IMG/VR virus record: IMGVR_UViG_3300048611_000030
Coordinates: 1 to 51,649 of that record
Reading direction: 5' to 3' (one strand)
DNA from: a virus
Taxonomy: Duplodnaviria; Caudoviricetes
Length of the DNA: 51,649 nt
Positions 1 through 51,649 of the stretch are shown piece after piece. The notes under the pieces were generated by a model. It had not been told where the DNA came from. It ran no database searches and saw nothing but the letters and a program-made list of their open reading frames with translations. Positions within the stretch are counted from its first letter, which is position 1; each line of letters begins with the position of its first letter. Both the position numbers and the translations under genes were made by a program.

Positions 1-126
1 TCGATTTCGGATGCAATCCGTTTCTGGACGCATGGACATTCGAGAAACCGAAAGCGTTGGATGCAAGTATGTTGGTCAACCCTTATGACCGATTCGCAGC
101 AGGCCACGTACACATTGGTATTCCCC
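1..126. repeat. Terminal overlap identical to 51512-51637 (circular assembly overlap)
   Basis: Exact 126-bp direct repeat at both window ends; the reading frame of the COOH-NH2 ligase is continuous across the join. Confidence 0.95.
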
Positions 127-551
127 GTATCAACAAAGACCCCTTCCTCCGTGCCTATTGGGCGCGCGTTCTTGATGTATTCTTGGCTGCTCCCGCGTTG
201 TTCTGGATGAACGATGAGGAACTGGAGCAGGAACGAGTGCGCCGTACCATGTACGGAAAGGCTGGGTCGTACCGTCCCAAGGATTACGGCATCGAATACA
301 TCGTCCTGAGTAACTTCTGGATTAAGGACGCTGCCCGCATCGGTGCTGTATGGGATGCCATCGAGTCCGCCTACCACGGCGGTTCCCCATCAACCAACGG
401 CCCACGGTACGGAAATCAACTCAAGGAAATATCCGATCAGTTGCGGGTTGCTATTAACAAGTGTGATCGGGAGGCAGTAAAAGGAATCCTTCCGCACTTG
501 ATTGCTGGTAGTGCTATCCGGCACTTGTGTTCCTTGCACACGCAACAATAA
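1..551 (+). CDS. phiEco32-like COOH-NH2 ligase type 2, 3' part (gene starts at 51142, about 306 aa in total)
   Basis: FGCNP, RFAAGHVHIG, RRTMYGKAGSYRPKDYGIEY.LSNFW motifs; in frame with 51142-51637. Confidence 0.9.
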   Translation, partial: DFGCNPFLDAWTFEKPKALDASMLVNPYDRFAAGHVHIGIPRINKDPFLRAYWARVLDVFLAAPALFWMNDEELEQERVRRTMYGKAGSYRPKDYGIEYIVLSNFWIKDAARIGAVWDAIESAYHGGSPSTNGPRYGNQLKEISDQLRVAINKCDREAVKGILPHLIAGSAIRHLCSLHTQQ

Positions 552-553
552 TT

Positions 554-569
554 GTAGTCGCCCGACTAC
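554..569. repeat. Dispersed palindrome GTAGTC-gccc-GACTAC
   Basis: Directly after the TAA of the ligase gene. Confidence 0.95.
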
Positions 570-620
570 AGCCTACGGCGGGCTGCAAGCGCAGCTTGCC
601 CTACAAAGGAGAAGCTGAGT

Positions 621-1547
621 ATGTCATTCAACGAAAGTTCAGCGGAGTTGAATCATCGGTACGGAACTACCTTTATCGGTATCCGTAACGGTGAGGAAAT
701 ACTCCCTCTTTATGTACGTGAGTTTGGGGGGGAGAAGAAACGCACACGACTCATTACTGGGGCATTGTATCATCGGGCCAATGGGGCTATTGCGCATGAC
801 ATGGTTGCCAAGGAATACGATTTTGATGAGGTCGTCTGGGCAGCGCCCAAGTTGGGGTACATCCAATGTGCTGATAAAGTTACCAAGTTTGTTGTGCGGG
901 AACCGGAACCACGACCAGCTAAAATACGTGGCCTTAAGCCCAATCTGACAACCTATTGGTATTGGTCAAAGGAGCGTGTTGGCTTTACCAATCAACGAAT
1001 GTCGGACCTGTTTAACTACGGGGATGCATCGTGGGACATTTACTCGGTGTATAACCCGCAGTACCTCAGCGCAGAGGCAGCGTGGACTGCCATTCGTAAT
1101 GGGGAGTGGGTCGGGGCAGCACTAAGCAGAAACATAGCCCTGTACAAAACCAAGCACTCGAAGAATCCGCTTGTGTTTTACAAGGACCTTGCCGTAGGTT
1201 TGTACGACAAGGAAAGCAATAAGGCGTTTCTTCGTCCAGCCGCGCACATGCTGTTTGAGGAAATGTCAAACTACATGGCCTGCGAGAAGGTAGCTGGGGA
1301 GGAATTACCAAAACCAAAGCCGGAGCAGGTACCCAAGGCTCCCAAGTTCGCTGACGCACTTAAGGCACTTCGTGACGCGGAGGTAAGAGAAAGGGCGGTA
1401 CGTGTAGAGGGAGCAGCACACGTTCGCAATAACTTCGAGTGGATGGGGGATGTAGCTATTCCTAACATAGTTCAGGTAAAACTTGATGTAGGTGTAGTTG
1501 GCGAAAACGAAATCAATGAGGAGGATAACGATGAGCCAAATTGGTAA
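621..1547 (+). CDS. Hypothetical protein within the amidoligase operon
   Basis: 308-aa ORF with AGGAG RBS; no motif recognised. Confidence 0.8.
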   Translation: MSFNESSAELNHRYGTTFIGIRNGEEILPLYVREFGGEKKRTRLITGALYHRANGAIAHDMVAKEYDFDEVVWAAPKLGYIQCADKVTKFVVREPEPRPAKIRGLKPNLTTYWYWSKERVGFTNQRMSDLFNYGDASWDIYSVYNPQYLSAEAAWTAIRNGEWVGAALSRNIALYKTKHSKNPLVFYKDLAVGLYDKESNKAFLRPAAHMLFEEMSNYMACEKVAGEELPKPKPEQVPKAPKFADALKALRDAEVRERAVRVEGAAHVRNNFEWMGDVAIPNIVQVKLDVGVVGENEINEEDNDEPNW

Positions 1548-2463
1548 GCTGTTCGGCCACAAGGCGGACCCACGTACACACGGCGTTGACCAGCAATGGC
1601 CGATTCCCGATTGCTACATGGGGCTGGAGTTGGAATACGAAGGCGCTCAAAACAAGGATGTGGTACAGCAAAAGGTAAAGGCCAAGTATATTGAGTTCTC
1701 GGAGGATACATCCCTCCGTGGTCCCAATGTGGAGCTACGGGGCATACTGCCGTTGTCCGGTGCAGACTTAACCACGGCGCTCAACGAACTAACCATGATA
1801 GTTGCCGAGTTCAAACGGATAAACGGGGTGGATTTGGTACTCAACAAACGTACCAGTCTACATGCACACATGGACGTGCGGAACTTGGACTATGAGGAGT
1901 TTCGCCGATTCAAGATGCTGTGCATCATCTTCGAGCGCCCATTGATTCATTATTGCGCCCCTGATAGGGAGTACAATAACTTTTGCTTGCCAACGTACCG
2001 GGCGGAATCTCAGCGAGGCGTGTATGCTGATTTATTGTCCGGGGAACGGAACTTGCGCGACGCGATACCAGAAGCCAGCAAGTACATGGCCATCAACTTC
2101 CTTCCATTGGTAGAGTTTGGTAGCGTGGAGTTTCGTTCGCATCAGGGTTCTCTTGATATGAACGATGTGAGGGAGTGGGTGTGCATCATTCAGTGTCTCA
2201 AGAAAGCTGCTGTTGAAATGGTGTTTAACACTCCGACGGAGTTGTTGGTACACGTATCCAAACTTGGGGCAAAAGAGCTTGCAAAACAAGTGTTTGGTGC
2301 GTGGTTCGACAAGGTGGCGTACCCGGAGCTGGAGGTAGATGTCATGGACGGTGCACGCTTCGTGCAGGACTTGTTGCTGTACTATGACACACATATCAAT
2401 TCGCTGACTAAACCCGATCTGTCGTCGGTGGAAGAAGCAATTCAAAACTCACGTAGTCGGTAG
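1531..2463 (+). CDS. Putative amidoligase (COOH-NH2 ligase, Amidoligase_2-like)
   Basis: GLELEYE, EDTSLRG..VEL, RTSLHAHMD, KYMAIN, GSVEFRSHQG motifs; ATG 1531 with GAGGA RBS. Confidence 0.88.
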   Translation: MSQIGKLFGHKADPRTHGVDQQWPIPDCYMGLELEYEGAQNKDVVQQKVKAKYIEFSEDTSLRGPNVELRGILPLSGADLTTALNELTMIVAEFKRINGVDLVLNKRTSLHAHMDVRNLDYEEFRRFKMLCIIFERPLIHYCAPDREYNNFCLPTYRAESQRGVYADLLSGERNLRDAIPEASKYMAINFLPLVEFGSVEFRSHQGSLDMNDVREWVCIIQCLKKAAVEMVFNTPTELLVHVSKLGAKELAKQVFGAWFDKVAYPELEVDVMDGARFVQDLLLYYDTHINSLTKPDLSSVEEAIQNSRSR

Positions 2464-2468
2464 ACTAC
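2453..2468. repeat. Dispersed palindrome GTAGTC-ggta-GACTAC
   Basis: Contains the TAG stop of the amidoligase gene. Confidence 0.95.
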
Positions 2469-2493
2469 ATTTTATATTTAGGAGAACTGCTAT

Positions 2494-4041
2494 ATGTGCG
2501 GTATTCACGGATACGTAGGACAAGTTGGTTTTGGGGACACCAAACCATCCCGTATGAATCTTCGGGATTACGTAAAAGATGGGTTTGTAGCCAACATGCT
2601 TCGCGGGGTTCATTCCTCAGGCATGTTCGCCATCCCGGAGAAACACGAGGTTCAGGTGCCGGTCGTCAAGCGTAGTTACAACGGAATGGAATTCCTTGGG
2701 GTGCACGATACCAAAGAGTTGCTGAATGCGTACGCAGATATGCGCGGCTATGTGGCGCACTTGCGTTGGGCCACAAAAGGGAATGTGCACCGGGATAATG
2801 CACACCCGTTCCAGCATGGGCCAATAACAATGGTACATAACGGCACACTGTCCAACGAAAAAGAACTCGGTGACTGGAAGTTCGATACCGACAGCGAGTA
2901 CATCGCCAAGAGTTTGGCTGAGCGCCCTGACCCAAGAGACACCATCAAACTGCTGGATGGTGCCTTTGCCTTGGTGTGGCACGACGCTCGAACAGACAAG
3001 ATGTATATGACCCGCAACAAGGACAGAGAGTTGGGCTATGCGTACGTCAAGGGCAAGAACGCGTTTATGTTCGCAAGTGAATGGCCGATGATGCAATGGC
3101 TGGCGTGGCGCAACTACATCGAGTTGGAGGAAATCGAGGATGTTACTCCGTATGACATTCTGGAATTTCCGGTGGACGACCCTCGCTCTCGGGTAATTAT
3201 CAAAGCCGAGGCGTATGTTGCTCCCAAGTGGAATTACAGTCAGCGCAGCGCCAGCCCAACTGGAGGGGCTGGCAATACCATCCCTTTTACCAGAAAGGTT
3301 TTACCGACCGTGATTATGATGGGGAGTGGTGGGAATGGGGAGGTCCCTAAGGGCGTCCCGGAAAACCTGCATCCCGGAAAGGAAATCGAGTTCTCGGCAA
3401 TGGAAGTATTCCTCAAGGACCGGACCAGCCGTATGGGAACGCTTGAGGGTGTAATGGCCGATAAGCCCCACTGGCGGGTTGTGGCCCGTCAGGTAGATAT
3501 TCGCAAGTTCTCCGGCCTCAACCGAATGATCGGCAAGGTTATCGGGTACATCTGCTTGGAATCTCACTGGCCCACTGTGTACGTTGGGGATGCTAAGGAA
3601 TCCAAGACTCCCGATGTGGATAAAAACGGCAAGCACTTGGGCTATAACCGTCACTACAGGAAATACAAAGAGAATGAGCAGAATCCAATTCTCCTTGGCA
3701 TGGCGACCAAAAAATATGGAGAACAAGTGCCAATCATTGAGGGAGCGGCTACAAGGCTGGCTCCTTTTCTTGATGAGGAACGAGACCCCGATGCTGTGTT
3801 GGCAGAAGTACAATCTAAAAATGTGCCTATAACTGATTTACAATGGTTCCGAACCGTCAATGTAGATGGGCACCGAATGTCTGTGGAAGCCGCGCACAAT
3901 TTGTTAAAGACACAATGCGCGTGGTGTAGCGGGCATTTCAAGGACCTCAAGGATATTCGGTACGTTGGGGATTCAACAATCTGCTTTAGCAATTGTGGGG
4001 ATGCTATCCCGTTTCTCAAACATGGAACAACGGAGCACTAA
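2494..4041 (+). CDS. Class II (Ntn) glutamine amidotransferase with long C-terminal extension
   Basis: N-terminal MCGI, RGVHSSG, HLRWAT, NAHPF, HNGTL, DTDSE, GAFAL motifs; C-terminal CxxC...CxxxC. Confidence 0.92.
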   Translation: MCGIHGYVGQVGFGDTKPSRMNLRDYVKDGFVANMLRGVHSSGMFAIPEKHEVQVPVVKRSYNGMEFLGVHDTKELLNAYADMRGYVAHLRWATKGNVHRDNAHPFQHGPITMVHNGTLSNEKELGDWKFDTDSEYIAKSLAERPDPRDTIKLLDGAFALVWHDARTDKMYMTRNKDRELGYAYVKGKNAFMFASEWPMMQWLAWRNYIELEEIEDVTPYDILEFPVDDPRSRVIIKAEAYVAPKWNYSQRSASPTGGAGNTIPFTRKVLPTVIMMGSGGNGEVPKGVPENLHPGKEIEFSAMEVFLKDRTSRMGTLEGVMADKPHWRVVARQVDIRKFSGLNRMIGKVIGYICLESHWPTVYVGDAKESKTPDVDKNGKHLGYNRHYRKYKENEQNPILLGMATKKYGEQVPIIEGAATRLAPFLDEERDPDAVLAEVQSKNVPITDLQWFRTVNVDGHRMSVEAAHNLLKTQCAWCSGHFKDLKDIRYVGDSTICFSNCGDAIPFLKHGTTEH

Positions 4042-4043
4042 GA

Positions 4044-4787
4044 ATGACCTCTACGTATAAGGTTTATGTAAAGGAAAACAACAAGTCGCACAGGCATCTT
4101 ATTAAAGATGATGCTTGTTTTGGCAGGTTTTCGTGCCGCTATGGAGGCAGTACGTTTAATTATGGGCAATATAGACACGCCCCAGCCAATATACACACTA
4201 TACGGTATTACCCGGAACGGAGAGGCATTTCTGCGGAGGAGTGTGTTACGTGCTTCGAGGAATTGCAGGCCGCCATGCCGGAACTGCCGTGGCCCAAGAA
4301 AGGTAACTTTCTGGATTGGGAAAAGAAAGGAATGGCCGCATTTACGGACATTCCGGGTCAAGTCAGTATTGGGCTGTTTACGCTTGTTCGTTACGTAAAC
4401 GAGTATCCGGGGACTTTGCAGCAGTATCTCTTGATGCGTAAGGTACTCGGCGTTACACCATTACAGGCGCTGCATCTGGCGCATAACCTTAGTAGTGTGG
4501 ATGGAGGCATTAAATGGGATAACGTGGTTGGACATGCGGGGCACAGCATTATTCCGTCACATACACTACACGACAAGGTGTATAAACACTTTGTTGGAAA
4601 AAAGTGGGCGCTGGAAATGCAGAAACTTAAGCCCTACAAGGAGTACAATGATTACCAAGGAATCCACAAGCTATTCGCTGGAGACGATAATCCCTATAGA
4701 AAGGAACAGTGGTTTCCTCGGGATATGTACGGGATTACAGGAGAACAAATTATGAATCGTATTAACAAACTGGAGAACATAGGATGA
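4044..4787 (+). CDS. Hypothetical protein within the amidoligase operon
   Basis: ORF of about 247 aa, ATG 4044 with GGAG RBS, coupled to its neighbours. Confidence 0.75.
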   Translation: MTSTYKVYVKENNKSHRHLIKDDACFGRFSCRYGGSTFNYGQYRHAPANIHTIRYYPERRGISAEECVTCFEELQAAMPELPWPKKGNFLDWEKKGMAAFTDIPGQVSIGLFTLVRYVNEYPGTLQQYLLMRKVLGVTPLQALHLAHNLSSVDGGIKWDNVVGHAGHSIIPSHTLHDKVYKHFVGKKWALEMQKLKPYKEYNDYQGIHKLFAGDDNPYRKEQWFPRDMYGITGEQIMNRINKLENIG

Positions 4788-5440
4788 GCAAACCAACAAT
4801 ATTAGTTCTTGGTGATAAGGGGGATGGGTTACCATTCTTTCCGTGGGGCCATCTTCGCTTTTCGTACAAGGAGTATTACGCAACGCGTAGTGCTGAAAAT
4901 GTGGACGCCGTTGTGTTTACCGGAGGGACTGACGTAGACACGCGACTGTATGGGGAGGAGCGCGGGTCCTTCACAGGCAAGCCTGACGTATTCCGTGATG
5001 AGGTCGAGCGCCGCGTGTTCGATATTGCTATACGGCGCAAGATTCCCATGATGGGGATTTGTCGTGGCTCCCAGTTTGGGTGCGTTATGTCCGGCGGTAA
5101 GCTGTTCCAGCACGTATCCGGGCACGGCGTCCGTGGAGCTCATCCGGCCATGACAATTGATGGGGAGGAAATCCACGTTACCAGCACGCATCACCAGATG
5201 CTTAACGTGCGAGGCACGGACCATCAGGTGTTGGTGTGGGCATCCCCGACCAGATCAGAGCAGTATCTTGGGGAAGATGATGTTCCACAAACTCCTCCTG
5301 ATAAGGAACCGGAAGTGGTATGGTTTCCGCAAACCAAGTTCCTTGCGACGCAGTACCATCCGGAGTACATGGACGAGCAGACTACGGGATGGAAATATTA
5401 CCAGCGGTTGTTGGCTAACTATATCTTTGAAGGAATGTAG
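4784..5440 (+). CDS. Class I glutamine amidotransferase / peptidase C26 (gamma-glutamyl hydrolase-like)
   Basis: FTGGTDVD, GICRGSQ nucleophile elbow, STHHQ, QYHPE motifs. Confidence 0.92.
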   Translation: MSKPTILVLGDKGDGLPFFPWGHLRFSYKEYYATRSAENVDAVVFTGGTDVDTRLYGEERGSFTGKPDVFRDEVERRVFDIAIRRKIPMMGICRGSQFGCVMSGGKLFQHVSGHGVRGAHPAMTIDGEEIHVTSTHHQMLNVRGTDHQVLVWASPTRSEQYLGEDDVPQTPPDKEPEVVWFPQTKFLATQYHPEYMDEQTTGWKYYQRLLANYIFEGM

Positions 5441-5452
5441 TCTGCCGACTAC
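5437..5452. repeat. Dispersed palindrome GTAGTC-tgcc-GACTAC
   Basis: Supplies the TAG stop of the C26 gene; followed by GGAGG RBS. Confidence 0.95.
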
Positions 5453-5466
5453 ATTTGGAGGCTACG

Positions 5467-5805
5467 ATGCGTGTATTTGTTTACGGTACATTAAAGGTAG
5501 GATTCGGAAATAATTATTTGTTGGCCGCAGGAACCTACGTAGGTAAGGCTGTAACTGAACCAAAATATACCATGTACTCGGCGGGGCACTTTCCGTATGT
5601 CCGGATAGGAGGTAGTCAAAAAATACAAGGAGAGGTATTTGAAGTAAACGAAGTAACAGTTCGGCAGCTAGATCAGTTGGAGCAACATCCTAACTGGTAT
5701 AAGCGCCAAGTTGTACAAACCTCTCTCGGAGAGGCTTGGATGTATATAATGCCGCCTACTCAGCAAATGGGCGGAAATGAAGTCAAATCTGGTAACTGGA
5801 GGTAA
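5467..5805 (+). CDS. Gamma-glutamylcyclotransferase (AIG2-like)
   Basis: VFVYGTLK, GEVFEV, LDQLEQHPNWYKR, AWMY motifs. Confidence 0.92.
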   Translation: MRVFVYGTLKVGFGNNYLLAAGTYVGKAVTEPKYTMYSAGHFPYVRIGGSQKIQGEVFEVNEVTVRQLDQLEQHPNWYKRQVVQTSLGEAWMYIMPPTQQMGGNEVKSGNWR

Positions 5806-5807
5806 TC

Positions 5808-6659
5808 ATGTTTAATGTTGGAATCTATCGTGCCCGTAAGGGAGTTCCCGGCGTTGGTCGCAAACTGGCAATCGCTCTGGACGCCTATGAAGTCACATCC
5901 GTCCGTCCGGCGGAACGTCCCGCCCCCGGTGCTGTGGTAATCAACTATGGCCGCAGAGAGAAACCCGCGTGGTATGACGAGTTCACCAAGAACGGAGGGC
6001 GTATCGTCAATCGTGGAAGTGCGGTTGCAAAGTGCGTGGACAAGCGCAGAACACTTGCTATTTTGCGAGAGGGAAACGTGCCGTGCTTGGAGTTCACCGA
6101 AGCTCAGGGAGTTGCCCAATCATGGGCGGATAAAGGCAACCGTGTATTCGTCCGTGAAACTGCCAAGGGAAAGAAAGGCCGGGGCATCACGATTGTCGGC
6201 CCCGGAGGGGATGTTCCTCCTGCGCCTCTGTACACCTTGGACTATCCCAAGACACATGAGTTCCGTGTGCATGTGGCCTTCGGCAAGGTCATTGACTTTG
6301 TGCAGAAGAAGAAAATGGGAGCCGAGAAGCGCAAGGCGATGGGCATTGACGCCGTAAACGAGGACGTACGTAATCACCATCGCGGGTGGGTATTTGCCCA
6401 TAACGATTTGATTGTGTCCGAAAAAGAGTGGAGGCAACTTGCCAACATAGCAATTGAGGCAGCAAATGTCCTTGGTTTGGACTATTGCGGCATTGATATG
6501 CTCGCAGATCATAGGAACGGAGTGCTTCTGTCAGCGGTTATCTGCGAGGTAAACTCCGCGCCGGGTATGTCAAGTAAGACGACGTTCGACGCTTATGTGG
6601 GAGCATTTAAGGAGTTCATCGCAAAAGATAATGCGTATAAAGCTGCTGCACAAGACTAA
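5808..6659 (+). CDS. ATP-grasp ligase (RimK/phiEco32-like)
   Basis: DKRRT, GKKGRGI, EFRVHV, GLDYCGID, ICEVNSAPG motifs. Confidence 0.92.
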   Translation: MFNVGIYRARKGVPGVGRKLAIALDAYEVTSVRPAERPAPGAVVINYGRREKPAWYDEFTKNGGRIVNRGSAVAKCVDKRRTLAILREGNVPCLEFTEAQGVAQSWADKGNRVFVRETAKGKKGRGITIVGPGGDVPPAPLYTLDYPKTHEFRVHVAFGKVIDFVQKKKMGAEKRKAMGIDAVNEDVRNHHRGWVFAHNDLIVSEKEWRQLANIAIEAANVLGLDYCGIDMLADHRNGVLLSAVICEVNSAPGMSSKTTFDAYVGAFKEFIAKDNAYKAAAQD

Positions 6660-6687
6660 GGAACTAATTTAACCTTTGCTTGTCTAA
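6660..6687 (+). promoter_or_regulatory. sigmaE/ECF-type promoter at the head of the replication gene block
   Basis: GGAACT-N16-GTCTAA. Confidence 0.7.
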
Positions 6688-6784
6688 GTACATCCTATAT
6701 GCATATAAGCAAGTCTATAGACTTGCGATTGCATTTACTCCCCCGGAGGGGGTGCATTATGCATATATAATTAATAATATGTAC

Positions 6785-6812
6785 TTTGACAGCAAAAAAG
6801 GAAAAAAGTTCC
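6785..6812 (-). promoter_or_regulatory. sigmaE-type promoter, convergent with 6660
   Basis: Minus strand GGAACTT-ttttccttttttgct-GTCAAA, matching the RpoE consensus. Confidence 0.65.
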
Positions 6813-6824
6813 ATCGGAGGCAAT

Positions 6825-7013
6825 ATGAGTAGCAGACCGTCAAGCGGTACTATGGTTTACTGGCGATTAAAAAAGAGTGTGCCCGGACCGTGGTTGTTTG
6901 GGTACGTTACGTACGAGAAAGGACATGAGCTTTTGCGTATGGGCAGATACAATGGGGATTCACACGGAGGACAAATAGTTTCAGCCTCTGAGATTGAATG
7001 GAAACCCTACTGA
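6825..7013 (+). CDS. Hypothetical protein
   Basis: GGAGG RBS, ATG 6825. Confidence 0.65.
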   Translation: MSSRPSSGTMVYWRLKKSVPGPWLFGYVTYEKGHELLRMGRYNGDSHGGQIVSASEIEWKPY

Positions 7014-7053
7014 GGTTTCTTTGGAAGCGATGATTAACAACAAAGGAGACAAA

Positions 7054-7392
7054 ATGGCAATGTTTATGAATCATTTTCAAGAGTTCACTCGCAAGACAGC
7101 AATCTATCCGGAAGTTGGTACCGGCTCAGTACCCGCAATTTCGTATGTAGCGTTGGGGTTGGCAGGAGAGGCGGGGGAGATAGCCAACAAAGTCAAGAAG
7201 CTACTGCGTGACGGAGATAAGCCGGAACTGCGGGAGCAGATTGTATCGGAAATCGGCGATGCTATGTGGTATCTGTTTCGTCTTGCCGATGAGTTCAATG
7301 TGCAAGCAGGGGACCTTGCTTTCCAGAACATGACCAAGCTGCAAGATCGCCAGAAGCGCGGCGTCTTGGGCGGGTCCGGCGACCACAGATAG
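7054..7392 (+). CDS. mazG: MazG-like nucleoside triphosphate pyrophosphohydrolase
   Basis: LGLAGEAGEIANKVKK, EIGDAMWY, NMTKLQDR..RG..GGSGD motifs. Confidence 0.9.
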   Translation: MAMFMNHFQEFTRKTAIYPEVGTGSVPAISYVALGLAGEAGEIANKVKKLLRDGDKPELREQIVSEIGDAMWYLFRLADEFNVQAGDLAFQNMTKLQDRQKRGVLGGSGDHR

Positions 7393-7400
7393 GAGGATTT

Positions 7401-7583
7401 ATGTTTTCAAGTCTTGGTGATTTACTTAAGGCAGGGGTTGGATTAGTTATAGAAACACCTGCGTCAATCGTTGCCGATGTTGCAACTCTTGGAGGGGTCC
7501 TAAACGATAAGGACAAGCCCTATACCGTAGAAGCCTTGGAAAAGGTTTTAGATAATATTTCTAACGCCACAAAACCGGAGTAA
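7401..7583 (+). CDS. Small hypothetical phage protein
   Basis: AGGAGG RBS; 60 aa. Confidence 0.75.
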   Translation: MFSSLGDLLKAGVGLVIETPASIVADVATLGGVLNDKDKPYTVEALEKVLDNISNATKPE

Positions 7584-7847
7584 ATGGAAATGGAATACTG
7601 TTTAAGTTGCAATGACGCTGTACTAACAACCGAAGAAGATGTAGACACAGGAACGTGTGCATCATGCCGCGGTGTGGAACGTAATGAGGACACCAATCCT
7701 CGCGCACTGGACTTCCGCGGACCTCGCCGGGAACGGTTCGTTGATGGGGTTGCTGGCTTCCTGCACGACCAGCGCGGCATGGACCCAACCATCGGACCTG
7801 AGCCCGAAGATGTGGGACTAACTGAGGAGGACGACGATGGCTGTTGA
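7584..7847 (+). CDS. Hypothetical Zn-ribbon, acidic protein
   Basis: CLSC...CASC; GGAG RBS. Confidence 0.65.
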   Translation: MEMEYCLSCNDAVLTTEEDVDTGTCASCRGVERNEDTNPRALDFRGPRRERFVDGVAGFLHDQRGMDPTIGPEPEDVGLTEEDDDGC

Positions 7848-8208
7848 TATAAACCGATTGCACTGTTGCAGTAATCCGTACCAAGGGAGCACCAAGAAAG
7901 TCCTATGTGTTTGCTCAGCAGGATTGCTTCGTTCTCCAACGGCAGCGGTAGTTCTTTCGCAAGAGCCATTCAACTACAACACCAGAGCAGCCGGGGTACA
8001 TAGCTACGCCTTAATTCAGGTGGACCGTGTACTTACGGAGTGGGCTGATGAGATTGTTGTCATGGAGTCGTACATGCTTGAGACGCTTAAAGACAAGCTG
8101 CCACTCAACAAACCTGTGATTGTACTTGGTATTAAGGACAACTACGCGTACAGAGATAAGGAATTAATGGCGTTAATCAAACAGCGATACTTGGAGGCAG
8201 ACGAGTGA
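7837..8208 (+). CDS. Low-molecular-weight protein-tyrosine-phosphatase-like protein
   Basis: VLCVCSAGLLRSPTA (CX5R P-loop), WADEIVVME, LGIKDNY. Confidence 0.85.
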   Translation: MAVDINRLHCCSNPYQGSTKKVLCVCSAGLLRSPTAAVVLSQEPFNYNTRAAGVHSYALIQVDRVLTEWADEIVVMESYMLETLKDKLPLNKPVIVLGIKDNYAYRDKELMALIKQRYLEADE

Positions 8209-8456
8209 TAACATTAGCAGCGTTGTGTACATCGGTTGTAATCGGCCTTGGTTTGGGTGTTGAGAAAGGCCCTAACCAGCATATGTACGGAACAGAGCCT
8301 ACTGGTACGTTTCGTGCGTCGTGCGGCTTACCCAACAACTTCGCTCTGGAATATGACCACAAGTCGGCCATACCGGATGGGTTTCCGTTCAATGATCGGA
8401 AGGATAAGAATACATCGGACGTATTCTCCCTGACCTATACTTTCAAACTAAAATGA
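8205..8456 (+). CDS. Small exported beta-rich protein
   Basis: GTG start with GGAGG; hydrophobic N-terminus; alternating C-terminal FSLTYTF. Confidence 0.6.
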   Translation: MITLAALCTSVVIGLGLGVEKGPNQHMYGTEPTGTFRASCGLPNNFALEYDHKSAIPDGFPFNDRKDKNTSDVFSLTYTFKLK

Positions 8457-8689
8457 GCACAGATATTTTTGTTGTTACTATGTATCGGCATGGAAGCCGC
8501 GAAAAGCACAGCTACGTATTGGGGGCATGGTTGTCAGAGAGACGAGCAAAGAGGGAGGCGAAAAAAGAGCAGGAAGTTAGAGCAAACCTATACATGCCTG
8601 AGATACTTAGCGTAAACCCGAAGTTTAACGGCGACGAAAACCTGCACATAAACGAGGTTGTGTTGCCATTACAGGAGGTCGTGTTATGA
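8453..8689 (+). CDS. Hypothetical protein
   Basis: Start overlaps the upstream stop; 78 aa. Confidence 0.65.
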   Translation: MSTDIFVVTMYRHGSREKHSYVLGAWLSERRAKREAKKEQEVRANLYMPEILSVNPKFNGDENLHINEVVLPLQEVVL

Positions 8690-8898
8690 ACTGGCATTTT
8701 AAGTTGGTTGTTATTGTTGGCACACTGGCGATTGTAATCCTTCTTGGATTGGTCGCCATGTACGGCAAGGGAATCAATCGAGGCATGATAGTTCAGCCAC
8801 CACAGGCTGTACGCATCGTCCACAGCATTGAGTGCACGCCTAAGGAGGAATCATATTTTCCTCCGGGGGAAGTGTACCTTATGTCGGATATGATGTAA
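8686..8898 (+). CDS. Small membrane protein
   Basis: AGGAGG RBS; one N-terminal TM helix. Confidence 0.65.
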   Translation: MNWHFKLVVIVGTLAIVILLGLVAMYGKGINRGMIVQPPQAVRIVHSIECTPKEESYFPPGEVYLMSDMM

Positions 8899-9764
8899 TG
8901 GAACACGGACGGGCTAAATGGGCTGCTTGCATAGATCACATTAAGCTGATCGCTGCAACAGAACTGGATGTGGGCATGAATACCAAGGAACATCTGTGTC
9001 CGTGGTGTGATGGAGGCCAATCACGGGAACGAGCGTTTAGCCTGACCCGCACGGAGGTAGGATTGCTGTACAAATGCCATCGGGCATCGTGTGGGAAGTC
9101 GGGGTTTATTCCGACTATTGCAAGTAGTCTGCCGACTACACCACAACGAGAAGAGCGGAGAAAGACACGACCATATACGGGCGAATATCTGCCCTTGAAT
9201 GGTACGGAGATACAATTCTTTTACGACGAATATGGACTAGAGTACAAAGAAATATGTGATTTTAGCTATGACCCGCGTACAGGTAGAATTGTACAACCGT
9301 GGCACACTGTATTAGGACACCTCGGCGGGCACATACTGAGAGGGTATCACGGGCAGAAGCCAAAGTCCCTGACGTACTGGAACAACGACGGCGTGCCAAT
9401 GGTAGATTACTACATAAAGTTTCCGTGGGATAGGTCCATTTGGCTTGTGGAAGATCAGCTTAGTGCTATCAAGTTGTCTCGATTTGAGAACTCGGCGGCG
9501 CTGCTTGGTGCGTATATCTCCCCGGAGGTTGCGGAGGATATTCGTAAGAATTTCCATACTGTGTATCTGGCATTGGACAACGATGCTACCATAAAAGCCA
9601 TCGAGCAGACGTTGACGTATAATCTCTACTTCCGGAACTTTCGGGTAGTGGTTCTGTCTAAAGACGTGAAAAATATGAATAACGATGAAATACAAAAACT
9701 AATAGGGGACCACGTTGGAAGCAAAAATCTTAGGAGCCCTGCTACACGAGAGGCGCGCATTTGA
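8898..9764 (+). CDS. DNA primase (Zn finger + TOPRIM)
   Basis: CPWC...CHRASC, LVEDQLSAIK, ALLG, LALDNDA motifs. Confidence 0.9.
   Translation: MEHGRAKWAACIDHIKLIAATELDVGMNTKEHLCPWCDGGQSRERAFSLTRTEVGLLYKCHRASCGKSGFIPTIASSLPTTPQREERRKTRPYTGEYLPLNGTEIQFFYDEYGLEYKEICDFSYDPRTGRIVQPWHTVLGHLGGHILRGYHGQKPKSLTYWNNDGVPMVDYYIKFPWDRSIWLVEDQLSAIKLSRFENSAALLGAYISPEVAEDIRKNFHTVYLALDNDATIKAIEQTLTYNLYFRNFRVVVLSKDVKNMNNDEIQKLIGDHVGSKNLRSPATREARI
9634..9661 (+). promoter_or_regulatory. sigmaE-type promoter upstream of the helicase
   Basis: GGAACTT-tcgggtagtggttct-GTCTAA, inside the primase 3' end. Confidence 0.65.
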
Positions 9765-10923
9765 GGAACTTACTAACCTCAAAGAGGATGGGGCTGGATT
9801 TTCAGACCTTGGCAAGATCATCTTCGCCGAGATTGCGGCTTTTTATCGGCGTGACCCGGCTGCTAACGCTGCTGATAAGGAAATCCTTCTGGCAGCGGTT
9901 GAGCAACGGCTAAACAACGATAAGCAATTTAAGCGGCTTGCTGAGGTAATAAAAGAACTACAGGTAGTATCCCTACCTAACCTGCTGGAGATATACCGCA
10001 AGCAAAAGAAGTTCATGGTGGCGAATGAACTGGCGGTAGCCTTGCTCAAGCAGGATGATGATAAGGTAAGGGAACTTTCGCAGAAGTGGTCTGCGTGGGA
10101 TGTGGGTGTAGAGCAAGATAAGGAGGAGACAGCCGATGTTTTTGAGAAGATTGATATTGAATCTGTTTTTGCGCCTATCCAGAGGGAAAATCTCATGCCT
10201 CTTTTCCCTGCGTCTCTTAATGAACTTACTGATGGAGGCGCGACACGGGGCGATCATATTCTTATCGCAGGACGAGTGGAAAACGGTAAAAGCCTCGTTG
10301 CCGTTAATCTCGCATCTGGACTCTGCTTCTCAGGGAAACGAGTTCTTTATATTGGCAATGAGGATGCCCCCGCACGAATGATTCCTCGCTTCGTCAGTCG
10401 CCTTACCGGACTGACCAAGCAGCAGATCATTCAGGACTATAAATCCGCACAGAATAAGGCCAATAAGAGGGGGTTTAATAACCTCATTTTCATCAATGCG
10501 CGTGAGTGCTCATTGAACCATATTGACAATTGGCTGTCTAAGTACAAACCAGACGCAATGGTTGTGGACCAAATCCGCAATATCAATGCGGGTAATGTGG
10601 AAAAGACTGAGCAGTTGGAGAAGGTGGCTACGGGGATACGCCGCCTAATCAAGAAGCACAATGTTCTTGGAATAAGTATCTCACAGTCCATGAACGATGC
10701 GGAGCATATCAACAAGCTGATCGGAGATATGGCCGATGTGGCTAACAGTAAGGTGGATTTGCCGGGTCAGGCTGATTTGCTTATTCTGCTGGGAACGAAT
10801 GATGATTACCGTAACCGCAACATGGTTATGTTCTCCATTCCAAAGAATAAGCTGAGCGGCTGGCACGGCAGTTATCCTGTTCGGATTAACCCGTTGTTGT
10901 CTCAGGTGGAGGATGTTGCATGA
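9715..10923 (+). CDS. DnaB-like (SF4) replicative helicase
   Basis: Walker A GRVENGKS, YIGNED, VVDQIRN, ISQ, PKNK motifs; TTG start. Confidence 0.92.
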   Translation: MEAKILGALLHERRAFEELTNLKEDGAGFSDLGKIIFAEIAAFYRRDPAANAADKEILLAAVEQRLNNDKQFKRLAEVIKELQVVSLPNLLEIYRKQKKFMVANELAVALLKQDDDKVRELSQKWSAWDVGVEQDKEETADVFEKIDIESVFAPIQRENLMPLFPASLNELTDGGATRGDHILIAGRVENGKSLVAVNLASGLCFSGKRVLYIGNEDAPARMIPRFVSRLTGLTKQQIIQDYKSAQNKANKRGFNNLIFINARECSLNHIDNWLSKYKPDAMVVDQIRNINAGNVEKTEQLEKVATGIRRLIKKHNVLGISISQSMNDAEHINKLIGDMADVANSKVDLPGQADLLILLGTNDDYRNRNMVMFSIPKNKLSGWHGSYPVRINPLLSQVEDVA

Positions 10924-11099
10924 AGGCATACATAGCAAAGAGAGAATATGACTATGAAGGCTTTATTGTACTTGGGGTGTTTAGTACTAATACTTTAGCA
11001 GAGGCGGCATGTGAAAAAGACAAGGGAGATAGGAAACAGAGGAAGTGGCTTCCAGCAGATGGGTATTCTACGGAGGAATTTGTTGTTGATGAAACGTAG
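10920..11099 (+). CDS. Small hypothetical protein (59 aa, not in the ORF track)
   Basis: ATGA overlap with the helicase stop, GGAGG RBS; MKAYIAKREYDYEGFIVLGVFST...EEFVVDET*. Confidence 0.7.
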   Translation: MKAYIAKREYDYEGFIVLGVFSTNTLAEAACEKDKGDRKQRKWLPADGYSTEEFVVDET

Positions 11100-11111
11100 T
11101 CTGTAGACTAC
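11096..11111. repeat. Dispersed palindrome GTAGTC-tgta-GACTAC
   Basis: Supplies the TAG stop of the 10920 ORF; followed by AAAGGA RBS. Confidence 0.95.
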
Positions 11112-11123
11112 AAAGGATTCTAT

Positions 11124-11345
11124 ATGAAACCATATCCAGTTTGGGTTTGTTTTCCTTGCGGGGAGGCGGCGCGTGGTACGCCGATGCCGAAAGGACACGT
11201 GTGCACAGTACACATGGACATCTGCCATGTGTGTGGAAAAGTAGAGTATGTTACGGAGCCAAGGGACTTTGGCTATCCTAAGTTTGCTGGACATGCGTAT
11301 GAATCGAAATCGGCCTATAAGAGAAAAGAGGCACAAATGCTATGA
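11124..11345 (+). CDS. Small Zn-binding hypothetical protein
   Basis: CFPC...CHVC, TEPRDFGYP. Confidence 0.75.
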   Translation: MKPYPVWVCFPCGEAARGTPMPKGHVCTVHMDICHVCGKVEYVTEPRDFGYPKFAGHAYESKSAYKRKEAQML

Positions 11346-11863
11346 GTGTTCTATTCTGTAGTGATTTGCATCTTGGGCACGCCCTCGCTGCTAAACTGCG
11401 TGGGTACGATTCCGTAGAGAAGCACGACCAAGACGTGATCTATAAGCTAATGCAGCAATGCACTAAGCGCACGTTGTTGTGGATTCTTGGTGATGTAGCC
11501 ATGAAGCGCGAGTCGTTGGATTTACTCAACGCTGTGTATTGCGAGAAGCGTCTAGTGCGGGGGAACCACGATAACTTCCAACTTGGGGTGTATCTCAAAT
11601 ACTTCCAAGAGATTCACGGATTCCTGCGGTATAAGGAAATGTGGCTGAGTCATTGCCCGATTCATCCACAGGAAATGTGTCGAGTAAAGTTAAATGTGCA
11701 CGGGCACATCCACAAGGGAGCCATGACTCCGGAACTTCCGTTGCCGTACTTCAACGTCAATTGGGATTTTTGGGGACGTGCTGTTTCATTAGATGAAATT
11801 ATCAAAGTGAGGGATGAATATCATGCGAGGAACTCAGGCGAAGTTAGCAAGACGGTTGGCTGA
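11342..11863 (+). CDS. Calcineurin-like metallophosphoesterase
   Basis: SDLHLGH, LGD, GNHD, SHCP, HGHIH motifs. Confidence 0.92.
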   Translation: MSVLFCSDLHLGHALAAKLRGYDSVEKHDQDVIYKLMQQCTKRTLLWILGDVAMKRESLDLLNAVYCEKRLVRGNHDNFQLGVYLKYFQEIHGFLRYKEMWLSHCPIHPQEMCRVKLNVHGHIHKGAMTPELPLPYFNVNWDFWGRAVSLDEIIKVRDEYHARNSGEVSKTVG

Positions 11864-12134
11864 GGCTGTACTTTTGCGGGAGGGGATTGACCACAATAAA
11901 ATCCCATACAGGAAGTATGATGAAAAAGCTACAAAGAAGATAGTGCGGGCACTAAATAAGGAAGGGGAAGAAGTGTTGGTTCCTGTAATTAGAATAACAA
12001 AGGTGTTGAACGCCGCATGTCTAAGAAAACAGCAAAGATTGTCGAAGAATCGTCTCAAGAAATTCCTACGGAGGGGCTTGCGCTCCACGTTGCTCATCCG
12101 AACTCAGCTATCTACCTTACAGGCAAATATCTAA
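11814..12134 (+). CDS. Basic hypothetical protein
   Basis: 106-aa ORF filling the gap before PolA; overlaps both neighbours. Confidence 0.5.
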   Translation: MNIMRGTQAKLARRLAEAVLLREGIDHNKIPYRKYDEKATKKIVRALNKEGEEVLVPVIRITKVLNAACLRKQQRLSKNRLKKFLRRGLRSTLLIRTQLSTLQANI

Positions 12135-13906
12135 CGGTAGACCTTGAAACAACGAGCTTAGATTACGGGGACCCACGTAATACAAATAATCGCCTTCTGC
12201 TGGCTGTGGCAAAGCGGTGGGATGGAAAAAGGTTGGTTGCGTGGGGCTCCGAGTTTGAGCAACAAGAACTAAAGCGGTGGATTGACGAAGCCGATTTTGT
12301 AGTAGCCCAAAACACCAAGTTTGAGTTAGGTTGGTTCTACCGCATGGGGTGGGACCTTACCAAAATCCTCCCTTATTGCACAGTAATAGGAAAGTATGTC
12401 TACGACGGGAATCGTCATTCTAAGCGTGATCTTAATTCTCTGGCTAAGTTTTACGGTGTGGCTGGAAAACACGAGCATGTTGCTAGCCTTATTGCTTTGG
12501 GGGTTGACCCTAGCGATATTCCGCCTTCGTGGTTAGAGGAATACTGCATCCAAGACGTAGAAGCTGAGGAGCAGATATTTCTCAGGCAGCGCAAGCAGCT
12601 TGGTGAAATGGGGCTTATTCCCGCAACGTATACGCGGAACATCTTTACTCCGGTGCTGGTGGAACTGGAGGCGCGAGGGATGCAGTTGGACCCTGAGCGA
12701 GTACGCATCATCTACAATAACTACAACAAGAAGTATCTCGACCTACAGAGGCAACTGAATGAGTATACAGAGGGAATTAATCAAGATAGTCCAAAGCAAA
12801 TGGCCGAATTCCTCTACGACCGATTGGGTTTTAGTGAACCTACGGACTTCCGAGGTAATCCCATTAGAACAGACTCCGGTAGACGCACCACGAATAAGGA
12901 CGATCTTAAACTCCTTAAGCCGCGTACTAAGCGCCAACGAGAATTTATTGAACTCTATCTTAAGTACGGGGAAGCAAAAGCCAAGGTAACAAAGTATCTA
13001 CAGAAGTTTGTAGACTGTTGTGAGCAAGATGGAGGTTGGTTACAGGCGAACTTCAACCAGTGCGTAACCAAGACGCACCGCACATCCAGTTCTGGAACTA
13101 AGCATAAGATTCAGTTTCAGAATATGGACCGTAACTTGAAGCCCATATTCACTACGCGAAAGAAGGGGTGGAAGTTTGGAGAAGCTGACGAAGCACAACT
13201 CGAATTTCGCGTGGCTGTGTTTTTGGGGAATGATCGGCAGGGCCGGAAAGACGTTGAAGCAAAAGCGGACGTACACCGCTTCACGGCGTCGGTGTTGCAT
13301 GATGTACCAGAGGAGGAAGTTACTGCCGACTGGCGACAGGATGCGAAACCAGATACTTTCAAGCCTCTCTACGGCGGAACTAGCGGAACTCCGCAACAAC
13401 AGAAGTATTACAAAGCCTTTAAGGAAAAGTACAGCGACATAGCGAAAGTACAGGAGGGCTGGACGCATGAGGTTCTAAAGAATAAGAAATTGGTAATGCC
13501 GCACGGGTTCATCTTTTATTGGCCGTTTTGCAAAATGACCAATAGAGGGTATATCACGGAAACATCCAAGATATACAATGCTCCGGTGCAGCACTTTGCT
13601 ACAGCAGAGATTGTTCCTATTGGTGTGACGTACCTGTGGCATCGTATGAAAGCAGCAAAGACCGAGAGTTTCTTGGTCAATACGGTACATGACAGCGCCA
13701 ATGCGGAAATCTGTCCGGGAGAGGAGCAGATATTTACGGAACTTTCCCAGCAGGCAATGTCTAATGATGTTGTGTGGTACTTAAAGACGGTGTACAACAT
13801 TGACTTCGATGTTCAGTTGGATGCTGAGGTATCTATCGGTACTCACTGGAACGAGAAGGGTGATTGGCAGAAAAAATGGTTAATAACAAACGAGGAGAGA
13901 GCATGA
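12017..13906 (+). CDS. polA: Family A DNA polymerase with 3'-5' exonuclease
   Basis: Exo DLET, NTKFE, YCIQD; polymerase motif A DEAQLEFR, motif B RQDAKPDTFKPLYG, motif C VHDS. Confidence 0.95.
   Translation: MSKKTAKIVEESSQEIPTEGLALHVAHPNSAIYLTGKYLTVDLETTSLDYGDPRNTNNRLLLAVAKRWDGKRLVAWGSEFEQQELKRWIDEADFVVAQNTKFELGWFYRMGWDLTKILPYCTVIGKYVYDGNRHSKRDLNSLAKFYGVAGKHEHVASLIALGVDPSDIPPSWLEEYCIQDVEAEEQIFLRQRKQLGEMGLIPATYTRNIFTPVLVELEARGMQLDPERVRIIYNNYNKKYLDLQRQLNEYTEGINQDSPKQMAEFLYDRLGFSEPTDFRGNPIRTDSGRRTTNKDDLKLLKPRTKRQREFIELYLKYGEAKAKVTKYLQKFVDCCEQDGGWLQANFNQCVTKTHRTSSSGTKHKIQFQNMDRNLKPIFTTRKKGWKFGEADEAQLEFRVAVFLGNDRQGRKDVEAKADVHRFTASVLHDVPEEEVTADWRQDAKPDTFKPLYGGTSGTPQQQKYYKAFKEKYSDIAKVQEGWTHEVLKNKKLVMPHGFIFYWPFCKMTNRGYITETSKIYNAPVQHFATAEIVPIGVTYLWHRMKAAKTESFLVNTVHDSANAEICPGEEQIFTELSQQAMSNDVVWYLKTVYNIDFDVQLDAEVSIGTHWNEKGDWQKKWLITNEERA
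13738..13764 (+). promoter_or_regulatory. sigmaE-type promoter variant upstream of SSB
   Basis: GGAACTT...GTCTAA with a spacer one base shorter than the other copies. Confidence 0.45.
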
Positions 13907-14538
13907 GCACAAGCGTAGTCGAGGGGACTGTTGAATTTGTAAAGCAGAACGCAGCGGGCTATTACGCCGCTAAGATGAGCGACGGCCAGTGGTACGGCTG
14001 CAACAAGGATAAGCCTGAGTTTGATAAGGGGGACAACATCCGTTTTGAGATTGTGACCAATGGTCGCTACCTGAATATGGTTATGGAGACTGTTGAAATG
14101 CTCGGCAAGAGTGCGGCTCCGGCGCGTAAGGCCCCTCCGGCCCGTAGCGGTGGTGGTGCACAGAAGTTCACCAAGGATGTGTCCAAGGACGAGTATTGGA
14201 AGGCCAAGGAGGCTCGTGATATTGCTCGTGATGAGCGGCTTGCTAAGCGCGACACCATCGTTCAGAACGAGATACGCTTGCAGGCATCCCGCAATGCAGC
14301 CATCGAGTTGATGGGTATTGCCTTGTCCAGCGGCATTGTTGTGCTCAAGGATGAGAAAAAGAAGGGCCAGAACTTTGACATCCTTACTACCTATGTGGAC
14401 AAGCTGACCTCTAAGTATTATGATGCCACCAAGGCTATTAATGCTGAAATTGAGGCTCCTGATCTGGACCCGGTGGAAGCACACGAGGCGGAACCTGCTG
14501 GCGACGAGGAGGACTTCGACGACGCACTCCGTTTCTAA
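13903..14538 (+). CDS. Putative single-stranded DNA-binding protein
   Basis: Follows PolA; beta-rich N-terminus, acidic tail ending in aromatic F (EEDFDDALRF); strong codon bias. Confidence 0.65.
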   Translation: MSTSVVEGTVEFVKQNAAGYYAAKMSDGQWYGCNKDKPEFDKGDNIRFEIVTNGRYLNMVMETVEMLGKSAAPARKAPPARSGGGAQKFTKDVSKDEYWKAKEARDIARDERLAKRDTIVQNEIRLQASRNAAIELMGIALSSGIVVLKDEKKKGQNFDILTTYVDKLTSKYYDATKAINAEIEAPDLDPVEAHEAEPAGDEEDFDDALRF

Positions 14539-14612
14539 TATGGAGTTGTTGTTAATCGCAATAGTGCTGTATCTAATCTTTATAAAAGAATAACTATAAA
14601 AGGATAATAAGA

Positions 14613-14933
14613 ATGATTGAAGGTCAGCGGGTGTACGACAACGAAATGTATGCAGTTGTGGTTGCTGTTTCTCCCAAAACTCCGGAAGTTCCACAGAACG
14701 AGGATACCCTTGTCTATTCTGTGGTGAACAAGAACACAGAGGTTGCGGAGTATTTCACCAACCAGTTGTTCGAGGCGTGCCAGAACGCCGATTGGTTGGC
14801 GTTTATGATGAAGGACAATAACTGGCAGAAGATTATGCAGGAAAAGAAGGAGGGCTTTTATACGCACTTTAAGCCCCTATCTAATCCGGCAATGACTGCC
14901 AAGGAACTTACCTCCTCTGGTCCATTGAATTAA
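14613..14933 (+). CDS. Hypothetical protein
   Basis: AAGGA RBS; 106 aa. Confidence 0.75.
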   Translation: MIEGQRVYDNEMYAVVVAVSPKTPEVPQNEDTLVYSVVNKNTEVAEYFTNQLFEACQNADWLAFMMKDNNWQKIMQEKKEGFYTHFKPLSNPAMTAKELTSSGPLN

Positions 14934-14935
14934 TT

Positions 14936-14951
14936 GTAGTCGGCCGACTAC
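14936..14951. repeat. Dispersed palindrome GTAGTC-ggcc-GACTAC
   Basis: Fills the gap between stop 14933 and ATG 14955. Confidence 0.95.
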
Positions 14952-14954
14952 ATT

Positions 14955-15818
14955 ATGAAGTGGACTCCCAAACTTGCTGTAATTGACTTCGATGTTATGC
15001 TTTACATGTGCGGATATGCCGCGCAGCATACTAATCATCGGGTCTATGAAAAGGGCGCAGCGGAATACTGCGCCTCTTTCAAATACAAACGCGATGCTGT
15101 TGCTCACATAAAAGGCATGGAGGATGAGTATGAGATAAAGGCGGAGACTGAGGTTGCTCCGTTCAGCCATGCCGCGCAGAACGTGAAGCAGCTAATGCTT
15201 AAGATTCGGGATGCGATTGGGGCTGCTGCATACAAGGGATACCTCACCGGGAAAGGGAATTTCCGGGAGACCTTGGCTACGATTCAGGGGTATAAGGCCA
15301 ATCGAGACCCCACACTCAAGCCGTATCATTACCGAGAACTCAAGAAGTACATCTTGGAGAATCTTGGAGCCATGATAGTTGATGGCATCGAAGCGGACGA
15401 TGCAATTGCCATCGAGCATATGCGTCATTACAAGCCGAACCAATCGTACGAGGAGGCTAAAAGCGTCATTGCCACGATTGATAAAGACCTCAATATGATT
15501 CCGGGGTGGCATTACAACTTCCAGCAGGGGAAATGCTTTCATGTCAACGAGCACGAAGGTCTGCTTAGTTTTTATAGCCAGCTACTTACAGGGGATGCCA
15601 CCGATAACATCAGTGGTATTTACAAAGTCGGACCTGTCAAAGCTGCTAAAATACTGGCCGGTCTCAGTGATGAAATGGCGATGTTTGGAGCAGTACAAGC
15701 TGAATATAGAAAGGCATTTCCAGATGAGGATGTAAGTAAGCGCATAAAAGAGAACGGGCAACTTCTGTGGATTTGGAAAAAGGAGGATGATCTATGGGTT
15801 CCACCGAACGAACGATAG
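14955..15818 (+). CDS. 5'-3' exonuclease (T7 gp6 / FEN-like)
   Basis: IDFD, NFR...YKANR, EADD, DKDL, GDATDNISG..KVGPVKA motifs. Confidence 0.92.
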   Translation: MKWTPKLAVIDFDVMLYMCGYAAQHTNHRVYEKGAAEYCASFKYKRDAVAHIKGMEDEYEIKAETEVAPFSHAAQNVKQLMLKIRDAIGAAAYKGYLTGKGNFRETLATIQGYKANRDPTLKPYHYRELKKYILENLGAMIVDGIEADDAIAIEHMRHYKPNQSYEEAKSVIATIDKDLNMIPGWHYNFQQGKCFHVNEHEGLLSFYSQLLTGDATDNISGIYKVGPVKAAKILAGLSDEMAMFGAVQAEYRKAFPDEDVSKRIKENGQLLWIWKKEDDLWVPPNER

Positions 15819-16114
15819 ATAAGTGCCTTTCCTGTGGTACTGAATTGCTTTATGCAATAGGTATTGGTCCTTATTGTCCTAACCATGCATGCAAAAGAAT
15901 CGACTGGCAGCAGCCGGGCCCGCGACCTTCGATAAACATAACTCCGCCATATACAACCAGTGGTTTTGTTTTAGATCAAGTGGAGATTATTCGTCGCGCC
16001 CTTGAGCGGGGCAAGAGACGGGCAGAGCAAGGGTGTGTTGCAAGCGAGTCCTTAGATGTGTTCATTCATTGCCTTGATGAATTACAGAGGATTAAAGATG
16101 CTGTGGACGTGTGA
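15794..16114 (+). CDS. Hypothetical Zn-ribbon protein
   Basis: GGAGG RBS; CLSC...CPNHAC. Confidence 0.55.
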   Translation: MGSTERTIDKCLSCGTELLYAIGIGPYCPNHACKRIDWQQPGPRPSINITPPYTTSGFVLDQVEIIRRALERGKRRAEQGCVASESLDVFIHCLDELQRIKDAVDV

Positions 16115-16388
16115 TATTATCAATGGGCTGTTTGAGTTGTTCGGCGGCGTACTGCTGTGGAAGAATGTACGTCAACTTCACAAGGACAAAGAGATAAAGG
16201 GAGTACATTGGTCCCCGGTGATGTTCTTCGCGGCATGGGGGTATTGGAATCTATACTACTACCCGTCCCTTAACCAATGGTTTAGCTTTGTAGCAGGGAT
16301 AAACATCGTAGCTGCAAATACAGTTTGGGTAGTTCAAATGATGTATTACATAAGGAAAAATAAAAATGATGCAATTCGGGCGGTATAA
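16098..16388 (+). CDS. Small three-helix membrane protein (PQ-loop/SemiSWEET-like)
   Basis: Three hydrophobic segments, KDKEIKGV loop, WGYWNLYYY. Confidence 0.7.
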   Translation: MLWTCDIINGLFELFGGVLLWKNVRQLHKDKEIKGVHWSPVMFFAAWGYWNLYYYPSLNQWFSFVAGINIVAANTVWVVQMMYYIRKNKNDAIRAV

Positions 16389-17073
16389 TCCTGACAGAAG
16401 TGAAAAGACGGTAGGGGCTGGGAGTGAATTAAACGAGGTATTTGACGGGGATAAAACCCGCAGTTGTTTCAAAGATCATACGGAGGCGTACATTGAAACG
16501 TGCACCGGAGGAAAGTTCCACTTCATGTCCCCGCGAGAGGATGAAGTTAATATTCTGGATATTGCTCATGCTCTTAGCCACCAGTGTCGTTACACTGGAC
16601 ATTGCGCTAGGTTTTACAGCGTGGCAGAGCATTCTGTCTTGGTTGCTTCTCTTGTTCCTCCTGAGCAGCGGTTGGCGGCGCTTCTTCACGACGCCAGCGA
16701 AGCGTATCTTACGGACGTTGCCGCCCCGGTAAAGCCGTTCCTTAGCTCGTACAAGGACATTGAGCGGGGCATCATGGATGTTATCGCCAAGAAGTTTGGC
16801 TTTCCGTGGCCCGCCTCGCCGGAGATTAAGCACGCTGATCTGGTGGCGCTGCTGGTTGAAGCTCGTCAGCTTATGCCGTCCGGAGGGGAAGGTTGGAGAG
16901 AGTCCTCACAGGTAGGTGAGTTGCCTAAGCTGCAAGTGGCCTGTATGAATCCGCAAGCTGCTCGACTGGTGTTCTTACGGGTGTTCGAGGAGCTCTCAGG
17001 CACGCAGATACTTCCGCGGGTAGTGGCTCCTACCAAGCAGGAATCCAAGATCATTCTGAGCGCAACGAAATGA
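16366..17073 (+). CDS. HD-domain 5'-deoxynucleotidase (YfbR/YfdR-like)
   Basis: DIAHALS..CRYTGH, YSVAEHS, LLHDASEAYLTD, KHAD motifs. Confidence 0.9.
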   Translation: MMQFGRYNPDRSEKTVGAGSELNEVFDGDKTRSCFKDHTEAYIETCTGGKFHFMSPREDEVNILDIAHALSHQCRYTGHCARFYSVAEHSVLVASLVPPEQRLAALLHDASEAYLTDVAAPVKPFLSSYKDIERGIMDVIAKKFGFPWPASPEIKHADLVALLVEARQLMPSGGEGWRESSQVGELPKLQVACMNPQAARLVFLRVFEELSGTQILPRVVAPTKQESKIILSATK

Positions 17074-17192
17074 GTCCAGACGGCGATATATTTATGAATA
17101 TATTTGGGGCGTGTGTGGCTGCTATTATGGCTGCTATTGCTGGTCTTGTTTGGATTGGTGTGTATTATGTATATACGCAGGTGATTCAATGA
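17070..17192 (+). CDS. 40-aa membrane peptide (not in the ORF track)
   Basis: ATGA overlaps at both ends; single TM helix IFGACVAAIMAAIAGLVWIGVYYVY. Confidence 0.6.
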   Translation: MSPDGDIFMNIFGACVAAIMAAIAGLVWIGVYYVYTQVIQ

Positions 17193-17641
17193 GCGAACCG
17201 TCGGGACGTAAGGACGATCTAGGCAAGCCCCGTATGGGGCTAATCTCGGATTTCGCCTTGTTTCAAGAGGCGTTGGTAATGACCTTTGGAGCTAAGAAGT
17301 ATGCGGCGCATAACTGGAGAGAAGGCATTGTATGGAGCCGTCTTATTGACGCGGCTCTTAGGCACATTCACGCCTTTAACGCAGGAGAGGACATGGACCC
17401 CGAGACAGGTCTTAGTCATCTCGCCCACGCGCGCTGCTGCCTCGCGTTTATTCTTGAATATACGCAAACTCATAAGGAACTAGATGATCGCTTCAACTTT
17501 ATCGAAGCCTCAAATGATGCAAAACTCAGAGAAATCCTTGCGGAAGTTGATAGTGAGGACCAAGAAAGGGAAGCGCAAGCTGCGGCTCAAGAGCCACTTC
17601 GAGCGAATGACTTTGGAGAACTTCCGCCGGTCGGGCATTAA
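17189..17641 (+). CDS. DUF5664 dATP/dGTP diphosphohydrolase-like protein
   Basis: GRKDDLGKPRMGL, FGAKKYAAHNWREG, AALRH, DPETGLSHLAHA motifs. Confidence 0.88.
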   Translation: MSEPSGRKDDLGKPRMGLISDFALFQEALVMTFGAKKYAAHNWREGIVWSRLIDAALRHIHAFNAGEDMDPETGLSHLAHARCCLAFILEYTQTHKELDDRFNFIEASNDAKLREILAEVDSEDQEREAQAAAQEPLRANDFGELPPVGH

Positions 17642-17978
17642 AGTACGGTATGAGGAACTAGGGATACCGTACACCATAGAAGCGGTGTACAACCCTGATT
17701 GGATTCTTCCCAATGGGATTATTGTCGAAACTAAAGGGAACTTTGATGCGAAAGATCGGTCTAAGCATCTACTGGTACAGCAGCAATACCCTTGGTTGGA
17801 TATTCGCTTGGTGTTCCAGCGGGACAATAAACTATATAAGAAATCCGAAACCCACTACAGCGAATGGTGTAAGAAATACGGCATCTTATTTGCAATTGGT
17901 AAAGTACCTGCCGCGTGGCTTAAAGAACCAAAAAAAGATGATGCCTACCTTCTGGCCATAGGTGTTTTAGATGAATAA
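17553..17978 (+). CDS. T7 endonuclease I-like Holliday junction resolvase
   Basis: YEE..IPY, YNPDWILPNGIIVETKG, DRSKHL, DIRLVF motifs; start uncertain (GTG 17553 or upstream). Confidence 0.9.
   Translation: MRTKKGKRKLRLKSHFERMTLENFRRSGIKVRYEELGIPYTIEAVYNPDWILPNGIIVETKGNFDAKDRSKHLLVQQQYPWLDIRLVFQRDNKLYKKSETHYSEWCKKYGILFAIGKVPAAWLKEPKKDDAYLLAIGVLDE
17737..17764 (+). promoter_or_regulatory. sigmaE-type promoter inside the endonuclease I gene
   Basis: GGAACTT-tgatgcgaaagatcg-GTCTAA. Confidence 0.6.
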
Positions 17979-18342
17979 AATATGTAGCAAATGTGGCACA
18001 GAGAAAGACTTAACTGACTTTTGGAAAAATCGGGATGGGCGCAAAGGCAGGCACTCCAGATGTAGGGAGTGCATGAAAAGCCGTTTAGTTAATTATAGAC
18101 CAGATAAACATAGATATAAAAAATATGGCACTACTCATGTTGATAAAACATGCGCTATTTGTGGAATAGAAGTTACTCAATACGGAAGATCGGGCACAGC
18201 CGCATGTATAGATCATTGCCATAAAACAAAAATTGTGCGTGGAACTTTATGTAACAATTGTAATAGAGCATTGGGGCTATTCAAAGATAATAAAATGATA
18301 TTACAAGCTGCTGTAAACTATTTAGAGAAGTGGGTACCATGA
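17971..18342 (+). CDS. Endonuclease VII-family HNH homing endonuclease
   Basis: CAIC, IDHCH...VRGTLCNNCNRALGLFKDN; AT-rich. Confidence 0.9.
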   Translation: MNKICSKCGTEKDLTDFWKNRDGRKGRHSRCRECMKSRLVNYRPDKHRYKKYGTTHVDKTCAICGIEVTQYGRSGTAACIDHCHKTKIVRGTLCNNCNRALGLFKDNKMILQAAVNYLEKWVP

Positions 18343-18572
18343 GAGGATGTTACCGCTGCGGAGCCATTGATGGTCCAGTTGAAGTCAAAAACAACGAAGA
18401 GCCCGTTATCCTTACCTGCGGAGAGTGCGGAGAAGAAAACACAATAGTCACTTTTCAAGTAGCCTTGGATTTGCTTAACGAGAAACATTTTCACGATAGG
18501 ATGCGCGGCGGACTCGTGTATGAAAAGTCCGTAGATGATGTAGATGAGTTTCTGGAGTCCATTGGAGAATAA
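18339..18572 (+). CDS. Small Zn-ribbon protein
   Basis: CYRC...CGEC. Confidence 0.65.
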   Translation: MRGCYRCGAIDGPVEVKNNEEPVILTCGECGEENTIVTFQVALDLLNEKHFHDRMRGGLVYEKSVDDVDEFLESIGE

Positions 18573-19306
18573 TGAAAAATAAGAAACCTCGTGTCCTTTT
18601 CTACGACATAGAAACATCGCCTAATGAAATGTGGTCATGGTCGTTGCGTATTCCTAGCGGGTATCTCTCGCACGACAACATCAAGAAAGAGCGCAACATT
18701 ATCTGTGGGGGGTGGAAGTGGCAGGGCAAACAGAAAGTACATACGGTTGCAGTTAAGCATACTAATCCGCACGATGACAGGGCTGTAGTTAAGGCCCTGC
18801 GGGAAGCTGTAGCAAGTGCTGACGCTGTAGTACATCATAACGGCGATCAGTTTGATATGAAGTGGCTCCGTGCAAGGATTCTGTATCACAAGCTGCCTCC
18901 GTTGCCGCCTGTGTTGCAGATTGACACCAAAAAGATTGCCAAGTCGCACTTCTATTTCAACTCGAACCGGCTGGATTATCTGGCGCGGTTCTTGGGGATT
19001 GGCTGTAAGATCAAGACGGACTTTGATTTGTGGAAGTCAGTAATGAGTGGCGTAAAGGCAGCACTAGCCAAGATGCTTGCGTATAACAAGCACGACGTAG
19101 TGTTGTTGGAGAAAGTGTACAACCGGCTTCTTCCCCACGCGCCTGTGCGCCTAAAGCGACTGTATGCAGAGAAAGAGTCGTGTCAACATTGTGGTGGAAG
19201 TGAAGTTCAATATAGGGGGTATCATTATACTATAGCAAATAAATACAAGCGGTATCAGTGTTTGGGGTGTGGTAAATGGGGACATTCAGCTAAGGCGGAG
19301 AAATAA
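18572..19306 (+). CDS. RNase H-like (DnaQ/DEDD) 3'-5' exonuclease with C-terminal Zn ribbon
   Basis: YDIETSP, HNGDQFD, SNRLDYLA, YNKHDV, CQHC..CLGC motifs. Confidence 0.88.
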   Translation: MKNKKPRVLFYDIETSPNEMWSWSLRIPSGYLSHDNIKKERNIICGGWKWQGKQKVHTVAVKHTNPHDDRAVVKALREAVASADAVVHHNGDQFDMKWLRARILYHKLPPLPPVLQIDTKKIAKSHFYFNSNRLDYLARFLGIGCKIKTDFDLWKSVMSGVKAALAKMLAYNKHDVVLLEKVYNRLLPHAPVRLKRLYAEKESCQHCGGSEVQYRGYHYTIANKYKRYQCLGCGKWGHSAKAEK

Positions 19307-19533
19307 TGATGGCGAAGATCATCAGCTTGGAAGAAAGAAAGTTTGTTCGTAGGTTCGTTGACATCTACACAAAAGACGGTGAAATGGCAGCAGGGCGATA
19401 CGCGCATGAGCAGGGCATCGGCGACAATGATGCGGATATGGCGCGGTATCGTCCAGAGATCAAGAAAGAGTTTGAGCGTCGTGGATATACTTTTCCAAAA
19501 CAACAATCTGATAACGAGGAGACGTGTCATTAA
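19306..19533 (+). CDS. Hypothetical protein
   Basis: GGAG RBS; 75 aa. Confidence 0.7.
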   Translation: MMAKIISLEERKFVRRFVDIYTKDGEMAAGRYAHEQGIGDNDADMARYRPEIKKEFERRGYTFPKQQSDNEETCH

Positions 19534-19921
19534 ATTAGCCGTCGTTGGTAGTCGTAGTATCACAGACAAGAATCTCATCATGGAAACCATGAATGAGGCA
19601 ATGGACAAATATGGGGATGCGGGGGGCTCGGTAGTTATCCTTAGCGGCGGCGCTAAGGGAGTCGATACTCTGGCGCGAGAGATAGCCCACGAACTTGATT
19701 TGGACTTTGTTCTGTTCAAGCCGTATCACATGCTGGACCCTACGGTGGAATATACTCCCAAGTATTTCTTCACTCGCAACAAGCAGATTGCAGACAACGC
19801 GGACGTAGTGGTTATTGTGTGGGACGGCAAGTCCAACGGTACTCGTCACATGGTGGAATACTGCCGTAAACATAAAAAACCATTTATATTGTATAATAGC
19901 GAAGATGCTAATATCTCGTAA
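19529..19921 (+). CDS. YspA/SLOG-family (DUF2493-like) protein, probable ATT start
   Basis: KLAVVGSRS, SGGAKGVDTLA, RNKQI, WDGKSNGT motifs; GAGGAG lies 7 nt before ATT 19529. Confidence 0.85.
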   Translation: MKLAVVGSRSITDKNLIMETMNEAMDKYGDAGGSVVILSGGAKGVDTLAREIAHELDLDFVLFKPYHMLDPTVEYTPKYFFTRNKQIADNADVVVIVWDGKSNGTRHMVEYCRKHKKPFILYNSEDANIS

Positions 19922-20276
19922 TGATCTTTATTGGCTAGCTGGGTTGTGGGAAGGGGAGGGATGTTTCTCTTGGCATAGCCGAAAAACTAATTACGGACAA
20001 CCAGTAGCGGCAATCTCTATGGCAGACTCCGATGTTATTGAGAAAGCTGCGAAACTGATTGGGGCGAAATCTGTTACAACGACACAAAAGTTAGGCAGGA
20101 AGCCCGCTTTTCGTGCATGTGTTACTGGAAATAAAGCATACCAACTTATGCAGGCACTTAAGCCCCTTATGGGCGATAGGAGAACAATGAAGATAACTGA
20201 ACTTAGTGGTAAATGGGAACGTAGACCAAGCGTGTCTGCTCAGCCCTATGTATTGTACGATGAAACGGCTGCGTAG
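19905..20276 (+). CDS. Free-standing single-motif LAGLIDADG endonuclease-like protein
   Basis: YWLAGLWEGEGCFS helix, ISMAD.DVI. Confidence 0.8.
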   Translation: MLISRNDLYWLAGLWEGEGCFSWHSRKTNYGQPVAAISMADSDVIEKAAKLIGAKSVTTTQKLGRKPAFRACVTGNKAYQLMQALKPLMGDRRTMKITELSGKWERRPSVSAQPYVLYDETAA

Positions 20277-20709
20277 TCGTATCCGTGCTTACTCTATCGC
20301 ATCAGTAAGTCCGAGCTTACTTACTGCGGTAGAGAAGCTGCACACTGAGTGTTTTGGTCAGCAAGATTATTACGCAACCGTAGGGAAATTCAAGCATGAA
20401 TTATCCCTTAATATACTAGGTAGATTGTTTGTAGCTATGTATAACGGCGCGGTTGTTGGGTACTTGCTGGTAGGAGTACAGCCACAATTCGGACAGCTTC
20501 GAGGAGAGCGTCTTGGCATTTCCCGGAAATGGAGGCGAAAGGGACTTGGGCGGGCGCTTGTAATGCGAGCACTTGAATACTCGCATAAGGAGGATATGCA
20601 GTATCGCACGTACGTTGCTATTGAAAACACCGCTAGTGTTAGACTGCATTTGAATTGCGGTTTACAAATAACAAAGAGTGACAAAACCTTTCTTTATTTA
20701 CAAGAATAA
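20260..20709 (+). CDS. GNAT acetyltransferase (RimI-like)
   Basis: VVGYLL, WRRKGLGRAL, ENTASVRLH..CGL motifs. Confidence 0.85.
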   Translation: MKRLRSRIRAYSIASVSPSLLTAVEKLHTECFGQQDYYATVGKFKHELSLNILGRLFVAMYNGAVVGYLLVGVQPQFGQLRGERLGISRKWRRKGLGRALVMRALEYSHKEDMQYRTYVAIENTASVRLHLNCGLQITKSDKTFLYLQE

Positions 20710-20713
20710 AAAT

Positions 20714-20729
20714 GTAGTCTGCCGACTAC
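20714..20729. repeat. Dispersed palindrome GTAGTC-tgcc-GACTAC
   Basis: After the GNAT stop; flanked by A and T runs. Confidence 0.95.
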
Positions 20730-20768
20730 AATTTTACAACAACCAAATTAATAGGAGATTTATTACAA

Positions 20769-20972
20769 ATGTTTTTCCCCACTATTGCAAAAGTTCGTCG
20801 CAAGTTGGATTCTTTGATGGATGATCTTATTGTTATTGCAGACCAAGCGGCGCAGCGTGTTGACGATATTGAATCCGCTGTAGCCGTGCTTAATGTGAGA
20901 AAAGCCGAAGCGTACGCGGACAAAACCGAAGCGTTGCGCTTCCGTAGTTCCATCCTATCCAGAAAGAACTAA
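20769..20972 (+). CDS. Small coiled-coil protein, last gene of the plus arm
   Basis: AGGAG RBS; 67 aa. Confidence 0.7.
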   Translation: MFFPTIAKVRRKLDSLMDDLIVIADQAAQRVDDIESAVAVLNVRKAEAYADKTEALRFRSSILSRKN

Positions 20973-21424
20973 CCTTCTAATCGCCACTTTGCTATAAGGC
21001 GAGTGGCCCGTACTTTAACTTGCTTTGCCCATAGGGAGCTACTCAATCCCTCAATAACATCCTCGGTGCGTCCCTGTTCCATAGCAGCGAGTGTGCGTTT
21101 GAAGTTGAGTAGCTTCCCTGTTGGGTCCTCTTCGGTTGGACCTACTCCCAAGTTGTAGGCCAAGTTCGCCAGAACTTCTTGTCTGACTTCCGAAAGATCG
21201 TTCCACCACGGAAGATACTTATCCAATAGCACTACAGTTCTCTTGATGTCATTCTCAAGAAGTAGGTCGATCTCATCCTCGCTGAAATCCCTATCCGACA
21301 CGTTACGTCCATACCCCACGGTCAGCTTGCCAACAGATCGCACGGGATGGCCGGAGTCGTCATATATCCGCACCCGGCGTCCCTCATCCATCTTTAGTTG
21401 GCGCTTAAGCCGCTGTAGGTTCAT
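20969..21424 (-). CDS. Lysozyme (GH24/T4-like) endolysin
   Basis: DEG.R...YDD...LTVGYGRN, RQEVLANLAYNLG, SLWAKQVKVRA motifs. Confidence 0.9.
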   Translation of the reverse strand: MNLQRLKRQLKMDEGRRVRIYDDSGHPVRSVGKLTVGYGRNVSDRDFSEDEIDLLLENDIKRTVVLLDKYLPWWNDLSEVRQEVLANLAYNLGVGPTEEDPTGKLLNFKRTLAAMEQGRTEDVIEGLSSSLWAKQVKVRATRLIAKWRLEG

Positions 21425-23439
21425 TTACGTGGACCAGTACCCGCAATATCTTCCTCAGTAGCACCCAGCTTACGGGCAACAGCCTCAAGGTCCTTCTGTC
21501 GCTTCTGTAAGGAAGCGATCTGCGTGTTGATGTCAGAGTTCTCATCTTGCGACAATTCGCTGACACCGCTCTGCGGCATTACGGATTCCCGCGGAGTAGC
21601 CCCGCGCCAAGTATCAATCTTACCCGATTCAATCTGTTTCTTTTTCTCATCTGTAGCAGCAGAATGTTCAGCAGCCTTCACATTTACATCAGCCAGCATA
21701 CTGCTGAGATATTCATCCACCGTCTTTCCGCCCAATGCCCGCTCGAACTCCGGATAGGACTCATAGGTACGAAGAACCTTAGCGATAGCGTTAAGAGACT
21801 TAACCGTTCTACGGAAATCCCCGTTATCCGCAACAACAGATACGAGTAGTCCCTTTTTAAGTCCATTCTCTCCGGTGGCGGGAGCCACGGGACTATAGGA
21901 AAACTCCTTGCCGTCATACGTGATTACCTTGCTAAGTGCATCCTTGTCAATCTCAGGAGAGTTTACCCGACTCTCACTAAGCAGGTAAGGAAGGGTAGAG
22001 AGCACCTTAGCAGTTTCACTGGCTACGCTAAATACCAATTTATTTCTTTGGTCAGGAGTTGTGTTGGCCGCCACGCGAGGGTCGCCCATTACATGAATAG
22101 ACTGTATATCTCCTTTATCCGCAGACTTGATTAGAACATCAATTCCCTTATGCTTTAACTCAGGTGCAGTATCCGGGCTTTTATCTACAGCAAGAGTTGT
22201 GGCCCCAAGAAGAGTTGCTTGATGTTCTGCTGGCGCAGATTGTTTATCGGGTAGAAATCCATTAGTGATATTATCTAAGCCACGGATTAGTGCAGGAAGC
22301 TGCGATTGATACGCTCCCACAATACCCGCCGCCGGGTCATTACGCATGAAGTTGGCTTTCTGCTCAGCGTTCATATTCTCGAAGCGTTGCATGGTATCCA
22401 ACACCAACTTAGCGCCCACCCCGGGGGCAGCACGCTCAGCCATCGCTAAGGCGGGGAAGGTCTTAGCTCCCATAACATCCATAAAAGCCAGCACACCTTC
22501 TTTTTTATCCTTCATAATGGTGGAAAATGATTGCGACGTAACCATAGACTCCACGTTCTTAAAGTAAGAGTCGATGTTGTTCCGCATTGTGCTAACAATG
22601 CTAGTGTCTACCGTCTGTCCTTGGATACGCTTCTCAAACGCGGATAGAGACAGCTGCTTGGCAAGGCCAATCTGCTTCAATATTTCCTCAGGCTTCATAA
22701 TGGCGCCGTCATTGGCAATCCGAGCCTGCATAGCGCCAAGGATTCCATAGGTTTTCACATGCGCGATGTTGGTCGCATACCCCTCCGCATCAATGGCACT
22801 AAACTTCCCATTAAGCAGCTTGTTCTCTTTCTGCTTGTTGTCCAATTCAATAGCAGAGGTCTGGTCAAATACACGGCGCACTGTGTCTTTGTGCTCTTTG
22901 GTAACAATAGGACCGTTCGGGCCCAAGATAAACTGCCCGTGCTTTACCGCTTCTTTTTCCAAGAAGGCATCAAGCCCCGCCGCGTTCTTCTCAGCCTCTG
23001 TCTCATCTAGCAGATCAGTACCCGGCCCGAAGTCCCCGAAGAAGGCTGCTGCCTGCTGCCGGAACTGGGAGGACATGCCCGGAAGGCGGGCTGAGGCCGA
23101 CTGTACGGCCCGTGCCGCCATGATCTTAGCTCCACTGGCCGTCACTAGCCCCTGCTGCCTCATCTTGGCTATACGGGTAAGGTTTAGCTCCTTATCAACC
23201 TCAGGGGTAACTGCGGCTATTCCACTAGGTGTGGGGGATACGGGGCCCGGCGTAACTGGCTCCCCGTCGGTTCCCTCCAGATCACGGGATACCTTATCCG
23301 CGTAGAGGGTAAGCCCGACCTGCCCTACAGTTTTGGCAAGGTCGGTAGGGTCTACCGCCAGCGGACGGGAGAAGTTCCGTTCAGGGAACGCTACAGAAGG
23401 AAGGTCTTGTGTAAACGTAGTGTCGCTCTTTCTAGGCAT
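21421..23439 (-). CDS. Putative internal virion (ejection) protein
   Basis: 672 aa, Ala-rich helical; podovirus synteny. Confidence 0.65.
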   Translation of the reverse strand: MPRKSDTTFTQDLPSVAFPERNFSRPLAVDPTDLAKTVGQVGLTLYADKVSRDLEGTDGEPVTPGPVSPTPSGIAAVTPEVDKELNLTRIAKMRQQGLVTASGAKIMAARAVQSASARLPGMSSQFRQQAAAFFGDFGPGTDLLDETEAEKNAAGLDAFLEKEAVKHGQFILGPNGPIVTKEHKDTVRRVFDQTSAIELDNKQKENKLLNGKFSAIDAEGYATNIAHVKTYGILGAMQARIANDGAIMKPEEILKQIGLAKQLSLSAFEKRIQGQTVDTSIVSTMRNNIDSYFKNVESMVTSQSFSTIMKDKKEGVLAFMDVMGAKTFPALAMAERAAPGVGAKLVLDTMQRFENMNAEQKANFMRNDPAAGIVGAYQSQLPALIRGLDNITNGFLPDKQSAPAEHQATLLGATTLAVDKSPDTAPELKHKGIDVLIKSADKGDIQSIHVMGDPRVAANTTPDQRNKLVFSVASETAKVLSTLPYLLSESRVNSPEIDKDALSKVITYDGKEFSYSPVAPATGENGLKKGLLVSVVADNGDFRRTVKSLNAIAKVLRTYESYPEFERALGGKTVDEYLSSMLADVNVKAAEHSAATDEKKKQIESGKIDTWRGATPRESVMPQSGVSELSQDENSDINTQIASLQKRQKDLEAVARKLGATEEDIAGTGPRK

Positions 23440-26400
23440 TATTTGTCACTCTCTTTCTGTGATGCTTCGGGTTGTCCACTAAGCAGCAGATTTGTAAACG
23501 GACCATTGTACTTAAGCCAATCAGGGCGGGACTTCTCAATCAACTGATCGGAGTAGTTGCGATACCATTGCATGATTTGCTGTTCCTTCTCAGAGGAACC
23601 GGAGGTAATACGCTCTTGCACGGACTTCTGAATGTCGTGCCACGTAGCTTCATCCACCTGCGAGCGGTACCAGTCCATCATTACTTGCGCGTTTTCGGCT
23701 GTCAGCTTTGTGTTGAGTACACCTGTTTCTCCGCCAAGATAGCGGTAGTGAATGTCAAGCACTCCTTGCACAAAGTCCTTCTTAACCTCCTCAATGGCCT
23801 TGTTAGCCATACGCAGATCGCTGGTGAACTTCACTTCGGATGGACGGAACCCTAAGGCTTGCCCCATGATAGTTCCCGCATCAAACCCCGACGAACCGGC
23901 ATCTACAACTACGCGTCCCTGATTATCAACAATCATATTAGTGCGCTGCATGGCATACGCTTTAGTCAAATTATTCCAAGTGGATGCCGTCTTAGCAAGC
24001 TCGTTGGCTACATACGCTAGTTCCTTGGGTGTCCAGCTCACTTTCTCGGCGTTCGCCACCAGCGGCTTGAGCCGTGCAAAGCCTTGGAACAGGTTGCTAC
24101 TTACCTGACCGAACGCACCGAACATAGCACCGAGAGATTTCCCGGAAGTAGTCATGTTCACCATGTTCTCTACCAGACCATCCGTGATTGAACCACGACC
24201 ACCCAATTCCACATTGGCCCCAAGACCATAGAAGGTAGCAAGGTCCCATACACCGCCGTTCAGATACTTGAGGGTTTCCGGGCTCAACTGTTCCGGAGTA
24301 ACACCTGCCTGTTGCGCGGCGTAGTTAGCCGCGTACTTACCAAGAGGCACGCCTGCTGCGCCGTACAGCGCGAACTGCATGAGTACGAACTGGCGACGCT
24401 GCGCTGCGGAGAACTTCTGGTTGCCGCCGAACATAGTTGGCATCATAGCCTCGACCCACTTGGCCTGAATCTGCATGAACTGCGTAGGCAGCGAGAAGAT
24501 ACCTTTCTGCCACGACGCGCGATTGGCGCGAGTCATGTTAAGGGAAATGTGCATGGTGTAGTCAAGAATACCTTTCAGTTCCTTGTCTCCAATGTCCATG
24601 ATCGACTTGCCCGGATTAGCAGCCAGCCACTTCTCAACCGCAGCAGAGAAGGAGTACGTGCGGTTGAACAACTCCCCTCGACGGTAGAACATAAGTCCCT
24701 TATCCGCCGCATCCTTAATAGCCTTCAATCCAATGCCGTAGGATTGAGCAGCAGCCGAATGGTCCGCTGTTGCTCGAATAGAATCCCGTAGTCCTGCCTG
24801 CTTAAACAAAGTCAACATCTTCTCGAACTCATCGGGCTTCAGGCCCATAGCTTTGCCCACTGACCGGATGTATGCAGGGTTCTCAGCGAACATGACTGTG
24901 GTAAGGCCAAAGCCTCGCCGCAGATCATTCATCGCCGTAAGGGGATGTAAGGAGAACGCAATGGATGCGCCCTGCGCCTGCACGAACAACTGCACGGGAC
25001 CGAACCATCCCAATAGAGCATGGAACGCAACAGCACGGCCCACAGCGAACGGGTCCTTCTGTGCCAGATTCATTGTGAACGTACGAGCAACCTTAGGCAG
25101 CTTGGCACTAGCAATCTCTTCCCCAAAGACCTTAAGCGGAGTCTCCGCCCACTCTACCAGAGAGCGCATGTGTTGAGACAGCCACACTTCCTCGTTGGTG
25201 GGGATGCGGGCTTGATCGTTAATAAACGTAGCGTAGGCATCGAGAGACGCCTTCTCCGGGGAACCTGTACGAAGAGTTACGGAATCAATGGCCTCACGGA
25301 ATTTAGTTATCCCCGGACGGACGGCCTTCATGGCCCGTGCGGTATTCATCCACCGCTGCTGGGCAGCCAAGCGCCACTCGTTGCGCGGGTAGTAGTTGGA
25401 TACATGCTGCGTATATCTCTGTATGGATTCAAAGGCGCTGTACCGCTTAGGCACTTCCCCGCTTACTCCGAACAGGATGTCATGGGTAGCGCGACGGCTA
25501 GTGAACAGCCCGCCATGCACTCCATAGGACTCACGAGAGAGTTCCTCGGCGGCCATGTCACGGTCAGCCAGAACAAAGACATTCTTGAGATTTCCCTTTT
25601 CATCTAGCTCCGCGGACAGCTTGCCTCGCAGATGTTCCTCCATCAGTTCCCGTATCTCATCATCCGAGTGCCCCATGTCCCGCAGTTCGTCCATAAGACG
25701 GGCAGCGTCTTTATCGTTAGTAGCGTTAAGCTGCTCTCGAATTAGGAAGCGAGTCTTTTTCTGCTTGGCGAGAAAGGCATCAGCTTCTTTCTTGCTGTCG
25801 AATATGCGGAGAGTCTTGGTGCCGAAGATTTTATTCTCCACACCATTCAGGCTTCCCACCATGTTCTCTTTGACAAAGTAGAAGGCGTTTTTATATATCT
25901 TGGGAACGTACCCAATCTTATAGTTCAGCACGCGTCCGGGAAGGTCGGTGATGCGATCTGCGTTGACAAATACATAGTCATAGTGCGAGCCGTTGATGGC
26001 CGCTGGTTGCTCCAGCTTAACCATCTTAGACCCGTTGTCGTACAGGTCCTCGAAGCTGATGTTGGCTTTGGCCTCAACCCCACCAAGCCCATTGTGCGAC
26101 AAGGGACTATATAGGCGTTCTACGTCCTTACCTTGCAGAACAGCACGAGCACCGGCAGCCGTTTCAATAGGCGTACCGATGGCATCCTCTCCCTCAACAT
26201 CCACCCGACGAAATCCGCGGAATGCCAGAGTCTTACGCGCTTGGTCATTCTTAACAATAAACAAATGATCGAGTACCCTACGGATACCGAAGTATGCGGA
26301 GATTTCATCGTCGTCAAGTTTGATTAGACCGGACGGAGTATGCACCCCGGAGCGCAGTTCGTCTATAGTGTAGACCTTGCCCCGCGTAACCTCATTGGTT

Positions 26401-28178
26401 GCCCCTATCTCTGTGTGTGCATCCCCTTGCAAAAGAACCTCATCAATCTTACGCAGACGGGCACGAGCCTTGGGCGTAATGAACGATCTTCCAATAGGTT
26501 TTAGGGCAATCTCAATTTCTTTTTGTAAGGTATTGGCGAGGATGTGTCCCCCAAGTTCTGCGCGAGTTGCAGCGTTGGCTGACTCACTCATTACCTTATT
26601 CCCCTCCAGCTTTGCCATCACAAGTGACGGTGTGGCAATGTGGGCCTGCACGGGACCGACTGTGGTGCCACTCATGGCCCCCACATCATCTTGAGTGAAG
26701 ATATATTTATCGTTACTCTTAACCAAGAAACGTCCGGTAGAGGCTTCAACAACCTCGCCCTTCTGGATGATTCCAGTATCCACTAACTCTTGCAGGCGAG
26801 CCTCGGCTCCCTTCCGTGTACGAAGCGGGTCTCCGGTCTTAGCTGAACCAAAAGTAACCTCAGCCTCAAGGCTGGTATCATTCACACCCTTAAGGGTCAG
26901 CTTATTGAATCCGGAACCGGGCTCATCGGCGAATGTGCGCCACTTAGCAAGATACTTTTCCTTCGCGGCCGCAATCTCGGCGACGTGCAGAGGTTCCGCA
27001 ATTAATGGATTACCGGAACGCAAGAAGTCAGCAAGCTCTTGCTCACTCTGGCGTAGTTCCTTCATGGTCTGTCCAGAGATACCATCCACGTAGGACGATG
27101 GGTCCAGACGTGCCGCTTCATACGGCATTGCGTTTGTTGCCGCTATATCTCGCGGAACACCAGCCACATCGGATATCTTGCCGGTAGCATCGGTAAGAAT
27201 CTTGCTGTTCAGCTTTGCGGCATCAGCAACCTTTGCTGCTTCCGACAGATACGCTAACGGATTAATGGCTTGCTTAGTTGCACGGACCATAGCCATCATG
27301 GTCTTAGGCGTAGCTATTGTTCCGCCAACAAGAGCGCCTTCCATAAGGGCATCTGCTGTAATACGCTGATCGCCGTAGGGAGACATCAACCTGCCCATCA
27401 ACTGCATTGCTCGAATAGGGTTGTCGTTGGTTGCCTCAAGGATACGCTGTTTAAGTTCAGGCATAGCCTGTATCTTTTCCGCAGCAGGCAGCGCGTTCCA
27501 CGCATCAAACCATTCCGTAGCCTTGCCCGGAGAAAGCATGTTGGTATCTGTGAAGTCAGCTACGTCGTCATGGGCAATAGGCCACACAGCAGCCTTAAGC
27601 AGTAAGCCTCCGTAGTTCTGAACCTTCGCAAAGAAACCCTCATTCTTTTGCATAATCTCATTGGACATTTCAGCAAGGTGCTGCTGCACGACCATGTTGT
27701 TGTGGGTTTCCTCATCCAAGGTAGGAGCGATGGTGTCCAATACATCCGAGTGATAATTGTCCGGATTGCTAGAAGAGTCTTGAATCTCACGGAAGATTCC
27801 CCCCATGCCCACGGCCATATCCGCCGCCTTATCGGGATCAAGTGTATTGATGTATCCCTCCATCAATGCCCTCATGCCTTCCGTATCATCGGAAGCACGA
27901 GCATCCATGACCATCCTCTTTAATCCAAGATAGCCCGCATCGTTAGCCGCAGCCCCTTTGTACTTCTCGAATCGAGACGCTATTTCATTGATATCAGGGT
28001 CGCCAGCCTCCCGCTTGGACATAGCAATAGCAGCTTGCAACGAACGGAAGTTCGTCATTTTCTCGTCGTTGGCCGGAAGTGAGTTTATAGGCGCGGTTGC
28101 CATAGCAAGGTAATCCGGAGACTCATCCTCCGGAGGAACAAGTAAGTCCTGTGCTTCTTGTGCTGGATTGGTTTCCAT
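23439..28178 (-). CDS. Large internal virion (ejection) protein
   Basis: About 1579 aa from METNPAQ; T7 gp16-like position and size. Confidence 0.75.
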   Translation of the reverse strand: METNPAQEAQDLLVPPEDESPDYLAMATAPINSLPANDEKMTNFRSLQAAIAMSKREAGDPDINEIASRFEKYKGAAANDAGYLGLKRMVMDARASDDTEGMRALMEGYINTLDPDKAADMAVGMGGIFREIQDSSSNPDNYHSDVLDTIAPTLDEETHNNMVVQQHLAEMSNEIMQKNEGFFAKVQNYGGLLLKAAVWPIAHDDVADFTDTNMLSPGKATEWFDAWNALPAAEKIQAMPELKQRILEATNDNPIRAMQLMGRLMSPYGDQRITADALMEGALVGGTIATPKTMMAMVRATKQAINPLAYLSEAAKVADAAKLNSKILTDATGKISDVAGVPRDIAATNAMPYEAARLDPSSYVDGISGQTMKELRQSEQELADFLRSGNPLIAEPLHVAEIAAAKEKYLAKWRTFADEPGSGFNKLTLKGVNDTSLEAEVTFGSAKTGDPLRTRKGAEARLQELVDTGIIQKGEVVEASTGRFLVKSNDKYIFTQDDVGAMSGTTVGPVQAHIATPSLVMAKLEGNKVMSESANAATRAELGGHILANTLQKEIEIALKPIGRSFITPKARARLRKIDEVLLQGDAHTEIGATNEVTRGKVYTIDELRSGVHTPSGLIKLDDDEISAYFGIRRVLDHLFIVKNDQARKTLAFRGFRRVDVEGEDAIGTPIETAAGARAVLQGKDVERLYSPLSHNGLGGVEAKANISFEDLYDNGSKMVKLEQPAAINGSHYDYVFVNADRITDLPGRVLNYKIGYVPKIYKNAFYFVKENMVGSLNGVENKIFGTKTLRIFDSKKEADAFLAKQKKTRFLIREQLNATNDKDAARLMDELRDMGHSDDEIRELMEEHLRGKLSAELDEKGNLKNVFVLADRDMAAEELSRESYGVHGGLFTSRRATHDILFGVSGEVPKRYSAFESIQRYTQHVSNYYPRNEWRLAAQQRWMNTARAMKAVRPGITKFREAIDSVTLRTGSPEKASLDAYATFINDQARIPTNEEVWLSQHMRSLVEWAETPLKVFGEEIASAKLPKVARTFTMNLAQKDPFAVGRAVAFHALLGWFGPVQLFVQAQGASIAFSLHPLTAMNDLRRGFGLTTVMFAENPAYIRSVGKAMGLKPDEFEKMLTLFKQAGLRDSIRATADHSAAAQSYGIGLKAIKDAADKGLMFYRRGELFNRTYSFSAAVEKWLAANPGKSIMDIGDKELKGILDYTMHISLNMTRANRASWQKGIFSLPTQFMQIQAKWVEAMMPTMFGGNQKFSAAQRRQFVLMQFALYGAAGVPLGKYAANYAAQQAGVTPEQLSPETLKYLNGGVWDLATFYGLGANVELGGRGSITDGLVENMVNMTTSGKSLGAMFGAFGQVSSNLFQGFARLKPLVANAEKVSWTPKELAYVANELAKTASTWNNLTKAYAMQRTNMIVDNQGRVVVDAGSSGFDAGTIMGQALGFRPSEVKFTSDLRMANKAIEEVKKDFVQGVLDIHYRYLGGETGVLNTKLTAENAQVMMDWYRSQVDEATWHDIQKSVQERITSGSSEKEQQIMQWYRNYSDQLIEKSRPDWLKYNGPFTNLLLSGQPEASQKESDK

Positions 28179-28606
28179 TATTTCTTTATGTTTGCTCCAA
28201 AGTAGGTTCCTACAAGAGACCCAATAGCAGACCACTTATTACCTTGGGTTTGCGCGTCAACCACATCCGATTGGCGATCTAGTACAAATCCCTGCCACGC
28301 CCCCATTCCAGCTAGAAAGTTTTGATTGGATGAAGCTGTCGAGGTTGTGGACGCCATAGCTCCCATTACTCCAGATGAGCCGGGGGATACTCCTGCCGCT
28401 TCTCCAGCTACAAGGGAGGCTGCTCTGGCAGCCCGAGCTCGTCTGCGGGCATCAAGGCGAGCTTTTCGTAGCTCAAGGTCTTGCATGGACTTTTGACCTT
28501 CAATGCCTTGCCTTTGTGCGCGTGCCGCTTTCTTTTGTTCGGAGTAGCCCTTAACCGCAGCACCTACCATAACGGCTCCTACGATATACGGAATAGCTTG
28601 AGGCAT
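28178..28606 (-). CDS. Small internal virion protein (T7 gp14-like position)
   Basis: Hydrophobic N-terminus; Ala/Gln/Arg helix; AAGVSPGSS motif. Confidence 0.7.
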   Translation of the reverse strand: MPQAIPYIVGAVMVGAAVKGYSEQKKAARAQRQGIEGQKSMQDLELRKARLDARRRARAARAASLVAGEAAGVSPGSSGVMGAMASTTSTASSNQNFLAGMGAWQGFVLDRQSDVVDAQTQGNKWSAIGSLVGTYFGANIKK

Positions 28607-29058
28607 TAGATTGTCCTTATTTTCATGTAAACTCTCTCGTATTCTGTATATCCCGCTCTTTGAGACAGGGCGGAAAAGTCATGTTCTGGACGAGCTGTTA
28701 GAAAGAATATGCTTATATTCTTACCGTTAAACAACGCCTCTTCTCCAAAGGAGACTAGACGAGTCCCCACAAACTTGCCACGATAGGGAGGGGCAACATA
28801 GAGCATATTACTCATAGCAGCTCTCTTTCCAGCAGAGTGCAGTAGTGGTACGATTAAGTAGGTAATGTATCCTATAAGTTCATTAGCATCTGTTCTGGCA
28901 GTAAATATGAACAGTAAACCAGCACGTTCAGCAGCGTACAACTCCTCCCAAGCGGGACTTAACGGAAGGGCCTTATCCTCAACTTCTTCGTAGTGCTGCT
29001 TAAGCATGGTACTAATATCCTCTCGTACCCAATCAATTACTTCTTGTTGGTATTTCAT
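28606..29058 (-). CDS. GNAT acetyltransferase-like protein in the virion module
   Basis: LIGY, LYVAPPYRGKFVG.RL, RAGYTEYERVYMK; GGAGG RBS before MKYQQE. Confidence 0.8.
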   Translation of the reverse strand: MKYQQEVIDWVREDISTMLKQHYEEVEDKALPLSPAWEELYAAERAGLLFIFTARTDANELIGYITYLIVPLLHSAGKRAAMSNMLYVAPPYRGKFVGTRLVSFGEEALFNGKNISIFFLTARPEHDFSALSQRAGYTEYERVYMKIRTI

Positions 29059-31421
29059 ACCTCCGAGGAGCCCATGATTGGAAATGCCCAACCGTACAGG
29101 TGCATGTCGTATCCAGACTCACTGTAGAACTTTAGCTGTAAGACCTTACCGGCCCCACGGACTTTATTCTTTGTAACAACGATGTTATAGCCGGGGTCAA
29201 ACGTAGCTGGAAGGCTGGTCGGTGCCGCAGCAATGCGAAGATGCCGATAGGCTTGAAACGCTGTTGTGTATTTTCCGTTAGCAGACGAGTCAGCAAAATC
29301 CCATCTGGCCTGAACCCTACACGAGCTTGCAGGAGAAGGAATAGCCGAACCAGTTCCGCCAGAAATCCATTGTGTCTCGGTTCTCTTGGAATACACAAAG
29401 AGGTACAAGGCCTGCTTGCGCCGGATTACATCCCCAGCGGTCTTGAGTCCGGTAATAAGATAGGCGGGAGCATCTACTCCAGCCGTATCATAGGTGTACC
29501 AGTCTAGCCAATCTGTATTATTAATCGTGGCGAATGTAACATTATCGCCAGTTACAAATGTAAGAAAACGCATGTTATTAACAGCATCGTTTGCGCTGTC
29601 CCCGGCAACTACTCCCATAACATACGCCGGAGTAATTGGAATTGTATACGGAGCAAAGGCGCTTAAGCGTAGGTCTACAACCATTACTTTATTGTACTTA
29701 TACGTGTATGAAGCATCTGTCCCGTACACAAAATAAATGCGCTTCAAAATATCGTCGTATGCCGCTGCAATGTACGTCTTATTCGCGTCCGGAATCGCTG
29801 CGTACGTAGCCTTAATAGTTGTATCTGTCAGTGAAGTTGTTGTAAGAAAGCCACTTATTTTGTCTTGTGTTAAGGTGTACAGCCCTTGATAGGCAGCAAA
29901 ATAGGGCACATCTTCCACCATGACCACACTTGCGGGAGAGGCGCATCCTACGGTTGTAATTTGACGAACCGAATAGGATGTGGCCTTGAAGCTCGTTGAG
30001 TCTCCTCCCCCTAACTCCCACAAGCCGTTGTCTGCGAACAGAACTAGCTTGTCGCCAACCTGCTCCATAGCCAACACCGCGCCTAAGGAATGAATAGAAA
30101 TGGACCCTCCATCCGATTCCAAAAGTTCGTTAATATCCTCTGACGTTGGGTCTGCTTCTTGATAGCAGATGCCAAAATCATCGGTGGATTCAATAATCTT
30201 TGAAAAGTAAACACGACCTAGCAGGCGCGCACTAGGAATTCCTGAGTAGAATACTCTTCCAGCGAAGAATGCCACAGTGCGGGGGCGCACGGACTCCGTT
30301 ATTGGTGTAGGATTAGTAACACTACCTACCTTAGTATACCCATACGCGGATATAGAGCAAAGCGTTATAGCCGCTACAGGTACAGTAAACGTGGTTGTGC
30401 CTGTTACGGTACAAGTGTAAGTGCCATCCCATGTGTCTGAGTCGCCCGGAGCACATCCAGCACCAGTATCCTTGGTGAATGCGGTGTTAGCCAGAGTAAC
30501 ACTGTCAGAGGTCGTGAGGCCATGTGCAGTAGTAGTTGTTACTGTAAGCACACCTGCTGCATACGCCAGCAGAGTATTATCTATGTTGTTGTCCATAGAA
30601 AAGGATTGCGTTGTATCAAAGACATTATGAATAAAATGCCCCCGAGGAGCTATTGTATTACCAGAGTCAGTATTTAATATATCATCAGAGTGCCACGCCT
30701 TCTTTCCCGTAGATGGGTCTGTGTAGTACCCATCGTGGGCGATGTCGGCGTTGGATGGATACAGGCTGCTGCGTTGGCTCCAATAGGAGTTAATACGATC
30801 TGTTGTCCAGCCTTGATTAAGTAGGTTATAGCCGTGTTCATCGGACAAAGAACTTGGGTGCGTGCTAACATCTAAAGTATCATCTACCCCAATAAAATCT
30901 CTCTCATAAATAACAAACTCTGTTTCCGCAATAGAATCGGTGCCAGATGTATAGGTAACGTAAAAGGGCTCAATGTATGTTCCCATAACGAACAGAACAC
31001 CACGCCCGTAGGCGGTGTCAATACGACTAGCTGCGACTGTTGCGTCGGATGTTCCCGTTACTTTATGAGAAAGGAGATTAACCGAAAAGGATTTCTTTCC
31101 TGCGGAAAGCGGGGTTGCAAACGTGTAGAAATAAAGCGTAGAACCAATCTGCACTACCTGAAAGGCGGTGTTGGCGTCCCCATTTACATCGAACCAATCA
31201 TGCACACCAACAGCATCCGTGGAAGCCACAGATTTGCTGAATAAGGTGTACCCCGACTCATAGTCAAGCCCTAAGCGCCGCTGCACGGAGCCGTTGAGAT
31301 TGAATACTATATTGTCACAGTCCGTACAGGCATCTGGAGGGAAAACAAACGGACCAGCCTCAGTAATGAGGCCCTTGACAAATGTGAAGTCTGCTTGTTC
31401 TATGCGATTCGCTTGAGCCAT
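29055..31421 (-). CDS. Tail tubular protein B (nozzle)
   Basis: FVKGLITEA, GSVQRRLG, FFAGRVFYSG, TKNKVRGAG motifs; synteny. Confidence 0.85.
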   Translation of the reverse strand: MAQANRIEQADFTFVKGLITEAGPFVFPPDACTDCDNIVFNLNGSVQRRLGLDYESGYTLFSKSVASTDAVGVHDWFDVNGDANTAFQVVQIGSTLYFYTFATPLSAGKKSFSVNLLSHKVTGTSDATVAASRIDTAYGRGVLFVMGTYIEPFYVTYTSGTDSIAETEFVIYERDFIGVDDTLDVSTHPSSLSDEHGYNLLNQGWTTDRINSYWSQRSSLYPSNADIAHDGYYTDPSTGKKAWHSDDILNTDSGNTIAPRGHFIHNVFDTTQSFSMDNNIDNTLLAYAAGVLTVTTTTAHGLTTSDSVTLANTAFTKDTGAGCAPGDSDTWDGTYTCTVTGTTTFTVPVAAITLCSISAYGYTKVGSVTNPTPITESVRPRTVAFFAGRVFYSGIPSARLLGRVYFSKIIESTDDFGICYQEADPTSEDINELLESDGGSISIHSLGAVLAMEQVGDKLVLFADNGLWELGGGDSTSFKATSYSVRQITTVGCASPASVVMVEDVPYFAAYQGLYTLTQDKISGFLTTTSLTDTTIKATYAAIPDANKTYIAAAYDDILKRIYFVYGTDASYTYKYNKVMVVDLRLSAFAPYTIPITPAYVMGVVAGDSANDAVNNMRFLTFVTGDNVTFATINNTDWLDWYTYDTAGVDAPAYLITGLKTAGDVIRRKQALYLFVYSKRTETQWISGGTGSAIPSPASSCRVQARWDFADSSANGKYTTAFQAYRHLRIAAAPTSLPATFDPGYNIVVTKNKVRGAGKVLQLKFYSESGYDMHLYGWAFPIMGSSEV

Positions 31422-31672
31422 GCGTTAATAGTTAGTTGCGCTAACACCTTGGATGTATACTGGCCTTTGAGCACATCTGGAACTTCGCCTCCGCCATCGT
31501 ACCTAATAACGTACATACTTGATTGCGGGTTGAGCTTACCAACCACTAATTTACGTGGCTTACTTTCTACCGAAGTCGGGACGGTCTCCGGACTGGTTCC
31601 TATTTTGCCGCCATTGAGACGCTTGAGAACGCGTCCTACCGTCTCGGGCTTGCTTGGCAGAGGTTGGGTCAT
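31400..31672 (-). CDS. Small hypothetical protein between the tail tube genes
   Basis: YVIRYDGGGEVPDVLKGQYTS; overlaps tail tube A. Confidence 0.65.
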   Translation of the reverse strand: MTQPLPSKPETVGRVLKRLNGGKIGTSPETVPTSVESKPRKLVVGKLNPQSSMYVIRYDGGGEVPDVLKGQYTSKVLAQLTINAWLKRIA

Positions 31673-32312
31673 TGGTCTGTTTTAACCTTGTCATGCAGAT
31701 TGTTTTGGCTTCGGCCAGCAAAAAAGGAAACATTGCGGACGGAAGATCGGGGGTGAATGTGTCTGTCATAGACCATGTGGGTTCCTTGTATCCATGACAG
31801 GCAGTCTTGCTTCCTTGCAGATTTGCCTCTACTGCGCTGTCGTAGGAATCGAAGTAGATGTACTCATCATCGAACGAGGTCCAATATGTCGGTTCCACAT
31901 CATTGCGTATAAGCAACGCCACGCTGTTCTCTGTTACAATATCAATAGTAGAATCAGATGAGTTTCTAAGATATGTCATGGAGGCAAATTCTTCCGGAGT
32001 CTTGTAGATAATATCCTTGTACTCTTTATCCGTATCCCCGGAGTCTATACAATTGTACTTTATCCACAGCACTTCCTGAATGGTGTCAGGAATAAGCATC
32101 TTTGTAGGTGTAGCTGAAACAGCAGAGTCCAATGTAAACAAAGTACCAAGCCACGGGCGGTCCCGCTGACTAAGCATAAAGGCATACGTGGACTTGATGA
32201 TCTGCGCGACCTGCAAAGATTCGGCTGTATCCGAAATGCTGTTTACCGCATCCGAGGACATGTCGGACATGATGTCCTGCACCATATCCAGCAACGTCAT
32301 TTTCAGACTCAT
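31560..32312 (-). CDS. Tail tubular protein A (adaptor)
   Basis: MTLLDMVQDI...VNSISDT.ES.QVA, PTYWTSFDD, FTPDLP motifs. Confidence 0.85.
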   Translation of the reverse strand: MSLKMTLLDMVQDIMSDMSSDAVNSISDTAESLQVAQIIKSTYAFMLSQRDRPWLGTLFTLDSAVSATPTKMLIPDTIQEVLWIKYNCIDSGDTDKEYKDIIYKTPEEFASMTYLRNSSDSTIDIVTENSVALLIRNDVEPTYWTSFDDEYIYFDSYDSAVEANLQGSKTACHGYKEPTWSMTDTFTPDLPSAMFPFLLAEAKTICMTRLKQTNDPTSAKQARDGRTRSQASQWRQNRNQSGDRPDFGRK

Positions 32313-32327
32313 ACGTTAATTCCTCGG

Positions 32328-32343
32328 GTAGTCGGCCGACTAC
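32328..32343. repeat. Dispersed palindrome GTAGTC-ggcc-GACTAC (only copy in the structural arm)
   Basis: Between stop 32346 and the GAGG RBS of tail tube A on the minus strand. Confidence 0.95.
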
Positions 32344-32345
32344 AA

Positions 32346-32591
32346 TTAATCAGCGATCAAACCGTGAGCACGCATCGCGGCAAGAATCGAGTTGACCTTA
32401 CCCCCAAGAACACCTACAGCAGTTTCAAGTTCATCCACAGTTGGAGTGGCGCTGGTTGTCAACGCACTTCCTGTGAGTGTTGCTCCATCAAGAGCATCGG
32501 TACAGTCGGCAATAGCTGACTGACGGTCGCCAATCTGGCCGTTGTCATTGCTATCCACAAGTTTGGTTTTGCTATCTACGGGTTGTGTCAT
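32346..32591 (-). CDS. Small head fibre / decoration protein
   Basis: C-terminal KVNSILAAMRAHGLIA typical of head-fibre proteins. Confidence 0.65.
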   Translation of the reverse strand: MTQPVDSKTKLVDSNDNGQIGDRQSAIADCTDALDGATLTGSALTTSATPTVDELETAVGVLGGKVNSILAAMRAHGLIAD

Positions 32592-32608
32592 TTCATTATT
32601 CCTTTGGT

Positions 32609-32634
32609 TAAAGGGTCAGGGGGCCGAAGCCCCC
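32609..32634 (-). terminator. GC hairpin with UUCG loop after the capsid genes; weak U-tract
   Basis: GGGGGC-TTCG-GCCCCC followed by TGACCCTTTA on the minus strand. Confidence 0.55.
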
Positions 32635-32651
32635 ATCGCCTATATTGCTAC

Positions 32652-33188
32652 TTAAACAGCCAGAGTGGCGTCGTACTGCGGTTCGATGTACTGAACCGTG
32701 AGCACAGCCTTACCGGCAGTCGGTACTGCGGTTTCCCACGAAGCGGTAATAACGCAATCGCTGTTGGAGGTTTCTCCGACAGTGACCGCACCGTTCACAA
32801 GAGCGCCGTTGCACTGAACGGTATCGCCGACAGCCGCAAGAGCCGCATCAATGTCAATATCAACATCAATGCCGTCTGCATCGTCCACGACCTCAGTGTC
32901 AAGGCCCACACCCCATGTACCAATATCCAATGTTCCAGCACCCGTCCACGCCACCGTTGTTACCAGTGTGGCAGAAAGGATTGTGGAACCCCTGCGGATA
33001 CGAGCAGACTGAGGCGGAATGTCAGTCGCCGCAATGGTATCCACGGTATCAACTCCCGTGATTTCCATTATAAGCGTCTTAACCGCACCAGCACCCGCTG
33101 TAACCACCGGGATGTCGTTATCTACCGTATGTGTGCCGAAGCCCACCACAAGACCATCAGAATTTGTCCAAGTTGCACCACGAGCCAT
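32652..33188 (-). CDS. Structural protein downstream of the MCP (capsid decoration/cement)
   Basis: WTNSDGL.V.FG N-terminus, beta-rich; AGGAGG RBS. Confidence 0.75.
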   Translation of the reverse strand: MARGATWTNSDGLVVGFGTHTVDNDIPVVTAGAGAVKTLIMEITGVDTVDTIAATDIPPQSARIRRGSTILSATLVTTVAWTGAGTLDIGTWGVGLDTEVVDDADGIDVDIDIDAALAAVGDTVQCNGALVNGAVTVGETSNSDCVITASWETAVPTAGKAVLTVQYIEPQYDATLAV

Positions 33189-33203
33189 TAGTATGTCCTC
33201 CTA

Positions 33204-34148
33204 TTAAACGACATTGGTGTGGGAGAGGACAACCACAAGGTTTTCCGGGCGATACAGCTTAACGCCGTAACGCGATGTCGTGACATACTCTTCACGCTGG
33301 AAGTCCTTGTTGTACTCGCCATCCACCTGCGGTTCCTGCCGCCACGCGCCGACAAACGGAAGAACGTCCGAAGCCGCCGAGAAGAACAGGTTAGCAACAC
33401 CGTAGGTTGTGACGGAAACGCTGTTCACAGTCTCGGTGAGGCCACTCGCAAGGTAGTTGGATGTGTACACATCAAACCCATAGATGTTCTTAACAAAGCG
33501 CATTCCCGTTGCAAGGCCGGAAGTGATGATACCTTCCCACATCGGGTTGTTGCTGACGTTGGTAAGATTTGTCAGGGTGTTGAGGGTGTACTCCACCGAA
33601 GGGTCAACAATCGCCACCAGATTCGTCTGAGGGACATTGGCCTTCTTGAGAGAGTAAAGTGCAGTAGCAAAGTCAGACAGAGCCATAACCTGCGACGCTC
33701 CGGACGCAACCATGCGGTGCGGTGCGGCGTTAATCAGGTTACGGTTGCTGGCTGTTTGCTGACTCTGGAGTGCGAAGATGTCAGTCTCCACTCGCTCCAT
33801 CATCGCCCGACGCTGCTTAGGCACAAAGGAGGCTTCCAGCATGGCCGCGTAAAACGCGTCCTGACGGGCCTTCTTCGTGATGTAGTTGCCGGACTGCAAA
33901 TACTCAGTGATCTGGAACTGGAACTCGCCAGTATCCATCGCATCGTATGTGACAGGCGTATTTTCTACGTAGTCACGAACCGTTCCCTCACCGATTGAGG
34001 GAATGGTGAATGTGTCACCGTCCGGAAACTCGTTGAGCCAATGAACGTACTTGGTACCCTGCAAATCATCAAGCAGGACATCCTTTAGTTCCCGACTCCA
34101 CAGTTCCGAGCGAGTGAGCACAGTCATGTTTGCTGTTGTAAAAGACAT
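33204..34148 (-). CDS. Major capsid protein
   Basis: RSELWS..LK..L, FPDGDTFTIPSIG, IYGFDVYTSN, RYGVKLYRPE motifs; synteny. Confidence 0.92.
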   Translation of the reverse strand: MSFTTANMTVLTRSELWSRELKDVLLDDLQGTKYVHWLNEFPDGDTFTIPSIGEGTVRDYVENTPVTYDAMDTGEFQFQITEYLQSGNYITKKARQDAFYAAMLEASFVPKQRRAMMERVETDIFALQSQQTASNRNLINAAPHRMVASGASQVMALSDFATALYSLKKANVPQTNLVAIVDPSVEYTLNTLTNLTNVSNNPMWEGIITSGLATGMRFVKNIYGFDVYTSNYLASGLTETVNSVSVTTYGVANLFFSAASDVLPFVGAWRQEPQVDGEYNKDFQREEYVTTSRYGVKLYRPENLVVVLSHTNVV

Positions 34149-34179
34149 GAGTTGTGTTCCTCGTGTTTAGGTTGTTGTG

Positions 34180-34932
34180 TTACTTACGGCCAAAGAATTT
34201 ATCAGAGCCCATCTTTGTAATAGCATCAGTACGCGCTTTGGTGGCTTCCGATGAAAAGTACCACTTGTCTCCTCGGGTCTTACGCTGGGCTTTGAACCAG
34301 TCGTACGTGCCTTCGGCGGCAGTAGCATTTCGCATCTGAACTTCCAACGCTGCGGTATTGACACTACCAGTTGGACTCGGAGTTCCTAAGTCCGGTTTAA
34401 TATCGAAGTAAACCAGAAACGCTGATGGTGACTTCGCAGCAACATTCATCAAGTCCGTTACCGGAAGTCCAAGAGCCTCTGCCTTGTCAGCAAGGGCTGC
34501 CTGCGCCGCCTCTTTGGTTCCGAACTTTTTAATCAGTTCGTCCGAAGTGGCCTTAAGGTTCTCTGTCGCTGTTTTAGTTGCCTGACGCTGGTTCAATGTA
34601 TCCAATACACGCTCGGTAATAGAGTCCGGGTCAACCGCAGGTGTCCCCTCGGTTTTCGCCTGACCTTCCTTGATAGCAGCAAGAACATCATCCACACTCT
34701 TTTGTGACTCCTCAAGTTTTTCCAGCTTTGCGCGAAGCTCGGCGTTATCACTCTCCAGCACGGTAATGTGCGCTTGTGCGGGAGCAATGGCCTTGAGAGC
34801 CAGTTCCAGAGTAGAATACTTCTTGCCCGGACCTACTAAGTTCTCCAGTTCAGGAGGAACGGCAGGTGCGGTATCTTTTACTACAGGTGCAGCAGCCGGG
34901 TCGGCTGTAAAGATTGTGTCGTTGTCCGACAT
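34180..34932 (-). CDS. Capsid scaffolding protein
   Basis: LVGPGKKY...AQAHI..LE.DNAELR coiled coil; precedes the MCP. Confidence 0.8.
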   Translation of the reverse strand: MSDNDTIFTADPAAAPVVKDTAPAVPPELENLVGPGKKYSTLELALKAIAPAQAHITVLESDNAELRAKLEKLEESQKSVDDVLAAIKEGQAKTEGTPAVDPDSITERVLDTLNQRQATKTATENLKATSDELIKKFGTKEAAQAALADKAEALGLPVTDLMNVAAKSPSAFLVYFDIKPDLGTPSPTGSVNTAALEVQMRNATAAEGTYDWFKAQRKTRGDKWYFSSEATKARTDAITKMGSDKFFGRK

Positions 34933-34955
34933 TCTATGGGTGCCTCGTTAGGTTG

Positions 34956-35237
34956 TTAAGGGAGTAACGTAAGCACCCGTTTAAGGGCGCGGCGATAACC
35001 GGCTTGGTCTGCCAGCAATGCCACCAAATTCTGTGAATCGTATACTGCTTCCTTCTCACACTTATCGTAACTTTCTTTGAGTAGTCGTTGGATTTCTCGT
35101 CCGAGAGACTCATCAAGTATCTTCTTTAAACTTCCGTACGCAGCTATCAGGGACTCTCGTTGGTCTTTGTCCTTGATGTGCGCGAATAGTCTACTAAGGG
35201 GCCGGGGTTCCCGGTCCGATTGGGGCTGGTCCGCCAT
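34956..35237 (-). CDS. Hypothetical protein between portal and scaffold
   Basis: 93 aa; ADQAGYRRAL. Confidence 0.7.
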   Translation of the reverse strand: MADQPQSDREPRPLSRLFAHIKDKDQRESLIAAYGSLKKILDESLGREIQRLLKESYDKCEKEAVYDSQNLVALLADQAGYRRALKRVLTLLP

Positions 35238-37023
35238 TCGTCATTCCTAGTTCACCGGGAGATTCTTCCACAGGCATCGCATCTTCCGTAGCCATCTGTT
35301 CCTGTGCGCTGTTCATCATTTGCTGAGTCTCGAACTGTTCCATCACACGAATGTTCTTGCTAACTAGCTTGAACTTCTCCACATCCAGTACGTCCTCAAA
35401 TAGCTTAGCTAATGCTAGACCTGAGATATGCACGCTTACTGCCGGGTCCTGCCCGATGGGCGAATTAGCAAATGCCGTAAGTTGCTGAACCATACGAGCC
35501 TTCGCAGCAAAGTGGCGAGCGCCAACCGGCATCAAACGGCCCTTGGCCGTCAGATCATCTCGGCTGATGCTCAAGAACTCTACTACACCCACATCATCAT
35601 CCACGATGCGAGCTACGTCCGCCACGTCGAGGTTGCGGCGGGATGTCTCAAGCATGTCGTTGATGCAGCCCTCCATAAACTCCTCGAAGGCTGTGATCTT
35701 CGTTTGGAAGATACGGCCAGCAGCAGTCATAAGCTGATCTACTTCATAGGCTGTCTTTTCTCCCGGTGAGCGGATTCCCATAGCCTCTTTCGGGGCTCCA
35801 GCGAACTCCTCCATCTTTTGTTCAAGCGTAGCAATTTGCATATCAGCTTGAAGTGCCGTTACGTCGGGGTGCATGAACTCCACATCCCCCTCGTCGTGCA
35901 CGTAGATGCGCTCATTAGGGCCGTAGTTAAAATCCTCTACGTCGCCCTTGATCTTAAGTACCGGAAAGGCGATCATATCGTATACGTCAGCCTTGAGGTT
36001 CTCCAGATGGTCAATGCGATACTGCATACCAACCAGATTGTCCAGAGGACCCATAGACCACAGGTTATCGTCTCGGTGACGCCAGCCAACGTGATGAATA
36101 GGAGCCCTGCCGAACCAACTCGGGTTCTCCTTTTTCATCAGGATGTAGCTGCGGTCAACTACCGTAACAATGCAATCCTTCCACAACTTGTTCTCCACGA
36201 TATCGTAGATGTCTCCGTAGAACGTGAGACACTCCACAAAGCCGGAGGAGTAGTAATCCTCCAACGAGCCGAATCCATCAATCCGCATACCGGCGGATTT
36301 GTTGCTATCCCCTGTGGCGGTGTTATCCTGCTTGGCGTAGGCTTGGCGGTTATCCAGAATCCGCTTAACTACTTCCTTGTCGTATTCGATATCCGGTCGC
36401 TTGTCGATTTCCTTAAGCAGCTCCGCAAGCGTCTTAATGCTACGTATGATCTTAGGGGAGGCCGCAAAGTTCACAGCCAATGGATTGAACACAATATCCT
36501 GCGGGCTGATACGGATAAGGCGCGGGCCTGTGTAGCGGTCTATCTGCTGTAGAACCGGGTCTGTTTTCTCAACAATGTCACGCTCATACTGCACGATACC
36601 AAAGGCATTGCCTGCGTCAATGTAATCGTAGAGCAACTGGTTTATCTGAAACTTGAAGTCGCTATTGCGGAGCTTGGTCCGCATGTAGCCCTCAATGGCC
36701 TTCTTCTTATCCTTGGTGACAGCTTCATCATCAGAACCTTCCCACGCCAGCCAGTCCTCATTAGGAAACAAGGCCGACACGTAGTTGGCGTGAAGGTTAT
36801 CCCTGATCTGGACTAACTTTGGAAGGGTTGTCTTATTCTTCCACGGCAAGTTCGAGTTGGTTGTCTGCGTAGTATCCGTAGCAAACAGATAGCTGCGAAG
36901 TTCTGCTCGTGCCGTCAACCATGAACTACGTACCCCATCCCAGCGCATCCAGAAGTCTGTGATTTGCACAGCAAGTTGGTGCGCGTCCTCTAGGGTATTC
37001 CGTACTTCGATTTCTTCTGCCAT
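35194..37023 (-). CDS. Portal protein
   Basis: PWKNKTTLPKL.QIRDNLHANY, GPLDNLVGMQYRIDHLEN, GIRSPGEKTA motifs. Confidence 0.92.
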   Translation of the reverse strand: MAEEIEVRNTLEDAHQLAVQITDFWMRWDGVRSSWLTARAELRSYLFATDTTQTTNSNLPWKNKTTLPKLVQIRDNLHANYVSALFPNEDWLAWEGSDDEAVTKDKKKAIEGYMRTKLRNSDFKFQINQLLYDYIDAGNAFGIVQYERDIVEKTDPVLQQIDRYTGPRLIRISPQDIVFNPLAVNFAASPKIIRSIKTLAELLKEIDKRPDIEYDKEVVKRILDNRQAYAKQDNTATGDSNKSAGMRIDGFGSLEDYYSSGFVECLTFYGDIYDIVENKLWKDCIVTVVDRSYILMKKENPSWFGRAPIHHVGWRHRDDNLWSMGPLDNLVGMQYRIDHLENLKADVYDMIAFPVLKIKGDVEDFNYGPNERIYVHDEGDVEFMHPDVTALQADMQIATLEQKMEEFAGAPKEAMGIRSPGEKTAYEVDQLMTAAGRIFQTKITAFEEFMEGCINDMLETSRRNLDVADVARIVDDDVGVVEFLSISRDDLTAKGRLMPVGARHFAAKARMVQQLTAFANSPIGQDPAVSVHISGLALAKLFEDVLDVEKFKLVSKNIRVMEQFETQQMMNSAQEQMATEDAMPVEESPGELGMTNGGPAPIGPGTPAP

Positions 37024-37025
37024 AG

Positions 37026-38579
37026 TTAGTGTGCAACTCCCCCGAAGCGAGCATTAAATGCTGGCCGTTGTTCCGCGTGTTGTCTGCGGGTGTTTCTACT
37101 AGGTGCCCGAAGCACAGATACCACCGAAGCAAAGGCGTCTGCAATGTCGTCGTGTTCCGGATGCTCGTGTACCAACTCATCCTCAAGCACTTGGCAATTA
37201 CCTCCACGAAAATGCCAGATAGCCATTGTGTCGTAACGAGGCAACAGAGTCATGGCGATACGCTCTTCCTTGCTTCCGGTATGCCGTGTTGGATTGAAGT
37301 CGTCAATGGCAAAGTACACGCCATACTCCTTCATGTACTGCTTAATCTCCCCGACAATCATTTCCTGACCAGACACCGTTTCCGCCCTAAGCCTGCGGAA
37401 GTACCATTTATTGTGCATAGCCAAGATGTGCTCAAAAATAACGGATACCTTAGAAGTCTTGAACCGATCAATATCCAGAACGTAGATATTGTTGTCCTCA
37501 TCTATTCCTGCGACAACGATTGAGGTATAGTCAGCTCGTTTGGACTCGCTAAACGCCAAGTCCAATCCAGCCAGAATGTTAAGTCTCCGCTCTTTGAAAT
37601 ACCAGTTCCCATCGTATAACCTAATATGCGTGGGGTCGTAATACTGAAATCTGTCCCGCGACAACCGCAAGTTTGTGGGGTCGGACGGGTCGTTATAGTA
37701 TTGAGCATAGAACTGCCCTCTGTCAATATATTTCGCTTTCTTCTTCGAGTACTCCTTAATATCAAACCCAAAATACTTGCCATCGCTACGACGTTGTTTA
37801 GGCCATAAATACTGCCCGGTACCATCCCTGTCTACGGAATCTTCCAGAACACGCTCATATACTTCGTACATGGACTCGGAGCCAGTCTCATGTCCGTGCT
37901 CATCGTGCACAGAATACTCCATTGAGATAAGCTCATTGTACAGGTCTGCCGGGTGGTACCGCGTACCAACTACCCATTCCTCAGAATCTGTACTTTCAAT
38001 GGATGCCAGCAAGGAGTAAGCGAAAGCAACCTTATTGCGTCCCTCCTCAGTATAAGCATTTTCCTTCACCACTATGTCGTCTAGTACAGCCTTCTTGAAG
38101 TGCAGGCCGGTTACATTGGTATCAAGACCAGCAGCATATACAGTGGGGTCACGAACAAACTCTTGTTTACGCTTCGGATGATCTATCGAGAACTCGCGGG
38201 CTGTCCACTTCTCTCGACGGGCCTCCTGCTCGTTCACCATCTCCGGCCAATACCTGCGGTATATTGGTGATAACAAAATGTCCTGAATAAATTTTACCTG
38301 CTTCTCGGCAAGTGTTGTTGTAGCCGAAATATAGAGAAACGTACAGTCTGGTTCCTTCGTTATAGTCCATGCTACCCTGTAGCCCATAAGGGCGCTCTTC
38401 TGATGATCGCGGGGAAGCAACGCCAACTGATGCTGCTTATGATCTTGCCGGTTCCACCAGTAGATCAAATCCTCGTGGCATTGCCCCAGCACGCGATGTG
38501 GTGCTACCAAGTGGATGAACGTAAGAAGGTCAGCTTCCGCTGCCTTCCGTATTTGGTCCTTCTTGGTATCTTGTGCCAT
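37026..38579 (-). CDS. terL: Terminase large subunit
   Basis: LLPRDHQKS Walker A, VLDD Walker B, VGTRYH, GLDLAFS, HDDIADA motifs. Confidence 0.95.
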   Translation of the reverse strand: MAQDTKKDQIRKAAEADLLTFIHLVAPHRVLGQCHEDLIYWWNRQDHKQHQLALLPRDHQKSALMGYRVAWTITKEPDCTFLYISATTTLAEKQVKFIQDILLSPIYRRYWPEMVNEQEARREKWTAREFSIDHPKRKQEFVRDPTVYAAGLDTNVTGLHFKKAVLDDIVVKENAYTEEGRNKVAFAYSLLASIESTDSEEWVVGTRYHPADLYNELISMEYSVHDEHGHETGSESMYEVYERVLEDSVDRDGTGQYLWPKQRRSDGKYFGFDIKEYSKKKAKYIDRGQFYAQYYNDPSDPTNLRLSRDRFQYYDPTHIRLYDGNWYFKERRLNILAGLDLAFSESKRADYTSIVVAGIDEDNNIYVLDIDRFKTSKVSVIFEHILAMHNKWYFRRLRAETVSGQEMIVGEIKQYMKEYGVYFAIDDFNPTRHTGSKEERIAMTLLPRYDTMAIWHFRGGNCQVLEDELVHEHPEHDDIADAFASVVSVLRAPSRNTRRQHAEQRPAFNARFGGVAH

Positions 38580-39076
38580 TAGGCCAGTTTAATCCGCTCG
38601 GCGTCGTCCGCAACCGAGCTTGTAAGTGCTGCCGCTGTGCGCTGCTCTTGTTCTTTGGTATCCTTGTTTGGACGACCAGCGCGGCGTTTGGGAACCCACC
38701 CGCGTTCGGCAACCCACTTAGCCGCTACGGCGGCTCCCTTATCATTGCTGTTGGCAATGTTAATCATGGATTGGATAGCTTCCGAGCGAATCTGGATTTC
38801 CAGTTCATCTCTCCACTTCTCCAGAAAGAACATGAAGTCCGGCGTATCCAGAAGCCTGCGCCAATGGTCCCAAAAATTCGTGTAATCCGAACCAAGTAAA
38901 GCCTTTGCGAACTTATACTCGGTGGGGTCCGCAAGTTCCATATAAAGATCATGCGCCTCTTTCAAGGTGCAACGCGGAGGATACTTTTCCATGTTATCCT
39001 TGTCTGCTAACTCAACGAATAAGCCTCTGGTAAGGTAGCGCCCTGTTACGTCCTTTAAGGGAGAAGTATTATTCAT
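38579..39076 (-). CDS. terS: Terminase small subunit (putative)
   Basis: Directly upstream of terL; DPTEY.FA, W..ELE..IRS, AAKW, RAGRP. Confidence 0.7.
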   Translation of the reverse strand: MNNTSPLKDVTGRYLTRGLFVELADKDNMEKYPPRCTLKEAHDLYMELADPTEYKFAKALLGSDYTNFWDHWRRLLDTPDFMFFLEKWRDELEIQIRSEAIQSMINIANSNDKGAAVAAKWVAERGWVPKRRAGRPNKDTKEQEQRTAAALTSSVADDAERIKLA

Positions 39077-39251
39077 CGCTGTTATTTCGCCAGTTCTTCT
39101 TTTTAACCCACGTAATTATTTGAAGTGTTAGCCAGATGCCTGAGAGTACACCTAATATATGGGAGGCAATCCATCCTATGGTAACACTCACCGCGGTTAT
39201 AAAAGCCGTCCAATCCACGGTGTTTTTCAACAGTGAGTCCTCCAGTTTCAT
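39069..39251 (-). CDS. Putative holin / small membrane protein
   Basis: Long hydrophobic segment with a basic C-terminus. Confidence 0.55.
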   Translation of the reverse strand: MKLEDSLLKNTVDWTAFITAVSVTIGWIASHILGVLSGIWLTLQIITWVKKKNWRNNSDE

Positions 39252-39505
39252 TTGTAAAACAATCCGCCAATACGTACTCCTAGATAATAAATGTACGCAA
39301 TAAAATAATTGGTCTTATTTTGCATACACCGCAAGAACAGCTTATCTGCCTCTTTCCTAGTAATACCATCAGGGCGAAAGCGCCTGAGGTAATCGTGCAT
39401 CTGGCAACATGGTGTTCCTATTTCAGGAGCCATAGTGCACCCATCTGAGGGATGCCCGGCGGCTTCCATGTCTTTTCTAAACTGCTCGGCTTGGGCAAGA
39501 TTCAT
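39248..39505 (-). CDS. DUF1353 / phospholipase A2-like small protein
   Basis: SDGCT...CCQMHD, RKEADK.F, YLGVRIGG motifs. Confidence 0.65.
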   Translation of the reverse strand: MNLAQAEQFRKDMEAAGHPSDGCTMAPEIGTPCCQMHDYLRRFRPDGITRKEADKLFLRCMQNKTNYFIAYIYYLGVRIGGLFYK

Positions 39506-40431
39506 TAGTCGTAGTATCCGCGAATTTCATAAGAAGCTGTGCCGTTATTCCCAGCATCATCACTAAGTTTCAACGAGTATCCCGTGTCCTTTACAATACA
39601 TACCTGCTGTACTGTTCGCGCTATAACGGCATTTCCTGACATAGCAACTTGTTCCGTTCCGTCAGCTACCGGCGTCAACTGCGAAACTGTCCCGGTAGCA
39701 TCGCCATAACAATCTACCGATGCTGTTCTACGAACTGGTGCACTATTTCCGGACCTTGCCGCTATATCTAATGCAACTATTAAAGCCGTTGAATCCGCCG
39801 ATGGGTCACTTAATGCAGCAACTACATCTCTGGTTAAACTAGCTGTAGCGGAATACGCTGTAGTTTTCATACACAAATTAGGGCCTACGCGCGTGTAGCC
39901 AGCAGCGCAGGCTTTGGTGCTGGAGAAAGTTCCCTCGGTAGAAAGATCACCCCCAACAGCAGCGGTACCAGCGACAGATAAATCATTAATAGCAAAATTT
40001 TGTGCGGCATCCCCCGCTACTTTCGCTTTGTCTGTATCCAATTCATTTATTGCTGTTTGTATTGTAGTAGCTGCAATATTCCCCGCTGGCGTATTGCTAT
40101 CCGCAATTGTTTGCGGAGACACCCACGCAACCACAGTGCCATCTGTCTTAAGAACTTTATTGGCGTTTCCTGTCTGAGACGGAAATGCTGCGGCTGTTCC
40201 AGTTGTTGCTTGAAGCTGACGAAGATTAACTGCATCTGTAGACAAACTTCCGTCAGCAACATTGTTGATCTGATTAGAACCCATATCCAGAACCGCCGCC
40301 ATTGCATTAGGGGCTGTGCCGTCCCTGCTCAATGTATTTTCAATAGCTGTTTCGATAGACGTGTTGTTTGTATTATACGTACTAACAACCGCATATCCTG
40401 AAACGATGTCAAGCAAAGTTAATTTTGCCAT
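39505..40431 (-). CDS. Tail fibre protein
   Basis: N-terminal LSRDGTAPNAM...LDMGSNQINNVAD...DAVNLRQL fibre motif; PSQTGNANKVLKTDG. Confidence 0.8.
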   Translation of the reverse strand: MAKLTLLDIVSGYAVVSTYNTNNTSIETAIENTLSRDGTAPNAMAAVLDMGSNQINNVADGSLSTDAVNLRQLQATTGTAAAFPSQTGNANKVLKTDGTVVAWVSPQTIADSNTPAGNIAATTIQTAINELDTDKAKVAGDAAQNFAINDLSVAGTAAVGGDLSTEGTFSSTKACAAGYTRVGPNLCMKTTAYSATASLTRDVVAALSDPSADSTALIVALDIAARSGNSAPVRRTASVDCYGDATGTVSQLTPVADGTEQVAMSGNAVIARTVQQVCIVKDTGYSLKLSDDAGNNGTASYEIRGYYD

Positions 40432-40434
40432 TAC

Positions 40435-40824
40435 TTATTTCCTTAGTGCTCGTGTAATACCGCCGATCATTGCCGGTATGTCCCGCGCCATAGCCCTGTG
40501 TCCGAAGAAGAAGCCCATGATGTATTCAATCCACAGTTCTACTTTGTCGTCAATCTTTTCAAAATTAGGACCATCCCAAAATCCCATTAAAATACCAATA
40601 ACCCAAAACGCCATAAAGGGTCTAGGAAGGCGGGATGCTCCATCTATTAAAACATCAAACCATGTATTATGGCTTGGTGCGATAGACATTTCTCGTGCAC
40701 GTTGAACATCATTATCGCTGGCAATAACTTCGGACATTCCCTCCGTCACTGGCTTTCCCTCAATTACTTTTTCAATTGCTCGTGCTGCAAAGAGTTTGGC
40801 GAACCACGAAAGAGCAGTATACAC
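40435..40824 (-). CDS. Holin of the 3TM (GTA-holin-like) type
   Basis: WFD..IDG..RLPRP, IMGFFFGHR motifs. Confidence 0.7.
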   Translation of the reverse strand: MYTALSWFAKLFAARAIEKVIEGKPVTEGMSEVIASDNDVQRAREMSIAPSHNTWFDVLIDGASRLPRPFMAFWVIGILMGFWDGPNFEKIDDKVELWIEYIMGFFFGHRAMARDIPAMIGGITRALRK

Positions 40825-40827
40825 AGG

Positions 40828-41079
40828 TTACGCCATGCGAGCCGAACGCGTACGCTTGAAGCTCCTATTGCTAGACCTAGAACGAACCCTAGTATTACTC
40901 CGTCCATTACCCCCTCCTTTTACAAGAGGAATTTTATGGTCTACGTCCTTGCCATCGCCTTTACGAACACGGCCTTCCCGCATAAGCTGGCGACGCGCTT
41001 TGTTTCTCATAGCACGCCGCTTCTTCTGCTCAGGCTTTCCTTGGTAGTTCTCGTATTCTTTTTTGTAATCTCTAGCCAT
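40828..41079 (-). CDS. Small HNH endonuclease
   Basis: RDYKKEY, GDGKDVDHKIPL.KGG.N...N.R...RSSNRS. Confidence 0.85.
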   Translation of the reverse strand: MARDYKKEYENYQGKPEQKKRRAMRNKARRQLMREGRVRKGDGKDVDHKIPLVKGGGNGRSNTRVRSRSSNRSFKRTRSARMA

Positions 41080-42775
41080 TGTTCTCTGCTACACCTACCC
41101 GTGGTAGTGCGTGTTCTTCGCCTACGGTCTCTCCGTAATTATCGGTAAACCACTGAACATACTGTTTTGACCACATTATATCATTGGCATAATTCATAAG
41201 GTAAACTTTTGCTACCTTTGGAGACTCCGAACCAGTTATATCTACCCGTACCCCGTGAAACGTCCTGTTACCGGGATAAAGATAATCGTGGAATCCTTGC
41301 GCGTACTCGGTTACCACGTCAGCTACTTCAACATCTTCCGCTGTCACTTCCGGTGGAGCCGTGAAATTAACAGAGCCGTTGGTTGTGCCCAAATGAAAGA
41401 CGTTGAACGCTTCAGCCAAGTTCCCGGTGTAAGCCGCTCTCTGGTATTTCAAACCACATCCATAGTGATAGTCACTGTGTAACGGGATGAAAAACCCCCG
41501 CGTGCCGTTAGTGATTGGATTATCCATCAAGGACTTTGGCGTTTGTCCTGACTGGGTAATCAATCGTTGGTACTCGGCTTCGGCATGGTTATGCAGGGCG
41601 TGTTGCGTGCCGTATTCCTTAACACTGACATCGACGTTCACCACCCCCGCGCCTTGTGTCGCCAGATACCGCCATCCTGTAGACATACCGAAGAAGGTAA
41701 AAGTCTTGTTGTGGGTATTGATCGCTGTCAGTGTGTCGGTGATCTGATTGGTCCCGTATACGGTGACTTCGGTAATGGGGTCTGCGTAGGACATGCTGGC
41801 GCTTCCCACGGATGAAGAAACTCTGTCCATCGCAGCGAGACAGCAAGGCCCCAAACTTTTAGTCCAGTGATTCGCTACCGTGTCTGCGCTCTGAGCCGAA
41901 GTAGGTTGAATCAGGCCGTAGAAAGCATCCCATGCCGTCTTACCTACCCCGTCCACTCCGGCGGAAACAAACCGAGCATTGGGATATGTCGTGATTAACG
42001 CCGACCACCCCAAGTCATTGTCAAATTCATGGTCTCCCCACTGAGCAAAAACATTCAGGTTTTTTCTACAGAAGGCGCGGTTGGTTTCCCTGCCCCATAA
42101 CAATTTAACTTGGTTTCCACTACTCGAAATATCCGAGTACAGCGGGGCGGCATCAATCCCCGTCATCCCCAAGACGCAACAATAGGCGATCAGGTAATCA
42201 TCGACATCCAGAGTTGTGTCAGGGTTTCCGCCTGAGACAAGCCCGGTGCCCCCATCGCCGTTATCCGTGTCGTCTACATTCAGGGCATCGACATACCCCA
42301 AATCATCCACAAAAAGCACTCCGGCAACGGGTAATACTCCGCTGTCGTAGTAGGTTTTTGTGTGCTGCCAATAACCCGGCACGGTTGCGGGGTTCGTTCC
42401 CGCTGAGTTTGTCAGTTCGGTGTTGTTGTCGCACCCAGCGAAAAAGAAGGCAAAATCATCGTAAGCTCTCGGCTCGGTCATTAAAGAACCGGAGTCTGAA
42501 TTGGCCCCTTGAGAGACCGTCCAACTGTAACGGGTAAACGCAGACAGACCCGTTATATCAAGAACTCCGGTCCAGACGATATTCGTGCCTCTAGCAGTCA
42601 GCGTCAATCCGATTCCGCTGACATAACTGAGTCCGTTGACTGTAACTGTAACCGGGTCAGACGTGGGGTCGTTGACTGTCGCCACCAACAATTTACAACT
42701 AGTGGTGGTGTTGTCTCCGGGAACACAAGTAACCCGGTTAGGCGTCGTATAAGTCGGCGTCGTGATATAGGTCAT
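41072..42775 (-). CDS. PhoD-like metallophosphoesterase with N-terminal FN3-like domain
   Basis: FFAGCD, FVDDLGYVD, QWGDHEFDND, HSDYH motifs; ITGLSAFTRYSW FN3-like strand; no signal peptide. Confidence 0.65.
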   Translation of the reverse strand: MTYITTPTYTTPNRVTCVPGDNTTTSCKLLVATVNDPTSDPVTVTVNGLSYVSGIGLTLTARGTNIVWTGVLDITGLSAFTRYSWTVSQGANSDSGSLMTEPRAYDDFAFFFAGCDNNTELTNSAGTNPATVPGYWQHTKTYYDSGVLPVAGVLFVDDLGYVDALNVDDTDNGDGGTGLVSGGNPDTTLDVDDYLIAYCCVLGMTGIDAAPLYSDISSSGNQVKLLWGRETNRAFCRKNLNVFAQWGDHEFDNDLGWSALITTYPNARFVSAGVDGVGKTAWDAFYGLIQPTSAQSADTVANHWTKSLGPCCLAAMDRVSSSVGSASMSYADPITEVTVYGTNQITDTLTAINTHNKTFTFFGMSTGWRYLATQGAGVVNVDVSVKEYGTQHALHNHAEAEYQRLITQSGQTPKSLMDNPITNGTRGFFIPLHSDYHYGCGLKYQRAAYTGNLAEAFNVFHLGTTNGSVNFTAPPEVTAEDVEVADVVTEYAQGFHDYLYPGNRTFHGVRVDITGSESPKVAKVYLMNYANDIMWSKQYVQWFTDNYGETVGEEHALPRVGVAENNG

Positions 42776-43572
42776 TAAGAGAGGCCATAGAAACCTGGAT
42801 AGATATGACCCGGATTTTCATACATCCAATCGGCAGCCGCTTTGAGTTGGAGGCTGAAAGTAGAACCGACGTTCTCGAAAATCAGAATACCAAAGGATGT
42901 ATATTTATGGGCATTGGCAGCCGCAATACTACCCGGTTTTATCTCGTTCAGATTGGTAAATTCCGCATCACCTGTTCCACCAGCAGTTAAAGCAATACCA
43001 GAACCGATAGTATTGGTAAGCAGTCCTTGCGAAGCGGTTTTACGGTAATAGGCTGAACCGGCAAGGGCCGAATCTGAAAAATTACAATAAGACATTCCGA
43101 AGGCTCTTTCAGCGGATACAGCGGTGGCGGCAGTAGTGATTGTTAGATAAGTATCTTGATTTGGGCCCATATAAATATCGTTCTTTGATTCTTTGAAACA
43201 CAACTGCATAAAGCCTTGTGCCCCTACGCTGTCAATATCGTAAAACACTATTCTTTGATCGGAAGTGGTCAAAATTCCAACTTGGGCGAAAAGGATACAA
43301 TGTTTTCCAGAAGGATTGGAAAGTGTCCCAGCGTAAGTCCCGTCTCCTGTGTTGGCCCGCCAACTAACACCTGTCCCGTCTTTTGAAAATGTCGGAGTTC
43401 CTGTATCAGGAGTAAAAGAACATCCTCCAATTCGGTCAACCCAAGAGGTAGTTACGCCCCCGGTTACATCATCCTGATGCCACAGGTGTTTGAGACAGGG
43501 GTATTTGTTACCAATAGTCTCGTCAGAGAGGTCTGTGGTATATGCTGTTGTGTTATAAGGTGTGTGAATCAT
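42775..43572 (-). CDS. Putative tail / receptor-binding protein (beta-sandwich)
   Basis: HLW...D...GVTTSWVDRIGG resembles LamG-like virion domains. Confidence 0.5.
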   Translation of the reverse strand: MIHTPYNTTAYTTDLSDETIGNKYPCLKHLWHQDDVTGGVTTSWVDRIGGCSFTPDTGTPTFSKDGTGVSWRANTGDGTYAGTLSNPSGKHCILFAQVGILTTSDQRIVFYDIDSVGAQGFMQLCFKESKNDIYMGPNQDTYLTITTAATAVSAERAFGMSYCNFSDSALAGSAYYRKTASQGLLTNTIGSGIALTAGGTGDAEFTNLNEIKPGSIAAANAHKYTSFGILIFENVGSTFSLQLKAAADWMYENPGHIYPGFYGLS

Positions 43573-44006
43573 TAGACTACTACCTCCACAGAAAGAGATG
43601 AACCAGCAGTTGCTGTGGGCCAGTCATAGCCCATCGAATCTACAGTGGTTTGTACTCCGTTGATGTCAAGGAAATTTAATTCCAGAACTTGATTTGCCAA
43701 TACTCGGAATCGAGGCCCTACCAATGTTTCATCCAACCAATCCGCTAGGATTGTTGTGTTGGGCGGGTCAAACGCCACAAGAACGTACAAGTCGGGGTCG
43801 GCTGTAGACCCGTCCAAAAGACAAAGCCGCACACCTTTGGCAGGCTGGGAGAAGGTCTGGATAGCGGCAGTAGCCGTAGCAGCGATACTTGGCTGTGTTG
43901 CCAAGGTACCTATAGGAAGGCCGCTGACTGGATGGACTCGCGCGGCTTTGCCCTCCAGATCAGACAACCAATCCATCATGTAGTCTGTTAGTGCTTTCTG
44001 TGCCAT
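43572..44006 (-). CDS. Putative structural protein
   Basis: 144 aa, beta-rich; GGAG RBS. Confidence 0.6.
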   Translation of the reverse strand: MAQKALTDYMMDWLSDLEGKAARVHPVSGLPIGTLATQPSIAATATAAIQTFSQPAKGVRLCLLDGSTADPDLYVLVAFDPPNTTILADWLDETLVGPRFRVLANQVLELNFLDINGVQTTVDSMGYDWPTATAGSSLSVEVVV

Positions 44007-44012
44007 TATTCT

Positions 44013-44246
44013 TTACTCTCCGTATACTTTCTTGCGTATTGTGGGTAGGTGCTTTTTGTAGGTTCTTATCCGCTCATCATCCAACTCGTCTTTATCTGAG
44101 GCTTTTCTTTCTTCGGATTCCTCTGCTTGCCTGAACGGCTCGTTAGCGTTCTCAAGGTCTCCCTTCTCAATAGCTTCTCTTCGCTTTCGTAACTTATCCG
44201 CGAATGAGCCCGGACCGGCTAGATCGTCTACCTTTCGTTTAGGCAA
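44013..44246 (-). CDS. Highly charged hypothetical protein
   Basis: TTG start with AGGAG RBS. Confidence 0.65.
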   Translation of the reverse strand: MPKRKVDDLAGPGSFADKLRKRREAIEKGDLENANEPFRQAEESEERKASDKDELDDERIRTYKKHLPTIRKKVYGE

Positions 44247-44306
44247 TGTGCACTCCTGTTATGTTCTGGGGGGTTTTGGTAAAGCAGACCCCGTGAACTG
44301 CAATTA

Positions 44307-44383
44307 TGGTGGACCCGGTAGGATTCAAACCTACAACCCCCTGCGTGCAAAGCAGGTGCTCTGTCAATTCGAGCTACAGGCCC
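44307..44383 (-). tRNA. tRNA-Ala(UGC)
   Basis: Cloverleaf, G3:U70, anticodon arm CCTGC-ttTGCac-GCAGG, encoded CCA. Confidence 0.93.
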
Positions 44384-44384
44384 T

Positions 44385-44460
44385 TGGTGCCCAACAGAGG
44401 AGTTGAACCTCCAACCGACGGTTTACAAAACCGCTGCTCTGCCAATTGAGCTAATCGGGC
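44385..44460 (-). tRNA. tRNA-Thr(UGU)
   Basis: Cloverleaf, GCGGT-ttTGTaa-ACCGT, encoded CCA. Confidence 0.93.
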
Positions 44461-44466
44461 ATACTG

Positions 44467-44540
44467 TGGAATCCCCGGTCGGATTTGCACCGACGTAGCT
44501 TGTTTTGCAGACAAGTACCTAACTACTCGGCCATGGGGAA
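44467..44540 (-). tRNA. tRNA-Cys(GCA), atypical
   Basis: CTTGT-ctGCAaa-ACAAG, U73 and CCA; T-loop TGCAAAT; acceptor mismatches. Confidence 0.8.
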
Positions 44541-44542
44541 TT

Positions 44543-44616
44543 TGGTGCGGGCTAGAGGACTCGAACCCCTATTGCCGGGTTGGAAGCCCGGTGCATAGCC
44601 TTTCTGCCAAGCACGC
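44543..44616 (-). tRNA. tRNA-Gly(UCC)
   Basis: CCGGG-ctTCCaa-CCCGG, TTCGA T-loop, encoded CCA. Confidence 0.9.
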
Positions 44617-44617
44617 G

Positions 44618-44962
44618 TTATACGTCTAGTTCTTGCAGCTTCTTACTACAGGTGGAAAGAATCAGTTCCGCGGTCTTTGCAGCCTCAGGATTACCACCCA
44701 TAACCTGATCTATGAAGATGAACAGGAGCTTCTTAATCTCCGGGTCGTTGGTCTTAATGGCATCCTTTAGCTGTTGCGAGGTAGCTCCGGCTTTAGCCAT
44801 AGTTCCCAAACCCTCAACTACCTGCATAAAGGATACTTCACAGAGCAGGTCTGCTTGCTCTTTGGTGTAGATTTTCTCAGCGTAGGCGTTCTGAACTGTA
44901 CCTACGATAACAGGAGCCATAATAAGAAGAGCTGCGAGTAGGAACGCTTTGGTAGATTTCAT
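44618..44962 (-). CDS. Secreted/periplasmic helical protein
   Basis: GGAGG RBS; Sec signal MKSTKAFLLAALLIMAPVIVGTVQNAYA; two Cys. Confidence 0.7.
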   Translation of the reverse strand: MKSTKAFLLAALLIMAPVIVGTVQNAYAEKIYTKEQADLLCEVSFMQVVEGLGTMAKAGATSQQLKDAIKTNDPEIKKLLFIFIDQVMGGNPEAAKTAELILSTCSKKLQELDV

Positions 44963-45186
44963 CAGTTTCACGGAAACCTCCGGTTTCATGTAGCAGGGCT
45001 ACTCTGGACGTAGCTCCATTTAATAATGTACCCCTATAAGTGCTCGATTTCGGACTCCAGTCCTGCTGCATCGCCCTAAGGCGATTTGAAATCTGCGCCT
45101 TCTTCGAGTCAAACTCTGCAAGGCCCCCAAGGGCCATTGTTACAGAGTGTTGTCTCTCAGAATGTGTATTTAATTATTAATGATCT

Positions 45187-45214
45187 TTAGACAGCAAGAA
45201 TTGCATAAAGTTCC
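45187..45214 (-). promoter_or_regulatory. sigmaE-type promoter heading the late (structural) arm
   Basis: Minus strand GGAACTT-tatgcaattcttgct-GTCTAA. Confidence 0.7.
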
Positions 45215-45280
45215 CGTATTTGGGAACTATATTTTCTACCCGTCAATGGGTAAGCACCCCATTGCGGGGTTGATTAAATG

Positions 45281-45293
45281 CAAGTGCTTGATT
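45281..45293 (-). promoter_or_regulatory. IHF consensus site
   Basis: AATCAAGCACTTG matches WATCAANNNNTTR. Confidence 0.5.
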
Positions 45294-45460
45294 TATAAGG
45301 GGCAAGGCCCCAACAGGTAATTTTGGTGGGATTTATGGAAGGTGTGATGCAGCAGCATCGAACCCCCCCATACCCCCCGCTGCCGGGGGTGCATATTATA
45401 GTGTAAGAAATTTCACCATATATAGCGTGAGTGCATTATATTGCACCCGCATGAGTGCAT

Positions 45461-45476
45461 GTAGTCGGCCGACTAC
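45461..45476. repeat. Dispersed palindrome GTAGTC-ggcc-GACTAC
   Basis: Non-coding leader. Confidence 0.95.
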
Positions 45477-45617
45477 GCGGCCGCTTGATGACAGTAGCTT
45501 CATGAATGTACCGCAGGTGCAATTACATCCACCACCCAGTAACATGGTGCAATATATTCCACTATATTAGCTCTATCTTATATGCTTATGCACCATGCAA
45601 ATACCATACCAAAAAAT

Positions 45618-45646
45618 TTGACAAGCTGTTGTTTTTATGATACACT
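45618..45646 (+). promoter_or_regulatory. sigma70 early promoter
   Basis: TTGACA-N17-TACACT with TGn extended -10. Confidence 0.75.
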
Positions 45647-45680
45647 GTCTCAATAATGATACACCTGCACCCGCAATCAT

Positions 45681-45696
45681 TGGCACAGATATTGCA
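45681..45696 (+). promoter_or_regulatory. sigma54 -24/-12 consensus site
   Basis: TGGCAC-agata-TTGCA. Confidence 0.55.
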
Positions 45697-45708
45697 CATG
45701 GCAAACGG

Positions 45709-45724
45709 TGGCACGATTCTTGCT
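45709..45724 (+). promoter_or_regulatory. sigma54 -24/-12 consensus site
   Basis: TGGCACG-attc-TTGCT. Confidence 0.6.
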
Positions 45725-45763
45725 ATTCCTTATATATACGCGTGAGGGAGGGGCAGCAGGTTT

Positions 45764-45779
45764 GTAGTCGGCAGACTAC
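45764..45779. repeat. Dispersed palindrome GTAGTC-ggca-GACTAC
   Basis: Upstream of promoter 45797. Confidence 0.95.
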
Positions 45780-45796
45780 ATACCGTGATAGTTTGC

Positions 45797-45825
45797 TTGC
45801 ATTGTTCTTTGTTCTGTGCTCTAAT
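45797..45825 (+). promoter_or_regulatory. sigma70-like early promoter
   Basis: TTGCAT-N17-TCTAAT with TGn; bracketed by two palindromes. Confidence 0.5.
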
Positions 45826-45859
45826 GTGCGTATGGTCAATCAATACCGATTGGCCGAAC

Positions 45860-45875
45860 GTAGTCGGCAGACTAC
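45860..45875. repeat. Dispersed palindrome GTAGTC-ggca-GACTAC
   Basis: Just before the AGGAG RBS of the first early gene. Confidence 0.95.
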
Positions 45876-45894
45876 ATCAACAGGAGATAACATC

Positions 45895-46644
45895 ATGTCA
45901 CAAGCCAAACGCGCCATCGCTGGCGGCGCTCGCAAGCCAGCTAAACAGCCGATCCAAGTGGGCGACAAAATCCCGGACATGCCCGCACATGAACCGGCGG
46001 ACGGTATCGCCAAGGGCAAACGGGGTTTCACTTTCCGCTCTGTAATGCTTGAGGCGGTAATCGCTCAAGCCGCCCTTGTGGTCGGCAAACGTGAGGGTAC
46101 TGCGGTCAGCCAACACATGCTGATTCTGGCGCAACAGTCGGATACCGTGGATTCCTTTATTAAGGCGACCAAGGATGCTGAGGATTACATCAAGGCCGCC
46201 GATGGCAAAGCCGATGCCATGCGTGCCCTTGATGATACGGACCTGAACCTCACAGCCAATGACACCGCCGCCGTTGTCGGGGTGGTGCCCGGTCAGTGGA
46301 GGCAGTACCGTAACAACATCAAGAAAGCATGGGAGGCTGGTATCCTGCCATACGAGTACAAGACGGAAAATGCCTTGCGCAACGCGCTGAATGCGCATCG
46401 CAACAAAGTGAACGGCAAAGATACCCTGTTAGTGGCTGTTCATGGCGTGCAGGCCAATCTCGCGGCCATCCTCAAGGCGTACAGGAAAAAGCCGATCAAG
46501 GAGCGTGCCGCACTCGCCAAGATCATAAGCACCGATGGCGAGAAGTTTGCGAAGCTTGCTAAATCCCTTGTGCCGGTTGCGCCGGTCAAGGGCAAGGGCA
46601 AGGGCAAGACAGCGCCAGTGCGGGAGGCGGGCGCGACTGCCTAA
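45895..46644 (+). CDS. First early gene; Ala/Lys-rich basic hypothetical protein (249 aa)
   Basis: AGGAG RBS, ATG 45895; followed by an intrinsic terminator. Confidence 0.85.
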   Translation: MSQAKRAIAGGARKPAKQPIQVGDKIPDMPAHEPADGIAKGKRGFTFRSVMLEAVIAQAALVVGKREGTAVSQHMLILAQQSDTVDSFIKATKDAEDYIKAADGKADAMRALDDTDLNLTANDTAAVVGVVPGQWRQYRNNIKKAWEAGILPYEYKTENALRNALNAHRNKVNGKDTLLVAVHGVQANLAAILKAYRKKPIKERAALAKIISTDGEKFAKLAKSLVPVAPVKGKGKGKTAPVREAGATA

Positions 46645-46660
46645 CAGGTAGATAGGGATT

Positions 46661-46692
46661 GCCGGGGGTTAACAGCCCCCGGCCTTTTCTTT
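46661..46692 (+). terminator. Intrinsic terminator
   Basis: GCCGGGGG...CCCCCGGC followed by CTTTTCTTT. Confidence 0.85.
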
Positions 46693-46748
46693 ATCATCAA
46701 TCCTTTTGATGATAGTACGCGATCACACGGATATAGACGGGAGGCATT

Positions 46749-46868
46749 ATGAGCGGCATTGATCTATTGTTGTACTTTGTAATAGGCGGGATTATCAGCA
46801 TAGCTGAATTACTGCTACCCTTGCTTATTATCGGTGTAATCGGGCATTATCTTTTAACTCTGTATTGA
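46749..46868 (+). CDS. 39-aa hydrophobic membrane peptide (not in the ORF track)
   Basis: GGAGG RBS; MSGIDLLLYFVIGGIISIAELLLPLLIIGVIGHYLLTLY*. Confidence 0.65.
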   Translation: MSGIDLLLYFVIGGIISIAELLLPLLIIGVIGHYLLTLY

Positions 46869-46869
46869 T

Positions 46870-46885
46870 GTAGTCGGCAGACTAC
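46870..46885. repeat. Dispersed palindrome GTAGTC-ggca-GACTAC
   Basis: Between TGA 46868 and the AAAGGA RBS. Confidence 0.95.
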
Positions 46886-46900
46886 AAAGGAACGGACACA

Positions 46901-47278
46901 ATGAACTGCGAACTTATGATATTTGTAGGACTGTTGTTAGTGGCTGTATCTGGCGCGGCTACCATGTTTTTTGGAGCCATGCTGCCCAAGGATGATATGC
47001 CCTATGACTCAGAGAAAATACGCTGCGATCTGGAGCTAGTGCAAACAATGCGCCGCCGCCATGCCGAGACATACGACAACGCAACCGCGATGGCGCGACT
47101 CGCGCAACCGGGAGAGATTGCCGCCTTGCCGGATGGTTCCCTTGCCATTAAGGTATTCCGCAAGTATGGCAGCGTCAACGATGGGTATTTATTGGGCGAT
47201 GGTTCCATTCGTGAGCTAGGGGCGGAAATGCCGGTAGCTGGATTGTTGCGCGGACCTTTTCACGAGGGGAGGGACTAA
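46901..47278 (+). CDS. Early membrane-anchored hypothetical protein
   Basis: N-terminal TM helix; RBS present. Confidence 0.7.
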   Translation: MNCELMIFVGLLLVAVSGAATMFFGAMLPKDDMPYDSEKIRCDLELVQTMRRRHAETYDNATAMARLAQPGEIAALPDGSLAIKVFRKYGSVNDGYLLGDGSIRELGAEMPVAGLLRGPFHEGRD

Positions 47279-47526
47279 TGGCAACCAAGATACCGAATAG
47301 GCGGAAGAATTGCCGCCGCCCTGAGGAGTGCGCCTATACTTACACTGTCTCTATTTGTGGCGGCAAGGGGTACAGGGTATGGGACGCACAAATTACCGTA
47401 ACCGCTATGGATATTCGCGATGCCATTGATACAACGACCGCACGTTGCGACCGCGCGGCAGACAAAGGTGTGCAACCTGATTACTGGCCTTATTACTGGA
47501 TTGTAAGCGTGGAGCAAAACGACTGA
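47278..47526 (+). CDS. Early hypothetical protein
   Basis: TAATG coupling; GGAG RBS. Confidence 0.65.
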   Translation: MATKIPNRRKNCRRPEECAYTYTVSICGGKGYRVWDAQITVTAMDIRDAIDTTTARCDRAADKGVQPDYWPYYWIVSVEQND

Positions 47527-47559
47527 CCGACTTCATCGGGCGCAATGCCCACAACAATT

Positions 47560-47589
47560 AACCCGGCCCAAAAAGCCGGGTTCTTTTTT
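47560..47589 (+). terminator. Intrinsic terminator
   Basis: AACCCGGC-ccaaaaa-GCCGGGTT followed by CTTTTTT. Confidence 0.85.
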
Positions 47590-47603
47590 GCCCACAATTT
47601 ATT

Positions 47604-47619
47604 GTAGTCGGTAGACTAC
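47604..47619. repeat. Dispersed palindrome GTAGTC-ggta-GACTAC
   Basis: After the terminator, upstream of the HTH ORF. Confidence 0.95.
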
Positions 47620-47666
47620 ATAGCACCATAGAAAATGGTGATAGTACGTGTCACAAGGATAGAGAT

Positions 47667-47846
47667 ATGAGCCGCCCATTAAACAGAGATAGGATAATTG
47701 AACTACTGAATAAGGGATTGCCTGTGCCTGCCATTGTTGGGCGGGGATTAGGTAGTGCATCCCGCGTCAGAGAGATTAAGCGAAAGCTACCGAAACAAAT
47801 GATAGTAAGCCACACGGATGCAGCCACGGATAAAGCATTGATTTGA
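47667..47846 (+). CDS. 59-aa helix-turn-helix-like protein (not in the ORF track)
   Basis: AAGGA RBS; MSRPLNRDRIIELLNKGLPVPAIVGRGLGSASRVREIKRKL... Confidence 0.6.
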   Translation: MSRPLNRDRIIELLNKGLPVPAIVGRGLGSASRVREIKRKLPKQMIVSHTDAATDKALI

Positions 47847-47847
47847 T

Positions 47848-47876
47848 TTGACAAATAGCTTTATTTGTGGTACAAT
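47848..47876 (+). promoter_or_regulatory. sigma70 early promoter
   Basis: TTGACA-N17-TACAAT with TGn. Confidence 0.85.
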
Positions 47877-47956
47877 GTTTTTGTGAAATGGAGCTACGCA
47901 CGCACAGACGTGTATGCATTCCTTTTATACGTGCGAAGCGCAACTAAAAATATTAT

Positions 47957-47972
47957 GTAGTCGGCAGACTAC
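47957..47972. repeat. Dispersed palindrome GTAGTC-ggca-GACTAC
   Basis: Before the AAAGGA RBS. Confidence 0.95.
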
Positions 47973-47985
47973 AAAGGAAGATGCT

Positions 47986-48231
47986 ATGATCGTGAGAATA
48001 ATACGGCGCAGCGTTGTGCATGGTATTGATTTCCGCAACGGAGACAATATCGAGGTAGAACAATTCACCGGCGGCAGTCCGGAGATAATAAACACGGCGA
48101 TGGCAACCGCCAAGAAGAAAAGCAAAAAGAACCGCAACTGGTACTACGGCACCGAAGTTTGGCACGAACACCTTCAATCATGGATTAGCCGCCATATGTA
48201 CTACAATGGCTATCCCATCCTTTCCAGATAA
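47986..48231 (+). CDS. Early hypothetical protein
   Basis: ATG 47986; bracketed by palindromes. Confidence 0.7.
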   Translation: MIVRIIRRSVVHGIDFRNGDNIEVEQFTGGSPEIINTAMATAKKKSKKNRNWYYGTEVWHEHLQSWISRHMYYNGYPILSR

Positions 48232-48234
48232 CCT

Positions 48235-48250
48235 GTAGTCTGCCGACTAC
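48235..48250. repeat. Dispersed palindrome GTAGTC-tgcc-GACTAC
   Basis: Between stop 48231 and the GGAGG RBS. Confidence 0.95.
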
Positions 48251-48266
48251 ATCCCAACGGAGGTTA

Positions 48267-48587
48267 ATGCACATGCAATATGGCTCATACAATATACAGC
48301 CGGGAGATTATCTGCCCGGAGCAAGGTCGTGCCGAGTATGGATTAAATACGCGGCTGCTCTGCGCCTCGCTGTTGGAGTACAGCAGCCACCGGCAGGAAT
48401 GGTATACACCGAGGACGATTTATACTATCAATTCGGAAATGGGCGTACCTGTTACGGAGTGAATGAGGCCGTACTAAATGACTATCCGGCCATAGCCGAG
48501 AAGCTGCTATTCGCCAAGCGGCCTTTAGTTGTTGTGGCGGCAAAAGAAAAGTATGACCCCATTATGTTTTTTATTGGAGAGTGCTAA
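48267..48587 (+). CDS. Early hypothetical protein
   Basis: GGAGG RBS; 106 aa. Confidence 0.7.
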   Translation: MHMQYGSYNIQPGDYLPGARSCRVWIKYAAALRLAVGVQQPPAGMVYTEDDLYYQFGNGRTCYGVNEAVLNDYPAIAEKLLFAKRPLVVVAAKEKYDPIMFFIGEC

Positions 48588-48588
48588 C

Positions 48589-48912
48589 ATGACACAAGCA
48601 AACTTAGGTGGTAAAGAGCCGCACAACATTGGTGCAACAATATCCAGCGGTGCAATTGACAGCATCGCTGTTGTCTTGCATACGGGATTCAATGCCCTGT
48701 GCGAGTGCGGGCTGGATGCAAAATCAATGACCCTTGTGGATGATGTGTACGCCATGACGGTCAACGCCCTTGCCGATGTGATTGAGAAAGGCAATCCTGC
48801 CTTCGATAAAAAGAAGTTCCTTATTGCCGTATGGGCAAGCGACCGCAAGATCAATACACCGGAACCGCCCGAACGTGCTGAGCCGGGTTCGCACATTCAC
48901 GACGAGGACTAA
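48589..48912 (+). CDS. Early hypothetical protein
   Basis: GGAG RBS; LADVI...NPAFDKKKFL.A motif seen in small phage proteins. Confidence 0.75.
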   Translation: MTQANLGGKEPHNIGATISSGAIDSIAVVLHTGFNALCECGLDAKSMTLVDDVYAMTVNALADVIEKGNPAFDKKKFLIAVWASDRKINTPEPPERAEPGSHIHDED

Positions 48913-48913
48913 T

Positions 48914-48929
48914 GTAGTCTACCGACTAC
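48914..48929. repeat. Dispersed palindrome GTAGTC-tacc-GACTAC
   Basis: Between stop 48912 and the GGAGG RBS. Confidence 0.95.
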
Positions 48930-48946
48930 AATTGGAGGATACAGCC

Positions 48947-49114
48947 ATGCCTATTCAAGATACACCGGAGGTAAAGAGAGCGATTATGCACGATCTTCTG
49001 GTGGAATGGCTGAAACAAGTGGACGTATCGCCGGAGGTCGTGCAACAACTGGTTGTAGGATATTGCAAGCGTAACAAGCGGGCATATCCTACACCCCCCA
49101 TTTTCATTGACTAA
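48947..49114 (+). CDS. Early hypothetical protein (55 aa)
   Basis: GGAGG RBS, ATG 48947. Confidence 0.65.
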   Translation: MPIQDTPEVKRAIMHDLLVEWLKQVDVSPEVVQQLVVGYCKRNKRAYPTPPIFID

Positions 49115-49131
49115 CACGGAGGCAATTTACT

Positions 49132-49371
49132 ATGCGTAAAATACAAGTGTATCAGCCGAACAAAATCCCGGAAGAACCGCCATTATTCTTTCAATTGGTG
49201 CCATATCAGGACGGAGTTGATCTGGTACTTGTAAACGAGGCTGGAGTCCGAATGACCAGCGGAAAGATTCTCCGAGTCACGCATAATGGAACCATCGAAC
49301 GGTATTTTAGTGTCGGAAAGGAACACGGACTGCCATTGGACGCGAATGGTGCCGTTGTTGTGGAGCGTTGA
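49132..49371 (+). CDS. Early hypothetical protein
   Basis: GGAGG RBS; 79 aa. Confidence 0.75.
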   Translation: MRKIQVYQPNKIPEEPPLFFQLVPYQDGVDLVLVNEAGVRMTSGKILRVTHNGTIERYFSVGKEHGLPLDANGAVVVER

Positions 49372-49375
49372 TGCC

Positions 49376-49570
49376 ATGAAACAGATGGACTACCCGCATC
49401 ATTCGGAGCCTCAGATGATTAAGCGCATTGGCCGTATGATGATGCGCCGTTGGGGCAACAAGAATAACGCCAAGCAAGACGGAGAATGTCCGCACGCTAT
49501 GTACCAGCATATACGCACGCAGCTTATGACGTACTTTCCGCGTACGGACTACTTCACAACTGGTTCGTAG
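49376..49570 (+). CDS. Early hypothetical protein
   Basis: GGAG RBS, ATG 49376. Confidence 0.6.
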   Translation: MKQMDYPHHSEPQMIKRIGRMMMRRWGNKNNAKQDGECPHAMYQHIRTQLMTYFPRTDYFTTGS

Positions 49571-49582
49571 TCGGCCGACTAC
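49567..49582. repeat. Dispersed palindrome GTAGTC-ggcc-GACTAC
   Basis: Supplies the TAG stop of the 49376 ORF. Confidence 0.95.
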
Positions 49583-49617
49583 ATATGGCCGACATTCTTC
49601 CTTCCTTTCTCCTATAA

Positions 49618-50049
49618 ATGAGCAGGAACACAATGAGCGCACAAGCTGCACAAAGTAAATACAGGAACTCAGCAAATGGAAAGGCGGTAAGAGCTATATA
49701 TAACCGGAGCGCCAAGAGAAAAGCCCAACGGGCGGCGTACCAACGCTCACAGAAAGGGAAGGAAGCGGATTATAGGGGCAGGCTTAAATATACTCATGGA
49801 ATAACTATAGAGGACTATTTCGTTATGCTTAATCAGCAAGGAGGAAAATGTGCTATCTGCGAAACAACCGTGCCTACAGTGCATAAACGATTTCATATTG
49901 ACCATTGCCACGAAACAGGAAAGATTCGTGGTTTATTGTGCCACGGCTGTAATGTTGGTTTGGGCTATTTCAAAGAAAACGTAACAGCATTAAAAAATGC
50001 CGTAGTTTACTTAACTAAGGCTAGCGCAGAGGATGCGCCGCGTGTCTGA
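49618..50049 (+). CDS. Endonuclease VII-family HNH homing endonuclease
   Basis: HGITIEDY..ML..QGGKCAIC, HIDHCHETGKIRGLLCHGCNVGLG.F. Confidence 0.9.
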   Translation: MSRNTMSAQAAQSKYRNSANGKAVRAIYNRSAKRKAQRAAYQRSQKGKEADYRGRLKYTHGITIEDYFVMLNQQGGKCAICETTVPTVHKRFHIDHCHETGKIRGLLCHGCNVGLGYFKENVTALKNAVVYLTKASAEDAPRV

Positions 50050-50266
50050 TACTTGGTATTATTCACGGATACCGCATCCGTGGATTCAAATGCACATACT
50101 GGCAGAGGATGATGAGCATTTAATTGCAGAACAACGTGGGGCACCGTATCTCATAATGAAAGAATCCGGCATGGGATACGGATTGCCCTTACCGCTGCCA
50201 GAGGTAGAGAATAAGGAGTTACTTACGTGGGCTAAAAGCACAGCAATTCGCTTGATGCTTAACTAA
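50033..50266 (+). CDS. Hypothetical protein
   Basis: 77-aa ORF; start uncertain. Confidence 0.5.
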   Translation: MRRVSDTWYYSRIPHPWIQMHILAEDDEHLIAEQRGAPYLIMKESGMGYGLPLPLPEVENKELLTWAKSTAIRLMLN

Positions 50267-50315
50267 GTAGCATATAAAGTTGTACTATTGTTGTATTTTA
50301 TAAGGGATACACGCT

Positions 50316-50558
50316 ATGATAAACGCAGCTTTGTCTCTTGCCGTACCGTCCCACCAAGCCAGTAGCAAGACGCAACATTGGTCTTTCACCGTCAGCTTTG
50401 TTGACAATACTGGAATCCCTCGCTGGTCTGTTACCAGCCCCCCGAAGTATGATTCAAAAGGCGAGGCGTTGTATTTTGCCTACGCTGCCGCGCAGCAACG
50501 GGGATTTACTCCCGCTGCCCGCGGAATCAGTATCACTACCAAGCAATACAAAGAGTAA
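50316..50558 (+). CDS. Hypothetical protein
   Basis: AAGGGA RBS; 80 aa. Confidence 0.55.
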   Translation: MINAALSLAVPSHQASSKTQHWSFTVSFVDNTGIPRWSVTSPPKYDSKGEALYFAYAAAQQRGFTPAARGISITTKQYKE

Positions 50559-50676
50559 CGCGCACTATATCAAGTGATGATAGTTCATCATCGCCGGATG
50601 TAGGGCAAGCTATCGCTTGCATACAGCGTTAGCTGTTGTCGCACGTCCAGAAACCAACTAAATAGGAGATACAATC

Positions 50677-51060
50677 GTGGCAAGGTATGAAAACAAGCAG
50701 TACGAAGCAAGATGTGATGTAACCGAAATGCCGGGGAATTGCGGCATGGCGATTGTGTACCAATTCAACACAGGTTTGCCAGCAAGCGCATCCAGCAAGG
50801 AGGCCAAGGACCTGTACAAAGGGCTGTACCGTGAAATCGTGTCGGAAACCTCCAATGCTACCGTGATATACGTCACGGATAAGGTTGGTGGCAAAGTGGA
50901 AAAGTTTGCCAAGGCAATGGGATTCACGAAGGTCCACCGCCCGGTGCTGAACCGCCACACGAAAAACAACATCGTGTCGTATTACAAGACGGTTACGAAA
51001 GCTGAATACGAAAAGGCGTGTAAGGATATCCAAGACGCGGACGACAGGGAATGGAACTAA
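50677..51060 (+). CDS. Hypothetical protein, possibly a minimal GNAT-like fold
   Basis: AGGAG RBS with GTG; PGNCG, FAKAMGF..V, NRHTKNNI. Confidence 0.7.
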   Translation: MARYENKQYEARCDVTEMPGNCGMAIVYQFNTGLPASASSKEAKDLYKGLYREIVSETSNATVIYVTDKVGGKVEKFAKAMGFTKVHRPVLNRHTKNNIVSYYKTVTKAEYEKACKDIQDADDREWN

Positions 51061-51061
51061 T

Positions 51062-51077
51062 GTAGTCTGCCGACTAC
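51062..51077. repeat. Dispersed palindrome GTAGTC-tgcc-GACTAC
   Basis: After stop 51060, before the ligase operon. Confidence 0.95.
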
Positions 51078-51141
51078 ATTCTTGATGAAATAGGTCCCGG
51101 CAATTGGGCCGGGGCCACTAACTCTATGAGGAAGCAATACG

Positions 51142-51637
51142 ATGCAAAGAGCGGCGCAGCGCCGAGTACCAGCACCAAAACCACAAGCGTATCCCTCCCC
51201 GGAAGTGTTGACGTTGGGAGCGGACCCGGAAATGTTTGCAGTAGACGAGAAAGGGAGTTTGAAGAACGTAATAGGCCGTATTGGCGGGAACAAAAGAAAT
51301 CCGCTGCCCGTAGGAGGCGGCTTCTTCGTGCAAGAGGACAATGTGGCATTGGAATTCAATGTTCCTACAGCCACTAGCAAGAAGGACTTTGTTCGCAACA
51401 TCACGACAGGCGTTGAGCATTGCAAGCAGGCCCTTGCCAAAGTAAACCTGCACATGCACATCGCCGGAAGTGTCCGTATGCCGGAAGAAGAACTCAACGC
51501 TCCGGGCTCCTTCGATTTCGGATGCAATCCGTTTCTGGACGCATGGACATTCGAGAAACCGAAAGCGTTGGATGCAAGTATGTTGGTCAACCCTTATGAC
51601 CGATTCGCAGCAGGCCACGTACACATTGGTATTCCCC
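51142..51637 (+). CDS. phiEco32-like COOH-NH2 ligase type 2, 5' part (continues at position 127)
   Basis: GAGGA RBS; LGADPEMF, IGGNK..P, VQEDNVALEFN, FGCNP motifs; absent from the ORF track because it has no stop in the window. Confidence 0.9.
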
Positions 51638-51649
51638 AATGTGTACGTG

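What the first reader, a model, noticed from the sequence alone, without database searches (positions are those of the whole stretch)
554..51077. Seventeen copies of a 16-bp palindrome GTAGTC-N4-GACTAC punctuate gene junctions
Seen: core starts at 554, 2453, 5437, 11096, 14936, 20714, 32328, 45461, 45764, 45860, 46870, 47604, 47957, 48235, 48914, 49567 and 51062. The arms are invariant and often extend to TGTAGTC...GACTACA. The centres are ggca x4, tgcc x4, ggcc x4, ggta x2, tacc, gccc and tgta, so both orientations occur on the transcribed strand. The typical layout is stop codon, palindrome, RBS, ATG; in four cases the element supplies the TAG stop, and the single minus-arm copy has the same layout. 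I saw none in mid-gene. Ten copies fall within the first 5.6 kb of the early arm and density decays along it. Inference: orientation independence favours a DNA site for a dimeric protein, such as a genome-wide early-gene operator, DNA entry/protection site or nucleoid-organising site. Alternatives are a recombination site delimiting exchangeable single-gene cassettes (attC-like) or an RNA processing hairpin. This is the best candidate for an undescribed system.
Basis: partly seen in the sequence, partly recalled or inferred. Interest (0 to 1): 0.9.

Follow-up and report, generated by a model that had tools for sequence, protein, structure and literature searches.

The report
Invariant 16-bp palindrome punctuating phage genes

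Summary

The window is a circularly assembled T7-supergroup podovirus of 51.5 kb, and I found no RNA polymerase gene. Sixteen of 18 copies are essentially non-coding and 17 of 18 lie in the early/middle (+) arm. No copy has one mismatch.

The closest relative, G001 (about 70% nt identity), has 14 copies with identical arms. Eight sit at orthologous places, including the primase-internal one, and all have different centres. Nine more distant relatives have none.

The same arms recur in an unrelated phage lineage (G006-G009, L133, L185, L187). There I also found 3-nt spacers and symmetric arm variants. No protein shared by the two lineages could be found apart from the terminase.

My best reading, at 0.45, is a double-stranded DNA site for a symmetric dimeric protein acting inside early operons, in the manner of a stoperator. 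A sequence-specifically read hairpin (0.30) and a recombination linker (0.10) remain open.

The closest known kind is the unexplained 17-bp palindrome of Cluster O mycobacteriophages. I class this as a new variant of a known kind, with moderately high interest.

The parts
554..569 (.). copy, centre GCCC; between the ligase gene (51142->551) and gene 621-1547
   Evidence: context; ortholog G001 3475
2453..2468 (.). copy, centre GGTA; overlaps the last 11 nt of the amidoligase gene 1531-2463; next start 2494
   Evidence: ortholog G001 5264
5437..5452 (.). copy, centre TGCC; supplies the TAG stop of 4784-5440. The next gene, 5467-5805 (GGCT), is absent from G001
   Evidence: a blastn block ends at 5453; ortholog G001 8282
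   Evidence: ortholog G001 11590 keeps the arms, including their codon third positions
11096..11111 (.). copy, centre TGTA; supplies the TAG stop of 10920-11099; next start 11124
   Evidence: ortholog G001 13386, where it follows the helicase directly
14936..14951 (.). copy, centre GGCC; fills the 21-nt gap between 14613-14933 and the 5'-3' exonuclease gene 14955-15818
   Evidence: ortholog G001 16574
20714..20729 (.). copy, centre TGCC; at the point where the + and - arms converge; holds the stop of the minus-strand gene 20953..20726
   Evidence: ortholog G001 22404
32328..32343 (.). the only minus-arm copy, centre GGCC; between 32591..32346 and tail tubular protein A 32312..31560
   Evidence: G001 has a non-palindromic 12-mer here instead
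45461..45476 (.). copy, centre GGCC; in the 760-bp non-coding control region between the two divergent arms
45764..45779 (.). copy, centre GGCA; control region, downstream of the promoter-like site 45618-45646
45860..45875 (.). copy, centre GGCA; 19 nt upstream of the first early gene 45895-46644
46870..46885 (.). copy, centre GGCA; between 46749-46868 and 46901-47278
47604..47619 (.). copy, centre GGTA; 22 nt after the terminator-like hairpin 47560-47582, upstream of the small gene 47667-47846 that looks HTH-like by eye
47957..47972 (.). copy, centre GGCA; about 80 nt downstream of the best sigma-70-like site (47848-47876); 13 nt before start 47986
   Evidence: ortholog G001 467
48235..48250 (.). 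copy, centre TGCC; followed by the G000-specific gene 48267-48587
48914..48929 (.). copy, centre TACC; followed by the G000-specific genes 48947-49570
49567..49582 (.). copy, centre GGCC; supplies the TAG stop of 49376-49570. The HNH gene 49618-50049 just downstream is absent in a variant in run X2
51062..51077 (.). copy, centre TGCC; between 50677-51060 and the ligase gene 51142->551

Best explanation
The element is a 16-bp site made of two inverted GTAGTC half-sites whose centres lie 10 bp apart. I read it as double-stranded DNA bound by a symmetric, probably dimeric, sequence-specific protein. It marks the early/middle transcription arm: a cluster of three copies in the control region at the head of the arm, then single copies in the gaps between gene modules.

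The inferred action is that of operators placed inside operons. Occupancy would slow or block host RNA polymerase, or organise this arm, and so set the level or timing of each module. This resembles the stoperators of Cluster A mycobacteriophages, except that the site is symmetric. Because the site is an exact 16-bp identity at many junctions, it also serves secondarily as a micro-homology where genes are gained and lost.

Shown here:
- the copies exist and are exact;
- they are placed at gene junctions;
- they are biased to one arm;
- the arms are under purifying selection across diverged genomes;
- only the inverted pair at fixed spacing matters, not single half-sites.

Inferred, not shown:
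- that the form read is duplex DNA;
- that the effect is on transcription.

The reader protein is unidentified. Whether it is a phage or a host protein is open.
For: Existence and exactness:
- 18 exact copies against 0.01 expected.
- None with one mismatch.
- Isolated half-sites occur at chance frequency: 15 in G000, against a median of 24 for hexamers of the same composition. Only the pair is selected.

Spacing:
- N4 in 70 of 74 paired sites across 10 sequences; no spacing of 0-2 or 5-15. This puts both half-sites on one face of the helix.

Placement:
- 16 of 18 copies are non-coding, P about 1e-18; 17 of 18 are in the + arm.
- Three copies lie in the non-coding control region of G000.
- In the unrelated lineage B, 2-3 copies likewise sit directly after the first early gene.

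Conservation:
- G001 (65-84% identical in blastn blocks) keeps the 12 arm bases unchanged in 14 copies.
- By my mapping coordinates, 8 of them lie at places orthologous to G000 copies, including the one inside the primase gene.

Half-site behaviour:
- Sites with one variant half-site lie in normal junction contexts, for example G006 10407 and 11331 and G007 11021. As hairpins these would carry mismatches within the stem.
- Only 1 of 13 one-mismatch variants is G-U compatible.
- The centres of G000 and G001 are near-palindromic: GGCC x4 and GGCA/TGCC x9 in G000; TATA x3 and TACA/TGTA x11 in G001.

Precedent:
- The same 18-bp palindrome occurs as tandem pairs between divergent TetR-family and TauD genes in Mycobacterium and Nocardia. 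This exact shape is therefore used as an HTH-dimer operator elsewhere.
- The authors of the closest analogue read its symmetry the same way (PMC4351075, section 8).
Against: No reader was found:
- Pfam and PHROGs gave no DNA-binding family for any early protein scanned. About 15 small ORFs were never scanned.
- No protein is shared by the two motif-bearing lineages except the terminase, a small protein also present in motif-less relatives, and a zinc-ribbon resemblance.
- The first early protein, gp45895, has a confident helical core but no PDB fold match.
- The one HTH-looking protein, 47667-47846, has no counterpart in G001.

Features that fit a hairpin better:
- Four sites in L133 and L187 have a 3-nt spacer in the canonical stop-motif-SD-start layout. 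A rigid dimer should not tolerate this.
- 6 of 20 two-mismatch variants change both arms in a complementary way, against about 3% expected.
- At one orthologous site, G006 has a mismatched arm pair and L135 a restored pair.

Other difficulties:
- Most copies are far from any promoter-like site. This led the Cluster O authors to doubt a transcriptional role.
- All orthologous centres differ between G000 and G001. An unread spacer would not be expected to change in concert.
Confidence: 0.45

Rival explanations
1. The functional form is a stem-loop, most likely in the polycistronic early/middle mRNA: a 6-7 bp stem and a 3-4 nt unread loop. A sequence-specific RNA-binding protein or endoribonuclease reads the stem. 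It would cut the transcript into units, protect 3' ends, or gate translation of the next cistron, whose Shine-Dalgarno sequence usually starts 2-10 nt after the stem.
For: - The 3-nt and 4-nt centres are both used, in identical contexts.
- Symmetric double arm variants are enriched: 6 of 20 against about 3%.
- A pairing-restoring change separates G006 11331 from L135 2881.
- The centre sequence is free across lineages.
- The element starts within about 4 nt of the upstream stop codon, or contains it, in 12 of 18 copies, and lies 3-25 nt before the next start in most.
- The hairpin is in the minimum-free-energy fold in 6 of 6 contexts folded.
- Identical arms in two phage lineages with no shared early genes would fit a conserved host RNA-processing factor.
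Against: - The stem sequence is invariant where a purely structural hairpin would drift. Only 1 of 13 one-mismatch variants is G-U compatible.
- Variants with mismatches within the stem sit in normal contexts.
- z-scores for 61-nt contexts are weak, -0.95 to -3.67, and 4 of 6 are above -2.
- A 6-bp stem is too short for RNase III (recalled knowledge).
- Copies in the control region precede no cistron.
- No RNA data exist for this phage.
Confidence: 0.3
2. The primary role is recombinational. The exact 16-bp identity at gene junctions serves as a linker at which single genes or small modules are exchanged, inserted or deleted among co-infecting phages. This would be like PeSL cassettes of T4-type phages or integron attC sites. 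Any regulatory effect would be secondary.
For: G000-specific genes begin right after a copy at:
- 5437 (GGCT gene);
- 48235;
- 48914;
- 47604;
- 11096.

Other support:
- A variant in another soil run lacks the HNH gene that starts 35 nt after copy 49567, and its alignment breaks 1 nt after the element.
- G001 copy 9292 is a clean indel of about 19 nt relative to G000.
- In lineage B the hypervariable stretch between families F2 and F3 alternates unique genes with motif copies.
- Cluster O phages show deletions between two copies of their repeat. PeSLs mediate such shuffling (PMC2839356, abstract and section 13).
- The phage encodes a T7-type endonuclease I and a 5'-3' exonuclease.
Against: - By my rough count, only about 4-6 of 10 accessory blocks in the + arm abut a copy, where about a third of junctions carry one anyway.
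- The block 7401-8898 of G000-specific genes has no copy.
- The real HNH deletion boundary lies about 17 nt from the element (table 5c).
- Alignments tend to break at the element simply because it is a conserved island.
- No tyrosine or serine recombinase or transposase family was hit in any scan.
- No gene is shared between the two lineages inside motif-bounded units.
- Selection for evolvability alone would not hold 12 bases invariant at 30% divergence, nor a copy inside the primase gene.
Confidence: 0.1
3. The element is a single-stranded DNA hairpin or cruciform used in DNA metabolism. It could be a recognition signal for the phage primase/helicase on the lagging-strand template, or a pause or initiation site. 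The copies are about one Okazaki-fragment length apart.
For: - The hairpin-type evidence is as above.
- The absence of G-U-type variants fits DNA rather than RNA pairing.
- G000 and G001 share a replication module (primase, helicase, polymerase) that is absent from the motif-less relatives G002-G005.
- One conserved copy lies inside the primase gene.
Against: - There is no reason for such signals to avoid coding sequence or the late arm, which must also be replicated.
- Lineage B has the motif with no detectable homologue of that replication module.
- A 6-bp palindrome extrudes poorly (recalled knowledge).
Confidence: 0.07

Closest known systems
17-bp dyad repeat of Cluster O mycobacteriophages (Corndog and relatives), TGTTCGG-NNN-CCGAACA as printed in PMC4351075
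   Same: - A short inverted repeat with invariant arms and a variable short centre.
- Tens of copies per genome (34 in Corndog).
- No meaningful orientation.
- Copies concentrated in the short gaps of one long operon.
- Sites conserved in position among relatives.
- Some indels lie between copies.
- Function unknown; the authors suggest a dimeric protein but doubt promoter control (section 8 read).
   Different: - A different sequence, with 7+3+7 against 6+4+6 geometry.
- About a third of Corndog sites are clearly inside genes, against 1 of 18 here.
- Corndog is a siphovirus of an actinobacterial host.
- The Corndog repeat is reported as confined to that cluster, whereas this one recurs in an unrelated phage lineage.
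   Same: - Many near-identical short sites spread through transcribed regions.
- They mostly lie in short intergenic gaps.
- They are thought to act by blocking elongating polymerase.
   Different: - Stoperators are asymmetric and orientation-dependent.
- They are read by the immunity repressor of a temperate phage.
- Here the site is symmetric, and no repressor or integrase family was hit.
PeSL cassettes of T4-type phages (PMC2839356, abstract and section 13 read)
   Same: - Repeated motifs in the gap between a stop codon and the next Shine-Dalgarno sequence.
- They are concentrated among small early ORFans.
- They are associated with gene gain and loss.
   Different: - PeSLs are composites of a strong sigma-70 promoter and a terminator stem-loop.
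- Here most gaps (21-45 nt) hold nothing but the palindrome.
- Promoter-like sites are not enriched in the early region: 13 found against 10.3 expected.
- At most 4 of 18 copies have 4 or more T in the next 8 nt.
SAS/ESAS repeats of Cluster K mycobacteriophages (PMC3203893, passages read)
   Same: - Conserved repeats tied to translation start regions of a subset of genes.
- ESAS are inverted repeats just upstream.
- Function unknown.
   Different: - SAS is an asymmetric 13-mer in one orientation.
- ESAS arms are 17 bp, imperfect, and have a 4-13 bp spacer.
TetR-family operators in Mycobacterium and Nocardia (tandem TGTAGTC-N4-GACTACA between TetR and TauD genes)
   Same: The identical 18-bp palindrome, in a textbook operator position.
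   Different: - A chromosomal, single-locus use.
- No TetR-family protein was found in the phage.
- Probably an independent use of the same sequence.

Membership tests
Dispersed invariant palindromic repeats of phage genomes (Cluster O type; a descriptive kind) | Short inverted repeat with invariant arms and a variable centre | tested here: met
   The 12 arm bases are identical in 18 of 18 copies. There are 7 different centres.
Dispersed invariant palindromic repeats of phage genomes (Cluster O type; a descriptive kind) | Many copies per genome, far above chance, at conserved positions in relatives | tested here: met
   18 copies against 0.01 expected. G001 has 14 copies, 8 at orthologous places.
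Dispersed invariant palindromic repeats of phage genomes (Cluster O type; a descriptive kind) | The Cluster O sequence itself | tested here: not met
   The arms are GTAGTC, not the Cluster O arms printed in PMC4351075. It is the same kind but not the same family.
Stoperator (Cluster A mycobacteriophage) | Asymmetric site in one orientation relative to transcription | tested here: not met
   The arms form a perfect dyad. GGCA (x4) and TGCC (x5) centres both occur on the sense strand.
Stoperator (Cluster A mycobacteriophage) | Bound by the phage immunity repressor; temperate life style | tested here: inconclusive
   No repressor or integrase family was hit among 60 window ORF translations scanned (ten of them in both libraries). 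About 15 small ORFs were not scanned, and binding cannot be tested here.
PeSL (T4-type promoter-early stem-loop) | Sigma-70 promoter joined to the stem-loop | tested here: not met
   There were 13 promoter-like sites against 10.3 expected in 44900-51649, and none lies immediately upstream of a copy (one weak 9-of-12 match, 47961-47990, overlaps copy 47957). Gaps such as 14934-14954 hold only the palindrome.
Intrinsic (rho-independent) terminator | G+C-rich hairpin followed by a U tract | tested here: not met
   Only 4 of 18 copies have 4 or more T in the next 8 nt (2453, 20714, 51062 and, read on its own strand, 32328). The T/A-tract context at 20714 is not kept in G001 22404.
Integron attC | A 57-141 nt imperfect palindrome with paired core sites, read by an IntI integrase | tested here: not met
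   The element is 16-18 bp and perfect. No integrase family was hit. The attC dimensions are recalled.
REP/RAYT-type host repeats | Hundreds of copies in the host chromosome plus a RAYT transposase | tested here: inconclusive
The host is unknown.
T7-like single-subunit RNA polymerase promoter | An asymmetric conserved promoter of about 20 bp and a phage RNA polymerase gene | tested here: not met
   No RNA polymerase family was hit in any large ORF. The element is symmetric.

The most novel reading that the evidence does not exclude
The palindrome is the recognition mark of a 'gene punctuation' system that crosses phage lineages. A still unknown, sequence-specific factor, from a common host or from a fast-evolving phage gene, would read a 16-nt stem-loop or dyad placed after stop codons. 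It would either cut early polycistronic transcripts into single-gene units or mobilise single-gene cassettes between unrelated lytic phages. That would be an integron-like or tRNA-punctuation-like logic not described for phages.
Probability: 0.15. Interest if true: 0.85.

Novelty: new variant of a known kind. Interest (0 to 1): 0.6.

Why it matters
Dispersed, perfectly conserved palindromes have been noted in a few phage clusters, and the Cluster O paper read here leaves their function unexplained. This case adds four things:
- near-exclusive placement at gene junctions of the early/middle arm;
- an all-or-none sequence constraint that is held across about 30% nucleotide divergence, and even inside a gene;
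- the same arms in two phage lineages with no shared early genes;
- natural variants (3-nt spacers, symmetric arm changes, single-half-site changes) that give ready-made test constructs for telling a DNA dimer site from a hairpin.

It might also explain the mycobacteriophage repeats.

Tried and rejected
Chance or artefact: rejected.

Promoter:
- I saw no -10-like hexamer at a fixed distance downstream when reading.

Terminator: there is no U tract.

DNA-uptake-like single site: isolated half-sites occur at chance level.

Host repeat:
- The scan of species genomes gave scattered single hits, TetR-operator pairs in actinobacteria, a 59-bp tandem repeat in a Haliscomenobacter MAG and three copies on a Methylotenera-binned contig.

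Search for the reader protein:
- PHROGs and Pfam on 60 window ORF translations, ten of them in both libraries.
- tblastn, blastp, phmmer and pair-HMM searches between lineage A and lineage B.
- hhalign of 72 A alignments against 4 B clusters, then 27 A alignments against 18 more B clusters.
- The best hit was a zinc-ribbon resemblance (probability 74.7%, 28 columns) between 7584-7847 and a small lineage-B protein. From memory it looks TraR/DksA-like, so not a DNA reader.
- A lineage-B protein beside a motif copy (G006 1589-2026) has a sub-threshold winged-helix (z-alpha) hit of 17.6 bits against a cut-off of 21. It was not found in G001 or in four cultured relatives.

gp45895:
- One hit (itself) in the word-indexed search and 17 in the full HMMER search.
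- AF2 gave pLDDT 78.9.
- The best Foldseek PDB hit had E 1.6 and TM 0.12, so there is no usable match.
- The Atlas gave only unnamed viral clusters.
- The single distant relative found in IMG/VR has no GTAGTC motif.

Cultured relatives:
- By terminase these were HTVC027P, 023Pt_psg01, DSL-LC04 and MinM2 for lineage B, and CRP-5 for lineage A.
- They have 0 exact copies; CRP-5 has one 1-mismatch site.

Expression: no RNA holder was listed for this phage, and only DNA contigs could be laid. Nothing can be said about transcript ends.

An orientation switch of asymmetric centres along the arm looked suggestive in G000 but runs the opposite way in G001, so I dropped it.

Literature:
- A text search for the arm hexamers returned 1,025 papers. 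The 20 listed looked unrelated and were probably matched through primer sequences.
- A concept search returned one unrelated paper.
- I therefore cannot claim the motif is unpublished beyond these two searches.
- Supplements were not opened.
- phiC31 CIR sites, KorB and ParB sites, and N4 hairpin promoters were considered from memory only and not tested.

Full report
WHAT THE WINDOW IS

The window is a whole IMG/VR virus record. Bases 1-126 repeat at 51512-51637, so the assembly is circular or permuted, with a unique length of 51,511 bp. The last 12 nt look like a fold-back artefact.

Genes on the minus strand (20726-44989) are a T7-supergroup podovirus structural set:
- large terminase, 54-57% identical to terminases of Roseobacter, Lentibacter and Celeribacter phages;
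- portal;
- major capsid protein;
- tail tubular proteins A and B;
- a 1598-aa ORF at the place where T7 has its internal virion proteins (place recalled; it was not itself scanned).

The plus strand (45180 through the ends to 20709) carries, in order:
- small early ORFans;
- an amidoligase, glutamine-amidotransferase and ATP-grasp cluster;
- primase, helicase and DNA polymerase;
- a putative SSB (read by eye: OB-like N-terminus, acidic C-tail);
- a 5'-3' exonuclease and a T7-type endonuclease I.

No RNA polymerase, integrase or repressor family was hit.

THE OBSERVATION

GTAGTC-N4-GACTAC occurs 18 times, and shuffles give 0.01. It missed 9124-9139.

Allowing mismatches adds no copy with one mismatch, two with two, and 17 with three. 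That last figure is background level. Single GTAGTC hexamers outside the pairs occur at chance frequency. No spacing other than 4 occurs in the window. The selected unit is therefore the inverted pair at fixed spacing.

With my gene list (94% coding):
- 16 of 18 copies have at most 4 nt in an ORF (P about 1e-18);
- one copy overlaps a gene end by 11 nt;
- one copy (9124) is fully inside the primase ORF, in frame.

Seventeen of 18 copies lie in the plus arm (P = 1.6e-4 by length). Because that arm also holds 72% of the non-coding bases, the excess is modest once this is allowed for (about 0.03 by my own arithmetic).

The usual layout is this. The upstream stop codon is 0-4 nt before the element or inside it. 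The element follows. Then comes a Shine-Dalgarno sequence, with the start codon 3-25 nt after the element. The A/T-rich 5' flanks are just those stop codons.

Three copies lie in the 760-bp non-coding region between the divergent arms. They flank sigma-70-like sites.

RELATIVES

The closest relative is G001, with 92% capsid identity and blastn blocks of 65-84% identity in the same gene order. It has 14 copies, all exact in the arms, all in its early/middle arm, with centres TACA, TGTA or TATA.

By mapping coordinates I pair eight copies (G000/G001):
- 554/3475
- 2453/5264
- 5437/8282
- 9124/11590
- 11096/13386
- 14936/16574
- 20714/22404
- 47957/467

The primase-internal copy keeps its arm bases, including codon third positions, while the protein is only 56% identical. 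That is a constraint at the nucleic-acid level.

Every orthologous centre differs between the two phages.

Copies also turn over. G001 9292 is a clean indel of about 19 nt relative to G000. G000 32328 is replaced by a non-palindromic 12-mer in G001.

Nine more distant relatives by capsid protein have no copy, even with one mismatch allowed: G002-G005 at about 60% identity and G011-G015 at about 65-70%. Two of those nine records are 39-57% complete... more exactly, three of G011-G015 are incomplete. G002-G005 also lack homologues of the G000/G001 replication genes.

A SECOND, UNRELATED LINEAGE

A scan of IMG/VR for the T/A-extended form found 97 stretches. Most were single hits, but several contigs carry many copies:
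- G006 has 9, G007 has 7, G008 has 4 and G009 has 4;
- L185 has 9, L187 has 5 and L133 has 4.

These contigs are related to each other, with 40-80% amino-acid identity and G+C of 40-58%. Their terminase places them near Pelagibacter phage HTVC027P and allies. They share nothing with the window except a distant terminase.

In them too the copies sit in one co-oriented arm next to the terminase genes. Positions are conserved among members: the F4|F5, F5|F6 and F6|F7 junctions, and a cluster of 2-3 copies after the first gene F2. Copies also alternate with unique small genes in a hypervariable stretch.

Four cultured relatives of this lineage, and CRP-5 for lineage A, have no exact copy.

VARIANTS THAT BEAR ON MECHANISM

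I counted variants across 12 sequences (295,704 bases, with some near-duplicate contigs). There are 82 exact sites, 13 with one mismatch (0.6 expected) and 20 with two (10.5 expected).

- Of the 13 one-mismatch variants, only one is G-U compatible. Several lie in normal junction or control-region contexts. This looks like independent half-sites of a duplex site.
- Of the 20 two-mismatch variants, six change both arms in a complementary way. About 3% would do so by chance.
- At one orthologous site, G006 has a mismatched arm pair and L135 a restored pair.
- Four sites in L133 and L187 have a 3-nt centre with the canonical layout.

The last three points look like a pairing (hairpin) constraint. 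The RNA hairpin is in the predicted minimum-free-energy fold in 6 of 6 contexts, but the z-scores are weak.

WHO READS IT

I could not find out.
- Family scans of the early proteins were blank.
- BLAST, HMM and profile-profile comparisons found no protein common to the two lineages.
- The first early protein (45895-46644) is preceded by two copies that flank a promoter-like site. It belongs to a small family of 17 members and has a confidently modelled helical core, but it has no PDB fold match.
- 47667-47846 looks HTH-like by eye but is absent from G001.
- In bacterial genomes the 18-bp form is mostly a singleton (among the 80 of at least 120 stretches shown). In Mycobacterium and Nocardia it occurs as tandem pairs between divergent TetR-family and TauD genes. 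This shows that an HTH dimer can use this exact sequence as an operator. It does not identify the phage's reader.

GENE FLUX

G000-specific genes start right after copies at 5437, 11096, 47604, 48235 and 48914.

Contigs of another soil run show a variant that lacks the HNH gene just downstream of copy 49567. That variant also skips gene 49132-49371. The true HNH boundary is about 17 nt from the element, and the 49132-49371 skip lies at gene boundaries rather than at a copy.

The association is real but not clearly stronger than expected for an element that sits at a third of the junctions.

COMPARISON WITH WHAT IS KNOWN

- The closest described thing is the 17-bp dyad repeat of Cluster O mycobacteriophages. 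It has invariant 7-bp arms, a variable 3-nt centre, 34 copies and no orientation. It is enriched in the gaps of one operon, is conserved among relatives, shows occasional deletions between copies, and its function is unknown (PMC4351075; passages and section 8 read).
- PeSLs (PMC2839356; abstract and section 13) share the junction position and the link to gene flux. They are promoter-plus-terminator composites, which these are not.
- SAS/ESAS (PMC3203893; passages) share the start-site association but are asymmetric or imperfect.
- Stoperators (recalled) share the logic of sites placed inside operons but are asymmetric.

VERDICT

The finding is a real, strongly selected element of a kind already noticed but never explained. 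My odds are:
- duplex operator-like site for a symmetric protein: 0.45;
- sequence-specifically read hairpin: 0.30;
- recombination linker as the primary role: 0.10;
- single-stranded DNA replication signal: 0.07;
- other: the remainder.

The cross-lineage identity of the arms, the all-or-none constraint and the natural spacer and arm variants make it a good experimental target.

Noticed in passing
window 1-126 and 51512-51649: Bases 1-126 repeat at 51512-51637, so the assembly is circular. The last 12 nt (51638-51649) are the reverse complement of 51616-51628, and the source-run contig continues differently after 51637. This is probably a fold-back artefact at the contig end.
   Followed up: partly
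window 51142->551, 1531-6659: A cluster of peptide-ligase-type genes: a phiEco32-like COOH-NH2 ligase, an amidoligase, two glutamine amidotransferases, a gamma-glutamyl cyclotransferase (absent from G001) and a RimK-like ATP-grasp enzyme. It suggests synthesis of a peptide-like metabolite or modification.
   Followed up: no
window 7054-7392, 16366-17073, 17111-17641: MazG-like pyrophosphohydrolase, a weak YfbR-like hit, and a protein with the dATP/dGTP diphosphohydrolase N-terminal domain. These point to control of the nucleotide pool and perhaps to non-canonical DNA bases.
   Followed up: no
window 49584-50055 and 49132-49375: Contigs of another soil run (X2) skip the HNH/endonuclease-VII-like gene. 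The downstream gene then starts at an ATG 2 nt after the palindrome, in frame with 50033-50266. This looks like a free-standing homing-endonuclease insertion. Gene 49132-49371 is also skipped there, with low support.
   Followed up: partly
window 6709-6726; G001 about 9225-9242: A different perfect 18-bp palindrome lies just after a sigma-70-like sequence. Its inner 12 bases match the G001-type motif. Its arms differ from the orthologous G001 palindrome at three mirrored positions, so the arms covary.
   Followed up: partly
window 45786, 47640, 50578; G001 303, 2036, 10129, 50226: The 8-mer TGATAGTT (with one variant ending) recurs in non-coding early regions of G000 and G001. Similar words recur in G002 and G003. 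It may be a promoter-type motif of this phage group.
   Followed up: no
window 44307-44616 (minus strand): Four tRNA genes in a row (Ala-TGC, Thr-TGT, Cys-GCA, Gly-TCC) lie between the first minus-arm gene and the rest of the arm.
   Followed up: no
L222 2812-2853, L258 3246-3295, and similar loci: In Mycobacterium and Nocardia genomes, two tandem copies of the same 18-bp palindrome lie between divergent TetR-family and TauD-family genes. They are presumably that TetR's operator.
   Followed up: partly
L225 3417-3679: A Haliscomenobacter MAG holds a tandem repeat with a period of 59-68 bp. Each unit contains the palindrome.
   Followed up: no
window 7584-7847; G006 9448-9717 and its lineage-B family: Both phage lineages encode a small CxxC...CxxC zinc-ribbon protein (hhalign probability 74.7% over 28 columns). 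From memory it resembles TraR/DksA-type polymerase-binding factors.
   Followed up: partly
L331 38-71 and 2010-2025: The only IMG/VR locus found with a distant relative of gp45895 has two copies of another 16-bp perfect palindrome. One lies about 240 bp upstream of that gene.
   Followed up: no

Follow-up and report, generated by a model that had tools for sequence, protein, structure and literature searches.

Several described phages come close to the regulatory plan considered here. In phiEco32 (gp36) and Salmonella phage 7-11 (gp47), as the published accounts drawn on here describe them, a phage-encoded sigma factor sends the host core RNA polymerase to middle and late promoters; neither has an RNA polymerase of its own, and sigma70 serves early genes before promoters for the alternative sigma come into use. 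These accounts give a single-element promoter for phiEco32 and a bipartite promoter with a spacer of 16 for 7-11 (GTAAtg-(16)-aCTA; PMC8948821), both different from any host consensus, and name phiEco32 as founder of the COOH-NH2 ligase family. The PA11, Klyazma and RIO-1 branch (Zobellviridae) combines a two-arm plan with an amidoligase operon ahead of the replication genes and fills the slot between helicase and DNA polymerase with a sigma gene. VpV262/SIO1-type podophages, with T7-like virion genes, carry annotations for neither an RNA polymerase nor a sigma. For the host factor sigmaE, Rhodius et al. 2005 (PMC1312014) give a -35 element GGAACTTTT and a -10 element (T/C)GGTCAAAA, with 15–19 nt between GGAACTT and TCAAA and 16 strongly preferred.

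The stretch of DNA analysed here (the window, 51,649 nt) is a complete 51.5-kb genome of an uncultured podophage, with a terminal overlap of 126 identical bases and a CheckV completeness of 100%. It shares the two-arm plan and amidoligase operon of the PA11 branch, with related portal, terminase, tail and polymerase genes (16–53% amino acid identity), and the COOH-NH2 ligase family of phiEco32; by DNA polymerase its closest cultured relatives are the VpV262/SIO1-type podophages (38–42%). Unlike phiEco32 and 7-11, it carries no sigma gene that we could find, and its candidate middle and late promoters equal a host consensus, that of sigmaE. Seven such sites, labelled P1 to P7, stand at the following positions, together with the tRNA genes of the late arm:

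6660–6687 (+), P1, GGAACT-N16-GTCTAA, predicted sigmaE-type promoter heading the replication block
6785–6812 (−), P2, GGAACT-N16-GTCAAA, predicted sigmaE-type promoter facing P1
9634–9661 (+), P3, predicted sigmaE-type promoter within the 3′ end of the primase gene
10514–10541 (+), P4, variant TGAACC-N16-GTCTAA, within the helicase gene
13738–13764 (+), P5, variant with an N15 spacer, within the 3′ end of the DNA polymerase gene
17737–17764 (+), P6, predicted sigmaE-type promoter within the endonuclease I gene
45187–45214 (−), P7, predicted sigmaE-type promoter heading the 24-kb structural arm
44307–44616 (−), four tRNA genes (Ala, Thr, Cys, Gly), downstream of P7

The earlier note had reported these sites, and both the five exact matches to GGAACT-N16-GTCWAA (P1, P2, P3, P6 and P7) and the two variants proved correct in position and sequence. 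Five exact matches compare with 0.01 expected over the whole window, a number reached by none of 100 dinucleotide shuffles. When two mismatches are permitted, enrichment is diluted to 13 matches versus 7.15 expected, so the signal lies in the near-perfect sites. The scan against a shuffled genome that the earlier note had proposed, run with a matrix built from the phage's own sites, returned nine matches in the window versus 0.6 in Markov shuffles, the seven sites scoring 20.8–28.7 with P7 at the top. As claimed, all sites except the antisense P2 (6/7) are co-oriented with the genes of their own arm, and the early region is free of them: no match scoring at least 14 occurs from 45215 to the record end or in 1–5390, and a weak one (14.3) lies at 5391.

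Their placement follows the gene blocks. The amidoligase operon ends right at P1, whose -35 box begins directly past the operon stop codon, with the next start codon 138 nt downstream; P3 lies 54 nt ahead of the helicase ORF and P5 139 nt ahead of the next gene. P7 heads the minus-strand arm of tRNA and virion genes, and its -35 box forms the 3′ arm of a conserved palindrome (45209–45228).

Comparison with the close relative G001, whose DNA is 65–75% identical (about 70%), revealed all seven sites at homologous places. Matches amounted to 82/84 in the boxes, 82/111 in the spacers and 189/280 in the 20-nt flanks, and the difference between boxes and spacers was significant (Fisher p = 2e-6). 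P1 retains 6/6 positions in both boxes over a spacer of only 7/16, P3 and P6 retain 12/12 over spacers of 12/16 and 10/16, and the counterpart of P2 reads TGAACT-N16-GTCTAA with a spacer of 8/16. P7 is 100% conserved across the entire promoter. The case for P4 is the weakest, its flanks being conserved to the same degree. Four more distant relatives (L023, L041, L030 and L022) carry a site at the same relative place as P5.

By sequence comparison, the phage boxes and spacing equal the E. coli sigmaE consensus as quoted from Rhodius et al. (PMC1312014), in line with the sigmaE reading of the earlier note; in the metric of that study the spacing is 16 in six sites and 15 in P5. E. coli and enterobacterial sigmaE (RpoE, ECF02) promoters likewise have -35 GGAACTT(T), -10 GTC(A/T)AA and a spacing of 16, and the E. 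coli rpoE promoter itself reads GGAACTTT-N-CTCTAA. When 100 kb of E. coli K-12 were scanned with the matrix built from the phage sites, the top scores fell just upstream of rpoE (17.8), rpoH (13.8) and rybB (13.8), with a further match inside rseP, upstream of bamA (10.5). The phage set is nearer the consensus than these four host sites (20.8–28.7 versus 10.5–17.8), a gap that is partly circular because the matrix was trained on the phage sites. We take all four to be known sigmaE promoters. The E. coli promoters precede envelope-repair genes, whereas the phage sites precede replication and virion genes of a lytic phage. Conserved boxes over diverged spacers, the right spacing and cross-prediction in E. 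coli together support the prediction that the sites behave as sigmaE/ECF-type promoters.

The search for a phage-encoded reader centred on two features:

10920–12016 (+), slot between helicase and DNA polymerase, holding a DUF7336 ORF, a 73-aa ORF and a metallophosphatase (11342–11863)
45895–46644 (+), P0001, first early gene, 249 aa, the only large early protein without assignment

No match at E ≤ 10 came from six-frame searches of the window with Sigma70_r2, r4_2, r4 and TIGR02937 or with a profile built from 43 phage sigmas of the PA11 type, nor from searches with PA11 gp12 and RIO-1 gp19 as queries. The earlier note had suggested profile comparison of unknown ORFs for a cryptic sigma; hhalign of 240 window ORFs of at least 60 aa against the PA11-type profile reached a best probability of only 3.1%, and the control, E. 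coli RpoE, scored 98.9%. The same profile gave 0.2% for RIO-1 gp19, a putative sigma in its record, and Pfam r2 detected the Klyazma sigma only at E 0.0032, so sigmas of this phage group can escape these tools. Pfam and PHROGs scans of 54 plus-arm ORFs listed no sigma among the families given (25 of 39 and 25 of 63), nor did a PHROGs scan of 29 minus-arm ORFs among all 21 families. In Pfam or PHROGs tables made protein by protein, with E limits of 0.1 or 10 and covering 48 protein entries from both arms, the single sigma entry was a chance-level match of phrog_5767 to 35 residues of endonuclease VII (E 0.028), which we rejected. P0001 was likewise rejected as a sigma candidate: it is all-helical, gives no sigma signal and is not sigma-like, and a 72-residue stretch is 36% identical to the motif-free Vibrio phage 1.015.O. 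P0001 apart, no early ORF without assignment exceeds 127 aa; ECF sigmas are about 160 aa or more. The earlier note had recognised neither an ECF sigma nor an RNA polymerase: the former statement held in every screen, and the latter extends to the families listed, among which no RNA-polymerase family appeared, the dedicated RNA polymerase model being silent on its control and hence uninformative.

Relatives show a complementary distribution. PA11 (r2 E 5e-16), Klyazma and G006 (r2 E 4e-4), which like RIO-1 carry the sigma gene in the helicase–DNA polymerase slot, have no matrix match, and RIO-1 is at background (two weak matches versus 1.3 expected). No sigma occupies this slot in the window or in G001, where it spans only about 220 nt. 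The earlier note suggested that similar promoters may already be annotated in PA11/RIO-1 relatives; the PA11 and RIO-1 records annotate none and encode a sigma instead. VpV262, Vibrio phage 1.015.O and ICP2 also score at background, and the promoters annotated in the ICP2 record are only sigma70-like. Five related genomes, G001 to G005, have 9, 5, 2, 3 and 2 matches versus 0.1–0.8 expected, and 11/12 matches in G002–G005 are co-oriented with the polymerase gene. No sigma was found in these five, of which G002–G005 are only 47–71% complete, so that one may lie in their missing parts. At the level of the genomes examined, motif and phage sigma exclude each other. In a quick DNA polymerase tree with weak support (86–93 SH-aLRT), the sigma-bearing pair is nested among motif-bearing loci.

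We put at roughly 55% the probability that the seven sites are RpoE (sigmaE, ECF02)-type promoters for middle and late transcription that host sigmaE reads. That the host has a sigmaE of such specificity we infer from the motif, the proteobacterial-looking early promoters and the hosts of relatives.

It is possible, though doubtful, that a cryptic phage factor reads the promoters instead, either a very divergent sigma or a small early protein re-targeting a host sigma, which would make the switch one of the phiEco32, 7-11 or PA11 type. Related phages do encode sigmas, some of which escape Pfam and the sigma profile, the example of 7-11 shows that phage sigmas can use bipartite N16 promoters, and about 15 small early ORFs lack assignment in addition to P0001. 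The motif is also kept in relatives spanning 38–52% G+C, presumably with different hosts, a spread that fits a phage-borne reader as well as a conserved sigmaE specificity. However, an undetectably diverged protein would hardly retain a specificity equal to the sigmaE consensus in both boxes and spacing, and the window yields nothing to a profile able to recognise E. coli RpoE. Moreover, in the window and G001 the conserved slot is either empty or has contents other than a sigma, the sole large candidate is not sigma-like, and no window protein is common to all motif-bearing genomes yet absent from motif-free ones.

The early region has predicted promoters of another class and two candidate membrane proteins:

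45618–45646 (+), predicted sigma70-like early promoter, TTGACA-17-TACACT with TG, 10/12
46669–46697 (+), predicted sigma70-like early promoter, TTAACA-17-TATCAT
47848–47876 (+), predicted sigma70-like early promoter, TTGACA-17-TACAAT with TG, 11/12
46749–46868 (39 aa) and 46901–47278 (125 aa) (+), two early ORFs with strongly hydrophobic segments, judged by hydropathy only

The sites at 45618 and 47848 had been noted before; the third overlaps a strong terminator-like hairpin (46661–46683), and a bidirectional terminator-like hairpin (47560–47582) precedes the site at 47848. These data bear on an unlikely alternative, in which the sigmaE-type sites are functional but accessory, serving stressed cells, and bulk transcription comes from sigma70 read-through or unrecognised promoters. 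That no terminator separates P1 from the amidoligase operon would suit such a role, as would a weak sigma70-like site at 45704(−) that points into the late arm. Strong sigma70-like sites, however, are confined to the early region, and positions 1–20000 contain fewer than chance (20 versus 27.8 in shuffles). Early read-through cannot reach the P7 arm, because it lies on the other strand, and fully conserved P7 is the only strong candidate before it. Seven near-consensus sites kept across diverged genomes further argue for a main role.

That the sites are another bipartite DNA signal (for replication, packaging or a DNA-binding protein) is very improbable: P1 and P2 do point towards one another over conserved hairpins at the replication-block head, which could also be an origin, and P7 overlaps a palindrome, but the two boxes are dissimilar and hence do not form a dimer site, their sequence and spacing agree with a sigma consensus, the site matrix picks out E. 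coli sigmaE promoters, and nearly all sites point with the genes both here (6/7) and in G002–G005 (11/12).

Returning to host sigmaE as reader, the earlier note had proposed a switch to it from sigma70; sigmaE-type sites indeed head the replication block and the structural arm with no sigma recognised, and the firing of the sites, host sigmaE as their reader and the route to available sigmaE are steps that we infer. From the three sigma70-like promoters, sigma70 holoenzyme would transcribe the early genes, which run from 45.6 kb to the record end and on through 1–6.6 kb. Host core RNA polymerase with a host sigmaE-type ECF sigma would then transcribe the replication block (P1, P3, P4, P5 and P6) and likewise the tRNA-plus-virion arm (P7), neither sigma nor polymerase being, on this model, phage-encoded. 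P2 would give an RNA antisense to the structured P1 leader. The promoter sequence offers no explanation for the timing of P7 relative to P1–P6, and a delay through the -35 palindrome or late entry of that DNA end is conjecture. RseA normally sequesters sigmaE, which might become available through envelope damage as the phage enters, through early membrane proteins, or through a sigma70 inhibitor made early that frees core enzyme; a role of the early membrane peptides or the amide-ligase operon in provoking the stress is pure conjecture. Near-perfect sigmaE sites in a genome with no recognisable sigma of its own suggest that this phage probably borrows the stress sigma of its host.

Scanning of the window identified five occurrences of GGAACT-N16-GTCWAA, compared with 0.01 expected. 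These are the five sites that an earlier note on this DNA had claimed, and the two variants that it had placed at 13738(+) and 10514(+) are likewise present. The seven sigmaE-type sites, named P1 to P7 by start position, are distributed as follows.

Sigma E-type sites of the window (start position, strand, placement)
P1: 6660, + strand, in the large non-coding gap heading the replication block
P2: 6812, - strand, facing P1
P3: 9634, + strand, in the final portion of a gene, 54 nt ahead of the next start
P4: 10514, + strand, inside the helicase gene
P5: 13738, + strand, with an N15 spacer, in the final portion of a gene, 139 nt ahead of the next start
P6: 17737, + strand, in the final portion of a gene, 309 nt ahead of the next start
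P7: 45214, - strand, in the large non-coding gap heading the structural arm

To characterize the element, we compared both boxes and their spacing with the E. coli sigmaE consensus. According to the available text of Rhodius et al. (2005), the -35 element is GGAACTTTT and the -10 element (T/C)GGTCAAAA in a set of 28 E. coli sigmaE promoters that had been mapped, with a distance of 15-19 nt from GGAACTT to TCAAA, 16 being strongly preferred (PMC1312014). The phage sites agree with GGAACTT at -35 (GGAACT at six of seven, five of these continuing with TT; TGAACC at P4) and with (G)TCAAA at -10 (GTCTAA at six sites, GTCAAA at one), and the spacing in the same metric (16 nt everywhere but at P5, which has 15) lies within that range. 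Because neither box resembles the other, the element is not a dimer-binding site; it looks like the -35 and -10 elements of a promoter for an alternative sigma factor.

As an independent test, a position matrix derived from the phage sites was scanned over 100 kb of E. coli K-12 that surround four genes of the sigmaE regulon, and it recognized promoters of that regulon. Its best matches lay directly upstream of rpoE (GGAACTTT...CTCTAA, score 17.8, a site that itself has TCTAA), rpoH (13.8) and rybB (13.8), and a weaker one lay inside rseP, before bamA (10.5); the degP promoter gave no hit at a score of ≥10. We take the sites at rpoE, rpoH, rybB and rseP/bamA to be mapped sigmaE promoters. Because consensus and spacing match and the matrix cross-predicts E. 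coli sites, P1-P7 are very probably promoters of the sigmaE/ECF02 type.

Conservation analysis used G001, a complete IMG/VR contig of 50,933 bases that is collinear with the window (65-75% DNA identity) and has all seven sites at homologous places. Across the seven pairs, the two hexamers are identical at 82 of 84 positions, compared with 82/111 for the spacers and 189/280 for the 20-nt flanks (boxes versus spacers, Fisher p = 2e-6). The spacers are largely rewritten at P1 (7/16 identical), P2 (8/16) and P6 (10/16) while the boxes are retained, a pattern characteristic of a two-box element whose spacing is fixed. P4, P5 and P7 do not bear on this, since everything around them is conserved.

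The genome that carries these sites is 100% complete according to CheckV (51,649 bases). Bases 1-126 are identical to 51512-51637, and a COOH-NH2 ligase gene is divided between the record ends, 51142-51648 covering profile positions 5-145 and 3-548 covering 110-260. Because the ends overlap and this gene is split over both, the record is a circularly closed assembly of ~51.5 kb, cut within a gene, with the full gene set present. By analogy with RIO-1 and VpV262, which have terminal repeats in the corresponding non-coding stretch, the physical DNA ends probably lie within non-coding 45215-45600. By eye, 45300-45600, between the two arms, contains many GTGCA(T/A)T-like words and G/C runs (CCCCCCATACCCCCC, GCCGGGGGTGCATATTAT), and the leader downstream of P1 holds a resembling GGGGGTGCATTATGCATATA; the words of 45300-45600 may belong to a genome end or an origin, or serve as operator repeats.

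The genes form two opposed arms. On the + strand, from 45.6 kb across the junction to 20.7 kb, early ORFs are followed by a seven-gene amidoligase/amidotransferase operon and then by replication genes; the - strand arm descends from 45.1 kb to 20.7 kb and comprises a holin-like ORF, four tRNAs and the virion genes. Portal, terminase, tail-appendage, internal virion protein and family A polymerase genes (PHROGs matches) lie on these arms in a Zobellviridae-like arrangement. The closest cultured phages are VpV262-type Vibrio phages by DNA polymerase (38-42% amino acid identity) and ICP2 and the SIO1 group by portal (~53%), which suggests a distant uncultured relative of Zobellviridae, whose genus and even family placement is loose because these identities are low. 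PF00940 (T7-type, single-subunit RNA polymerase) had no match in the window, although the PF00940 control matched no genome either, and no RNA polymerase family was among the Pfam/PHROGs families listed in three scans (best 25 of 39, best 25 of 63 and one full list).

Selected features of the two arms (coordinates, strand, description)
45895-46644, + strand, P0001, a 249-aa product of the first early gene and the only large unassigned early protein
44307-44616, - strand, four consecutive tRNA genes (Ala-UGC, Thr-UGU, Cys-GCA, Gly-UCC) shortly after P7 and before the virion genes
39505-40431, - strand, a 308-aa late protein with a YadA-stalk (trimeric autotransporter adhesin) repeat (Pfam 1.1e-09)

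The small ORFs that crude gene calling placed inside the tRNA stretch are spurious. The YadA-stalk repeat suggests that the 308-aa protein is probably a fibre. A 567-aa protein at 41072-42775 is probably a host-specific receptor-binding protein, since its 29 relatives are metagenomic, with none in cultured phages or in G001. In an attempt at host identification, two likely receptor or virion proteins had no phage match, the proteins homologous to 41075-42775 bore no names, and megablast of the window against 5,426 E. coli genomes returned no match.

In the early region, the + strand carries good sigma70-like promoters at 45618, 46669 and 47848, and there are two strong hairpins of terminator-like form; no sigmaE-type site was found there. 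This upholds the proposed division, in which the early region was assigned sigma70 promoters (45618 and 47848) and no sigmaE-type site. Within positions 1-20000, sigma70-like sites are rarer than in shuffled sequence.

Two of the sites lie in elaborate surroundings. P1 and P2 are convergent, ~85 nt apart (6660-6830), and the P1 leader between them is predicted to form a closed three-way fold (-36.8 kcal/mol, z = -2.8). One of its hairpins is kept in G001 despite changes on both sides (GCAAGTCTATAGACTTGC versus GAGATTCTATAGAATCTC), and the other, CTCCCCCGGAGGGGG, is nearly unchanged; the region could regulate the middle operon through an antisense RNA, be an attenuator, or form an origin primed by transcription and heading the replication block. 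At 45209-45228, a palindrome AGTTCCC-N6-GGGAACT, conserved in G001 with a single loop change, supplies the -35 box of P7 with its right arm and on the + strand also scores as a terminator-like hairpin. We conjecture that it may be an operator or insulator timing the late promoter.

The motif extends beyond G001. A polymerase alignment of four sequences retrieved 80 loci (L-numbers below) at 35-47% polymerase identity, some of which carry the element as (G/T)GAACT(T)-N16-GTC(T/A/C)AA. A matrix built from the 14 sites of the window and G001 and run on whole contigs gave 5, 2, 3 and 2 matches in the more distant contigs G002, G003, G004 and G005, respectively, compared with 0.1-0.8 in Markov shuffles, and 11 of these 12 matches are co-oriented with the polymerase gene. 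In L023, L041, L030 and L022, a site lies at or just past the polymerase 3′ end, as P5 does in the window. The sigmaE-type motif extends to a small clade of uncultured phages.

At 24-46% amino acid identity, the contigs G002-G006 have the amidoligase operon and the replication genes in common with the window. No match to the portal, terminase or tail genes of the window was found in them, including the complete G006. The replication module and its promoter type are thus combined with differing virion modules.

To determine whether the phage could read these sites with a factor of its own, we searched the window for a sigma gene. Six-frame searches with four sigma family models and with a profile of 43 phage sigmas, as well as queries with the PA11 gp12 and RIO-1 gp19 proteins, returned nothing at E <= 10, and hhalign of the 43-sigma profile against 240 window ORFs of ≥60 aa reached a best probability of only 3.1%. 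These empty screens bear out the statement in the earlier note that no phage sigma is recognizable. Among 48 protein entries of Pfam/PHROGs tables from both arms, the sole sigma entry, phrog_5767 (E 0.028, over 35 residues of endonuclease VII), is at chance level, and no sigma family was among those listed in the bulk family scans (best 25 of 39, best 25 of 63 and one full list). A tblastn search with E. coli RpoE gave a best match at E 0.04 to a 90-aa ORF between tail genes (31379-31567, - strand) that has no Pfam match, and was treated as chance.

The 43-sigma profile is a fair detector of RpoE-like proteins, because E. coli RpoE itself scores 98.9%. A very divergent phage sigma is still conceivable, because the same profile misses RIO-1 gp19 (0.2%) and Pfam sees the Klyazma sigma only at E 0.0032. 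The screen for a gene encoding a sigma2/sigma4 protein, which found none in the window, is thus one that misses RIO-1 gp19, and the lack of a phage sigma is supported as far as these search tools reach.

Genomic position offers a second line of evidence. According to their records, PA11 gp012 (Pfam Sigma70_r2, 4e-14), Klebsiella phage Klyazma orf044 and RIO-1 gp19 all lie between the helicase and the DNA polymerase, the RIO-1 record noting a 'putative sigma factor ... clear sigma factor in this position in related phages'; in the IMG/VR contig G006, this slot contains an ORF of 162 aa that matches r2 weakly. The phage sigma family, of ~160 aa, has at least 100 members. No sigma gene occupies the slot in the window, which contains a DUF7336 ORF, a 73-aa ORF and a metallophosphatase, or in G001, which has a gap of ~220 nt. 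The syntenic ORF 11342-11863 was considered as a cryptic sigma and rejected: it is the metallophosphatase (Pfam 9.4e-07) and has no similarity to PA11 gp12 or RIO-1 gp19.

The early protein P0001 was also evaluated as a candidate. Its ORF was first called too long, as 335 aa from 45637; a good ribosome-binding site precedes the start at 45895. The family comprises at least 125 proteins of ~200-250 aa without a Pfam family or structural match, and a model built after 125 relatives had been gathered (pLDDT 82; a first model had pLDDT 65 and no match) shows an all-helical bundle with a disordered basic tail. The best 50 Foldseek matches included no sigma and all had E > 0.6, profile comparison with the ECF profile gave 0.6%, and no PDB sequence match or named Atlas cluster was found. 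Fold, profile and family thus give no support for P0001 as a sigma; a role as a transcription factor remains conceivable. A 72-residue stretch has 36% identity to Vibrio phage 1.015.O, near one end of that record, and 1.015.O lacks the motif.

Comparison across relatives revealed that motif and sigma exclude each other. The sigma-bearing PA11, Klyazma and G006 have no matrix match, and RIO-1 has two weak ones versus 1.3 expected; the motif-bearing genomes (the window and G001-G005, of which G002-G005 are 47-71% complete) have no sigma match. Among the 80 polymerase loci, an A4 sigma-profile match at E <= 0.001 occurs in L024, L025 and L064, none of which (0/3) has a strict motif match. At a matrix score of ≥17, 12 of 30 loci contain the motif, none with a sigma match; the sigma-positive L024 and L025 have no motif match, and 16 loci have neither. 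A sigma of their own and sigmaE-type promoters thus never occur together in these relatives, and the question becomes testable on isolates.

A quick polymerase tree grouped the motif-bearing L021, L022, L023, L026, L030 and L060 with the window, the sigma-bearing pair being nested among them at weak support (86-93 SH-aLRT), and placed L041, L037 and L051 in a second motif-bearing clade. No protein of the window occurred in all motif-bearing genomes while being missing from the rest. VpV262, Vibrio phage 1.015.O and ICP2 have neither motif nor recognized sigma. When the sigma-bearing relatives were searched de novo for bipartite motifs that might reveal their promoter type, the result did not discriminate. 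In Vibrio phage ICP2 (L017), the motif counter found a repeated bipartite word, CAAGG-N16-GGTCC, eight times.

Collectively, these patterns point to host sigmaE as the reader of P1-P7. We put this reading at a probability of about 0.55 and regard it as the best and most economical one, because the sites copy the sigmaE consensus in boxes and spacing, no ECF-like protein was found, the helicase-polymerase slot holds no sigma, and the distribution of motif and sigma is exclusive. That a very divergent or hidden phage factor reads the sites is unlikely: sigmas of this group can escape the tools, as gp19 and the Klyazma sigma illustrate, but a protein with the exact DNA specificity of sigmaE should resemble an ECF sigma, and neither the proteins of the window, nor the slot in the window and G001, nor the mutual exclusion among the relatives examined favors one. 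In the available text of PMC8948821, the phage sigmas that have been studied experimentally each read a consensus of their own, GTAAtg-(16)-aCTA for phage 7-11 and a single element for phiEco32.

If host sigmaE is the reader, several features could, as conjecture, contribute to its availability and to timing. Two early hydrophobic peptides would be compatible with self-inflicted envelope stress as suggested in the earlier note; no DegS-activating YxF C-termini were seen among the early ORFs. An early sigma70 inhibitor may free core enzyme, as described for gp79 of phiEco32 in the available text of PMC12276001. The palindrome over the P7 -35 box could act as an operator delaying P7 relative to P1-P6, and late entry of the genome end carrying P7 could have the same effect. 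A fuller scenario seems evenly balanced between right and wrong: a lytic podophage lineage without a sigma would run all middle and late genes (replication, tRNAs, virion) from host sigmaE, envelope damage or early proteins releasing sigmaE from RseA would be the infection clock, and sister lineages with an ECF-type sigma gene of their own between helicase and polymerase would represent the alternative, the two solutions having been exchanged during evolution.

T4 gp55 and SPO1 gp28 are phage-encoded sigmas that switch the host polymerase to later genes, and phages without an RNA polymerase also switch through activators or anti-terminators. Reports on phiEco32 gp36 and phage 7-11 gp47 likewise describe phage sigmas that redirect the host polymerase. 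The Klyazma paper (PMC9960094), in its available text, states that Zobellviridae lack an RNA polymerase, so that transcription must be regulated otherwise, and points to sigma switching in phiEco32; the corresponding text of the 2016 RIO-1 paper (PMC4819975) does not discuss promoters. In a literature search that covered subscription journals thinly, we found no description of a lytic phage with sigmaE-type middle and late promoters.

The observation itself is thus confirmed and the promoter assignment well supported, with use of host sigmaE as the best, unproven reading of the sequences. Should a hidden factor read the sites instead, a sigma-like protein missed by current models yet possessing sigmaE specificity would also be worth finding. 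If host sigmaE does so, placing all middle and late genes of a lytic phage under a host stress sigma would differ as a strategy from phage sigmas, activators and anti-terminators, and these phages would provide a natural set of very strong sigmaE promoters. Phage development would then be tied to the envelope-stress response, and rpoE/rseA status would be predicted to control susceptibility.
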